From Chloroflexota bacterium (lineage in GTDB: Bacteria; Chloroflexota; Dehalococcoidia; Dehalococcoidales; UBA2162), in contig JACQGQ010000048.1 in the NCBI GenBank assembly GCA_016199495.1, positions 1-48,932 of the forward strand: a DNA stretch of 48,932 bases. The letters run 5' to 3'. Positions 1 through 48,932 of the stretch are shown here, one piece after another. Position 1 is the stretch's first letter. The number at the start of each line of letters is the position of its first letter. Made by a program: the position numbers and the translations under genes. The notes beneath the pieces were generated by a model. That model had not been told where the DNA came from, made no database searches, and worked only from the letters and a program-made list of their open reading frames with translations.

Positions 1-1091
1 AAAATCTTGTTCTCAAAGCACTCCATCGCGAAGGCAATGACGTCCCCGGTTGAAATCGTGTCTAAAGAATAGGCATTACAAAGCTCATTTCCCTTGGCGA
101 TAGCCTTCAGGTCACTTATGCCGCAGTTAGAACCTAATGACGCTAGAGTTTCATACTCGGGGCCGCCGTAGGCAGGGTCGACAAAGTAAGGGTCATCCAC
201 CTTGACCACTTTTTTACAGCGAACCGGGCAGGCATAGCAGCTATCCATCTTAATCCTGATGGTGTCTCTTATCGCCTCAGCACTGATACCTTGTGCGTCA
301 GGGAATTCACCATCCCGGAAATTACGAACCGGTAAATTCCCGCTAACCATACCGGCTTCCATCCCAGCGCCGGTGCCCAGCTCATGAAACGATGCCCATA
401 GTTCCCGGTGGGCTAAGAGCCACTGCCTGAGTTCCTTGACACGCTCAGGCTCAGCCACCCGGGGCTGATGGCGACCTCTAACGGCGATAGCTTTAAGGTT
501 CTTCGAACCCATGACCGCGCCTGTCCCTCCCCTGCCGGCTACGTTATGGAGGTCATTAACAATACAAGCAAAGCGCACCTGATTTTCCCCGGCTTGTCCT
601 GTTGTCGCCACTCGAATCAGGTTATCCCCTAGCTCAGTTTTGATTGTCTGCTCTGTTTCCTTAGCTTTCATGCCCCAGAGGTGACCGGCGTCCCTGATGC
701 TCACTTCTCCGTCATCAATCCAGAGGTAAACCGGTTTTTCCGCTTTACCCTCAACAATAATGGCATCATAGCCAGCGTGCTTGAGTTCGGCACCCCACAA
801 GCCACCGACCTCTGACTTGGCAAAGCCACCGGTTAGCGGTGATTTGGCGCCAACACAGTTACGGCCGCTGCCCGGTAACGAAACCCCCGTTACCGGGCCC
901 AGGGCAAAGATTAGTTTATTCTCGGCACCTAAGGGGTCAATCCCCGGCGCCAGCTCCTTGAGCAGGTAGTAGGCAACAAAGCCGGCGCCCCCGATATACC
1001 TCCGGCAGAATAGCTCATCAAGCACCTCCGCCGATGTGCTACCCGAAGATAAATCAACCCTTAGGAGCTGCCCATTATAGCCATAAGGCAT
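1..1091 (-). CDS. Aldehyde:ferredoxin oxidoreductase (W/Mo AOR family), runs off the left edge
   Basis: Manual translation from ATG at 1091 with GGAGGT RBS: MPYGYNGQLLRVDLS...KSPLTGGFAKSEVGG...AGRGGTGAVMGSKNLKAIAVRG...CYACPVRC...GPEYETLASLGSNCG...LDTISTG, typical AOR motifs. Missing from the ORF track because it has no stop in the window. Confidence 0.95.
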   Translation of the reverse strand, partial: MPYGYNGQLLRVDLSSGSTSAEVLDELFCRRYIGGAGFVAYYLLKELAPGIDPLGAENKLIFALGPVTGVSLPGSGRNCVGAKSPLTGGFAKSEVGGLWGAELKHAGYDAIIVEGKAEKPVYLWIDDGEVSIRDAGHLWGMKAKETEQTIKTELGDNLIRVATTGQAGENQVRFACIVNDLHNVAGRGGTGAVMGSKNLKAIAVRGRHQPRVAEPERVKELRQWLLAHRELWASFHELGTGAGMEAGMVSGNLPVRNFRDGEFPDAQGISAEAIRDTIRIKMDSCYACPVRCKKVVKVDDPYFVDPAYGGPEYETLASLGSNCGISDLKAIAKGNELCNAYSLDTISTGDVIAFAMECFENKI

Positions 1092-1279
1092 GTTAGCGAC
1101 CTCCTGCAAACTCTAATTTGAGGCAATGGGTATTTCCCATACTCTTAATTATAGAATGTTTTTCCCCATTCCGCTAGATAGTTTGGAAAAATAGTTTAAC
1201 CGGGTTCTGAGCCGGTCTGGCTACTGCTTTGAAACCTCTCTGTGGCAAAGCCAATACCTTCGGCATCATTAGCCTTTCA

Positions 1280-1370
1280 ACCTCACCCCCTTTATCCCCC
1301 TCTCCTTCAAAGGAGAGGGGGAAGAAAAAGAAGAGGGCTACCGCCCTCTTAGACCCCCCTTCCGGTTCGA
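1280..1370 (+). repeat. Palindromic repeat, left half (hairpins A+B), copy 1
   Basis: ACCTCACCCCCTTTATCCCCCTCTCCTTCAAAGGAGAGGGGG, then AAGAGGGC-TACC-GCCCTCTT; nearly identical to 18968-19061. Confidence 0.9.
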
Positions 1371-1584
1371 ATCCAATGTGGGCTACCAATTGGATTTGAA
1401 CGAAGCACAGTGAAAAAGCTGTGTTTTGTGTTTTTATTCTTGACTTAGCAACAGTGGTCGGAAACATTTGTGGTAAGACATTCCATTTTTCGTCGAAAAG
1501 TATTATTATATTGGTAAAATATAGAAAGTCATTGTTAGGGAAGTAAGAACTAGAATATCAGTTGTTTGCTCTAGGCTATAAGCA

Positions 1585-2646
1585 ATGAAGGACGAAATTA
1601 AATATCAGTTTCGGCTTATTGAGGGTGAGGCGAATATAAGCAAAAAATTGCCCTCTCCTTTCTTTAAGACTAATCTGGGTAAAATATATTTAGGCGATTC
1701 TATAGAATTGATACCATCGCTGGAATCTGAATCAGTTGATTTAATAATGACTTCTCCCCCATTCGGTTTGGTTCGTAAGAAAGAGTATGGAAATGTTGAT
1801 GCTGATGAATACCTTGAATGGTTCAGGCCTTTTGCCAGAGAGTTTCATCGTATCCTGAAAAAGACAGGCTCTTTCGTAATTGATATTGGAGGGGCTTGGA
1901 TACCTGACCAACCGACGCGTTCGCTGTACCATTATGAACTTTTAGTAATGCTCTGCAAAGAATTCAATTTTCATCTTGCACAGGAGTTTTTTTGGTGGAA
2001 TCCTTCAAAACTGCCTACGCCAGCGGAATGGGTAAATATTCGACGTGTCAGGGTCAAGGATGCGGTTAACTGCATTTGGTGGCTATCAACTACTCCCTGG
2101 CCAAAAGCGAATAACCGAAGAGTACTTATTCCATACAGTGAATCAATGAAGGGACTCCTCCAAAACGGCTACAAAGCAAAACTGAGGCCAAGCGGACATG
2201 ATATTAGTAAGAAATTTTCCATAGACAACAAAGCATCAATTCCACCAAATTTGATTGCAGTTGCCAATACCGAGAGTAATTCAGCCTATCTGCGATATTG
2301 TAAGGCACACGGTCTCAAGCCAAATCCAGCTAGGTATCCTGCTGCATTGCCAGAATACTTTATCAGGATGCTCACAGACGTTGGCGACATGGTGGTTGAC
2401 CCATTTGCTGGGTCATGCGTAACTGGTGAAGTCGCAGAGAGATTGAGTAGAAAGTGGATTTGTTGTGAAATTGTGAAAGAGTATATTGAAGGCGGGGTAT
2501 CAAGATTTCGAGGAGACTTATATAATGGGAAGATGAAGGTGCCATCATATACTATATCTCACCCTTCAGTTCTCTGGAATGGAATCGAGAATGATGAACC
2601 ACTTTTTAGAGATGGTGGCAGAAAGCGACCCACAAAAGAGAAATGA
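1585..2646 (+). CDS. Site-specific DNA methyltransferase, beta class, probably N4-cytosine (M.PvuII-like)
   Basis: Catalytic motif IV TSPPF is N-terminal and SAM-binding motif I DPFAGS is C-terminal. Confidence 0.92.
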   Translation: MKDEIKYQFRLIEGEANISKKLPSPFFKTNLGKIYLGDSIELIPSLESESVDLIMTSPPFGLVRKKEYGNVDADEYLEWFRPFAREFHRILKKTGSFVIDIGGAWIPDQPTRSLYHYELLVMLCKEFNFHLAQEFFWWNPSKLPTPAEWVNIRRVRVKDAVNCIWWLSTTPWPKANNRRVLIPYSESMKGLLQNGYKAKLRPSGHDISKKFSIDNKASIPPNLIAVANTESNSAYLRYCKAHGLKPNPARYPAALPEYFIRMLTDVGDMVVDPFAGSCVTGEVAERLSRKWICCEIVKEYIEGGVSRFRGDLYNGKMKVPSYTISHPSVLWNGIENDEPLFRDGGRKRPTKEK

Positions 2647-2660
2647 AAGGTTAGTTTTTT

Positions 2661-3674
2661 ATGCCTGCGGTTAGGCCGTCTGTTCTAGTGACTTCAATTC
2701 TGGATGCGATTCAGCAATCCGGGGGCTCTGTTGTTTATTTATCAAGGTCAGACCAGGCACACCCGCGTGAATTTCTTGTCGAATATCTGGATGAGAAGTT
2801 CTCCGTTTGGGTATATATCTGGACACTTACCCATGGAGGAAGAGTATCACTACCTAACGAGTATCGGATTCAAATAACGTCTGTCAGTTCACCGTTACGT
2901 TTGAATCCAAGTGGTTATACGGTTCTTATGGGGTTTTACCCTGACCTCGGAATGTTTGCAGGATTTGACCTTAGACGGCATCGAACATTTACGACAGGTT
3001 CTCCATCAGTACAAATCAGCATACGTAGCATAAATGAAGCTCTTCAGAATGGGCTGGCCTTCAACACAAAGACTAACCTAGAAATTGCTGTAGCAGTTCG
3101 ACCAGACCAGTTTTTAAACTATGTTCGTAGCGCGGATGCTCTACATAAGTACGGAAATGATGTGCAGACAATGAGGTTACTCGAACGGGCAGCAGAAGCA
3201 CAGGAGATAACACAGCAAGACATAGCGGAACTAGCTAGAGAAAGGCAGACACTAGTTGCAACTGTAAGTCGCTATTCAAGAGATGCAAATTTTCGGCAAC
3301 AAGTGCTGAATGCATACGAGCATCGGTGCGCAGTAACTAGAGCACAACTGAAACTCGTCGACGCAGCTCATATCCTTCCTGTACCATCTGAAAGGAGTAG
3401 TGAGCATATTACCAATGGTATTGCGCTATCACCTACTATGCATCGAGCATTTGATAGCGGACTCATTTTCCTTAATGAGGATTATTTGATGCTATTCAAC
3501 GAGGAAAAAGTCAATGAATTAACTAATGAAAATCTTCATGCTGGATTAAACCAGATGCGAAATATGCTACAAGGGCGAATTCACTTGCCGGCAGACCGTC
3601 GTCAATGGCCTAATACTCGGTTCATAATAGAAGCGAATAGATATAGGCGAATACCAGGTTATCGGGGGAGCTAA
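2661..3674 (+). CDS. HNH endonuclease, putative restriction partner of the methylase
   Basis: C-terminal RDANFRQQVLNAYEHRCAVT...DAAHILP...NGIALSPTMHRAFD (HNH_2 type); starts 14 bp after the methylase stop. Confidence 0.88.
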   Translation: MPAVRPSVLVTSILDAIQQSGGSVVYLSRSDQAHPREFLVEYLDEKFSVWVYIWTLTHGGRVSLPNEYRIQITSVSSPLRLNPSGYTVLMGFYPDLGMFAGFDLRRHRTFTTGSPSVQISIRSINEALQNGLAFNTKTNLEIAVAVRPDQFLNYVRSADALHKYGNDVQTMRLLERAAEAQEITQQDIAELARERQTLVATVSRYSRDANFRQQVLNAYEHRCAVTRAQLKLVDAAHILPVPSERSSEHITNGIALSPTMHRAFDSGLIFLNEDYLMLFNEEKVNELTNENLHAGLNQMRNMLQGRIHLPADRRQWPNTRFIIEANRYRRIPGYRGS

Positions 3675-3787
3675 TCGATACAGAAATTTCGTTAACCTTT
3701 TGTCAGCCGACAATTCAGAGCAAACACTAACCTGAAAGTTCTTTCTTTCGTCCAACTTGTTCAACCAAAAATATCTCAAACTAACAG

Positions 3788-3875
3788 CCAGGTGTGAAGA
3801 GGGGCGAAGCCCCCTCTTTTTTATTCCTCCCCCTTCCCCTTATCAAGGGGAAGGGGGACACAGGGGGATGGGGTT
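3788..3875 (+). repeat. Palindromic repeat, right half (hairpins B+C), copy 2
   Basis: CCAGGTGTGAAGAGGGGCGAAGCCCCCTCTT...CCCCCTTCCCCTTATCAAGGGGAAGGGGG...GGGGGATGGGGTT; nearly identical to 20067-20150. Confidence 0.9.
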
Positions 3876-3931
3876 ATATAAATTAGGGGGGTGAAGTTTA
3901 TGAGATAGACATCACATCTCAGACTAAGAGT

Positions 3932-3992
3932 TGACTTCCTCACTTAATGGTGTGTATATTTGTCAAAACCCCTGGCTTATATTTGTCGAAAC
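3932..3992 (+). promoter_or_regulatory. Putative sigma70 promoter and direct-repeat operator of the MFS gene
   Basis: TTGACT-N17-TATATT. The -10 overlaps the first of two TATATTTGTC(A/G)AAAC repeats (3955-3969, 3978-3992). Confidence 0.45.
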
Positions 3993-4074
3993 TAAGCTAC
4001 TCTCGACACTCATAGCCACCAGAGCTAAGCTTTTTGTGGATGACGCATAAGCTTATCTGAAGAGAGAGGCTTGC

Positions 4075-5397
4075 TTGATTAAGAGAAGGAGATTCCCCAG
4101 GATATTTTTCGGTTGGTGGACAGTTCTCGCCAGCAGCATTATAAACCTCTGGGGACTGGGCTACCACCTTTACGGCATCTCGGCGTTGTTCAAACCAATT
4201 GCCTCTGAGCTGGGCTTCAACCGGACAGTAACATCGGTCGCTGTCGCTATTAACCGGCTGCTCGGTGGCATAGAGGGACCAGTGGCGGGCGGGCTCACCG
4301 ACAGATTTGGCCCGAAGTGGGTCGTCTTTTTCGGTGTCTTCCTTTTGGGTCTCGGCCTGATACTAATGTACTACATAAACTCGCTCTGGGCTTTTTATGT
4401 TGCCTGGGGAGTTATAATGGGGACAGGTGGCAATATCGCCCTCATGCTACCGATGGATAAGGCAATAGCAAACTGGTTTGTCAAGCAAAGAGGCTTAGCT
4501 CAAGGCATCAGATGGGTGTTTCGCGGGCTTTCCGGGGTGCTGGTGTTGCCCCTTATTGCCTGGCTGATAGTTACTCAGGGCTGGCGGATGGCCTGTCTGA
4601 TTGGCGGGATAGTCATGTTGGTTGTCGGACTGCCTCTTGCCTTCTTTTTCTTTAAACGGTACCGACCGGAGTACTACGGGCTACTGCCCGATGGCGCCAG
4701 GGTGGAGGAAGAACAGGCCAGAGACACCAGCCAAATGATAGACCGGGGTATAAAGTATGCCGCTGAGGTCGAGGAAGTGGAGTTTACTCTGAGGCAGGCA
4801 TCAAGAACACCGGCCTTCTGGCTGCTAATTGTCGCCTCTACTGTCCATGGTTTTTCGACGACAGCTATTGTCACCCACAGTATACCTTTTTTCACTGATA
4901 GAGGGATTGACCCACTCAGGGCGGCGGGCATATTGGCACTGATGGCATTAGTCAGCATTCCCTCCAGATTTGTTGGTGGACTTATCACCGACCGTCTTAA
5001 GAAACAACACTTACGATTTATAATGGGGACAACCTATCTGCTAGAAGCTGTGGGGATGACTGCCTTCCTGCTAAATCAGAGTATCGCCATGATTTATGTC
5101 TGGTTTATTCTCCGTGGCATTGGCACGGGAGGAGGCCTGGTCCTGGCATCTCTATTAAGGGCGCGCTACTTCGGCCGGAAAGCCCTCGGTTCCATCGGTG
5201 GCTTCTCATCGATGTTCTTAACACCCGTCGGCATGGCCGCGCCTATCTATATCGGCTATGTCTATGATAGCACCGGCAGCTATATTAATGCCTTCACCTT
5301 ATTAGCGGCACTACTCGCCGTTGGCGGGGTCATCACCTTTTTTATCCTGCCCCCCAAACCCCCAGCCCAGGTGACCGATATCCGTAAATTCGTGTGA
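4075..5397 (+). CDS. MFS transporter
   Basis: About 12 hydrophobic segments; motif A-like GGLTDRFGPK and GLITDRLKK. Confidence 0.92.
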   Translation: MIKRRRFPRIFFGWWTVLASSIINLWGLGYHLYGISALFKPIASELGFNRTVTSVAVAINRLLGGIEGPVAGGLTDRFGPKWVVFFGVFLLGLGLILMYYINSLWAFYVAWGVIMGTGGNIALMLPMDKAIANWFVKQRGLAQGIRWVFRGLSGVLVLPLIAWLIVTQGWRMACLIGGIVMLVVGLPLAFFFFKRYRPEYYGLLPDGARVEEEQARDTSQMIDRGIKYAAEVEEVEFTLRQASRTPAFWLLIVASTVHGFSTTAIVTHSIPFFTDRGIDPLRAAGILALMALVSIPSRFVGGLITDRLKKQHLRFIMGTTYLLEAVGMTAFLLNQSIAMIYVWFILRGIGTGGGLVLASLLRARYFGRKALGSIGGFSSMFLTPVGMAAPIYIGYVYDSTGSYINAFTLLAALLAVGGVITFFILPPKPPAQVTDIRKFV

Positions 5398-5584
5398 GAA
5401 CTGGAGCTTTTTATACTAAGGTTAGAAGACATTATCTTACATGTATCTGAACCGGGCTTAGCCGATTCGTGAGGTTCGGGGAGATACGGCATCAACCGTA
5501 TTGCGTCAAATCAAACTGTTACCGAAGACCCCCCTCCTTGACTTACTATCGGAAAATGCTTAAACTAATCATAGGAGTGAGAAG

Positions 5585-5815
5585 ATGCCGATATATGAGT
5601 ATGTTTGCCCTGATTGCGAGTCCAGATTTGAGCTATTACGCCCGCTAAGCCAGGCGGCTGAGGGGGCTGCCTGCCCCGGCTGCCATCAGAGCGCCGAACG
5701 GGTATTATCTGTTTTTGCCTGCTTCTCCACGAATGAAAGCGGGCTAGCTGCTACGGTAGGGGGAAGCTCCTGCTCTAGCTGTGGCGCCACCAGCTGCGAT
5801 ACCTGCGCTGCATAA
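5585..5815 (+). CDS. FmdB-family zinc-ribbon protein
   Basis: MPIYEYVCPDC...FE...CPGC with a Cys-rich tail; AGGAG RBS. Confidence 0.9.
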   Translation: MPIYEYVCPDCESRFELLRPLSQAAEGAACPGCHQSAERVLSVFACFSTNESGLAATVGGSSCSSCGATSCDTCAA

Positions 5816-5821
5816 TTACCC

Positions 5822-5846
5822 TAGGCGATGAGCGCCTACATATTTT
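5822..5846 (+). terminator. Possible terminator hairpin
   Basis: TAGGCG-ATGAG-CGCCTA just after the stop, followed by a weak T tract. Confidence 0.35.
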
Positions 5847-6019
5847 AAGGCATTGTGGCTGGCAATCCCCACCCACCACACTCGCCCCTTGTTGTGTTGT
5901 TGTGTGGGTGAATGTAGTGTGAATGATAGTTGAACTCCAAAGAATAGTCTACCAGGGCTAGAAACCGATTCTGTGCCTTCTCAGAGCTATCCCACCAGAC
6001 CGCCTCGCTCGACTTTAGT

Positions 6020-6658
6020 TTAGCCTGAGTGCGCTAAGAAAGTCGGGAACTTAAGGCGGTCACGGAGCTTGTTCACCACCCTCCTGACGCCGGGCAGACG
6101 AAGGAGCAGGAGCAAACCGACGGCGGCGGCGTAAAGCAGTGGTTCACGTCTGTCGGCCTTAACCAGCAGCAGAAAATGAAACACGGATAACAGGGCGGCG
6201 GGATAGACCAACCAGTGTAATCGTTCCCAGTTTCTACCCAATCGCTTTATCCATCCCCTGGTAGAGGTTATCGCTACCGGCAGCAGTGCCAGCCAAGCGA
6301 TAACACCGGCCCAGATATAAGCTTTCCCGAAAACATCCTCTCGGAGCAAATTGAGGTTAAAACCGTAATCCAGCCCGATAAAGTTCAGCGTATGCAGGCA
6401 GGCATACATAAATCCGTAAAGCCCCAGCGGGCGCCGCAACCGCGATACCGACTTAAGCCCGAACATAGTGTTTAGCGGTGTGCAAGCCAGGGAAAGTAGC
6501 AATAGAATCAGGCTATAGCTACCAGTCCGGAGTGTGATTTCCTGTATCGGATTGGCGGTTAATCGGTCTTGCCTGAAATCCCAGATGAGTATTGCCAGCG
6601 GCAGCAGGGATACAATATGGGTAAGTATCTGGAGCCAATGTGTCTTCAGCCTGCCCAT
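6020..6658 (-). CDS. msrQ: Methionine sulfoxide reductase heme-binding subunit MsrQ
   Basis: Ferric-reductase-like membrane protein: RRPLGLYGFMYACLH, LAITS-like VAITS, WERLHWLVY; coupled to msrP. Confidence 0.93.
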   Translation of the reverse strand: MGRLKTHWLQILTHIVSLLPLAILIWDFRQDRLTANPIQEITLRTGSYSLILLLLSLACTPLNTMFGLKSVSRLRRPLGLYGFMYACLHTLNFIGLDYGFNLNLLREDVFGKAYIWAGVIAWLALLPVAITSTRGWIKRLGRNWERLHWLVYPAALLSVFHFLLLVKADRREPLLYAAAVGLLLLLRLPGVRRVVNKLRDRLKFPTFLAHSG

Positions 6659-7716
6659 TAGAAGAATTTTCTCAAGTCCATCCCCTGGTAGAGGTGGGCG
6701 ACTTCCTCGGCGTAGCCGTTAAAGGGCAGGGTCAAGCGGCGTCTAACTTCACCAATGCGGCGCTCACTGGACTGGGACCAGCGGGGGTGAGGCACATCTG
6801 GATTGACATTGGAGTAGAAGCCATATTCGTGGGGAGCGGCGGCCATCCACAGAGAAGTCGGCATTTCGGCCACCAGGTCAATTTTCACGATTGACTTGAT
6901 ACTCTTAAAGCCGTATTTCCAGGGCACAACCAGACGGACCGGGGCGCCACTCTGCGGTAACAAAGGCTTACCGTAAATACCGGTAGCCAGCAGCGTCAGC
7001 TCGTGCATAGCCTCATCCAGACGCAGTCCCTCAGCGTATGGCCAGGCGTAGGTTTTACTATGCTGGCCCGGCATCTGCCCCGGGTCATAAAGCGTCTCAA
7101 AGCGTACATACCGGGCCTGGGCTGTTGGCTCGACCTCCCTCAATAGCCTGGCGAGAGGAAAGCCGAGCCAGGGAATGACCATAGACCAGGCTTCGACACA
7201 GCGCAGACGATAAATTCGCTCTTCCTGGCCGAACTTTCGCCGCAGGTCATCAATGTCAAAGGTTTGCGCTTTGTTGACCATTCCCCCCACCTCTACCGTC
7301 CAGGGTGAGGTCTTGAAATCTCGTGCCAGGCGGGCAACGCCTTTTTTCTCGGTGGTGAACTCGTAAAAGTTGTTGTAATTTACGATGGAGTCGTAAGGTG
7401 TCAGCTCATCTCCCAGCTCGTCCTTGGCTGGCGGTGCCAGGTCGGTATCATCGGTGACCCCCGGCTCGTCCTTACCTGACGGTACCAGGTCGGTATTATC
7501 GGTGACCCCCGGCTCGCCCCTGGCGGCCGGTGTCAGTTCAACATTATCGCTGCCGCCCAGACCCGACAGAAAATCCTGCTTGCGGCAGGCACTGAGAAAC
7601 AGGGCGCTGGCAACCAGGGCACTAATGCCCGTCAGGAACTTGCGACGGGACAGGAACTGGTGACGGGAAAGGTAAAGATGTTCCGGAGTGATTTCAAACG
7701 GGCTTATGTTTTCCAT
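6658..7716 (-). CDS. msrP: Methionine sulfoxide reductase molybdo-subunit MsrP
   Basis: EITPE...SRRKFL Tat motif, [50 protein letters not shown]. Confidence 0.96.
7416..7516. repeat. 48-bp in-frame tandem duplication in the msrP linker
   Basis: Units 7416-7463 and 7464-7511 encode EPGVTD(N/D)TDL(V/A)P(S/P)(G/A)KD twice. Confidence 0.9.
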
Positions 7717-7872
7717 TTAACCTTCTACCATTCAGGTGACTTACGGTTAATTTAAGTTTAGCCTAAATAAAAGTCCTTTACAAATATGTGTGGGGACAGG
7801 TCACTATGATTTTGAAGAGAGAAACCTTCACCACTGATATGATACAGCCGGTTCATTCCTGCCCCTAATATA

Positions 7873-9078
7873 TCAAAAAGGCAGATGTTTTCGGGTAGCT
7901 AGCTCATAAGCAATTTGTCCCTCAATATCTAACAGTGACTTCAACTTATCGTAATCCAGGGTTTCCGGATTGTCCCCGGCCGTATGATAAAAAATACCCA
8001 GATTCCCCATGAGCCAGACAACCGGGATAGCCCCTTTGACCTGGAAAGGAACATGGTCTGAAACTGGCATTGGCTCGGCACCGTATTTAACCTCATAGCC
8101 CAGTTGCTCAACCACATTTAAGGCGAAGGCACGAATTTCTTTAGTTGTCGCCAGCTCGAATGTGAAGTCATACGGGTTTCCCAAGGTACCAAAGGTAACC
8201 ACGGCCTTGATATTTGGCAGTTCATCGGCATGCCTATCGACGTAAGCGAAAGACCCCCAGAAAGGACCAATCTCTTCGACGCCAAACATAATAGCCTTAA
8301 TGGTGCGTCTGGATTTCCGCTTGCTAAAGATACGTAGCAACTCCAGAAGCGCGGCACACCCGGCCGCATTGTCAGCGGCATGTTTCCCTAGATTGAAACT
8401 ATCGTAGTGAGCGTTTAAGACTATTTGTTCATCGGGGATAGTTGTCCCGGGAATAGTCATAATAATATTGGAGGAAGTCTTTTTTGAGAATGCACCATTC
8501 AGGCTAATACGTAATTTGAGTTGCCCGCTACTCATCAACGTTAGAAGCTTGCGGCCAACAGATACGGGAACCAGTACAGCCGGAATTTGTCCAGCTTCAC
8601 GATTCATTGTAGCCGTACCGGCGCGACAGAGATTGTCAGGGGCATCGGTAAGAATGACAACACCGCTAGCACCATGCTGCTGAGCCAGAGAATAAGCCAG
8701 GGAGGTACCGATAGTCTCGGCCAGCACAATCTTACCCTTAATTGCTATGCCCTGCTTACTGAAAAAATCAAACCCCTGCCTGGTGCCATAACCCACATAT
8801 ATCACTTCTCCTTCAGCCACACCACTCCCAGCGTAATGCAACGGAAAATTGTCCAGAGCACCTTCAACCGGTGCCAGAGTCTCCAGCTTGGAGCTTAGCG
8901 GAAGATAGTGCATATATTCGAACTCTTCCAGCTCAACATTGACCCCTAATTTTTCCCCTTCAGACACAATATATTCACGACTCTTGATTTCTCCCTCGGT
9001 TCCAGCATACCTGGGCGAACGGGCACAAATCTCCTCAACGTAGGTTTTAATATTCTTTTTGCTGACTGATACGGGCAT
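7873..9078 (-). CDS. M28-family aminopeptidase with PA domain
   Basis: RYAGTEGE, AHYDS, ADNAAG, GVEEIG, SDHVPF and YHTAGD zinc-ligand motifs. Confidence 0.9.
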   Translation of the reverse strand: MPVSVSKKNIKTYVEEICARSPRYAGTEGEIKSREYIVSEGEKLGVNVELEEFEYMHYLPLSSKLETLAPVEGALDNFPLHYAGSGVAEGEVIYVGYGTRQGFDFFSKQGIAIKGKIVLAETIGTSLAYSLAQQHGASGVVILTDAPDNLCRAGTATMNREAGQIPAVLVPVSVGRKLLTLMSSGQLKLRISLNGAFSKKTSSNIIMTIPGTTIPDEQIVLNAHYDSFNLGKHAADNAAGCAALLELLRIFSKRKSRRTIKAIMFGVEEIGPFWGSFAYVDRHADELPNIKAVVTFGTLGNPYDFTFELATTKEIRAFALNVVEQLGYEVKYGAEPMPVSDHVPFQVKGAIPVVWLMGNLGIFYHTAGDNPETLDYDKLKSLLDIEGQIAYELATRKHLPF

Positions 9079-9239
9079 TAAAGCGTACCTCCTATATTTT
9101 GGGGCAAGTTTGTCAGATAATACAGATAATATCTGCTGGAATAAGAATCGTCAATATCACTGCAGGGACAGGTCAGATTTTGTTAATTCTTTCCTATTCC
9201 CGCCCTATTCCCGCGTGCGGAACTTTCGGCTATTTTCAA

Positions 9240-9269
9240 TAGCCACTCTTTCTCTAGCCACTCTTTCTC
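9240..9269. repeat. 15-bp perfect tandem duplication
   Basis: TAGCCACTCTTTCTC twice, intergenic. Confidence 0.75.
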
Positions 9270-9313
9270 TTAGAAGTTTTTTCCGGGCACTGCCACAAGC
9301 CAGGAGGTAAATC

Positions 9314-9679
9314 TTAATCCTCGAGCTGCGTTGTCTCCTGAGCGGGCGACATGACATAGAGATGGGAGAAGGTGGAGTCTTTAACCGCGCCGTGCCAGTG
9401 ACTCTCGTCTGCCGGAATAAATATAATCGTACCCAGCCGCACCGTTACTTCCTCATTCTCGGTGGCGACTATCCCTGTTCCTTTGGTAACAATGAGTATC
9501 TGTTCAATGGAGTGGCTGTGGAACTTATTCCTTACGCCTTGGTCGAAGTTTACCTGCCTCACCGAAAACTTGTTGCTTAGTTCTGTGTCGACAACCGTCT
9601 GCATGGTGACCGGGCCGGTAAACAGCTTTAAGTTTGTCGGTGGTTCTTTTGCCACCTGGTCTATCTGGATTACCTTCAT
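9314..9679 (-). CDS. Cupin domain protein
   Basis: FHSHSIEQ and IPADESHWHGA cupin motifs. Confidence 0.9.
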   Translation of the reverse strand: MKVIQIDQVAKEPPTNLKLFTGPVTMQTVVDTELSNKFSVRQVNFDQGVRNKFHSHSIEQILIVTKGTGIVATENEEVTVRLGTIIFIPADESHWHGAVKDSTFSHLYVMSPAQETTQLED

Positions 9680-9735
9680 GGTTACCTCCTTAATATATCA
9701 TACGTTGCCAGGGAATCTCGTCCTATCAGGTAAGT

Positions 9736-9775
9736 TTGCGTAATTACTCATTGACGCAATTGCGCAGTTACTCTC
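9736..9775. repeat. Phased octamer array (consensus about TTRCGYAA) at the end of the ParA operon
   Basis: TTGCGTAA TTACTCAT TGACGCAA TTGCGCAG TTACTCTC; overlaps the last codons of the partner gene. Confidence 0.55.
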
Positions 9776-10083
9776 TTGAAAAGTTCCTCATCGGTCTTAA
9801 CCCCGCGTACATCCAGATTGGTGGCGCTGAAAGCCCTGACCATTGCCGCAATCAGCCTCGTCTTACTAAGCTTCTTGCCGCCACTGAACTTGGCTGTTGA
9901 AGCTAAGGTTTCAAGGTAGGCATCTTCGGCACCATTGAGAAATACGGATAGCTTTATCCTGGCAATCTCAGGTAACTCGTTCGGCTCCTTTTGAGGGGGT
10001 GCCGGCGCTGACCGGTCAGCGCCGGTGAGGCGCTCCAGGGCGCTGCCGTAGGCAAGTTCCTCAGTGACACGGGCTCTCTTCAT
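9748..10083 (-). CDS. Small ParA-partner protein, possibly ribbon-helix-helix DNA-binding
   Basis: ATGA overlap with parA; flexible N-terminus, then a beta-helix-helix-like pattern (RIKLSVFL...LSKTRLIAAMV). Confidence 0.65.
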   Translation of the reverse strand: MKRARVTEELAYGSALERLTGADRSAPAPPQKEPNELPEIARIKLSVFLNGAEDAYLETLASTAKFSGGKKLSKTRLIAAMVRAFSATNLDVRGVKTDEELFKRVTAQLRQ

Positions 10084-10859
10084 TTCATCACCTCTTTTGT
10101 CAGCAGTCGATAGGCATTGGCTCCGGCGGAATCAGGGGCATAGGTCAGGATTGACTGGCCGGCGGCCGGGGCTTCCTTGAAGCGAACACTGGTGGGGACA
10201 AGGGTATCAAACACCCTTATCTTGTTACCAAAGGCTCTCCGGGTAACGGCGATAACTTCCTGGCTGTGCAGGGTGCGGGGATTAGTCATGGTAAACAGTA
10301 TGCCCGAAATCTCCAGGGCCGGATTAAGGCTGTCTTTTACCCGGATAATCGTAGCCAGTAACATTGCCAGCCCTTTCATCGCCAGGAAGTCAGCTTGCAG
10401 GGGTATAATTACCTTGTCGGCGGCGGATAGGGCGTTGATGGTCAACAGCCCGAGGCTGGGCAGGCAATCGACCAGTATGAAATCATAAGACTGGCGTAGC
10501 GGCTGGAGCATCTCTTTTAACATTAGTTCCCGGGAAGGTACTGTCACCAGGTCAAGCTGTGCCTGTGATAGCTCGATGTTTGCCGGGATAAGGTCGATAT
10601 TCGGGTTGCTTGTCGGGGCAATAACGTCATGGATTGAGACGTTCCCGTTATTTTTGTTGATGATGCTCGCCATAACATCATACCCCGTGCTCTTGAGGTT
10701 GTCGGGATTGAATCCCAGGGTAATGGTAAGACTGGCCTGCGGGTCCCAGTCAACCAGTAAGACGCGTTTGCCGAATTCGCTTAAACCTTGAGCCAGGGCG
10801 GCGGCCGTGGTTGTCTTGCCTACTCCCCCCTTCTGGTTGGCGATACAGATAACCGGCAT
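10080..10859 (-). CDS. parA: ParA/Soj-family ATPase
   Basis: Deviant Walker A NQKGGVGKTT, DWDPQASLT, DCLPSLGLLTINAL. Confidence 0.93.
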   Translation of the reverse strand: MPVICIANQKGGVGKTTTAAALAQGLSEFGKRVLLVDWDPQASLTITLGFNPDNLKSTGYDVMASIINKNNGNVSIHDVIAPTSNPNIDLIPANIELSQAQLDLVTVPSRELMLKEMLQPLRQSYDFILVDCLPSLGLLTINALSAADKVIIPLQADFLAMKGLAMLLATIIRVKDSLNPALEISGILFTMTNPRTLHSQEVIAVTRRAFGNKIRVFDTLVPTSVRFKEAPAAGQSILTYAPDSAGANAYRLLTKEVMK

Positions 10860-10883
10860 TGCTCCCTCCCTGGTGGATAACTA

Positions 10884-10923
10884 TAGCATAATTGCGTAAT
10901 TGCGTCAATACTCTTTTACGTAA
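10884..10923. repeat. Phased octamer array upstream of parA
   Basis: TAGCATAA TTGCGTAA TTGCGTCA ATACTCTT TTACGTAA. Confidence 0.6.
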
Positions 10924-10994
10924 CTGAAGTCATGACGACATTTCGTAATCTCCAGCTTGAATAGTTATAATAGACTAGCCGCCTGTCCGAGAAT

Positions 10995-11047
10995 TGTCAT
11001 TCCGTTCCTGTATCTAGTACAGGACAAGACTTGATACGGAATCCAGG
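10995..11047 (+). repeat. Solitary REP-like palindrome of the GTCATTCC...GGAATCCA type with a nested hairpin
   Basis: TGTCATTCCG-T-TCCTGTA-TCTAG-TACAGGA-CAAGACTTGATA-CGGAATCCAGG. Confidence 0.55.
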
Positions 11048-11146
11048 TGGGGGGAGTATCGTAGCCGAAACCCTTGGGGGGAAGTATAATGAAAGGGTCT
11101 GTCTGGGGTAATCTGACTCAATTATGAGGAATATGAGGAAGCTATC

Positions 11147-12325
11147 GTGAAATTCGTCAGCGGAAAAGCTTACCTGGGTATTATCGTTATGGCTATCGTC
11201 CTGGCTGTCTTAGCCGGGCTTATCTGGTGGAATTTCAGGGCCAGCCGGCTCGTCGACCTGCCTTCAGTGCCGCCGGCGGCACCACCAGCCGAAGTCCCGG
11301 TTCTGGAAGACATACCGCCAGTGGCAGCCCCAGCTTTAGAAGATATACCATTAGCTGTCTCCCTGGCGCAAAAGCTGGAAATCCCCTGGGCGCTTGCTTT
11401 TCTGCCTGATGGCAGCATTGTTTTTACCGAGCGGGCCGGTAGAGTAAGACTGATTGATGCCCGAGAAGGCTTGTTAGCCGAACCCCTGCTGACTGTTGGG
11501 GAGACGGCTCATCGTGGTGAGGGTGGGCTACTGGGTATTGCCGTGCACCCTGATTTCACCAGCAATCACTTCATTTACCTTTATTACACCTACCAAGGGA
11601 GTGAGAGTCTGGCTAATCGGGTAGTCAGATTTAGTAAAAAAGATAATGCCCTGCTTGATGGGAAAACAATCCTTGATAACATTCCAGCCGCCGCTAACCA
11701 CAATGGTGGACGGATAAAGTTTGGTCCCGATGGGATGCTTTATGTCACCACCGGTGATGCTTCCCTGGCTGATTTAGCTCAGGATAGGGATTCCTTAGCC
11801 GGGAAAATTCTACGCCTGAAAGATGATGGCACCATTCCACCCGATAACCCTTTCCCCGGCTCGCCGCTTTATTCTCTTGGGCATCGTAATCCTCAAGGCT
11901 TGGCCTGGGATTCTCAGGGACGACTGTGGGCAGTGGAGCATGGCGCCAGTGCTACTGATGAACTGAACTTGATTAAGCCGGGTCATAACTATGGCTGGCC
12001 AGTGATTCGTGGCGACGAGACAGAGACTGGTCTGGAAAGTCCGCTGATTCACAGCGGCCAGGAAACCTGGGCGCCATCGGGGCTTACCTTTTTTGACGGC
12101 ACTCTCTTTTTTGTCGGCTTACGCGGGCAGAGTTTGTATCAGGCGGTCATCAAAAATGAAGGGGTGACGCTGCAGCGTCACCTGGACAGGAATTTCGGCC
12201 GACTGCGCGATGTTGTCGTCGGGCCGGATAATATGCTCTACATCCTGACCAGCAATCGCGATGGACGCGGTCTACCCGCGGCTGAGGATGACCAGATTAT
12301 CAGGATAAATCCCGGGAAACTCTGA
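11147..12325 (+). CDS. PQQ-dependent sugar dehydrogenase (glucose/sorbosone family), membrane-anchored
   Basis: PWALAFLPDG, GEGGLLGIAVHPDF, HNGGRIKFGPDG, GHRNPQG, GRLRDV; N-terminal TM helix. Confidence 0.93.
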   Translation: MKFVSGKAYLGIIVMAIVLAVLAGLIWWNFRASRLVDLPSVPPAAPPAEVPVLEDIPPVAAPALEDIPLAVSLAQKLEIPWALAFLPDGSIVFTERAGRVRLIDAREGLLAEPLLTVGETAHRGEGGLLGIAVHPDFTSNHFIYLYYTYQGSESLANRVVRFSKKDNALLDGKTILDNIPAAANHNGGRIKFGPDGMLYVTTGDASLADLAQDRDSLAGKILRLKDDGTIPPDNPFPGSPLYSLGHRNPQGLAWDSQGRLWAVEHGASATDELNLIKPGHNYGWPVIRGDETETGLESPLIHSGQETWAPSGLTFFDGTLFFVGLRGQSLYQAVIKNEGVTLQRHLDRNFGRLRDVVVGPDNMLYILTSNRDGRGLPAAEDDQIIRINPGKL

Positions 12326-13010
12326 GCTTTAGCAGATAACCCCCAGCCACTCCCCCCAAAATTATGGCTGTACCTGCTGTCGCCAGGGTAATGAACAGGG
12401 TGGCATCATACCAGAAGCCCCGGGGGAAGAGCATTACCAGGTAATCTCGGGTCGGGTCAAGCTGCCAGAAATCATTGGCGAAACTGAGCCAATGAAACTG
12501 CAAAAATAGCTGGTCAAAACCGAGCAGCGTGCCTGACCCCAGGGCCAGCATCAGAGCCAGGGTGAGACTACAGCCACCAACCACCCCCCGGGCCAGCCGC
12601 CGCCAGTATCTTTTCCTTCGCCAGAGGAGACTAATCCCGACATAGCCTGAAGCGTAAATCAGTGTCCCCAGTAAAAGCTGGTAATCCAGCCAGACGAGCG
12701 CTTTGACATCACTGAGATGAATTATCTCCCGTTGGTTAAATAGCGCAAATGGCTGGCTATCCTTGACTACGGTAAGACTGATAGATTCTTCAGCGGAGTT
12801 AAAGTATGAAATCAAGCCTCTGGCCGCCTTGTCCAGTTCTGTTACCGCCAGTCCCGTGCTCCGGCTAATTTCATATCGGGCAAAGCCATATTTATAGAGC
12901 CAGAGACTATTAAACGCCCCGCCGATGCTGGCCGTCAGCAGTAGTACGGGCAGGCTGAGCATAAAAGCCCATTTAGTGGTCGTAGCAAGAATTCTCAATT
13001 CTATCCCCAT
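12300..13010 (-). CDS. TIGR01906/DUF1461 membrane protein (Lit-like lipoprotein intramolecular transacylase)
   Basis: REIIHLSDVK, FDQLFLQFHWLSFANDFWQLDP..DYLVMLFP.GFW. Confidence 0.82.
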   Translation of the reverse strand: MGIELRILATTTKWAFMLSLPVLLLTASIGGAFNSLWLYKYGFARYEISRSTGLAVTELDKAARGLISYFNSAEESISLTVVKDSQPFALFNQREIIHLSDVKALVWLDYQLLLGTLIYASGYVGISLLWRRKRYWRRLARGVVGGCSLTLALMLALGSGTLLGFDQLFLQFHWLSFANDFWQLDPTRDYLVMLFPRGFWYDATLFITLATAGTAIILGGVAGGYLLKLRVSRDLS

Positions 13011-13066
13011 TGAGATTTTATACTATTTCATTCGGGGCAGCGGACTGCGAACAAACCAAGCCTTAT

Positions 13067-13507
13067 TCAGACTTCTTTGCGGCGGATAAAAAGCCAGTTT
13101 TTATCCGCAGTGTGGATTAAAGCATAACTACCTGATAGCTTCTTACCTCTCAACGAGAATTCCACAATATCAGTGGACTCCCTCTTCAAATCAAATTCAC
13201 CCTTGTCCCAGATTTCGACACTACCGGCACCGTACTCTCCTTGAGGGATTTCCCCGGCGAAATCAATGTAGTCAACGGGGTGGTCTTCTACCTTGATGGC
13301 TAGTCGTCGGACACCAGGTTTAAGGGGAGGGCCCTTGGGCACCGCCCAGCTCTGCAGGACGCCACCAATTTCCAACCGAAAATCATAATGGAGATGGGCA
13401 GCCTGGTGTTTTTGGACAACAAAACGGTGTTGCCCTTTATCCTGGTCATCCCTCCAGGGCGGTTCCGGGGTTTTGTCAAAATGGCGCTTCTCCTGGTAGG
13501 TTTTCAA
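13067..13507 (-). CDS. Stand-alone LigD-type 3'-phosphoesterase
   Basis: YQEKRHFDKTPEP, FVVQKHQAAHLHYDFRLE, SWAVPKGP, EDHPVDY, IWDKG. Confidence 0.92.
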   Translation of the reverse strand: MKTYQEKRHFDKTPEPPWRDDQDKGQHRFVVQKHQAAHLHYDFRLEIGGVLQSWAVPKGPPLKPGVRRLAIKVEDHPVDYIDFAGEIPQGEYGAGSVEIWDKGEFDLKRESTDIVEFSLRGKKLSGSYALIHTADKNWLFIRRKEV

Positions 13508-13695
13508 CCTGCCTTTAGCCCTTCAGCACGTTGCTGAGTCGGACCCAGCTAGTGCCACCGTTACTACTATTCTGATGATAGCATAAAAGGAGATGCATGA
13601 GCATCCGTAAAGGTGCCACTTTCCCGGGAGGTGATAAAAAAGAGAGACTCATCGGGGGTGTTTGAAGCTCTGTTCTTGGCGACAATGCCGCCTGG

Positions 13696-14223
13696 CTATA
13701 CTTTTTGAGCTATTAGACTTGCGATAGCCTTTTGCTCCCCAATGATTCCTTCACGGTAACGAAGACAGCGCCAATCACGAAACATGTTGAGCAGCTCATT
13801 ATGTTTCAGCAGGTGGGCGGGGTTCTTTGGCTTCTCAAACTGAGCCTGGTCAATAATAAAGGTTTCGTAGACGACTATTCCTCCCCTCCGTAACCCGTCT
13901 TTAATCTGTGATATCAGCGAGCGCTGCCAATAATTGAAGCAGATAATCACACTATAGGCGTCTTTTTCGATATGGTAGTTACTTTCCAGGTCAGCGACTT
14001 GTGTGCGGATGCTAACGCCGGCCTGCCGCGCCGAGGCCAAAGCCTCATTTACTGCTTCAGGTGATATATCAACGCCGGCTGCGTCAAAACCCATTTTTGC
14101 CAGGTAGATTGTGTTCCGTCCGTTACCCATTGCCACATCGAGGGCTTTTCCTTTCGGTAAGAGTTCGATGTTCTCTACCAGGAATTGGGCTGGCGCCAAA
14201 CTATTTTTCTGATTATCGGTCAT
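13696..14223 (-). CDS. Class I SAM methyltransferase (TehB-like)
   Basis: ALDVAMGNGRN motif I. Confidence 0.85.
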   Translation of the reverse strand: MTDNQKNSLAPAQFLVENIELLPKGKALDVAMGNGRNTIYLAKMGFDAAGVDISPEAVNEALASARQAGVSIRTQVADLESNYHIEKDAYSVIICFNYWQRSLISQIKDGLRRGGIVVYETFIIDQAQFEKPKNPAHLLKHNELLNMFRDWRCLRYREGIIGEQKAIASLIAQKV

Positions 14224-14244
14224 CTCGCCCCGTTGAGAAACGCT

Positions 14245-14859
14245 TCAGGTTGCCGCCAGTTTCTTGGCAATGGTAGCCACATGACGGCCCTGGAAACGAG
14301 CCATAGCCAGTTCGTTCTCACTGGGCAGGCGGCTGCCATCACCGCCAGCAATCGTGCTGGCACCGTAGGGACTGCCGCCGCTTATCTCTTCCAGGGTCAT
14401 CTGGCGGGTCTCGGAGTAAGGTAGCCCCACGATGACCATGCCTAGATGAAGTAGGGTGGTGTGGAAGCTGGTGATGGTCGTCTCCTGGCCGCCGTGCTGG
14501 GTGGCGCTGGAGGTAAAGACACTGCCCACCTTACCGACGAGAGCGTTTTGTATCCATAAGCCACCGGTCTGGTCGAGGAAGTTACGCATCTGGGCGCACA
14601 TATTGCCGAAACGAGTCGGCGCCCCGAAGATAATACCGTCGGCGTCAGCTAAATCAGCCGGTTTGGCTATGGGGATATGAGTGAAGGCTTGACGGGCTTG
14701 CTTTGCTCCCGATTTCTCTAATACCTCGTCGGGAATTAGCTCGGCAACTTGAAGCAGTTCTACCCTAGCACCATCAACCTCCCTGGCCCCTTCCGCCATT
14801 GCCTCAGCCATCCGGTAGATATGACCGTACATGCTGTAAAAGACTACTTTCACTCTCAT
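14245..14859 (-). CDS. wrbA: NAD(P)H:quinone oxidoreductase WrbA
   Basis: [34 protein letters not shown]. Confidence 0.96.
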
Positions 14860-14974
14860 GGCGACTACTCCTTTTGTTTTCTGTTAAGTTGTTGCTTTAT
14901 AAGATAGCGCTTCGAGATAGGAGCGTCAAGCAATGTCAGTGGGCGGCGGTTGCTCTACTATCTCCGATGTGTCC

Positions 14975-15445
14975 TTATCCCCCACTGGTCTGCGGAAAAG
15001 CAACCTCGGTGTAGAGAAATTCCACTCTTTGCTTGTGTTCCAGCTCTTGTGATGCCAACTGCTCAAGCAGTCTTTTCATTTCTCCGGGAGGATGGATGCC
15101 GGCAAGAGCTTGGTACAACTCATGGGAGTGCATTTCCCGGTTGGCGGCCAGCAAGAAAACGTCCTTAAGTTGCATATCAGGCGATATTTCAGGTTGGTCA
15201 AGGTGTTCGGCAATCTTATAATCCAGGACCTGCCCTCGACTCAGTGTGCCCGCCTTAAGCTCGCCCCGCTGATATTGTTCCAGCAGGTTCTGATGCCAAT
15301 TCTCCTGCCGGGCTAATTCCTGAAAGGTATCTTTGGCGACCTGGTCTTTCATTTTTTGGCTCAGGCTAATGTAGAGGAGGCGCGACCCGATTTCTTTCTG
15401 TATCGCCCTTTCCAGGACCTCGTTGAGAGTAAACTGTGTTGCCAT
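14975..15445 (-). CDS. Ferritin-like / rubrerythrin-domain protein
   Basis: AIQKE...QENWH...ANRE...QELEH diiron pattern; no rubredoxin domain. Confidence 0.85.
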   Translation of the reverse strand: MATQFTLNEVLERAIQKEIGSRLLYISLSQKMKDQVAKDTFQELARQENWHQNLLEQYQRGELKAGTLSRGQVLDYKIAEHLDQPEISPDMQLKDVFLLAANREMHSHELYQALAGIHPPGEMKRLLEQLASQELEHKQRVEFLYTEVAFPQTSGG

Positions 15446-15476
15446 GAGATTGCCTCAAATTAAGGTCTGAGTTATT

Positions 15477-15794
15477 CTATTTTGATTTTTCAATGACTTC
15501 CTCGACCCACTTCATAGCCGCACTCATCGTGGGAAAGCCAGCGGTGGTAAAGGCCATCAGTACCGCATGGCGAAGCTCATCGGGTGAGACCCCCTCCTCT
15601 AAGGCTCGCCGGGTGTGTGACCTCACTCCCCCCTCTGAATTCAGTCCTATGGCGATACCTAGTTTTATCAGCCGCCGTACCTTTTCATCGAGCGGTCCCC
15701 ATTCGTGACAATTAACAGCCAGAGCGTCATAAGCTTTAGCCACCTCAGGGAACTGCTGCTTAAACTCCTGATATATTTCGGGTAGGTAGTTCAT
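15477..15794 (-). CDS. Carboxymuconolactone decarboxylase (CMD) family protein
   Basis: GPLDEKVRRLIKLGIAIG...SHTRRALEEG...TTAGFP. Confidence 0.88.
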   Translation of the reverse strand: MNYLPEIYQEFKQQFPEVAKAYDALAVNCHEWGPLDEKVRRLIKLGIAIGLNSEGGVRSHTRRALEEGVSPDELRHAVLMAFTTAGFPTMSAAMKWVEEVIEKSK

Positions 15795-15854
15795 AATATC
15801 CCCCTGTCGTATAAGCCGTTATTTTCCCCCTTTACCCTGGTTAGATTCCGACAC

Positions 15855-16436
15855 TTAAATTTTCCCAACCAGGTCTAGCCCCGGGGTCAGCGTCTCTTCC
15901 CCTGGCTGCCAACTGGCCGGACAAACCTGCTCGGCATGTTCTCTCACGAATACTGCGGCTTGCAGTTTCCGCAAAAGCTCTTTGGCGCTGCGACCAATGT
16001 TGTTGGCATGTATCTCGTAGGCTTTGAGAATACCATCAGGGTCAATGATAAAACTGCCCCGCAGTGAAACTCCTTCTTCTTCGATATAAGTGCCAAATTC
16101 GCGGCAAAGTTTCCCGGCTGGGTCGGCGACCATCAGGTATTTAACTTTTCTGATAGCCGGAGATTGGTCGTGCCAGGCCTTATGAACAAATACTGTATCA
16201 GTGCTTATGCTCAATATCTCGGCGCCCAATTTCTTGAATTCTTCATAATAATTAGCCGCTTCCTCCAGTTCCGTGGGGCAAATAAAAGTGAAATCAGCCG
16301 GGTAAAATATCAAGACCAGCCACTTGCCCCTGTAATCAGAAAGCTTGACTCTCTTTATCTTCTCGTTGTGGAATGCTTCCAGCTCAAGGTCTGGAATCTG
16401 GTGATTAATTTGTACCATTTTTGTCATCTCCTCCAT
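15855..16436 (-). CDS. ahpC: 2-Cys peroxiredoxin AhpC
   Basis: FYPADFTFICPTE and QVCPASW; true start probably 16436 or 16418 from RBS spacing. Confidence 0.95.
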   Translation of the reverse strand: MEEMTKMVQINHQIPDLELEAFHNEKIKRVKLSDYRGKWLVLIFYPADFTFICPTELEEAANYYEEFKKLGAEILSISTDTVFVHKAWHDQSPAIRKVKYLMVADPAGKLCREFGTYIEEEGVSLRGSFIIDPDGILKAYEIHANNIGRSAKELLRKLQAAVFVREHAEQVCPASWQPGEETLTPGLDLVGKI

Positions 16437-16596
16437 TAATTTTTCCTCCTTCATTTAGTCCTGTTATTTTTATCCTTTAGCCAGTCACTGAATAGCGTCA
16501 TCAAGCATGGTCATAGGCAGTCATTGCTGACGGCCTATTGATGACGGCCTGAACCAGGTCAGCGACATGGTCGATTGCTCAACCTCCAGGGCGAAT

Positions 16597-16842
16597 TTAG
16601 TGAATCTTTCTAATGAATTCCTTAACCTGATAATCCCACTCCTGGGATTCCAGTTCCACAGAGGTTCCCTTCGCCTCGGCACAGGCGTTGACATTAATGC
16701 TACCGCCACCCCCCTCAAAGTAGGCGCAGTCGGCAGTCTGATTTTTGACCGCCAGTCCATGGCCCTTAGGGCCGAAGAAATCGACGGCACGTTTGATTGC
16801 TTCCTCAGGGCTCAGCTTGGTTTTTGTCGCTATTTTTAGCAT
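16597..16842 (-). CDS. Hypothetical 81-aa protein
   Basis: Strong AGGAGGAG RBS, protein-like composition, co-oriented with neighbours. Confidence 0.7.
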   Translation of the reverse strand: MLKIATKTKLSPEEAIKRAVDFFGPKGHGLAVKNQTADCAYFEGGGGSINVNACAEAKGTSVELESQEWDYQVKEFIRKIH

Positions 16843-16891
16843 TTTTCTCCTCCTTTTTCACTAATCATACTATAATATGCCATGACAATTC

Positions 16892-17482
16892 TTATGATAC
16901 CTTCTTACCGTGGAACAGCTCGCTCCCGGCACCGGGATAGGCTACTCGCTCCGTTACTGGCGTGGGTGTTTCCACCCTGGGCCACGTCTGTGTTTGAGGC
17001 TCCGCCCCTTCCAGCGTTATCTGAGAAGGTACCTGGTCTCTCATCCGGGGGTTTTTTCGAATATCGATTCCGGGCACGTTGTGGGAAAACTCGATTGGGA
17101 TACCGTTCGGGTCATGGGCATAGATTGAGTGGATAAAACCGTGGTCGATAACATCCGATACGTGAAATCCGGCTGCCTCCAGTCTATCCTTCAGTTGCCA
17201 CAGGTCATCCTCCGATTCAACACCGAAGGAAACATGGTCAAAGATAAAAGGACCGGCCACCGGTCGGCCGTGCTCTTTCTTGGCTACGGCTTCAGTCCCC
17301 GGCCATTCGAAGAAGGCAATAAGGTCACTGTCGGAAAGCTGGAAGAAGTAGTGTCGGTAGCCCGGCCGGCCGAGACCGGCAACGAGTCGCATACCCAGCA
17401 GGTCCCTCCAGAAACGGATAGTCTTATCCATGTCTCCGGTCGCCATTGCCAGGTGATTGACCCCATTAAATTTCATCGTCAC
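16892..17482 (-). CDS. VOC/glyoxalase-family protein
   Basis: GVNHLAM, DHVSFGV, SIYAHDPNGIPIEF. Confidence 0.9.
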   Translation of the reverse strand: MTMKFNGVNHLAMATGDMDKTIRFWRDLLGMRLVAGLGRPGYRHYFFQLSDSDLIAFFEWPGTEAVAKKEHGRPVAGPFIFDHVSFGVESEDDLWQLKDRLEAAGFHVSDVIDHGFIHSIYAHDPNGIPIEFSHNVPGIDIRKNPRMRDQVPSQITLEGAEPQTQTWPRVETPTPVTERVAYPGAGSELFHGKKVS

Positions 17483-17636
17483 ACCTCCCAGCGGACATTT
17501 ACGTCAGGATAGACAGGGTTACCAATTGTCTTAGCCGTATTATCCTGGCTGTCCTGCCGGCTTGTCTGGCTATAATCATAACATTATTAGAGCTTTCTGT
17601 AATTGGTAACAGGCAAGACACAGGAGCAAGAGGAAT

Positions 17637-18101
17637 TTAAGAACTTACCGTTTCACCGAAGGCCTTACCGTAATCATGACAGGCATGCATACCCTCAGAT
17701 GTTTCCACTTTTGTCTCCGGCAGGTTAAACGGCCCCAGCGCAAACGGTTCCATCTTATGTTCCTTCTGCAGAATATCGAAAATGATGGCGGGCGCATGGG
17801 TATCGTGTCTGTAGGCGACATCGTGTGTGTAGGCGCCAAAAGCGCCGCCCAATTTGCCTTCGAGGTTTACCTTTGCTGCTGTCGAGAGGAACGTTTTCAT
17901 AGGTTTGGGCAGGTCGAGCGAAAAGGTGGGAGCACCAAAAATACAGCCATCGTATTCTGTCATCTCGGCAGTATCTTTTATGTCCCCTATCTTCTTCACC
18001 ACGGCCTCGTGGCCGCTGAGACGAACGCCCTCGGCAATATATTCCGCCATCTTCGCCGTCATCCCGGCCAGGCTGAAATAGGCAATAAGCACCTTTTTCA
18101 C
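17637..18101 (-). CDS. Flavodoxin-like protein
   Basis: YFSLAGMTAKMAEYIAEG, GAPTF, KLGGAFGAY. Confidence 0.85.
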   Translation of the reverse strand: MKKVLIAYFSLAGMTAKMAEYIAEGVRLSGHEAVVKKIGDIKDTAEMTEYDGCIFGAPTFSLDLPKPMKTFLSTAAKVNLEGKLGGAFGAYTHDVAYRHDTHAPAIIFDILQKEHKMEPFALGPFNLPETKVETSEGMHACHDYGKAFGETVSS

Positions 18102-18130
18102 GGCTTAGCCCCCTTTTTCATACAGGTCGG

Positions 18131-18709
18131 CTATTTGAGGTTTTTGGTCACGAAATCCCAGTTCACCAAATTCCAGAAAGCCTCTAAGTATTTAGCTCGG
18201 GCATTCCGATAGTCGATGTAGTAAGCATGTTCCCAGACATCGCAGGTCAGCAGTGCCTTCTTCCCTGCCTGTAACGGATTGCCCGCATTGCCGCTAGTTT
18301 CAATGGAAAGACTGCCATCAGGATTCTTTACCAGCCAGGCCCATCCCGAACCAAATAGGGTCGCGGCGGCATTAGTAAATTGCTCTTTAAACTTGGCGAA
18401 TGAGCCGAATTTTTTGCTGATGGCGCCGGCCAGCCCCCCGGAAGGTTCGGCGCCGCCTTTAGGGGAGAGACAGTTCCAGTAGAAAGTGTGGTTCCATACC
18501 TGGGCGGCATTGTTGAAAATGCCGCCGGACGATTTCTGAACGATTTCTTCCAGTGACATCTTCTCGAATTCAGTGCCTTTAATGAGCCGGTTTATGTTGT
18601 CGACGTAGGCCTGGTGGTGTTTCCCGTAGTGGTATTCGATAGTCTCCGCCGAGATATGGGGCGCCAGGGCATTGTTAGCATAGGGCAATTTCGGTAACTG
18701 GTGTTCCAT
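18131..18709 (-). CDS. sodB: Fe superoxide dismutase
   Basis: [20 protein letters not shown] (Fe-type AAQ), DVWEHAYY. Confidence 0.96.
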
Positions 18710-18840
18710 AACTTCCTCCTTTATTTATTAATTTTGGGGTATCAGATATTAGGGACATTATAGTTTTTCCGTAGAGAATCTGTATGTGACTTTTATCTCC
18801 ATCTAATGATAAAGGCAGATACTACTGGTCACCCAGCTAA

Positions 18841-18937
18841 GACTAGCCGTCAGCAGCAGGATGAACAGGCAGAGGATAAAGAGCCATTTAGTGCCGGTAT
18901 CAAAAATCCTCAATTTTATCTCTACTGAGATTTTACA
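18841..18937 (-). pseudogene. Degenerate copy of the 5' end of the TIGR01906/Lit-like gene
   Basis: GCCGTCAGCAG...GGCAG...ATAAA..GCCATTTAGTG...CTCAATT.TATC...TGAGATTTTA aligns with about 12927-13023; the start ATG is lost. Confidence 0.7.
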
Positions 18938-18967
18938 CCGTCAGGGTTAAAAAGAATAGTGTTATCT

Positions 18968-19061
18968 ACCTCACCCCCTTAATCCCCCTCTCCTTCAAAG
19001 GAGAGGGGGAAGAAAATAAAAGAGGGGCGAAAGCCCCTCTTAGACGCCCGTTCGGGTCTGA
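18968..19061 (+). repeat. Palindromic repeat, left half (A+B), copy 3
   Basis: ACCTCACCCCCTTAATCCCCCTCTCCTTCAAAGGAGAGGGGG...AAGAGGGGC-GAAA-GCCCCTCTT-AGACGCCC. Confidence 0.9.
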
Positions 19062-19066
19062 GTTTA

Positions 19067-19984
19067 CTATTCTGTCTTAATTCCGTGTTTCAAAAGCAAG
19101 CGAGGTAGTGTGTCATCAAGGTTCTGAACCTCTTTTTCTGTAAGCTCAATAACGTGAAAGTCATATTTCTTGTAGATTTTAAGTTTCTCCTCTTTTCTAA
19201 AAGAATATTTGGGATCATCGTCAAGACCCCAATACTCTATATAGACTTTGCCCGTCGGAATATAGAAGTCCGAATAGACCTCTTCTTCGACCGGAAGCTT
19301 TCGCTCATAAGCATGGGTTACTTCGGACACGTAGAGCCAGTTGTCAATGAGTAACTCTGCTTTGGACCTGACAAGATGAACATCCGTAGCTCTGAGTTTT
19401 GCTGGGAACTTCTCTCTAAACTCTATGTCATCCTTACTAGCATGTCGAGTCTGGTCTTGGCTTGTGTCTGGTATGTTACCTTTGGCTTCGTTCATGCTAT
19501 TAACAAGTGTCCTATTACCAATGATTGACTCAGGCCAACGTACATAAGGCACGCCAGAGTCCTTAGCTTCGGACTGTACTCCTCCTAATCTTTTTCCCAG
19601 TTCGGTAATTAGCCACCCTTTGAGACCCTTTTTAATCCACCCAAGTTCAGACAGAATGGAGTTGGTTCTGGTCGCAGATATTTCGAAATGTTTTCCTATT
19701 GCTGTGGCAGTAAGGAGAAGCTTCGAGGTATCTGACCGGCTGCCATCTAGTTCCGACTTAAGTGCCTGTGGCCAAACAATGTACTTTACGTATTTGTCAC
19801 CCTGCCTGTAAATGCCACCCTTAAGTTTGCCAGCAGATGTCAAGTCCCAATTATTCGCATTTCTCACTATCAGCCCCATCTCTACCAACTGTTGGAATAG
19901 GACTTGAGAACTCTTTCCTAGCGCTTTTGCCAAAGCCGATGTTGATAGCTCTTTCCCATTTTCAAGCTTGTCACTCATCTGCAT
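19067..19984 (-). CDS. Protein with two winged-HTH/antirepressor-like repeats and a C-terminal PD-(D/E)XK-type nuclease domain
   Basis: Internal repeat LSTSALAK...WDLTSAGKLKGG...YIVWP / LTATAIGK...WLITELGKRLGG...YVRWP; C-terminal RSKAELLIDNWL...YSDFYIP...YIEYWG. Confidence 0.7.
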   Translation of the reverse strand: MQMSDKLENGKELSTSALAKALGKSSQVLFQQLVEMGLIVRNANNWDLTSAGKLKGGIYRQGDKYVKYIVWPQALKSELDGSRSDTSKLLLTATAIGKHFEISATRTNSILSELGWIKKGLKGWLITELGKRLGGVQSEAKDSGVPYVRWPESIIGNRTLVNSMNEAKGNIPDTSQDQTRHASKDDIEFREKFPAKLRATDVHLVRSKAELLIDNWLYVSEVTHAYERKLPVEEEVYSDFYIPTGKVYIEYWGLDDDPKYSFRKEEKLKIYKKYDFHVIELTEKEVQNLDDTLPRLLLKHGIKTE

Positions 19985-20066
19985 TTCTCCTAGAAAGTAT
20001 TATTGTATAGCCATGTTGCTGTGACAATTCGCTGTACTTCTAGAACATTATATCATAGAGTAAAAA

Positions 20067-20150
20067 CCAGGTGTTAAGAGGGGCTTCGCCCCTCTTTTTT
20101 ATTCCTCCCCCTTCCCCTTGATAAGGGGAAGGGGGTCAGGGGGATGGGGT
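20067..20150 (+). repeat. Palindromic repeat, right half (B+C), copy 4
   Basis: CCAGGTGTTAAGAGGGGC-TTC-GCCCCTCTT...CCCCCTTCCCCTTGATAAGGGGAAGGGGG...GGGGGATGGGGT. Confidence 0.9.
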
Positions 20151-20171
20151 AAAAAGCACTCAATCAATTGT

Positions 20172-20405
20172 TTAGGCTTTGACACGCTGGCGCAGACGCT
20201 CCAGAATCCACATTCGGGCTAGTGTCGTTGGGCCAACACCCAGCTCCCTCGCCTCTGCCCTGATTTGCTCCCACTTGTCCGCAGGCAGCCGAACCGGAAT
20301 TACCTTGTCCAGTGGTTTCTTCACCTCTACCAGCACGACCTCATCGGTTTCTTCCCAGGCATCACCCTGCTCTATCTTCTCCACTGCTTTGTCGATATCG
20401 GTCAT
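20172..20405 (-). CDS. CopG/BrnA-like antitoxin
   Basis: Acidic N-terminus plus RHH-like VIPVRL...ARELGVGPTTLARMWILERL; directly after brnT. Confidence 0.82.
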   Translation of the reverse strand: MTDIDKAVEKIEQGDAWEETDEVVLVEVKKPLDKVIPVRLPADKWEQIRAEARELGVGPTTLARMWILERLRQRVKA

Positions 20406-20406
20406 C

Positions 20407-20691
20407 TTACCTACCTCCCACTGATTTGCTGTAGAGCCGTCTCTCGCTATCAGTCATTTCTCTGGCGGTAACTATCTTCCAAACTCCTCTTCCCAGATTA
20501 ACCAGTACCACCAGGATGTAGCGTCCGGCCGCTGTCTGGCCGAAAAGTTTGTACAGCCCTTCCTGGCTACGCCTGATATGGTGTGTTTCTGATAGACAAG
20601 CCTCCTCTACTTCTTCGAAAGAGACTCTGTGCTTGGACTCAATCTTGTCCATTATATGGTCATCAATTTCCAGGGCTTCGATGCGCAGCAC
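20407..20691 (-). CDS. BrnT-family toxin
   Basis: KHRVSFEEVEE, GQTAAGRYILVV, IVTAREMT..ERRLY. Confidence 0.88.
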   Translation of the reverse strand: MLRIEALEIDDHIMDKIESKHRVSFEEVEEACLSETHHIRRSQEGLYKLFGQTAAGRYILVVLVNLGRGVWKIVTAREMTDSERRLYSKSVGGR

Positions 20692-20715
20692 GGGTACTCT
20701 TCCTCACTTACTAGC

Positions 20716-20742
20716 GTATACTAAGTGTATACATTTTGTCAA
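20716..20742 (-). promoter_or_regulatory. Toxin-antitoxin promoter with palindromic operator
   Basis: Minus-strand TTGACA at 20742-20737, followed by GTATAC-N5-GTATAC. Confidence 0.55.
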
Positions 20743-20872
20743 TCTATATTTTGGGGGCTGGGGGTCAAAACTTCTGGCGAGTTGCTGACCTGTGGCTAAG
20801 ATGTTAAAATCCCCTTTAAGGCTTGAGCGATAATCTATCAAGCTTTAGCCAGTAAACAGGTGGAGTAGCCAG

Positions 20873-21742
20873 ATGAGAGTAGCCATAATCGGTGGTTCGG
20901 GCAAGATGGGGCGCTGGTTTGCCCGCTTCTTATTACAGGATGGCAAAGAAGTCATCATCACCGGCCGCAACGAGCCGAAGCTGCTGGCAGCCAGGGAGCA
21001 GCTGGGGGTCGAAGCCACCACCAGCCTCAGGTCTGCCGTTGAGGGGTCTGACCTGGTTTTACTCTCGGTGCCAATAGATAGCTTTGAGGAGGTGGTCAAG
21101 CAGCTCCCGCCCTGTTTACAGCCCGGGCAGATAGTTATCGACATCACATCCATCAAAGTATTCCCGGTGGAAACAATGCATAAGTATCTAAAAGCAGGGG
21201 TGGTGCTGGGGGCGCATCCAGTGTTCGGTCCCGGTGCCGGAGACATCACCAATCAAAACTTCGTGCTGACGCCGACTAACGAGCCAGAGACAGCCCTGGC
21301 TGAAAAAGTCGAGCAGTATTTAACAGCCCGGGGGGCCGCCGTCACCCTGATGACCCCCCAGGAACACGATGAAATGATGGCGGTTATTCTGGGACTCTCC
21401 CATTTTATCGCCATCGTTGCGGCCGATACCCTGCTCGGCTTCGCTAAGTTCCAGCAGATGGCCGCCATCGGCGGCACCACCTATAAAATGCTGGTCATGC
21501 TGGTTGAGAGTGTTCTTTCCGAGGACGCGGAATTATATGCCTCCCTGCAAATGCACCTACCCGGGTTAGCCGAAATCGAAGCCCGATTCCAGCGGAACTC
21601 AAAAATATGGGCTGATATCGTCAGACATAAAGACGCTCAGGAGTTCACCAGGAGAATGAATACCTTAAAAGACAAACTGGCAAAGAGTGACCCTGATTTC
21701 AGAAGAGCTTATGAAAACATGTATAAGCTTTTGGAAAGGTAA
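20873..21742 (+). CDS. tyrA: Prephenate/arogenate dehydrogenase
   Basis: IIGGSGKMG Rossmann motif, DITSIK, HPVFGP, EHDEMMA.ILGLSHF. Confidence 0.92.
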   Translation: MRVAIIGGSGKMGRWFARFLLQDGKEVIITGRNEPKLLAAREQLGVEATTSLRSAVEGSDLVLLSVPIDSFEEVVKQLPPCLQPGQIVIDITSIKVFPVETMHKYLKAGVVLGAHPVFGPGAGDITNQNFVLTPTNEPETALAEKVEQYLTARGAAVTLMTPQEHDEMMAVILGLSHFIAIVAADTLLGFAKFQQMAAIGGTTYKMLVMLVESVLSEDAELYASLQMHLPGLAEIEARFQRNSKIWADIVRHKDAQEFTRRMNTLKDKLAKSDPDFRRAYENMYKLLER

Positions 21743-21795
21743 TAGTGGGGAAATTTTGTTTGGTGGGCGATACTGGATAGCGCCCGAACTTCTGT

Positions 21796-22476
21796 TTGGA
21801 AGGCATCATTTGGTTAAGATTATTGAGAAATAAATATAGTAATAGATATATCCCAGCTCTCAAATATAGTTGGCTGACTTTCTTGTATGACCCTTTCCTA
21901 CGATGGACAATGCGTGATGTTGTCTTCAAACGCCGCTTGGTCGAACAAGCCAGGATTGAAAAGGGTCATCGGGTACTTGACTTAGGCTGTGGTACCGCCA
22001 CGCTAACCATCCTCATTAAGAAGATGTATCCTCAAGCCGAGGTGTTTGGGCTCGATGGCGACCCAAAAATCCTTGAAATCGCTCGAGCGAAGGTTGCCGA
22101 GGCCGGCTTAGATATCACTCTTGCTCAAGGAATGGCCTTCGAACTACCGTATCCTGACACTTCCTTTGACCGGGTTCTCTCAAGTCTACTCCTTCATCAT
22201 TTGACACGGGAGAACGAAAGACAAACATTGACGGAGGTGTTTCGAGTCCTTCGGCACAATGGAGAATTACATGTAGCTGAATTTGGCAAACCCCACAATG
22301 CCTTGATGTATCTAATATCTCTAATCATGCGTAGGCTTGAAGAAACCTCAGACAATATAATGGGCTTATTGCCGGATATGATACGCAAAGTTGGTTTTGA
22401 ACAGGTTCAGGAGACTGCTCGATATATGACGATATTTGGTACTCTCTCCTTTTATCGCGCATGGAAACCCTTATAA
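21796..22476 (+). CDS. Class I SAM methyltransferase (start uncertain)
   Basis: VLDLGCGTAT, LPYPDTSFDRV. Confidence 0.87.
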   Translation: MEGIIWLRLLRNKYSNRYIPALKYSWLTFLYDPFLRWTMRDVVFKRRLVEQARIEKGHRVLDLGCGTATLTILIKKMYPQAEVFGLDGDPKILEIARAKVAEAGLDITLAQGMAFELPYPDTSFDRVLSSLLLHHLTRENERQTLTEVFRVLRHNGELHVAEFGKPHNALMYLISLIMRRLEETSDNIMGLLPDMIRKVGFEQVQETARYMTIFGTLSFYRAWKPL

Positions 22477-22536
22477 CAAGCCTATGTTGTATAACAAGCT
22501 CAGAAAATAGGCAGGAAAAAACGAAAGGACAAAATA

Positions 22537-23178
22537 ATGGAAGAGGAAAAGAAATACTACCTACTCACGAAAAAGTTTTGGAATATATTTGCTCCTTTCT
22601 ACGATATTGTAGTTACACCCATCTCAAGGGTAAGGGATAAAGTAGTAACTTTTACTGAGGCCAAAATTGGTTCAAAGATACTGGATGTGGCTACCGGAAC
22701 AGGAAAACAGGCATTCGCTTTTGCTAAAAGAGGCTATGATGTTACTGGCGTTGATTTATCCGAAGCTATGCTTAGAATAGCTGACAAGAAAAACAAATAT
22801 GAAAATGTGAAATTTGAAGTCGCTGATGCGACCAATCTACCCTTCGAGGATAACAGCTTTGATGTTTCTTGCGTGTCCTTCGCCTTACATGAGATGCCTT
22901 CCACGATAAGGGAAAAAGCATTGAAAGAAATGGTCAGAGCTACAAAATTAAAAGGGACGATAATGATTGTTGACTATGCTTTACCGAAGAACAAGATTGG
23001 TAGATTTCTCATTTATCGCTTTGTTAAGCTTTATGAAGGCGAACATTACTCAAAATTTATAAAATCTGATTTTGAAGCACTGCTCCGAAAATCAGGAATC
23101 AAGATAAAAGGGGAACTTTTGGTGTTGTTGGGAGCGGGAAGAATCTTAAAAGGAATAAGGGTGGCTAATAATAGATAA
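22537..23178 (+). CDS. UbiE-like SAM methyltransferase, AT-rich
   Basis: ILDVATGTG, DATNLPFEDNSFD, FALHEMP. Confidence 0.87.
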   Translation: MEEEKKYYLLTKKFWNIFAPFYDIVVTPISRVRDKVVTFTEAKIGSKILDVATGTGKQAFAFAKRGYDVTGVDLSEAMLRIADKKNKYENVKFEVADATNLPFEDNSFDVSCVSFALHEMPSTIREKALKEMVRATKLKGTIMIVDYALPKNKIGRFLIYRFVKLYEGEHYSKFIKSDFEALLRKSGIKIKGELLVLLGAGRILKGIRVANNR

Positions 23179-23310
23179 TCTAACCATATTTACGAGGAAA
23201 ACACTAGCATAGACTACTGAAAAACCACATTGTCCCAGAAAGAGACTCACCTCTGTGTTTTACTGCTCCCAAAAGCATCTAAAACACAGACCGATGAAAA
23301 ACTGTATTGC

Positions 23311-23544
23311 TTAGTCGTGGGTCTTTTTTACATAAACCTTGATTTCGCCACCAGCTTCTTCCGCCCCCAAGAACTCGTGTCCGGTAGCCTGGCACCAGGC
23401 CGGCATGTCCAGCTTTATCCCCTTATCATCAGCCACCACTTCCAGAACCTCTCCTTTCTTTAGCTTCTTAAACCTTTCGGCCGTTTTGACAATGGGCATC
23501 GGGCAATAAAGCCCCAGACAGTCTAAACTCTGGTCTGCTTTCAT
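23311..23544 (-). CDS. tusA: TusA/SirA sulfur carrier
   Basis: LDCLGLYCPMPI motif. Confidence 0.92.
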   Translation of the reverse strand: MKADQSLDCLGLYCPMPIVKTAERFKKLKKGEVLEVVADDKGIKLDMPAWCQATGHEFLGAEEAGGEIKVYVKKTHD

Positions 23545-23579
23545 CCTCTCCTCCTTGATTTGTCTAAAGTGAATTCTAC

Positions 23580-24068
23580 TTAGATGAAAAGGACCACCTT
23601 TGATTGACGTGCCAGATTCAGGAAATAGGTGGCGCCGCTTAAGTTCTCGACCTCACTGCGGAAAGTCTTCTCCTCCGGAGCTATCCCCATGACGCCGCAG
23701 GTAGTGGTGCAGCCAATAAGATTTACCCCCATTTCGTGAGCCATGGTGATATACTCGTCGACCGAAGGCATATTAGTATCTTTCATCAGCTTCTTCATCA
23801 TCCAGGTACCCAGGCCAAACATATTAAAGCGGGAGAGCTTCAGTCTCCTGGAGCCGCCCCGGTTCATCAGGTTCAGCATCTTCCTCATCAGCCCCCTACC
23901 CTGGATGCCGCCTTCGTTCTTCTTAATAATATTCAGTCCCCAGAAGGTAAAGAACATATTCACTTCCATCCCCATACTGACGCCGGTGATGGCCAGCATA
24001 AAAGCGGCTAAAGCCCGTTCCATATCTCCGCTTAAAATCGCCATGGTTAGCTTTTCTTTTTCTGCCAT
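23580..24068 (-). CDS. DsrE/DsrF/DrsH-like (DsrE_2) sulfurtransferase
   Basis: Start reassigned to MAEKEK (GGAGGGAG RBS); MFFTFWGL, GCTTTCGVMG, VVLFI end. Confidence 0.88.
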   Translation of the reverse strand: MAEKEKLTMAILSGDMERALAAFMLAITGVSMGMEVNMFFTFWGLNIIKKNEGGIQGRGLMRKMLNLMNRGGSRRLKLSRFNMFGLGTWMMKKLMKDTNMPSVDEYITMAHEMGVNLIGCTTTCGVMGIAPEEKTFRSEVENLSGATYFLNLARQSKVVLFI

Positions 24069-24090
24069 TATCTCCCTCCTTCCGGTAATT

Positions 24091-24681
24091 TCACCCTTTA
24101 ATCTCAGCCCCACAGTGGGGGCATATCTTAGTATCGGGAGAGACAGGTTGACCACATTCGGAACAGAACTTCAGAGTTGCCCGGCAGGCCTGACAGTAGG
24201 GGAGTTCTTCATTAACTAATTCCTCATCACAATAAGGGCAGTAGCAATGCTGTGCCGGCTCAGCAGTCGCTGGTTCAATCCCGGCGGCCGTTTTCCCCTC
24301 TCCTGTGCGGCGCTGTTTACTCAGGTAGTCCTCAATGGCTTTATGCAGGGCTTCATCACCGAGATTGGAGCAGTGAAGCTTGTTCTTAGGCAAACCATCC
24401 AGTTCAGCCGCCACCATACGGGCATTGATTTTCATCGCTTCGTCAAGCGTCTTACCAATTGCCAGTTCACTGACCATGCTGGAGACGGCAATGGCGGCCC
24501 CGCAGCCGAAGGTCTTGAACTTAACATCTTCCAGATGGCCATCTTTCACTTTGATATAGAAGGTCATCATATCTCCGCACACGGGGTTGCCAACCTCCCC
24601 AATCCCATCCGGATTTTCAATCTCCCCGACATTACGGGGATGCATAAAGTGGTCCATCACCTTTTCACTATAAAGCGGCAT
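24091..24681 (-). CDS. iscU: IscU/NifU Fe-S scaffold with C-terminal double zinc ribbon
   Basis: Start reassigned to MPLYSEKVMDHF; GNPVCGD, FGCGAAIA, KLHCS; tail CPYC/CQAC/CSEC/CPHC. Confidence 0.92.
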   Translation of the reverse strand: MPLYSEKVMDHFMHPRNVGEIENPDGIGEVGNPVCGDMMTFYIKVKDGHLEDVKFKTFGCGAAIAVSSMVSELAIGKTLDEAMKINARMVAAELDGLPKNKLHCSNLGDEALHKAIEDYLSKQRRTGEGKTAAGIEPATAEPAQHCYCPYCDEELVNEELPYCQACRATLKFCSECGQPVSPDTKICPHCGAEIKG

Positions 24682-24682
24682 G

Positions 24683-25870
24683 CTAGCTGCCTCCTTTACC
24701 TGTTTTAATAAATTTGGAATAGAGTGGCGACATCTGCCGCAGCCTGTCGACGATAGGGGGCAGCACCTCCAGAACATAGTCTACGTCTTCAGTGGTATTA
24801 TCCAGACCAAAGCCGAAGAGCAGCGAACCCTGGGCCAACTCGTGAGATATTCCCATGGCAATCAGCACGTGTGAGGCTTTAAGTGCCCTTGAAGTGCAAG
24901 CCGAGCCGCTGGAGACAGCCACCCCCTGGCTATTTAACAACATCAGCATGGATTCGCCCTCGATGAACTCCACGCAGAAGCTGGCATTACCCGGAAGGCG
25001 GTTCCGGGGATGGCCGCTAACCACCACGTGGTCAATCTTAGCCGGCAATTCGGTGAGCAAGCGGTCACGCAGCGGAGTGAGGTGCGCGACGCGCCCCGCC
25101 ATATTGGCCATCGCCATCTCAGCCGCCTTACCCAGACCGACAATAGCCGGGACATTCTCGGTACCGGCACGCCGCCCGCCCTCCTGCACACCGCCATCGA
25201 GCAGGGGCATAATGCGCACCCCCTTCCGCACCCAGAGCACCCCCACCCCTTTCGGACCGTAGAACTGGTTACCCGCCAAACTCAAAGCGTCTACCCCCAG
25301 CTCCTTGACATTGACCGGTATCGTGCCGGCAGTAGCCACGGCATCAGTGTGAAAGACCACATTATTCTCCCTGGTTATTTGGGCAATCTCCTCTATCGGT
25401 TCGATAGTACCCACCTCGCCGTTAGCCTGCATCACTGAGACCAGTATGGTGTCTTTCCTCAAACTTCTCCGCACCTCCTCGGGGTCAACGACACCCTGCT
25501 TATCTACCGGAAGCAGTGTCAGCTCAAAGCCCAATTTCTCCAGGGTTCTGGCGGAGTGAAGCACCGAGAAGTGTTCAATCGCTGAGACGACGACATGCTT
25601 GCCCTTACTTTGTTGAGCCAGTGCCAGTCCTTTAATGGCGAAATTATTGCTTTCGGTACCGCTAGCGGTGAAGATGACCTCCTCGGCACCAGCCCCGATA
25701 AGCTGAGCCACCTGGACTCGAGCCGCATCGACTGCTTCCCGGGCAGTATCGCCCCAGTCATGCAGTGAGGAGGGGTTACCAAAAATCTCATCGAGGAATG
25801 GGAGCATTACCTGCCGAACCTCGGGGAGGAGAGGCGTAGTGGCCGCATTATCTAAATAGACCTTTCTCAT
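24683..25870 (-). CDS. iscS: Cysteine desulfurase IscS/NifS
   Basis: [28 protein letters not shown]. The usual PLP motif SxHK reads AGNQ here. Confidence 0.9.
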
Positions 25871-26079
25871 ATCGTCACCTCTCTGATAGATAGTCTTGGG
25901 GCAAGCCTGTACTCTGCCTATTTATATTTTATCACATAACATTACCGCTTGCGCATAAGAGCCAACAACCTATTCTACGAGACAATTATTATCAAGATAT
26001 GTGATGTAGGTCACATACTGTCATCAGGATACATTTTGCAGTGGTAGCAGGATATTTCATTTTTACACAAGTAAGAGAC

Positions 26080-26109
26080 TTGACTAAGGAAATACCCCAT
26101 GGTAGTATT
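26080..26109 (+). promoter_or_regulatory. Sigma70 promoter with CsoR-type operator
   Basis: TTGACT-N17-TAGTAT with extended TG; AATACCCCATGGTAGTATT has the ATAC-C-tract...GTAT pseudo-palindrome typical of CsoR boxes. Confidence 0.8.
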
Positions 26110-26143
26110 AAGTATGTTAGACAGTTGATGGCAGCGATGGCAA

Positions 26144-26464
26144 ATGACGACTAAGGAGGAACTAAACAGAATGTCGACCGCAATCAGACAGTACCGATAT
26201 GTCAAGGATAAGCCGTCTCTCTTAGCCAGGATGAAGAAAATTGAGGGCCAGGCTAAGGGCATTCAGCAGATGCTCGAAGAAGACCGTTACTGTATCGATA
26301 TTGTTCAGCAGTTAACCGCTCTCTCAGCGGCGGCCGATGAGGTGGCTCTGCTCATACTTCAAGGCCACATTGAAGGTTGTGTTACCAATGCTATCCACGA
26401 CCAGCACGGTGAGGCTCACATCAAGGAACTGATGGAAACGATACGCAAGGCGATGAAGCGGTAA
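26144..26464 (+). CDS. csoR: CsoR/RcnR-family metal-sensing repressor
   Basis: RMKKIEGQAKGIQQM, YCIDIVQQ, HIEGC (Cys-His-Cys Cu(I) ligands). Confidence 0.92.
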   Translation: MTTKEELNRMSTAIRQYRYVKDKPSLLARMKKIEGQAKGIQQMLEEDRYCIDIVQQLTALSAAADEVALLILQGHIEGCVTNAIHDQHGEAHIKELMETIRKAMKR

Positions 26465-26487
26465 TTCATTTTGGGAAAAGGGGGATA

Positions 26488-26878
26488 ATGGCCAGATTGG
26501 TCAAAAGTACGGTATTTACTATCTTCATGTTAATGATGACAATTATGGTCGCGGGCTGCCCCTCACCCCTCACCCCTTACCCCCAATAAAGAATCTCAGA
26601 TGAAGAACGGCGTTACTTTTAATGACATCAAGGTTATGGTCTTTCAATCACCAACTTGACCGTGCTGTGGAGCCTGGTCAGGCTATTTGAAAAAATAAGG
26701 TTTTCAAGTTGAAACAAGATACGTAGCGGATATGTCTTCCATAAAGAGGAAATATCAAATCCCACCAAATATGGAAAGCTGTCATACGGCGGTTATTGGG
26801 GATTACTTTGTTGAAGGCCACGTACCCGTTGCAGCAATCGAGAAACTGCTAGCAGAAAAACCAGCTCAAAGGACATAA
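26488..26878 (+). pseudogene. Disrupted DUF411-like metal-binding lipoprotein with a Sec-type UGA
   Basis: Signal peptide with lipobox VAGC. An extra CCCCTCA unit (26559-26572) shifts the frame. It then reads FQSPT-UGA(26657)-PCCGAW, has a TAA at 26696, and continues MESCHTAVIGDYFVEGHVP, ending before the usual C-terminal PGMP motif. Confidence 0.82.
26671..26684 (+). promoter_or_regulatory. Candidate bacterial SECIS hairpin
   Basis: AGCCT-GGTC-AGGCT starts after an 11-nt spacer from the UGA, with G in the apical loop. Confidence 0.55.
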
Positions 26879-26994
26879 AATGAGCCGATTTATCAGGAGT
26901 TCAGTATTGGCTATCTCCATTGTTATTGCAGAGAATGGTTCTCGCCCTGGCAAAATAGGCAGCGCAAAAACTATGGTCCCTGGAGCAAGGGGTA

Positions 26995-27801
26995 ATGAGC
27001 GGCATTATCATTAATATCGACCCGGTAATCTTCCACCTTGGCGCTTTTGCGCTTGGCTGGTATGGGCTGGCGGTAACGCTGGCGATAGTCGCCGCGGTGC
27101 TGATAGCGGTCCACCAGGGCAAAAGGAGAGGAATCGACACCACGGAAATCCAGTCCCTCGCTCTCTGGGCAGTGATTGCCGGGATAGTCGGCGCCCGACT
27201 ATTCCATGTCATCGACCAGTGGCAATACTACGCCGCTAATCCTCTTCAGATACTACAGTTCCAGCAGGGAGGCCTGGCTATCTGGGGTGCTCTGGTCGGA
27301 GGAGGAGTTGCCACTATTGCCTATGCCAGGACAAGGCATATCCCACTAGGTCGTCTTGTTGATGCCCTGGCTCCAGCCTTACTGACGGCACATATAATCG
27401 GCCGGTTCGGTTGCATTATCAATGGGGACGCCTACGGCGGTGTGACCAGCCTGCCCTGGGGCTTCATTTACACCCATCCTAATGCCCTGATACCACTAAG
27501 TCTGTTTGGTCGGCCAACCCACCCTTATCCCGTATATGAGATAATCTGGAATGGACTAGCCCTGCTGGTCGTTTGGCAACTTGGCCGCTACTTCAAGCAA
27601 GACAGCCTCGTCTTCCTCAGCTATCTGTCGCTTTACTCTTTAGGACGTTTCGTCCTTACCTTTGTGCGCCAGGAAAACGTTATCCTCTGGGGATTACAAC
27701 AGGCTCAAATAATAGCTATGTTAACCCTGGTCGCTTCCCTGGTGGCAATGACGTATTTGGTTACCAGGCGACCACTACCTGAGAAGCTGACGGAACCATG
27801 A
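26995..27801 (+). CDS. lgt: Prolipoprotein diacylglyceryl transferase
   Basis: IDPVIFHLG...WYGL, GARLFHV, GGLAIWGA, GRFGCIINGDAYG, HPYPVYE. Confidence 0.9.
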   Translation: MSGIIINIDPVIFHLGAFALGWYGLAVTLAIVAAVLIAVHQGKRRGIDTTEIQSLALWAVIAGIVGARLFHVIDQWQYYAANPLQILQFQQGGLAIWGALVGGGVATIAYARTRHIPLGRLVDALAPALLTAHIIGRFGCIINGDAYGGVTSLPWGFIYTHPNALIPLSLFGRPTHPYPVYEIIWNGLALLVVWQLGRYFKQDSLVFLSYLSLYSLGRFVLTFVRQENVILWGLQQAQIIAMLTLVASLVAMTYLVTRRPLPEKLTEP

Positions 27802-27866
27802 CAGGAAGAAACACTAAGCAAAATCCCAGTCTAAGGCTAATTTAGCTGAGAAAGGAGGTGATAAAG

Positions 27867-28052
27867 ATGGCTAAAGACCCGGTTTGTGGCATGGATGTAA
27901 ACGAGAAGACGGCAGCCGGCAAGTCCGAGCACATGGGCAAGACCTATTACTTCTGCTCCCCTGGCTGCAAGAAAGCCTTCGATGCCAACCCTTCCAAGTA
28001 TCTCAAAGGCGGGGGACAGACTACGGGTGGACGTTCCGGTCACCAGATGTAA
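27867..28052 (+). CDS. YHS-domain metallochaperone
   Basis: DPVCGM...YYFCSPGC...F..NP.KY; AAGGAGGT RBS. Confidence 0.9.
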   Translation: MAKDPVCGMDVNEKTAAGKSEHMGKTYYFCSPGCKKAFDANPSKYLKGGGQTTGGRSGHQM

Positions 28053-28208
28053 TCGCGTCTTCTAGTCATGGGTTCTCTCCGGCAACCTTGTAAGCCGAAA
28101 CTGGAAGCTCAGCGCTTCCAGTCGCTAGGTAAGACCTGGCCTGATGAGGCTAGAAAGGGAGATTAACATTATATGTCAAACGCAACCAAGCGAATGTGGA
28201 GGTAAATT

Positions 28209-30332
28209 ATGCCAATTGACCCAGTTTGTAAGATGACCGTAGACGAGAGCACACCGTTTAAGGCGGAATTAGGGGGGCGGATGTACTATTTCTGCGCCCA
28301 GGAGTGTTTGCAGACGTTTCTGAACCCGGAAAAAGAATTGAAGAGTTTGAAACACCGGGTCTCCCTAGTCCTGTCGGGAGTCTTAGTGATAGCGCTCCTG
28401 CGGGTAATCGCGCTTTTCGCTCTAGCGGCAGGAGTGTCCATAGTTACCTGGGCACCTATACCTCAGCTACCGTGGTTCACTTGGGGCTACTGGCTATTCA
28501 TCTTAACTACACCGGTTCAGTTCATCGGTGGATGGAGCTTCTACAAGGGCGCCTACACAGCCCTTAAGGCAAGAGCAACGAACATGGATGTCCTCATCGC
28601 GATGGGGACCACCACTGCCTACCTCTTCAGTTCGGTCGTGCTATTCTTCCCTGGAGTGCTACCTGTAGCTGAAAAGGACGTATACTTCGAGGTATCGGCG
28701 GTCATTATTGCTTTCGTACTCCTCGGTAGATTCATCGAGGACTATATACGGGCACACACTTCATCCGCGGTAAGGAAACTGATGGACCTACGCCCGGATG
28801 TCGCCCGCGTTATCAGGGATGACCAGGAAGTTGAGATACCTGCCGAAAGCGTCATGGTTGACGAAATTGTCGTAGTTAGGCCAGGCGAAAAGATACCAAC
28901 CGATGGCATCGTCACCGAGGGAAGTTCATCCATAGATGAAAAGTTGGTCACCGGAGAGAGCATACCGGTGGAGAAGAAGCCCGGGGATAATGTCATCGGC
29001 GCCACGCTCAATAGAATGGGTAGCTTGAAGTATAAGGCAACTCAGGTTGGAGCGGACACTACACTAATGCAAATCGTGAAGATGGTCGAGGAAGCCCAGG
29101 CATCCACCCTGAATGCACGTATTCAGAGAATGGCCGACCAGATCAGCGCCATTGCCGTGCCGGCGGTTGTCACCGTCGCGATACTATCGTTTCTAGGCTG
29201 GTTTTTGCTCGGGGATGACTTCACCGCCGGGATTCTGGCGTTCGTGGCCGTAATGATCATATCGTGCCCATGCGCCATCGGTATTGCCACTCCTTTATCC
29301 CTGTTCTTCGGCGTTGGCAAAGGTGCTGAAGCCGGTATCCTTATCCGTAGCGGCGAGTACCTGGAACAGGCCCAGAGACTGACTACAGTGGTGTTTGACA
29401 AGACGGGTACCCTCACCAAGGGAGAACCCTCAGTAACAGATATCATCGGCGATAATAAAGACGAAGCCTTGCGGCTAGCCGCTGTAGCCGAGAAGTCTTC
29501 AGAGCATCCGCTTGGTGAGGCAATCGTGCGGGCGGCCAGAGAGAAGGGGATGGTAATAAAGGATACCGAGACATTCGAGGCCATATCTGGCCACGGTATC
29601 ATCGTAAAAGCTGAGGGCAAGGAAGTGCTTGTCGGCAACCGGCGGTTAATGCACACCAATAGCATCATCACAGATAGCCTGGAACAAACCATCCAGGGCT
29701 TTGAGGTCCAAGGCAAGACAGCCATGATAGTGGCTATTGATAAGAAGATAGCTGGTATTATTGCTGTGGCTGACACATTGAAAGACCACTCAACGGAAGC
29801 GGTCACGGAGCTCAAAAAAATGGGCATTGAGACTATCATGCTGACCGGGGACAACGAAAGGACAGCCAACGCGATAGCGAAACTGGTAGGTATTGACAAG
29901 GTCATCGCCAACGTCCTCCCTGGCGGAAAGGTGGACGTCATCAAGAAATTGCAGACCGAGGGCAAGATAGTAGCTATGGTAGGCGATGGCATCAACGACT
30001 CACCGGCGTTAGCACAGTCGAACATCGGCATCGCCGTGGGCAGCGGTTCGGACGTGGCCAAGGAGACCGGCGGTATCATCCTCATTAAGGACGACCTCAG
30101 AGATGTCGCAGCGGGCATCGTGCTGAGCCGAGCAACAATAAGGAAGATAAAGCAAAACTTATTCTGGGCATTGTTCTACAACACGCTGGGCATACCGGTT
30201 GCGGCTTTTGGGCTGCTGAACCCGATAATCGCTGCGCTGGCTATGGCCATGAGCTCTCTTTTTGTGGTCACGAACTCGACGCTACTCAACCGGTTCAAGT
30301 TGGTAAAAACAATTGAATCACAGGTTCCATAA
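28209..30332 (+). CDS. copA: Cu(I)-translocating P1B-type ATPase with N-terminal YHS domain
   Basis: DPVCKM..YFCAQEC, TGES, CPC, DKTGTLT, SEHP, GDGIND, YN and MAMSS TM motifs. Confidence 0.94.
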
Positions 30333-30352
30333 GTGCGGTCATCTATACCGGT

Positions 30353-30511
30353 ATGTCGCTGGCGGCGTCTGGTCTCTTTCTGGTTGCCACCCTGGCGGGC
30401 GAATATACGCTGGTGGAACGTATCGGTGGTGCCGGCTGGGTGTTCTTGCTGTCAATGATTATCCTGATGCCCATTATTACGCCGCTGGTGAAGAAAAGAC
30501 GTGGCGCCTAG
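30353..30511 (+). CDS. Small 2-TM membrane protein (52 aa), possibly 5'-truncated
   Basis: MSLAASGLFLVATLAGEYTLVERIGGAGWVFLLSMIILMPIITPLVKKRRGA; no clear RBS, and the frame stays open into the copA stop region. Confidence 0.55.
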   Translation: MSLAASGLFLVATLAGEYTLVERIGGAGWVFLLSMIILMPIITPLVKKRRGA

Positions 30512-30669
30512 ACTGTATTTACAGCGTGTTGCGTAATTTCCAGGTTACAGCTTTGATGCTCTGCGCACCATGCCTGACATTTCTCGGCCCATTCTTTCTC
30601 TTCGTAGGCAAAGCCGCATTCTTCACAAATATAGTATGTCTTACCGTCCTTAGCTAGCTTTTTTACCAC
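30508..30669 (-). CDS. Small Cys-rich zinc-finger-like protein (53 aa)
   Basis: MVKKLAKDGKTYYICEECGFAYEEKEWAEKCQAWCAEHQSCNLEITQHAVNTV; GTG start 21 bp after trxB. Confidence 0.75.
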   Translation of the reverse strand: MVKKLAKDGKTYYICEECGFAYEEKEWAEKCQAWCAEHQSCNLEITQHAVNTV

Positions 30670-30690
30670 CTCTTGTCCTACCTATGATGG

Positions 30691-31605
30691 CTATCCGGCC
30701 AGCCGTTGCAGGTAGCGGTGCGCTTGCAGCACTGCCTTCGCCCCTTCACCAGCAGCGACCACTATCTGCTTCTCGGGTACATTAGTTACATCCCCGGCAG
30801 CATAAAGCCCGGGAATAGAAGTTTCGCAAGAACAGTTGATGACGACCTCTCCCCACTGGTTGAGTTCAACGAGCCCCTTTACTAGCTCAGAGTTAGGCAC
30901 CAAGCCGATTTCAATGAAAACCCCGCTCACATTCAGCCGTTTTTCCTTGCCACTCTTCAGATTTTTTATCAGCACCCCTTCAACCAGGTCACGCCCCTCA
31001 ATTTTCTCTGTTTGATATTCAGTAAAAATGCTCAGGTTTTTAGCCTCCCCCAGCTTATCAATCAGAACAGCATCACCGGTTAACGGCGTCAGCGAGACAA
31101 GGTCGATATGCTCAGCAATTTTTACCATGTCCAGTACCGCCTCAAGGGCCGAGTTGCCGCCGCCCACTATCGCCACCTTCTGTCCTGAGAAAACAGGCCC
31201 ATCACAGATGGCACAATAGGTTACTCCCCGCCCGGTGAGTTCCGCCTCCCCGGGCACATTAAGCTGCCTCGGTCTCTTCCCGGTAGCTAAAAGGGCGACC
31301 TTCGCTTGATACTTCTCACCGGTCTCAGTTATCGCCTCAAAGCCCCCTTCAATCTTCTCCAGCCGGGAAATCTTATAACCAATTTTCTGCTCCAGGGGAT
31401 ACTGACTCACCTGAGTTTGAAACTTATCTATCAGTTCCGGGCCCTCGATAAATTGATAGCCCAGGTAGTTCTCAATACCCAGTGTTAGATTCACCTGCCC
31501 GCCGATATCAACGCTAATCAGCAATGCATTGAGCCGCTTACGAGCAGCATAGACACTGGCCGCCAGGCCAGCGGGACCGCCACCTAATATCATCAAATCA
31601 TACAT
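30691..31605 (-). CDS. trxB: Thioredoxin reductase (TrxB/AhpF C-terminal type)
   Basis: GGGPAGL, IENYLG, YCAICDG, GGGNSA, AAGDVT...KQIVVAAGEGAKA. Confidence 0.93.
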   Translation of the reverse strand: MYDLMILGGGPAGLAASVYAARKRLNALLISVDIGGQVNLTLGIENYLGYQFIEGPELIDKFQTQVSQYPLEQKIGYKISRLEKIEGGFEAITETGEKYQAKVALLATGKRPRQLNVPGEAELTGRGVTYCAICDGPVFSGQKVAIVGGGNSALEAVLDMVKIAEHIDLVSLTPLTGDAVLIDKLGEAKNLSIFTEYQTEKIEGRDLVEGVLIKNLKSGKEKRLNVSGVFIEIGLVPNSELVKGLVELNQWGEVVINCSCETSIPGLYAAGDVTNVPEKQIVVAAGEGAKAVLQAHRYLQRLAG

Positions 31606-31653
31606 GACTATCTTCTGACCTGTCAGAACTAACTCATCTGCCAGGCAACCACT

Positions 31654-31905
31654 CTATGAAAGTAGGCCATCTAACGCTTTCTGGTTAAAACCAACCACAA
31701 CCTTATCATCAACAGTAATTACAGGAACTCCCATCTGCTTTGACTTGGCTATCATCTCCTTGGCTTTCTCCCTGTCCTTAGCCACGTCATGCTCAGTATA
31801 GGCAATCCCCTTACGCGAAAGATACTCCTTCGCCCGATGGCACCAGGGTCAGGTGGGGGTAGTATAGATAACCACTGCTTTACCAGCTACTTCTTTGTCA
31901 GTCAC
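31654..31905 (-). CDS. Selenocysteine glutaredoxin-like protein (UPWC), 83 aa
   Basis: GGAGGT RBS and GTG start; MTDKEVAGKAVVIYTTPT-U-PWCHRAKEYL...MGVPVI...VVGFNQ; UGA at 31851-31849, followed by the hairpin GCGAAGGA-GTA-TCTTTCGC. Confidence 0.9.
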
Positions 31906-31938
31906 TCTTTTACCTCCAATACAGACTACGCAAACCGC

Positions 31939-32085
31939 TCATCCATCCGAACGAATATGTTCACCAACCACCGGATTTCCACATACCGCACAACTGGCAA
32001 CCAACATTACGTTACAGTGGGGACATGAACCGGCAACTTCGGATTCATAACCACACTCCGGACAGATATACTTAGTATTTTCCAT
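31939..32085 (-). CDS. Small zinc-ribbon protein (48 aa, three CxxC)
   Basis: MENTKYICPECGYESEVAGSCPHCNVMLVASCAVCGNPVVGEHIRSDG; G-rich RBS. Confidence 0.7.
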   Translation of the reverse strand: MENTKYICPECGYESEVAGSCPHCNVMLVASCAVCGNPVVGEHIRSDG

Positions 32086-32163
32086 CAGCCCCCCCAGGCG
32101 ATTTTTACAGCGCTATCTTATACTCTACACTTGCCTCTGGGGGATGTCAAACTTACCGAGCTG

Positions 32164-32259
32164 AGGTCGTTTAACAGCCTATCCCCCCGCCTGCCAGAGC
32201 CCTGCCCCCTTCCTTTTCAAGGGGAGAGGGATAAAGGGTGAGGGGTTATTAAACAACCT
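32164..32259 (-). repeat. Palindromic repeat, short single-hairpin form, copy 5
   Basis: Outer inverted repeat AGGTCGTTTAA...TTAAACAACCT; the reverse complement matches 46152-46223. Confidence 0.85.
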
Positions 32260-32352
32260 TCCAGGGCTGATAAACAATCTTACCGGGACTTAAAGAGCAC
32301 GGGGTGGGGGGAGGCAAGTGAGAATGAGGAAATATACGGCAGCATCTCTTAC

Positions 32353-33501
32353 TTATCCTCTCCTTACCATCCAGCCGAGATACCGCTTGTCCTTTCCCCA
32401 TTTTCTCAGGATATGGTAGACACCCACCGCCACAATAAAACCGAGAGCCATATTGGCTAACAACGAGACCCCTACGGTCAAAGCCAATATCGGCGTTTCT
32501 CGGAGTCTAATGTTTCTCATAAACTTGGTGAGCTCAATCCCGACCAATAGCAGCATGGCACCGATAATGCTTTGAGGGAAAAGAGAAAAAAGACGGGCAA
32601 TGGAACTCGCCAGAAAAAGCCCAAGGCTTATCTCGATTACCCCTTCAATGATGTTAGTGCCGCCGGTTCTTGCCCCGAAATAGTACTGCCCCGCCAGCCC
32701 CCCGGCTCCGTGACACATAGGCATCCCGCCAAAGAAGGGCACAACGACATTCATAATACCCATGTTTAAGGCAAGTTTCTTCTCCGGCACCGGCTTATCT
32801 GGCCAGTATTCTTTGATGAGGGCGCTGGTAGCTATTACGGCGTTGGTCGCCGTTAGGGCTACTTGAGCGAAACCGGCTAAAACAAGCCCCTGCCATATTT
32901 CGGGCAGGCTGAAGATGGTCAGCGGGGGTAAGGTGAATCCCAATTTAATCGCCCCCGAAAGTTCACCGCGGAAACCAACTATGGCAATACCCAGCACCAT
33001 AAGAAGGATAGCTGCCGGAGCATATCTACTTTTCCGCAGCAGTATCACAATAATTATTGAAACTGCCCCCAGAATCCAGCCGGTAGAGACCATCTTAAAA
33101 CCCTCAATGGCCAGCAATATGCCCAGGGCTACCTGGATGCCGCGCACCACGCTCCCCGGCGTGATGGCAGCTATCTTCTGAATTAGCCCGGTAAAAGCGA
33201 GCACCAGCCAGATTAGGCCGCTGCCGAAGCCGGCAGCGTAAATCAAGGAGGGAGACCATCTCTGGGAAATGGCGACCACAGCCAGCACCTTCTTGGGTTC
33301 AATGGGCATCGGTAGCCGGTAAACGACCCCGGTGACTATATTTGCCAGGCCCATCATCACCAGGAGACCGGCCGGGCTCAAGCCGTTGATGACAAAGTAA
33401 CCGATGGCCAGGGGGAGGAGGGTGCCAAAATCACCCATCGAGCCAGCCAGCTCGTGCAGGTTAAATTCAAAATCTCGGAGGCGCATCCTGACCATCTCCA
33501 C
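32353..33501 (-). CDS. Putative molybdate/sulfate transporter (MOT1 family)
   Basis: ELAGSMGDFGTLLP, YRLPMPIEP, GGMPMCHGAGGLAGQYYFGARTGG. Confidence 0.92.
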   Translation of the reverse strand: MEMVRMRLRDFEFNLHELAGSMGDFGTLLPLAIGYFVINGLSPAGLLVMMGLANIVTGVVYRLPMPIEPKKVLAVVAISQRWSPSLIYAAGFGSGLIWLVLAFTGLIQKIAAITPGSVVRGIQVALGILLAIEGFKMVSTGWILGAVSIIIVILLRKSRYAPAAILLMVLGIAIVGFRGELSGAIKLGFTLPPLTIFSLPEIWQGLVLAGFAQVALTATNAVIATSALIKEYWPDKPVPEKKLALNMGIMNVVVPFFGGMPMCHGAGGLAGQYYFGARTGGTNIIEGVIEISLGLFLASSIARLFSLFPQSIIGAMLLLVGIELTKFMRNIRLRETPILALTVGVSLLANMALGFIVAVGVYHILRKWGKDKRYLGWMVRRG

Positions 33502-33543
33502 GGTTCAGTAGGACAAGGACTATAATAACCCCAAACTATTATC

Positions 33544-33572
33544 TTGACAAATGGCAAAGCTGTCGTTATAAT
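33544..33572 (+). promoter_or_regulatory. Perfect consensus sigma70 promoter
   Basis: TTGACA(33544-33549)-N17-TATAAT(33567-33572). Confidence 0.85.
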
Positions 33573-33603
33573 ACTCCGTAAATAGATGAAGGGGAGGTAC
33601 GCT

Positions 33604-33813
33604 ATGGAACATTTTGTATTATTGTGCGGAGCCGGACAATGTGGCTGTCCTGCCGTGGAAATTACCCAGAATGGGGTCACTATCGGCGAGGGAGACAAGG
33701 TAGTCAAGCTCACCTCGGAGCAATGGAACCTTCTCGTGGATAAGATTAGGTCTGGTGAGCTTACCTCGCTCGAAGAAGTGTCCGTTGAGCAATCCGACGA
33801 ATGCTGCTGTTAG
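33604..33813 (+). CDS. Small Cys-rich hypothetical protein ending in CCC
   Basis: GGAGGT RBS; MEHFVLLCGAGQCGCPAVEI...LTSEQWNLLVDKIRSGEL...DECCC. Confidence 0.78.
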   Translation: MEHFVLLCGAGQCGCPAVEITQNGVTIGEGDKVVKLTSEQWNLLVDKIRSGELTSLEEVSVEQSDECCC

Positions 33814-33821
33814 TTGTCTGA

Positions 33822-34682
33822 CTAACCCGATAAGCCTTTGCGGCAGTGCCCGGTCAGGCTCACTACCCGGTCGATACCGCTCCAGTCTGGTGCCACCTCT
33901 ATCTCAGCCGCGGGGAACAGGCGACGTAAAAGGACAGTTACGGCTCGGCTTTGCCCCTGCCCAATTTCCAGGAGCAGGCTGCCCCCGGTACGGAGCTTGT
34001 CGCCTATCTGACTACATAGCTGGGCTATCTTTTCCAGGCCGTCGGCGCCGCCGTTCAGCGCCAGAGAAGGCTCAAAATTATGCGTATTTACCCGGGATAA
34101 CTCTGCCTCCCTAACGTAAGGGAGATTGGCGACAATGAGGTCAACCGGCTCAGGTAAGGGGGCAAGCATATCGCCTGATAAAAGGCAAATTCTAGCCACT
34201 ACCCCATGTTTTTGGCAGTTCAACCGGGTGACCTTGAGGGCGGCGGCTGAAATATCGGTGGCATAGATTTTAGCCTGTGGCAAGCTGAGCGCCAGGCTGA
34301 TGGCAATGGCACCGCAGCCAGTACCAACCTCGGCGATGGTGAACACAGCCTGCTCTTGAGCCAGTTTGAGGGCTTTTTCTACCAGCAGCTCGCTTTCCGG
34401 CCGGGGGATGAGGACACTAGGGTCAACAGAGAAATCAAGCCCGTAGAACTCCCGCTGCCCCGTTATGTAGGCAATAGGCTCACCGTCAAGGCGGCGCTTA
34501 ATCAATTTCCAGAGTGTTTCGTCCTCTTCAGGACCTAGCTCACGGTCGAGTGCTAGATATAACTGGATACGGTCTATTCTGAGAGCCTGCCTTAATAATA
34601 GCTCTGACTCCAGCGGGGCATCTTCGATATTACTGGCGACCAGAATTGCCCGGGCACGACTCAAGGTCTGTTTTATGGTCAC
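33822..34682 (-). CDS. prmC: Release factor glutamine methyltransferase
   Basis: GEPIAYITG, VLIPRPESE, EVGTGCG, ANLPY; overlaps prfA. Confidence 0.95.
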   Translation of the reverse strand: MTIKQTLSRARAILVASNIEDAPLESELLLRQALRIDRIQLYLALDRELGPEEDETLWKLIKRRLDGEPIAYITGQREFYGLDFSVDPSVLIPRPESELLVEKALKLAQEQAVFTIAEVGTGCGAIAISLALSLPQAKIYATDISAAALKVTRLNCQKHGVVARICLLSGDMLAPLPEPVDLIVANLPYVREAELSRVNTHNFEPSLALNGGADGLEKIAQLCSQIGDKLRTGGSLLLEIGQGQSRAVTVLLRRLFPAAEIEVAPDWSGIDRVVSLTGHCRKGLSG

Positions 34683-35749
34683 GCCAGTTGCTCCTGTAAC
34701 TGTTGCGCCTGGTCATTGGCAGCCAGGGCATCGATAAGCTGGTCGAAGTCTCCCTCCAGGACCCGGTTCAGGTTATGGAGGGTCAGACCAATACGATGGT
34801 CGGTGACGCGGTCCTGGGGGAAATTGTAAGTTCGTATCTTTTCGGCACGGTCACCACTACCGACCTGGGAGCGGCGTTGCCGGGACATTTCCTCTTCTTG
34901 TTTACGCCGTTCTATATCGAGGAGTCGCGCTCGCAGTACCGCCATCGCTCTCGTCTTGTTTTTCAGTTGTGAGCGTTCATCCTGGCAGACGACGACCATA
35001 CCTGTCGGCAGGTAGGTGATACGCACGGCGGTGGCTACCTTATTTACATTCTGTCCGCCGGCACCACCACTGTGGTAAATATCAATTCTCAGGTCATCAG
35101 GATTGACCTCTACCTCCACCTCATCAGCCTCAGGCAGCACCGCTACTGTCGCCGTTGAGGTATGAATCCTACCTGACGACTCGGTAATCGGCACTCGCTG
35201 CACGCGGTGCACCCCACTTTCATATTTGAGCCGGCTGAAAGCGCCTTTACCCTTAATTTCAAATATGATTTCCTTGAAGCCACCGATGCCGCTTTCATTA
35301 GCATTGATAATGTCTGTCCCCCAACCCTTAGATTGAGCATAGCGACTATACATGCGAAAGAGGTCGGCGGCAAACAGCCCGGCTTCATTACCACCAGCCC
35401 CAGCCCGGATTTCCATAATGATGTCTTTTTCATCACTATCATCCTTAGGCAAGAGGGCACGCTTTAGCTCCTCAAACTGATTCTCCAGCTGTGACTCAAG
35501 TTTTTCTATCTCCTGCTTGACCAGCTCGGTCATCTCCTCATCCTGCCTCTCATTCAGTATCGTCTTTGTTTCGGCTAGCGACTTGGAGGTGGCTTTATAT
35601 TCCCGGTATTTCGTGACCACATCTTCAATACCGGCTCTCTCCTGAGCCAGTTTTTGTAGCTGCTTCGGGTCGGAGGTGACCTCAGGCGTAGCGATTTGCT
35701 CTTCCAGCTCCCGGTAGCGCTTATCTATCTGTTCTAATTTATCCCACAT
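34679..35749 (-). CDS. prfA: Peptide chain release factor 1
   Basis: GVHRVQRVPITE (PxT), GAGGQNVNK, EKIRTYNFPQ. Confidence 0.97.
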   Translation of the reverse strand: MWDKLEQIDKRYRELEEQIATPEVTSDPKQLQKLAQERAGIEDVVTKYREYKATSKSLAETKTILNERQDEEMTELVKQEIEKLESQLENQFEELKRALLPKDDSDEKDIIMEIRAGAGGNEAGLFAADLFRMYSRYAQSKGWGTDIINANESGIGGFKEIIFEIKGKGAFSRLKYESGVHRVQRVPITESSGRIHTSTATVAVLPEADEVEVEVNPDDLRIDIYHSGGAGGQNVNKVATAVRITYLPTGMVVVCQDERSQLKNKTRAMAVLRARLLDIERRKQEEEMSRQRRSQVGSGDRAEKIRTYNFPQDRVTDHRIGLTLHNLNRVLEGDFDQLIDALAANDQAQQLQEQLA

Positions 35750-35929
35750 GGTTAATCTCCACTAAAATTATAGCACAGGCACGAGTGGCGCTCAAAGTAT
35801 AGCCTTAAAGATTATCTATTAAGATGATTAAAATGGGCGCTTGCGTCGCCCTCCCTTTATACTATATTATGTCGTGAAATGGGGGATTCGTAAGCGCCCT
35901 GAACAGTCTCTTTTACTGGAGGTGGACAG

Positions 35930-36676
35930 ATGGAAGAACAAACCAGACTACCAAAACTCGCCGTCCTCATAGATGGAGACAATGCTCAAGCGTCCCTTCT
36001 ACCTCAGATTCTTACTGAAGTTACAAAAGCAGGACTAATCACCATCAAGCGAATATATGGTGACTGGACTACTACTAACATGAACCAGTGGAAAGATTCG
36101 CTCCACCAGCATGCAATTCAACCTATGCAGCAGTTCAGGAACACAGTAGGGAAAAATGCCACAGACAGCGCCATGATAATAGATGCCATGGATTTGCTGC
36201 ATAGTAACGACCTGCAGGGATTCTGCATCGTCTCCAGTGACAGCGACTATACTCGGCTAGCGACAAGAATCAGAGAGGATGGACTTTTTGTCATTGGTGT
36301 GGGAGAGAAAAAGACACCAGAGACCTTCGTAAATGCGTGTAATCAGTTCATCTACTCTGAAAACCTTGTGAGTAAACAGACATCAAAAAAGAAGATAGAC
36401 GAGAAGAAAAAAGAAGAGCAGGAAACCGTCGATCCCCTTCCACTCCTCATACAAGGGTTCGAGATGGCTGCAAAAGAGGATGAATGGACCTATTTAGCGA
36501 CGATGGGCAACAGCCTTCGTCAGCTTGATCCGGCATTTGACCCCCGGACCTATGGTCACCAGAAGCTACAATCACTACTCAAGGATTACCCGGAAACATT
36601 TGTGCTTAAGCAAGACAAATCCAAGAAGCCTCCGGTGGTAAACGTAGCGCTTACGCCCCAATACAGTGGAAGCTAA
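35930..36676 (+). CDS. NYN (LabA/DUF88) domain protein with OST-HTH/LOTUS domain
   Basis: LIDGDN, RIYGDW, GKNATD, VSSDSDY, FDPRTYG. Confidence 0.92.
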   Translation: MEEQTRLPKLAVLIDGDNAQASLLPQILTEVTKAGLITIKRIYGDWTTTNMNQWKDSLHQHAIQPMQQFRNTVGKNATDSAMIIDAMDLLHSNDLQGFCIVSSDSDYTRLATRIREDGLFVIGVGEKKTPETFVNACNQFIYSENLVSKQTSKKKIDEKKKEEQETVDPLPLLIQGFEMAAKEDEWTYLATMGNSLRQLDPAFDPRTYGHQKLQSLLKDYPETFVLKQDKSKKPPVVNVALTPQYSGS

Positions 36677-36730
36677 TCCACAGGCGCGCCCCTGAGTATC
36701 TGCGCTAGTAGCGCGCAACCGCTAGGTTGC

Positions 36731-37825
36731 TTATCCCACCGCCTCCCCCGGCCAGATTTTACTCCCCGGTTCCAATTTACAGCCGCTGAGCACGGCTACG
36801 TTATCACCCAGCACCGACCCCAGACAACTACTACTTTCGTTGAGACAACAGTTATCAGCCACGATAGAGTTTTTCAGGGTGACCCGTGGTCCCAGTCGGG
36901 CATTCCGCCAGATAACGGAATCCTCAATGACGCTGTCTTCCAGGATGGTGCTACCATCCCCGATAACCACCGGCCCGATTAACTGCACCCGGCGCCCGAT
37001 AGAGCAGTTGTTGCCGATTATTACCGGCCCCTTTATCTGAGTGGTAGGATGTATGTCCGTGTGCTCGCCAAGGAGCACGCCTTTACCCGGGTTAAGTCCA
37101 TAATGACGGCATTTACCGCTCAGCAGGTCTCGATGTAGCTGGAGGTACTTCTCGGGGGTGCCCATATCCAGCCAGTAGGCGGGAGAAGAATAGGCATACA
37201 TCGCTTCCCCCCGGGCTAAAAGCTGTTGGAATGTTTCTCTTTCAATGCTGACTTCCTGCTGCGGTGGGATTAGCGCCAGGACATCAGGCTCCAGGATATA
37301 AGTGCCGGCATTTATCATATTGGTTCTTCTTTGCAGGACTTCCTCCCGGCCGGGCTTTTCCAGAAAACGGCTAACTCTACCCTCAGCGTCGGTCTTTATT
37401 AAGCCGTAGGCGGTGGGGTCGTCCACGACCGCCAGCGCGATAGTTGCCTTCGCCTTTCTTTCCCGGTGGAAGTCTATCATCGCCGTAATATCCAGGTCGG
37501 TAAAGACGTCGCCATTTAACACCAGAAAGGTATCATCCAGGTAACTGGCGGCATTCTTCACGGCGCCGGCGGTGCCGCGAGGGGTATCTTCCACGACATA
37601 GCTCAGCTTGACCCCGAACTGGCGGCCATCGCCGAGATAACCCTGGATAGGCTGCGCCAGGTGACCTTGAGCCAGGATTATGTCTTTTATCCGGTGACGG
37701 CTGAGATGGCGGATAACGTGTTCCAAAAAAGGTGTATTAAGCACCGGAATTATCGCCTTGGGTATGTTGACAGTCAGGGGCAGCAGTCTGGTTGCTTTGC
37801 CGCCTACCAGGATAACCGCTCTCAT
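36731..37825 (-). CDS. NDP-sugar synthase (mannose-1-phosphate guanylyltransferase-like)
   Basis: LVGGKATRLLPLT..PK, GTAGAV, C-terminal hexapeptide beta-helix. Confidence 0.92.
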   Translation of the reverse strand: MRAVILVGGKATRLLPLTVNIPKAIIPVLNTPFLEHVIRHLSRHRIKDIILAQGHLAQPIQGYLGDGRQFGVKLSYVVEDTPRGTAGAVKNAASYLDDTFLVLNGDVFTDLDITAMIDFHRERKAKATIALAVVDDPTAYGLIKTDAEGRVSRFLEKPGREEVLQRRTNMINAGTYILEPDVLALIPPQQEVSIERETFQQLLARGEAMYAYSSPAYWLDMGTPEKYLQLHRDLLSGKCRHYGLNPGKGVLLGEHTDIHPTTQIKGPVIIGNNCSIGRRVQLIGPVVIGDGSTILEDSVIEDSVIWRNARLGPRVTLKNSIVADNCCLNESSSCLGSVLGDNVAVLSGCKLEPGSKIWPGEAVG

Positions 37826-38179
37826 CGCTGTTCCTTTCCGCTACCTTAAGTTATCAGTGGCAACTATACTTATATTTTACCACACCCGGAGTATCTGGGG
37901 ATAACTTGACATAACCACAGCCAAACCAAGCAGCACTGATGGCACCCATTGAAGAAACAACCATGGCTAGCCACATTACCGAGGCTACCTGCGTAGGCAA
38001 TCTTGTGGAGCTGAAAACAAGCCAGTTTATAAATAGCAGTCTTTTTAGCCGGCGAGGGTAGCAGCGGTGGGTTGGCAAAATGTCTAAAATAAGCTAAGAT
38101 ATAAGGTAGGTCCAGCGCTGGTGGACTTGGAGGTGGCTTCATAGAAAGACAAACTGAAATAAGAAAACGAATAGCGAAC

Positions 38180-38743
38180 TTGACCTCTAATATCCTGAAC
38201 CCCTTCTGGCTAATCATGGCAATGATATTACTACTTTCATTTACCTCAGCCGCCAGCACCCTTGACGCTCTTAAGTGGGCGTTTGTTTCAATCGCCATGA
38301 GCATACTGCCGGTTTTCCTGATTATTTTTTATCTGGTTCGAAGAGGCAGCCTCGATGCCGTCTTCACCAATGTCCGCGAACAAAGAACCAGGATTTACCT
38401 GCTGGGAGGTTTTTGTGCTGTCATTAGCTATATCATTCTCGCTTATAGCGGAGCACCATCATTACTGATGGCCGGATTTATCACCGGACTTTCAACGGCA
38501 ATCATATTTACCGGCATCAATCTGTGGTGGAAGATAAGCCTTCATACTGCCCTGGTAGCGGCTTCAGCCACAGTACTGGTTATGTTATATGGCTGGATAG
38601 CGGTCGGCAGCGTCGCTCTTGTGCCCTTAACGGGATGGGCAAGAATAGAATTAGAGTATCACTCACTCGCCCAGGCAATTAGCGGCGCCCTTCTGGCCGC
38701 CTTAATTGTAGTTGTCGTCTTTTACCCGCTGGCTCTGGCTTAA
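38180..38743 (+). CDS. PAP2-like membrane protein
   Basis: Multiple TM helices; WKISLH and WARIEL.YHSLAQ PAP2-like motifs. Confidence 0.75.
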   Translation: MTSNILNPFWLIMAMILLLSFTSAASTLDALKWAFVSIAMSILPVFLIIFYLVRRGSLDAVFTNVREQRTRIYLLGGFCAVISYIILAYSGAPSLLMAGFITGLSTAIIFTGINLWWKISLHTALVAASATVLVMLYGWIAVGSVALVPLTGWARIELEYHSLAQAISGALLAALIVVVVFYPLALA

Positions 38744-38832
38744 GTCCCTGGAGCAGTGGCAAGAAAAACGAGGTAACGCCTGGCTACCGCTCGACTCCAA
38801 GTAGTTCTACTTAGAAAGGAGCTTTACAGATT

Positions 38833-40287
38833 ATGGCATGGGACCCAGCGCTAGAGGTCGCTTTTCATCCCAGGGTGGTAGCTATGGTGGGGGTCTCGGC
38901 GGACACCAAACGCAGCGGGCCCCGGCCCGGTGGAGGTTCCAGCTTCATCAGTAGCTACGAGCAACTGGGTTTTCAGGGGCGCATCTACCCGGTCAATCCT
39001 AAGACTACAAAGATTCTTGGCCGTAAAGCCTATCCTAATGTCTCGTCCATCCCTGAACCTGTGGACCTGGTAGTTATCTCGGTACCGGCTCCAGCCGTAC
39101 CTGAGGTACTTGAGGACTGTATTACCGCCAATGCCCGGAATATCCATATCTACACTTCCGGCTTCGAGGAGACCGGGGAGGAAGCAGCCAAGGAACTGGG
39201 ACGCCGGGTTCGCCAGATTGCTTTACGCGGCGGCCTGCGCCTCATCGGCCCCAACTGTATGGGCTTATATGTACCTAAAACTGGCATCGGGAGTTTTGCC
39301 CAGCTCTCCCGGGAAAGTGGACCGGTCGCCTTTATCTCCCAGAGTGGCGGCCATTGCAACTGGTTCTGCCACTACGCGGCCAACTACGGCATCTACTTCA
39401 GCAAGGTTATTAGCTTCGGTAATGCCTACATCCTGGACAGCACCGATTTTCTGGAGTATCTGGCAGTTGACCCCGATACCGGAATAATCTGCATGTACCT
39501 GGAGGGGGTCAAGGATGGCAGCAAGCTGTTCCGGCAGGTGAAAGAAATCAACCGGGTCAAGCCGGTGATTCTGTGGAAGGCGGGACTGACTGAATCAGGC
39601 TCGCGCGCCGTCGCCTCCCACACCGCCTCCCTGGCCGGCAAGGAGGCTATCTGGCGCGGTTTCTTTGCCCAGACCGGCGCCGTACCTGTCCTTTCCCTAG
39701 AGGAGATGGCGGAAATGACGATGACCTTTCTCTATGTCAAACCGCCACGAGGCAAGAGGGTGGCCGTGTTGGGGTCCGGGGGCGGCTCCAGCGTCGCCTC
39801 GGCCGATGTCTGCAGCCGTGAAGGACTGGAGGTGCCTGCCCTGACCCAGGAGACCCAGGCCGAGCTCAGGAAGTTCATCTCCCCGGCGGGAACTAGCATC
39901 AAGAACCCCCTGGACACGGGACTCATCTTCCGCGATGTGTCGCTTCTGGAACGAGAGATAGCGCTGGTGGCGGCTGACCCCCTGATAGACATGCTCATCG
40001 TCAGGCCCCACCTTGATATGGCACACTCAATCGGGCCCGACCAGGTAGACCGCCTGGTTAATTACCTGCGTGACTTTTCCAGGGACAATCCCCATGGTAA
40101 ACCCATGGTGCTCTCCTTCAACTCCTGGGCTAACGACCCCTGGGAGGCTGAACTGCGGGCCAGACTTCAGGTGGAACTACCACAGAAGGGGGTGCCGGTC
40201 TATAGCTCACTGGACAGCGCCAGCCGCGCCCTAGCTAAACTCTTCGAATATCACCGCTTTCAGAAGGAAGCAGCCGAGAACCAGTAG
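38833..40287 (+). CDS. NDP-forming acyl-CoA synthetase alpha-like CoA-binding protein
   Basis: YPVNPK, GPNCMG, SQSGG, ASHTASLAG (phospho-His), NPLD. Confidence 0.9.
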   Translation: MAWDPALEVAFHPRVVAMVGVSADTKRSGPRPGGGSSFISSYEQLGFQGRIYPVNPKTTKILGRKAYPNVSSIPEPVDLVVISVPAPAVPEVLEDCITANARNIHIYTSGFEETGEEAAKELGRRVRQIALRGGLRLIGPNCMGLYVPKTGIGSFAQLSRESGPVAFISQSGGHCNWFCHYAANYGIYFSKVISFGNAYILDSTDFLEYLAVDPDTGIICMYLEGVKDGSKLFRQVKEINRVKPVILWKAGLTESGSRAVASHTASLAGKEAIWRGFFAQTGAVPVLSLEEMAEMTMTFLYVKPPRGKRVAVLGSGGGSSVASADVCSREGLEVPALTQETQAELRKFISPAGTSIKNPLDTGLIFRDVSLLEREIALVAADPLIDMLIVRPHLDMAHSIGPDQVDRLVNYLRDFSRDNPHGKPMVLSFNSWANDPWEAELRARLQVELPQKGVPVYSSLDSASRALAKLFEYHRFQKEAAENQ

Positions 40288-40314
40288 CCAGGAAGTCCCG
40301 TGTATTAATAAACC

Positions 40315-40389
40315 TGGCTCCCCGACTAGGACTCGAACCTAGAACCTAGCGGTTAACAGCCGCCCGCTCTACCATTGAGCTATCGGGGA
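40315..40389 (-). tRNA. tRNA-Asn(GTT)
   Basis: TCCCCGATAGCTCAATGGTAGAGCGGGCGGCTGTTAACCGCTAGGTTCTAGGTTCGAGTCCTAGTCGGGGAGCCA; full cloverleaf with CCA. Confidence 0.97.
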
Positions 40390-40434
40390 ATGCCACAACC
40401 TTTCTGTCCCTTTTCGGCAAGAACCAGGAGCCAC

Positions 40435-40668
40435 CTATAGCTCAGCTTGCAGGAGCGTCGTGGTGTCCTGGACACCCTGAATACCACGAACCTCACTAAC
40501 AACTATCTTGGTTAGCTCAAAGATGGTCTTAGCTTCAGCGATAGCGATAGCGTCCCATTGTCCGAAGACAAGGTTTATATCCGCTATTCCGGAGGTGGCA
40601 CGAATCTGGGACAGAGCATCGGATTCCAACCCTGGAACCAACTTGATGAGAAGAAAAGCCTTCACCAT
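40435..40668 (-). CDS. Lrp/AsnC ligand-binding (RAM) domain protein
   Basis: AFLLIK...VFGQWDAIA...VRGIQGVQDTTT. Confidence 0.87.
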   Translation of the reverse strand: MVKAFLLIKLVPGLESDALSQIRATSGIADINLVFGQWDAIAIAEAKTIFELTKIVVSEVRGIQGVQDTTTLLQAEL

Positions 40669-40718
40669 TTGCTTGATATTATATTCCTTATCGGCTTGAC
40701 TGGCAAGTGAAAGGGCAG

Positions 40719-40870
40719 AGATTATTTAGTAATCCCTCACCCTTTATCTCTCTCCCCTTATGAAGGGGAGAGAGATAAGATTTTAGAGAGGGGCTTCGCC
40801 CCTCTCTTACTCCTACTCCCCCTTCCCTTCACAAGGGAAGGGGGCAGGGGGATAGGTTACTCAACAACCT
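40719..40870 (+). repeat. Palindromic repeat, complete empty A-B-C form, copy 6
   Basis: TTTAGTAATCCCTCACCCTTTA, hairpin A (TCTCTCTCCCCTT..AAGGGGAGAGAGA), B (AGAGAGGGGC-TTC-GCCCCTCTCT), C (CCCCCTTCCCTT..AAGGGAAGGGGG), then CAGGGGGATAGGTTACTCAACAACCT. Confidence 0.9.
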
Positions 40871-40954
40871 CAGGCGGGCAATGACGAACATAGCAACCAC
40901 AAAGCTGAACCTCTAACGCTAGCCTATACCCCCTAGCTTAAAGTATAATGACTT

Positions 40955-42805
40955 ATGGGGGGCAATATATTGACCGACCTTAATAGCATCCTCTATCAGG
41001 TTAAAAAACCGGCCCGCTACACCGGTGGTGAGTGGAACAGCATCGTCAAGGACTGGGACAAAACAGCTATCAGGATTGCCCTTATCTACCCTGATTTATA
41101 TGAAATAGGCATGTCCAATATGGCTCTGCCTATCCTCTACGAGCTGCTCAATAGCCAGCCGGATGTTCTCGCCGAAAGGGCTTTTGCACCCTGGCCGGAT
41201 ATGGAAGCGCTAATGCGGGCCGAGGGTATCCCCCTCTTTAGCCTGGAATCCAGACGCCCGCTCAACGAATTCGATATTATTGCCTTTTCCCTGGGTTACG
41301 AACTGACCTACACCAACGTCTTGAATATCCTTGACCTGGCTCAAATACCAGTTCTGGCCGCGGAGAGAAACGACTCCCATCCGCTGGTAATAGCCGGTGG
41401 GGGCTGTAGCCTCAACCCGGAACCGATGGTTGACTTCATTGATTTTTTTGCCATCGGGGATGGTGAAGAGATTCTGTTTGAGCTACTCAATAGCTTCCGC
41501 AATTGGAAACAGACGGGCAAGGGAATCCCCAAGGAAGGCCTACTTCGTCAGGCGGCAACCATACCCGGCATCTATGTACCCAGCCTGTATCAGGTGGAAT
41601 ACCAGGCCGACGGTCGACTGAAAAGCATTACGCCGACCGTCGCCGAGGCGAAACCGACCATTCAACGACGGATAGTGACCAAGCTGCCGCCTCCGGTAAC
41701 TAAACCGGTAGTTCCTTACATCGAAGTTATCCACGACCGGGGGGCGATAGAGATTCAGCGGGGTTGCAGTCACGGCTGCCGTTTTTGCCAGGCAGGAATT
41801 ATCTACCGCCCGCTACGGGAGCGGTCTCAGCCGGAGATTGTCGCCGCCGCCGGGGAGCTTATGGCTAACTGCGGCTATAACGAGGTGTCTCTAGTCTCAC
41901 TAAGCACCAGTGATTACCCCGGCATTGATGAACTGGTTGCCAGTCTCGGCCGCTGTTACCCTGACCTTGCCCTGTCGCTACCCAGTCTTTACATTGATAG
42001 CTTCTCGGTAGAGTTGATGGACTCTTTACCCTCTCACAAGAAAACAGGGCTGACCTTCGCCCCCGAGGCCGGCAGTGAAAGACTGCGGCGCAGCATCAAC
42101 AAGGCTGTCTCTGAAGATGAACTCCTGAAAACGGCGACCGCCGCTTTCGACCGGGGCTGGACAGGGATTAAGCTATATTTCATGCTCGGCTTGCCCGGAG
42201 AAACCAGGGATGACATCGAGGGCATCGTCAACCTGGTGGATAAAGTGCGCGCCCTGAGCCGCAGAACTAAAGGGAGGACGCCCCAGATAAGAATTAACCT
42301 GTCAACCTTCGTGCCCAAGCCACACACGCCCTTTCAGTGGGTCGCCCAGGAAAATGAACAGGAGCTAAAGGCTAAACACGAGCTTCTGAAACAGGGATTA
42401 CGTCGCAAGGGAACCAGGCTATCCTGGCAGGACACCGGAGTCAGCCTGCTTGAAGCCGCCCTGTCACGCGGAGATAGGCGATTGGGCAAGGTTATTTATC
42501 ATGCCTGGAAATTGGGCTGCACTTTTGATTCCTGGGATGAGCACTTTAACTATGAAAACTGGTGCCGCGCCTTTACCGAGGCCGGGCTTAAGCCCGAATT
42601 CTACGCCCGGAGGCAGCGCTCCCTGGACGAGCTTCTCCCCTGGTCCCATATCGATGTGGGCGTAACTACGGCTTTCCTCAAGCGCGAATACCAGCGTGCT
42701 ATGGAAAGCGTGGCAACCCGTGACTGCCGTACTGAAGCCTGTAACGCCTGCGGACTAGAAAAGATATATCCGGCGTGCCGGGAAAAGCTGGTTAAGACTA
42801 ACTAA
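40955..42805 (+). CDS. TIGR03960-family B12-binding radical SAM protein
   Basis: [49 protein letters not shown]. Confidence 0.92.
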
Positions 42806-45236
42806 AGCAGGCGATAGCCACCACGCTATCGCCATCACTAAGCCTCATCAGCCTCACCCCCTGGGTGCTCCTGCCCTGAATAGTAATGCCCTTTTTAGGG
42901 TCTTTTTCTTTCACCGGGGTGTGGATAACAATCCCTTCAGCCGAGATAATCATCACCTGCTGAGATAGAGAAACCACTCTGGTGGCAGCCACCTTATCCG
43001 TCTTCTCAACCAGCTTGAAGGTCCTGACGCCACTGCCGGCGCGGTGCTGCCGCGGGTAACTGCTAACCGGGGTCAGCTTCCCAAAGCCGTTGGCAGTAAC
43101 AACCAGGAGAAAGCCCTCGGCATAGGCAACCTCCATGCCGAGGACCCGGTCGCCAGCCGCTAGGCGGATACCACTGACCCCACCACTGGTCCTCAGGCTG
43201 GTTCTCAGGCTGGAGACGGCAAACCTGATTGATTGCCCTCCCTCGGTCACTATAATGACATCGTCCTTATCAGTCGCCAAACGGGCGTTCACCAGCTCGT
43301 CTTCCTCCTCGACAGCCATGGCAATAAGGCCACTACTGCGCACCACCGCGAATTTCTCTGAAGCCGTCTTTTTTACCTCACCGGAACGTGTCGCCATCAA
43401 CAAGTAGTTATCGGCGCTAAAATCAGTTACGGCGACGACATCGGTAACCCGCTCACCTTCAGCAATCGGGAAAAGATTAATCACGGCCAGCCCTTTAGCC
43501 GTGCGCGAGCTACCGGCCGGGATTTCATAACATTTGAGACGAAAAACCTTACCCCGGTTGGTGAAGAAGAGCAAGTTATCATGGGTATCAGCCACCGCCA
43601 GCAGTCTGACGGCATCGTTCTCCCTGGTTACCATACCAACGATACCCTTACCGCCACGATGCTGCAGCGTGTAAAGCTGGGAGGGCACCCTTTTGATAAA
43701 TCCCCGGTTACTGAGCGTTACCACCACTCTCTGGTGTGGGATAAGGTCTTCCTCATGAAATTCTACTTCCCCCCGCTCACTTATCTCGGTTCGCCGCGGG
43801 TCACCATACTTGGACTTCAGTTCCTTCACCTCATCCCTTATCAGGAGAAGCACCCTTTTAGGATTAGCCAGCAGCTCTTCCAGATAAGAGATGTTTTTCA
43901 AAACCTCGGTATACTCATCAAGAATCCGGCGCCGCTCCAGATTAGCCAGCCGGCGTAACTGCATATCAAGAATAGCTTGCGCCTGAACCTGAGACAAACT
44001 AAAATCAGTCATCAAGCTCTGGCGGGCCTTCTCCGCCGTTTCCGATTTGCGGATAGTTGCAATCACCTTGTCTATCTGGTCCAGAGCGATTTTAAGCCCT
44101 TCCAGGATATGGGCTCTCGCCCGGGCTCCCTTCAGCTCAAACCTAGAGCGCCGGGTGATAACATCACGACGGAAATCAATATAATACTGGAGCGCTTCCT
44201 TGAGGCTAATGACGCGGGGCTGGCCATCAACCAGAGCCAGCATGTTAACGAAGAAAGCCGATTGCATGGCAGTATGTTTATAGAGGCTGTTAAGCACCTG
44301 CTGCAGCTGAGCTTCTCTCCTTAACTCAATGACAATACGCATACCCTGACGGTCGGACTCATCGCGTAGTTCACTGATGCCGGCAATCTTCTTATTAGCT
44401 ACCCGCTCCGCGATTCTCTCCACCAGGGTCGCCTTATTCGTCTGGTAAGGCAGCTCGGTAACCACTATTTGACGGGGACCTGCCTCCGACCGCTCAATGA
44501 TGTGAGCCTTAGCTTGAACTACTATCCGACCATGCCCGGTAGCATAGGCGCTCTTGATACCATCCTGCCCCAGGATAATACCAGCCGTAGGAAAATCAGG
44601 CCCTTTAACAAAGCGGGTAAGTTCATCAACCGTGGCTCCGGGATTATCGATGAGATAGGAGATAGCCTCACAGACCTCACCCAGGTTATGCGGAGGAATG
44701 CTGGTTGCCATCCCCACCGCAATCCCGGCACTACCATTAACCAGCAAATTAGGCAACTGGGTGGGTAGCACTGAGGGTTCCTTGAGGCTATCATCAAAGT
44801 TGGACACAAAGTCGACAGTATCCTTGTCAATGTCAACTAACATCTGTTCCGCAATCTCGGTCAGGCGGGCCTCGGTATAACGCATGGCGGCCGGTGGGTC
44901 ATTATCCACGCTACCGAAATTACCCTGCCCATCAACCAGAAGATATCGCATCGAGAAATCCTGTGCCAGGCGCACCATGGCATCATAAACAGAGGTATCA
45001 CCATGAGGATGATACTTACCCAGCACCTCACCAACAATGCGGGCACTTTTCTTATGGGCGCTGGTGTGGCGAATCCCCATGTCGTTCATAGCATAAAGAA
45101 TGCGCCGTTGTACCGGCTTCAGTCCATCCCGCACATCAGGTAGCGCCCGGGAAACAATGACACTCATCGCGTAGTCAAGATAAGAGCTCCGCATTTCGTC
45201 TTCTATATTTACCGGTCTAGTTTTACCTAAAACCAT
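42798..45236 (-). CDS. gyrA: DNA gyrase subunit A
   Basis: [26 protein letters not shown], GyrA-box QHRGGKG. Confidence 0.97.
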
Positions 45237-45251
45237 CTCCGCTCGGGCCTC

Positions 45252-46067
45252 CTACTCCTCATTATCAATCTCCTCATCAATATCAGAGGATTCCTCAGGC
45301 AGTAATTCTGTCTCCTCGTCACCGATTATGATATAGCTGGGCGCGCCGAGTAATGCTTCCTCATACTCAAGCTCACGCCTGATTATTCTATCGCCAGTAT
45401 AAGGCTGAGAATTCTCCACCACCTTTAGCGGGAAGGAAAGTCGTCCGTCTTGAGAGGGATGCCGATACACCTCTCTAATCATGACGGTTATTACCTCTTC
45501 GGTTAAGCTGATGATAGTGGCGGTATACTTATTACCGCCCTCCATCAACTTGATGAGTCGCTGCCCATGCTTAGCCTCAACCTGTCCCAGATACTCCCCA
45601 CGGCTGTTCTCCACGATTAAATTAGACTCATCCACCCTCAAGATTACCTGGCCACCAGCCACCGTTCTGGCCAGTACCTCCGGTGGCGCCAGGTGACAAA
45701 GCTTAACCACCCCCGCCTTGCCTACTTCCTCAATAAACTGTTGCGGCTCGACTTTATGAAAACCACCCCCTGAACTAACCCCGGTCTCTCCTAGATGAGA
45801 TAAACGATTAAGATTCTTCTGGGCAATGGTATTATAAGGGTCGATTTTTATGGTTTTTTCGTAGGCTTCTCTCGCCCGGGCGTAGTCCCCCAACTCCATA
45901 TAGGCTCTAGCCAAACGATTGAAGGCATCAACATCGTTGGGAAAACTCCCCAATAAACTCTTATTAGCGGCTACCGCCTCCTGCCACCGACCCTGCATAG
46001 CTAAGGCTACCGCCTGTTTGCTTGCCTGGCGCCTTTGCCTGGCCCGTTCCTCTTCTTGATATGACAT
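45252..46067 (-). CDS. TPR-repeat protein upstream of gyrA
   Basis: N-terminal TPR (DAFNRLARAYMELGDYARAREAY...IDPYN) and an acidic tail. Confidence 0.85.
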   Translation of the reverse strand: MSYQEEERARQRRQASKQAVALAMQGRWQEAVAANKSLLGSFPNDVDAFNRLARAYMELGDYARAREAYEKTIKIDPYNTIAQKNLNRLSHLGETGVSSGGGFHKVEPQQFIEEVGKAGVVKLCHLAPPEVLARTVAGGQVILRVDESNLIVENSRGEYLGQVEAKHGQRLIKLMEGGNKYTATIISLTEEVITVMIREVYRHPSQDGRLSFPLKVVENSQPYTGDRIIRRELEYEEALLGAPSYIIIGDEETELLPEESSDIDEEIDNEE

Positions 46068-46151
46068 TCGCCACTCCCCCCGGTAATTAACCCTGAACCA
46101 CTACTCTACTCTAGCTAAAACAGCTAAACAAGTCAAAGTTTTAAAGACATT

Positions 46152-46223
46152 GTTTAGTAACCCCTCACCCTTTATCCCCCTCCCCTTATTAAGGGAAGGG
46201 GGCAGGGGGATGGGTTACTAAAC
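46152..46223 (+). repeat. Palindromic repeat, short single-hairpin form, copy 7
   Basis: GTTTAGTAACCC...GGGTTACTAAAC perfect outer inverted repeat around CCCCCTCCCCTTATTAAGGGAAGGGGG. Confidence 0.88.
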
Positions 46224-46282
46224 GACCTCAATTTAATGGGAGCCGTAAGGCGGCGCCTGCCCTCATTTTCTTGCCGCCTAGC

Positions 46283-47503
46283 TTATTTATCTATATCCAG
46301 CTTAAATGCCCGGTGTAAAGCACGAACCGCGTCCTTCACCTTGGACTCATCAATAATGCAGGTTATCCTTATCTCTGAGGTAGTAATCAGTTGAATATTG
46401 ATACCCTGCTCACTGAGTATCCCGAACATCCGGGCGGCATAGCCCGGGGTATTCTGCATACCGGTGCCGACAATACTAACTTTGCCCAGTTTGGCATCGC
46501 TGACACACTCCCGGGCGCCGATTGATTTGGCTATCGGCGCCACAACCGCCATCGCCTTTTCCAGCTGGCTTTTAGCCACGGTAAAAGTTAAATCAGTGAT
46601 ATTATTAATACTGGCGTTCTGCACAATAGTATCGACACTGATATTCGCTCTGGCTAATGGTTCGAAGAGAGCCGCGGCAATACCCGGCTGGTCAGGCACA
46701 CCCACCACCGTTATCTTAGCCACATCAAGGTCATGAGCGATACTCCTCACCTTTTCTCGCACTTCCATAGATACCCCTCCATGAATTAATGTCCCCGGAC
46801 TATCAGTGAAGCTGGAGGCGACCAGAATAGGAACATGAAACAGCTCTCCCAGCTCAACCGCCCGCGGATGCATCACCTTAGCCCCATAGCTGGCCAGCTC
46901 CAGCATCTCCTCATAGCCAATCTCAGATAGCCGTTGCGCCCCAGGCACCAGGCGCGGGTCAGCGGTATAGACCCCTTCAACATCGGTATATATCTGGCAG
47001 ACCTCTGCCCCCAGGCCGGCCGCCAGAGCTACGGCCGTGGTATCAGAGCCGCCCCGGCCCAATGTGGTAACATCCATATCATCGGTAACCCCCTGGAAAC
47101 CAGCCACGATGACAATATTCCCCCTCTCCAGCTCCTTGACCACCCGTTTGGCTTCCACCTTGAGGATGCGGGCGCGATTATAGGTAGCATCGGTGCGTAT
47201 TCCCGCCTGGGCACCGGTGAGGCTAATCGCCTCATAGCCCATAGCCCGGAGCGCCATCGTCAACAGGGTACTGGAAACAATCTCACCGGTGGATAAGAGG
47301 ACATCAAGCTCCCGCTCGCTGGGTTGCTCGGAAAGCTGATAAGCCAGGTTGATTAGCTCATCGGTGGTATCCCCCATTGCCGAGACGACGACCACCACCC
47401 GATTACCCTTGTCCTTAGCCTGAGCGATACGCCGGGCGACACCCTTAATCCGCTCGGCATCGGCCACCGATGAACCGCCATACTTTTGAACAATCAGTGC
47501 CAT
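46283..47503 (-). CDS. lysC: Aspartate kinase
   Basis: [31 protein letters not shown], two ACT domains. Confidence 0.96.
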
Positions 47504-48694
47504 CTAACCCCTGCCCACCAGTTTCCCCATAATATTATACCCGGGGTCAATAAACAAGCCAGTCTTGGCGGCTTCGGCTTCGGTGAACCTCTTTGCCCCG
47601 TTAGCCGTGAACCCGGGCCCCCACAGCAGAAACGGCACCGGGTCGGGGCTATGGGTGCGGGTCTTAATCGGGGTGGGGTGGTCAGGCAGAATCAGCACCC
47701 GCAGTTCATCCGCCTGCCAGGAGCGGAACCGACTGACAACCTCCCTATCCACTCTCTGGATAGCCTCTACCTTGTCGTCAATTGCGCCGGTGTGCCCGGC
47801 CTCATCCGTGGCTTCGACATGGATGACCACCAAATCATACTGGCTGAGTGCCACCAGGGCGCCACTAGCCTGAGCGGCAAAATCATTATCCAAACCATCC
47901 TTCACCCCTGGTATCTCCAGTATTCCCATCCCCATCATGCCCGCCAGGCCCCGGATAACATCAACCGCCGATGTTACCGCCGCCTCAAGACCATAAATCC
48001 GCGGGAAGGGCGGTATCTCAGGCAGCCGGCTACTGCCCCAGAAGAGCCAGAGCATACTAGCCGGGGTATCACCTCGAGACCTCCGCTCTACATTTATCGG
48101 ATGCTCCCGGAGCACAACCTCGGAGCGTTGCATCAGGTCTCGCAACAAATCGCTCCCCGGACCGCGAGGCATAAACTCAGCAATAGATTTATCCGGGATA
48201 TCATGCGGGGGAGTGCAGGTAGCCAGCAGGGTATCCTCTCGCCCCTTGAGCTTACAGATATGCCGGTAGCTGACGCCAGGGTAGAAGTGAATCTGGTCAC
48301 TACCCAGGCTTTCATTCAAAGCAGCGATAAGCGGCTGCGCCTCTTCGCTGCTGATATGCCCGGCGCTGTAGTCCCACATCCTGCCGTCACGGATAGCCAC
48401 CAGATTGCAGCGAAAAACGACCTCCCCCTCACCAATGGGAATACCCATGCTTTTGGCTTCAATAGCCGCCCGCCCGCCGTAGTAGACTTCTGGGTCATAA
48501 CCAAACACCGACATACAGGCGCCGGCACTGGAAGGCTCCATCCCCGGCGGCACGGTGCGCACCAGCCCGACAATACCCCCCGGCACCACGGCATCCAGGT
48601 TGGGCGTATCAGCCAGTTCCAGGCAGGTCTTGCCACCACGCTCAGGCAGCGGTAAACCGGCAGCACCATCAACTATCAGCACGCAGTATTTCAA
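47504..48694 (-). CDS. apgM: Cofactor-independent phosphoglycerate mutase family (ApgM / proposed homoserine kinase)
   Basis: IVDGAA, TPNLD, FRCNLV, HVEATDEAGH, PDHPTP...H..DPVPF; abuts lysC. Confidence 0.9.
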   Translation of the reverse strand: MKYCVLIVDGAAGLPLPERGGKTCLELADTPNLDAVVPGGIVGLVRTVPPGMEPSSAGACMSVFGYDPEVYYGGRAAIEAKSMGIPIGEGEVVFRCNLVAIRDGRMWDYSAGHISSEEAQPLIAALNESLGSDQIHFYPGVSYRHICKLKGREDTLLATCTPPHDIPDKSIAEFMPRGPGSDLLRDLMQRSEVVLREHPINVERRSRGDTPASMLWLFWGSSRLPEIPPFPRIYGLEAAVTSAVDVIRGLAGMMGMGILEIPGVKDGLDNDFAAQASGALVALSQYDLVVIHVEATDEAGHTGAIDDKVEAIQRVDREVVSRFRSWQADELRVLILPDHPTPIKTRTHSPDPVPFLLWGPGFTANGAKRFTEAEAAKTGLFIDPGYNIMGKLVGRG

Positions 48695-48697
48695 TCT

Positions 48698-48790
48698 CAG
48701 TAACCCTATCCCTTATAGCCCCTTCCCCTTTTAAAGAGGAAGGGGAAGATTATTTTTGAAGAGAGGCTCCGCCTCTCTTCAACTCCCCCT
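48698..48790 (-). repeat. Palindromic repeat, B+C half on the minus strand, copy 8
   Basis: AGTAACCCTATCCC...CCCCTTCCCCTTTTAAAGAGGAAGGGG...TTGAAGAGAGGC-TCC-GCCTCTCTTCAA. Confidence 0.82.
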
Positions 48791-48884
48791 CGGTATCTTT
48801 CGCCTGCAAAATCGAGGTTTCTCCTCGACTTTCAGGACACCCTTCTTGCCCAAGAGGTTAAATTCGCCTATAATAGCTTAAGTA

Positions 48885-48932
48885 CGGGGCGTAGCGCAGT
48901 CTGGTTAGCGCGCAGCGTTCGGGACGCTGAGG
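48885..48932 (+). tRNA. tRNA-Pro(CGG), truncated by the window edge
   Basis: CGGGGCGTAGCGCAGTCTGGTTAGCGCG, anticodon arm CAGCG-TTCGGGA-CGCTG; TATAAT just upstream. Confidence 0.9.

Follow-up and report, generated by a model that had tools for sequence, protein, structure and literature searches.

A groundwater Dehalococcoidales (Chloroflexota) metagenome-assembled genome (1.38 Mb assembled, 81% complete) is densely populated by a single palindromic repeat, one subfamily of which holds, between its two B hairpins, a tRNA-3′-end-like core (GTTCGAATCCAATGTGGGCTACCA | AAATATCT...) at which low-GC gene cassettes are found. In the stretch analysed here (the window; 48,932 nucleotides, contig C37), two loci have this structure. 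We consider it probable that the repeat frames a docking site into which cassettes were inserted site-specifically by a serine recombinase acting in trans, and that both window loci are filled pads.

Anatomy and abundance of the repeat

A profile built from 74 half-elements and run with nhmmer defines the repeat unit as a ∼90-nt half-element composed of a tail, a hairpin X, and a hairpin B, with inward-facing pairs predominating. An earlier note, made from the window alone, had described an A-B-C repeat whose A-B and B-C halves surround both cargos, and these structures are real. Its modules A and C are a single module in opposite orientations, and since the same profile matches each on opposite strands, its view of the halves as imperfect inverted versions of each other was right. 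The genome contains 166 half-elements (88 plus-strand and 78 minus-strand), of which 80 are solo; 27 inward pairs are fused around one common B and 16 inward pairs have two Bs separated by 1–300 nt without cargo, and genome-wide no outward or tandem pair lies within ≤ 300 nt. With cargo-free forms that have two Bs so frequent, hairpin B is not split by cargo, and its duplication, which the note had described at both loci, is no product of insertion. The repeat occurs in at least 16 of 24 relatives at 80–100% identity, including other families of the order.

Besides the two filled loci, the window contains a solo A-B half-element (48699..48787, + strand; nhmmer E = 3e-17) and a fused inward pair (A-B-C with one common B; 40725..40863, unstranded nhmmer match). 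The latter, which the earlier note had presented as the form without a gene, lacks the attachment core and is not an empty docking site.

A tRNA-end-like attachment site at the low-GC loci

The attachment site spans ∼50 bp (49 bp at C64), its left side copying a tRNA T-arm and acceptor end (GGTTCGAATCCAATGTGGGCTACCA) and its right side reading AAATATCTYANAGTAAA.... The core was never observed within a gene called as tRNA by ARAGORN, the tRNA-fMet 3′ end (…TCCAACCCCCGCTACCA) is unlike it in the acceptor part, and no match to it whatever exists in the tmRNA 3′ ends of 10 relatives. It is present in three other genera of the family and, among genome_contigs, is limited to Chloroflexi/Dehalococcoidales MAGs.

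One empty pad was found in this genome (C64:27904-28127), consisting of A-B, core, AAATATCTTAGAGTAAAAAACC, and B-C. Four filled pads (C37:1275-3880, C9:12055-13791, C17:309-2504, and C60:15107-16297) have the core at their left end and, at the right, another copy of it with AAATATC, and a fifth (C37:18961-20155, window locus 2) has an intact right side and a decayed left side. The five cassettes measure 1.0–2.4 kb, are bounded at their far end by a second, partly decayed core copy, and have a GC content of 0.39–0.45 vs 0.48–0.56 in the flanks. Their cargo is mostly defense-like in this genome, and also includes a GNAT and a ClpP-like protease; the earlier idea of a landing pad or carrier for defense genes thus stands as regards landing sites for foreign genes, but not as regards a restriction to nucleases or defense.

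With so many half-elements in 1.38 Mb, and nearly half of them solo, some could have come to lie independently on either side of a horizontally acquired gene, with no mechanistic link. Two inward pairs without core (C19:14324-16093 and C24:4800-7438) fit this explanation, having near-flank GC (0.487 vs 0.503 and 0.507 vs 0.510, respectively) and, at C24, enclosing housekeeping-looking genes. The excess of inward pairs among solo neighbors within ≤ 3 kb (8 inward, 2 outward, and 8 tandem) is modest, and at 8 of 18 is only suggestive of more than chance. The core motifs settle the matter: core-left adjoins 6 of 88 plus-strand halves vs 0 of 5000 random 57-nt segments, core-right adjoins 6 of 78 minus-strand halves vs 17 of 5000, and the two motifs pair up at precisely the low-GC loci, so that the framing of cargo exceeds chance. 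Chance bracketing is accordingly very improbable as a general explanation and is largely refuted already for locus 1, where the exact core adjoins the left arm and core-right adjoins the right arm; core-right also adjoins the right arm of locus 2.

The two filled pads of the window

At locus 1, the left arm (A-B; 1275..1359, + strand; nhmmer E = 2e-16) comprises the tail CCTCACCCCC, a pyrimidine-stem hairpin X, and hairpin B. It is followed by the tRNA 3′-end-like core GTTCGAATCCAATGTGGGCTACCA (1365..1388, + strand), which has exact copies at C9, C37, and C64, and by the cassette start ATTGGATTTGAAC with a terminator-like hairpin at 1400-1429 (1389..1435, + strand; sequence and terminator scan), similar to the trailer found behind tRNA-fMet and behind many cassette ends in metagenome loci. 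The cargo consists of a type II N6/N4 DNA methyltransferase (1585..2646, + strand; Pfam N6_N4_Mtase, E = 1e-39; PADLOC MTase_II, E = 1e-117) and an MTaX1 + HNH restriction endonuclease (2661..3674, + strand; Pfam MTaX1, E = 1e-24, and HNH_2, E = 7e-10; PADLOC HNH). The cassette closes with a decayed end, GAAAGTTCTTTCTTTCGTCCAACTTGTTCAACCA (3734..3767, + strand), which is the second core copy and lines up with the ends of the cassettes at C60, G011-L029, G013-L165, C9, L038, and L054. A direct repeat is present where none had been seen: CCAATGTGGGCTACCA (1373-1388) recurs as CCAACTTGTTCAACCA (3752-3767), identical at 11 of these last 16 nt. The right side of the attachment site, AAAATATCTCAAACTAACAGCCAGGTGTG (3768..3796, + strand), matches AAATATCTTAGAGTAAAAAACCGGGCGTTA of the empty C64 pad and leads into the right arm (B-C, a reversed half-element; 3795..3880, − strand; E = 4e-17).

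At locus 2, the left arm (A-B; 18961..19049, + strand; nhmmer E = 4e-20) is followed by a putative decayed core, GTTCGGGTCTGAGTTTA (19050..19066, + strand), whose assignment is tentative because the similarity is weak. The cargo (19067..19984, − strand) encodes a protein of 305 aa, winged-helix at the N-terminus and PD-(D/E)xK-type at the C-terminus, that is a full-length match to the candidate defense family PDC-S69 of PADLOC (E = 7e-104, residues 11-304), with a weak match to Pfam ANT. Ahead of it, a promoter-like site (TTGTCA-17-AATAAT; 19999..20027, − strand; promoter/terminator scan and alignment) shares sequence with GCCATGTTGCTGTGACAA (20010-20027), the decayed core of the cassette end; by alignment, the direct repeat formed by the two decayed cores is more decayed than that of locus 1. 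On the right, ATATCATAGAGTAAAAACCAGGTGTTA (20050..20076, + strand; sequence and alignment) adjoins the right arm (B-C; 20073..20155, − strand; E = 3e-19).

Several similarities that the earlier note had pointed out between the two loci were borne out. The left halves share 98% identity across 49 nt and the right halves 91% across 64 nt, the latter preceded by CCAGGTGT at both loci (3789-3796 and 20068-20075); the cargos are AT-richer than their flanks (GC 0.419 and 0.428 vs 0.520 and 0.478), and both encode nucleases, MTaX1-HNH and the PD-(D/E)xK-type PDC-S69. The point of insertion differs from the one proposed, being not hairpin B itself but the core between the two B hairpins, in one subfamily only.

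In the terminator scan, the four B hairpins all come out among the highest-ranking terminator-like sites, each directed away from the cargo: at locus 1, an intrinsic-terminator-like hairpin in the left arm (1331..1350, − strand) and one in the right arm (3796-3819, + strand), and at locus 2, one immediately behind the cargo gene (19020-19041, − strand) and one in the right arm (20076-20096, + strand). They may act as outward-facing terminators that insulate neighboring genes from transcription of the cassette.

Insertion at the exact junction together with a second core copy is the footprint expected of attP × attB site-specific recombination. A circular cassette (attP) with its own promoter-like sites would recombine with the ∼50-bp attachment site (attB) enclosed by the repeat pair, the crossover presumably falling at the core junction, and would bring the second core copy at its far end. 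Current mobility of the window cassettes is doubtful because their ends are partly decayed (11/16 at locus 1 and less at locus 2), and they may no longer move.

Orthologous pads with absent or different cargo

The earlier note had suggested comparing alleles, and empty, filled, and swapped pads were indeed found. The empty C64 pad aligns at 73–76% identity on both sides to contig C129 of G011 (locus L029), a member of another genus, where a 1434-nt insert encoding a 309-aa Fer4_16 protein lies exactly between core and AAATATC, a boundary that again argues against chance bracketing. The locus 2 pad has swapped cargo: in G013, of a third genus, the right arm adjoins the prephenate dehydrogenase ortholog (77% nucleotide identity), and ahead of this arm stand a cassette end and, in place of PDC-S69, an ORF of 395 aa bearing a Shedu SduA_C domain. 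As both pads are orthologous across genera without cargo or with different cargo, the cargo moved and the pad stayed. AOR and MFS are adjacent in none of the 24 relatives searched, leaving locus 1 without an orthologous comparison. No contig was found that bridges either window locus in an empty state; Logan unitigs are interrupted at the repeats, and their single 1389->3846 joint is due to the paralogous C64 pad.

These comparisons bear on a second explanation, in which the whole tail-to-tail unit including its cargo is mobile and the half-elements would be the terminal inverted repeats on which an unknown transposase acts (MITE-flanked or REPIN-like). The arms are indeed inverted repeats of each other, the short fused form exists in many copies as a MITE does, and the high identity of the repeat among relatives could reflect activity. 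However, the pads stay in place in other genera with cargo absent or different, ∼90% of metagenome cassettes have the same ends without any half-element, and Y1_Tnp has no match in this genome and was found in just 5 of the 24 relatives, whereas the repeat is borne by at least 16 of them. We regard this composite carrier as very unlikely, and the note's REPIN/RAYT-like reading does not hold, leaving its overall interpretation partly supported.

A cassette pool in metagenomes

The cassette-end motif is present in at least 118 metagenome contigs, within a conserved cassette end of ∼78 nt in which no covarying RNA structure was found. Cassettes form tandem arrays at L031 (three junctions), L023, L063, L110, and L139, and at L054, L057, and L131 cassette starts come immediately after a true tRNA-fMet. 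Among the matches listed, a B-C half follows only 10 of the 108 cassette ends with enough downstream sequence, so the cassette system exists also without the repeat, and no family occurs more than twice among 83 cassette ORFs.

Read data give hints of movement. In two groundwater runs, unitig depth was lower for the cargos than for the flanks (22.8 and 17.8 vs 34–37 in X1; 29.9 and 29.7 vs 50–57 in X2), a ratio of 0.5–0.65 that GC bias could explain in part, and in runs of two other studies cargo 1 was found at 96.7–98.4% identity vs ∼85–88% for pieces of the flanking genes.

The candidate recombinase

As the earlier note stated, neither cargo nor window contains a mobility gene: the contig has no match to a recombinase family, and those in the assembly lie elsewhere (Phage_integrase on C14 and on C34, the latter beside tRNA-Val, and Resolvase on C82). 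Of the ORF clusters shared most widely across the metagenome loci, a single family is related to mobility, a large serine recombinase (Resolvase + Recombinase + Zn_ribbon_recom), tied at five loci with an ATP-binding transporter-like cluster (5 of 118 loci among the matches listed). Its gene abuts the junction at four loci, L038, L039, and L054/L138 (the last two identical in sequence). At L038 its stop lies 65 nt ahead of the cassette-end motif, at L039 and L054/L138 it is a reverse-strand gene whose 3′ end extends over the junction, and at L047 it lies ∼1.5 kb from the motif. The core-bearing relatives G014, G011, and G013 hold homologs at 44–66% identity, that of G014 lying on its contig C154. 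The cognate enzyme is absent from the 81%-complete assembly, tblastn with two metagenome recombinases giving only E > 0.7; the Resolvase/Recombinase-domain ORF on C82 was rejected as a candidate (28–29% identity; Resolvase match beginning at profile position 37). Most likely, the enzyme is a ∼540-aa large serine recombinase of the Dehalococcoides ssrA island kind that an autonomous relative would supply in trans.

Tyrosine integrases classically target tRNA 3′ ends. A tyrosine recombinase, whether integron-like, Xer/dif-module-like, or a tRNA-targeting integrase as in tycheposons (bioRxiv 10.1101/2020.12.28.424599), would suit the tRNA-3′-end-like target, the two Phage_integrase matches in this genome, and the resemblance of single-gene tandem cassettes to integron arrays. 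Near the 118 cassette ends listed, however, no tyrosine recombinase family recurs and the recurrent one is of the serine type; the integron GTTRRRY core is absent from the junction by inspection, the cassettes are equipped with their own promoter-like sites, and the layout agrees with that of DsiB islands as outlined in PMC3146451. A tyrosine enzyme thus seems unlikely.

Comparison with known systems

REPINs or REP doublets with RAYT and bacterial MITEs resemble the repeat in being short, GC-rich intergenic palindromes, typically inverted doublets of high copy number conserved across related genera, but here neither RAYT (Y1_Tnp) nor a parent insertion sequence was found, and RAYT is also missing from most repeat-bearing relatives. 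We found no description, as far as the literature was surveyed, of a foreign-recombinase attachment site inside a REPIN/MITE-like repeat. Integron cassettes with attC are likewise small, mostly single-gene, functionally diverse, arranged in tandem with a conserved recombination site at the end, and served by a recombinase encoded elsewhere; they differ from the present cassettes, which have no IntI, no attI, and by inspection no GTTRRRY core at the junction, and which combine a 78-nt end in which no covarying hairpin was found with promoter-like sites of their own and a serine-type recombinase.

Tycheposons of Prochlorococcus, as described by Hackl et al. (bioRxiv 10.1101/2020.12.28.424599), are alike in that their cargo modules insert at tRNA genes, leaving behind repeats of part of the tRNA, new copies settle beside short tRNA segments elsewhere in the genome, presence/absence is heterogeneous within cultures, and a minority have large serine recombinases. 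They differ in size (∼10–20 kb), in encoding their own integrase and replication genes, in using mostly tyrosine recombinases, and in sites without a palindromic repeat frame.

The ssrA islands of Dehalococcoides, a member of the same bacterial order, come closest, as described by McMurdie et al. 2011 (BMC Genomics 12:287; PMC3146451). They too comprise low-GC tandem units with a direct repeat (∼20 bp in the islands) of a tRNA-like 3′ end, and the DsiB gene is encoded on the reverse strand and reaches over the junction at its 3′ end, as does the ∼540-aa serine recombinase here, which we liken to it by layout. The 15-bp motif ahead of their repeat, TTCAGRSMGMRKCCA, matches the corresponding TTCGGAATGCTTCCA here at 11 of 15 positions, and many islands without recombinase are read as cis-mobilizable elements, as the recombinase-less cassettes here may be. 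The islands target ssrA, have several genes with a six-gene integration module, and occupy one locus, whereas the cassettes here do not target ssrA (tmRNA 3′ ends being unmatched), measure 1–2.4 kb with one or two genes, and use at least six dispersed sites embedded in a palindromic repeat. The window cassettes thus look like a miniature, many-site version of these recombinase-driven genomic islands.

Probable insertion of mini-cassettes at a repeat-framed site

The best reading of the two cargo-bearing loci (locus 1, 1275–3880; locus 2, 18961–20155) is that mini-cassettes are inserted site-specifically at an attachment site which looks like a tRNA end and is framed by a palindromic repeat. 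A serine recombinase resembling DsiB of the Dehalococcoides ssrA islands, and supplied in trans, is the probable enzyme; both window copies are partly decayed. The landing-pad interpretation put forward in the earlier note is thereby retained as far as the repeat frames insertion sites, and abandoned as regards a hairpin B split by cargo and an origin in REPIN/RAYT elements.

The repeat is organized as inverted doublets

The hairpins lie as the earlier note had laid them out, as reading the window sequence confirmed. With an nhmmer profile built from 74 oriented half-elements (~90 nt each, made up of a tail, hairpin X and hairpin B), left halves were placed on the plus strand at 1275–1359 (pad 1) and 18961–19049 (pad 2) and right halves on the minus strand at 3795–3880 (pad 1) and 20073–20155 (pad 2). 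The A-B-C element at 40725–40863 was resolved into two overlapping halves with one common B, so that A and C are one module in opposite directions.

The genome-wide census of assembly G000 (1.38 Mb, 91 contigs, 51% GC, 81% completeness, with the window as contig C37) returned 166 near-full half-elements, 80 of them solo, together with 27 fused inward pairs having one B in common and 16 inward pairs with two Bs and a gap of 1–300 nt. Since these 43 close inward pairs stand against no outward or tandem pair at ≤ 300 nt in G000, the inverted doublet is the natural unit of the repeat. The 16 two-B pairs hold no cargo, so a second B is not created by cargo insertion, and the proposal that cargo had duplicated B by splitting it is not borne out. 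Solo half-elements with a solo neighbor within 3 kb were inward in eight cases, outward in two and tandem in eight, which is only suggestive.

Inverted doublets are also what a REPIN mobilized by a RAYT transposase would form. The RAYT domain (Y1_Tnp, PF01797), however, was not found in G000 and was present in only five of 24 relatives, compared with at least 16 of 24 for the repeat (these genomes being incomplete), so that the REPIN/RAYT reading fails. The repeat is shared at 80–100% identity with at least 16 of these 24, other families of the order included. Its fused copies, ~140 nt long, multicopy and with inverted arms, have the terminal inverted repeats, small size and copy number of a MITE, and no parent element was seen. 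In the literature listings searched, no account was found of palindromic repeats in Dehalococcoidia, nor of REPINs there.

Nine solo half-elements in G000 have their inner side ≤ 150 nt from a contig end, and many BLAST matches lie at contig ends. The repeat probably breaks assembly, and pads and recombinase-bearing elements may therefore be under-represented. Two fused copies lie close to tRNA genes, perhaps from a preference for such surroundings: the window copy at 40725–40863 is ~335 nt from tRNA-Asn (40315–40389), and a copy on contig C54 is 76 nt from tRNA-SeC (C54 coordinates 12726–12885 and 12961–13057).

A tRNA-end-like core marks pads in the genome

The inner flank of locus 1 was found again at other places in G000. 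Immediately inside the left B stands a 24-nt core, GTTCGAATCCAATGTGGGCTACCA, and immediately inside the right B a second motif, AAATATCTYANAGTAAA...; on contig C64 (27904–28127) the two abut with zero nt between them, which makes C64 an empty pad. On contigs C9, C17 and C60 and at locus 1, they are separated by 1.0–2.4 kb of low-GC DNA encoding a ClpP-like SDH protease, two unknown proteins, a GNAT protein and the methylase/HNH pair. A second core copy closes off each of these cargos, nearly exact in C9 and C17 (TTCGGAATGCTTCCAATGTGGGCTA) and a decayed variant at locus 1 and C60 (GTTCTNTCTNNCGTCCAACTTG...); at locus 2 the right motif is good, and the cassette end and left core are both decayed.

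The association of core and repeat exceeds that of random sequence: the core adjoins 6 of 88 plus-strand halves versus 0 of 5000 random 57-nt segments, and the right motif 6 of 78 minus-strand halves versus 17 of 5000. Inward pairs on C19 and C24, which have no core and a GC content near that of their flanks, are read as chance bracketing. Among genome contigs the core occurs at only nine loci, all in Chloroflexi or Dehalococcoidales MAGs.

The B hairpin beside the core is a special variant, AAGAGGGCTACCGCCCTCTT (window 1331–1350, C17:366, C60:15167 and C81:22268, and also loci L024 and L029), whose loop and arm contain GGGCTACC, the octamer at the core's end; it might be a relic, or else serve as a second binding site.

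No gene was found of which the core is itself the end. Rfam returned only tRNA-Asn on the window and had no meaningful match on six core loci, ARAGORN detected no tRNA or tmRNA in G000 with the core as its 3' end, and loci L024, L025, L027 and L030 contain no tRNA. Derivation of the core from ssrA is ruled out, as the tmRNA 3' ends, which in 10 relatives are ...ggagttcgactctcccccgcctccacca, do not match the core. A viral origin was also discarded, the one viral-contig match to the core being an unrelated phage tRNA.

Cargo content and flanking terminators

Cargo 1 consists of an N6/N4 methylase and an MTaX1-HNH protein, which PADLOC classes as a methyltransferase of type II and a restriction enzyme of the HNH kind, and cargo 2 matches the candidate defense family PDC-S69 over its full length (PADLOC, E 7e-104). 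The observation that both cargos encode nucleases held, with the MTaX1-HNH protein at locus 1 and PDC-S69 at locus 2, as did the observation that they are AT-richer than their surroundings (GC 0.419 and 0.428 versus 0.520 and 0.478 in the flanks). For the most part, cargos in G000 are defense-like. One of the two unknown C17 cassette proteins (C17:1639–2304) has no match in Pfam, PADLOC or NCBIfam; by eye it carries an R-x4-H motif (…VRCNMFH…), which would fit a HEPN-type nuclease.

When 19 kb were scanned for terminator-like sites, the four B hairpins beside the cargos came out among the strongest, each pointing away from its cargo, and promoter-like sites lie upstream of both cargos. From these predicted signals we infer that the arms may shield neighboring genes from cassette transcription.

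Empty, filled and swapped pads: comparison with relatives

The empty pad on C64 aligns with a contig of G011, a relative from another genus (locus L029), at 73–76% identity on both sides. The left alignment block stops at the core's last base and the right one begins at AAATATC; between them G011 has 1434 extra bases, which encode a 309-aa iron-sulfur protein (Fer4_16) and terminate in a variant of the cassette end.

At the locus 2 position, the pad right arm in the relative G013 adjoins an ortholog (77% nucleotide identity) of the prephenate dehydrogenase gene to the right of locus 2, and this arm is preceded by a cassette end together with an ORF of 395 aa that has a Shedu SduA_C domain. The window has PDC-S69 in place of the Shedu ORF, and BrnT/BrnA between pad and dehydrogenase gene. 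A BrnT toxin gene (Pfam BrnT_toxin) with room for its BrnA partner occupies 20160–20691 on the minus strand there; in G013 the arm and the dehydrogenase gene are directly adjacent, with no BrnT/BrnA-type pair between them, so the pair looks like a separate insertion beside pad 2. In a further relative, G014, contigs C57 and C69 (loci L003 and L008) have ~110 nt of near-identical left flank, which extends to the core, and beyond it they differ completely. Such a pattern might reflect a mixed population with two cargo alleles of one pad, or else duplication of the flank.

The locus 1 neighbors AOR and MFS, the latter a member of a large paralogous family, are split between contigs in each of the 24 relatives searched, which leaves locus 1 no orthologous counterpart to compare, and cargo 1 was not found in the 24 relatives at E ≤ 1e-40. 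The sodB-brnA synteny of locus 2 is not kept in the relative G002, and a PDC-S69 homolog in G015 (69% nucleotide identity) has no pad framing.

A cassette pool in metagenomes

In metagenomes from sediments and groundwater, at least 118 contigs carry the cassette-end motif, with ~78 nt conserved among the matches listed. After the motif's final ACCA follow a tRNA-trailer-like ATTGGATTCGAAC, often with a terminator; a cassette start of the ATTTGGTAATAACGTTACC type; a further cassette, giving a tandem array; or a B-C half-element (10 of the 108 matches listed with enough downstream sequence). Complete pads with cassettes of 1.1–1.3 kb were found at L116 and L034. At L054, L057 and L131 the cassette start directly follows a true tRNA-fMet, which indicates that cassettes naturally target the 3' end of a tRNA, of which the pad core is a look-alike. 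Among the matches listed, the 83 ORFs nearest to cassette ends are highly diverse and comprise hydrolases, MazF, MarR, a serpin, a C5 methylase, transporters, PDC-S18 and PDC-S32, each family being seen at most twice.

Folding of the 78-nt end (alifold, 110 sequences, both strands) yielded an invariant hairpin of only 4–6 bp and no covariation, so that a structured RNA was rejected, and a reverse-strand ORF was rejected by eye because variants contain stop codons. At many metagenome loci a weaker conserved stretch, …GGGGACTCGAACC…, resembling a reversed tRNA T-arm, lies 60–120 nt upstream of this end.

Two observations are consistent with recent movement. In two groundwater runs containing 95% of query words, in which depth was compared by unitig, cargo unitigs had depths of 22.8 and 17.8 versus 34–37 for flanks (X1) and 29.9 and 29.7 versus 50–57 (X2), which fits presence of the cassette in roughly half of the population; GC bias could also contribute. 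In runs of two other studies, cargo 1 pieces are 96.7–98.4% identical and AOR and MFS pieces ~85–88%, which fits horizontal spread of the cassette. No Logan contig bridges either pad as an empty allele would, since these contigs break at repeats. The joint 1389→3846, considered as an empty allele, stems from the paralogous C64 pad, and other joints from other copies of the repeat.

A serine recombinase at the junctions

Near the motif, the ORF clusters shared by most of the metagenome matches that share any include one mobility-related family, a large serine recombinase, which ties with an ATP-binding transporter-like cluster at 5 of the 118 matches listed. It abuts the junction in four of five loci: at L038, 65 nt separate its stop from the motif that follows, and at L039 and L054/L138 (identical sequence) the gene is on the reverse strand with its 3' end reaching across the junction. 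The remaining gene is ~1.5 kb from the motif (L047).

Core-bearing relatives encode homologs at 44–66% identity, and no homolog was found in the 81% complete G000. The sole Resolvase/Recombinase-domain ORF of G000 (C82:11202–12812; 536 aa in a 542-aa open frame), with a Resolvase match from profile position 37, is 28–29% identical to the pad-associated recombinases and likely belongs to a decayed, unrelated element. The ORF closest to the metagenome recombinases (62–66% identity) is on G014 contig C154 (L174), which lacks the cassette-end motif where L038 has it. Neither an exact cassette-end motif nor, with up to three mismatches allowed, a core occurs at the relatives' recombinase loci L173–L180, all on short contigs. 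Immediately after the L174 ORF (2500–2545) stand a repeat tail and half of hairpin X.

A possible network of docking bays

Dehalococcoidales have small, streamlined genomes, yet exchange organohalide-respiration and defense genes, and to our knowledge this swapping has so far been explained only by the single Dehalococcoides ssrA hotspot. One broader scenario, which we consider possible but rather doubtful, is that the dispersed palindromic repeat took up a serine-recombinase att site and so became many insulated docking bays for integron-like mini-cassettes across the Dehalococcoidales. The repeat would have carried the att site to many chromosomal places, each copy becoming a bay insulated by terminators on either side, and a community-wide set of cassettes for defense, transport and metabolism would plug into these bays and be swapped between lineages.

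The cassette system of the best reading would, for its part, add to the ssrA hotspot a second and far more widespread pool (at least 118 metagenome contigs) whose cassettes have just one or two genes. A genome would then contain several docking sites, all framed by repeats that resemble paired outward terminators, and an intergenic repeat that is abundant in an uncultured lineage would gain a concrete function. If the recombinase and its ~50-bp site work as proposed, they would form a compact new integrase/att pair with a natural "insulated landing pad" design.

Comparison with known systems

The cassette pool resembles that of integrons in content and differs in recombination site and enzyme. 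The junction reads ...GGGCTACCA|A..., without the GTTRRRY of integron attC sites; no tyrosine recombinase, the IntI type of enzyme, recurs near the cassette arrays among the metagenome matches listed; and promoter-like sites lie inside the cassettes, whereas integron cassettes are promoterless.

Dehalococcoides ssrA islands have an arrangement like that found here. As described by McMurdie et al. 2011 (PMC3146451), they have a 15-bp motif before the repeat, are served by DsiB, a 540-residue serine recombinase overlapping attL on the reverse strand, and include 15 without an integration module. The 15-bp motif matches the cassette-end motif at 11 of 15 positions, and at the metagenome loci L039 and L054/L138 the recombinase 3' end lies over the junction on the reverse strand as DsiB is described to lie over attL, no homolog having been found in the 81% complete G000; the pad-associated recombinase agrees with DsiB in domain architecture and length, the two features compared. 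As in Dehalococcoides-type islands, core copies bound the cassettes as direct repeats (C9, C17, C37 and C60), and cassettes occur in tandem arrays (L031, with three junctions, L023, L063 and L110). The target differs, in that it is not ssrA here; the natural target observed is tRNA-fMet. If the docking-bay scenario is true, the pads would offer many sites where the integron and the ssrA island each use a single locus.
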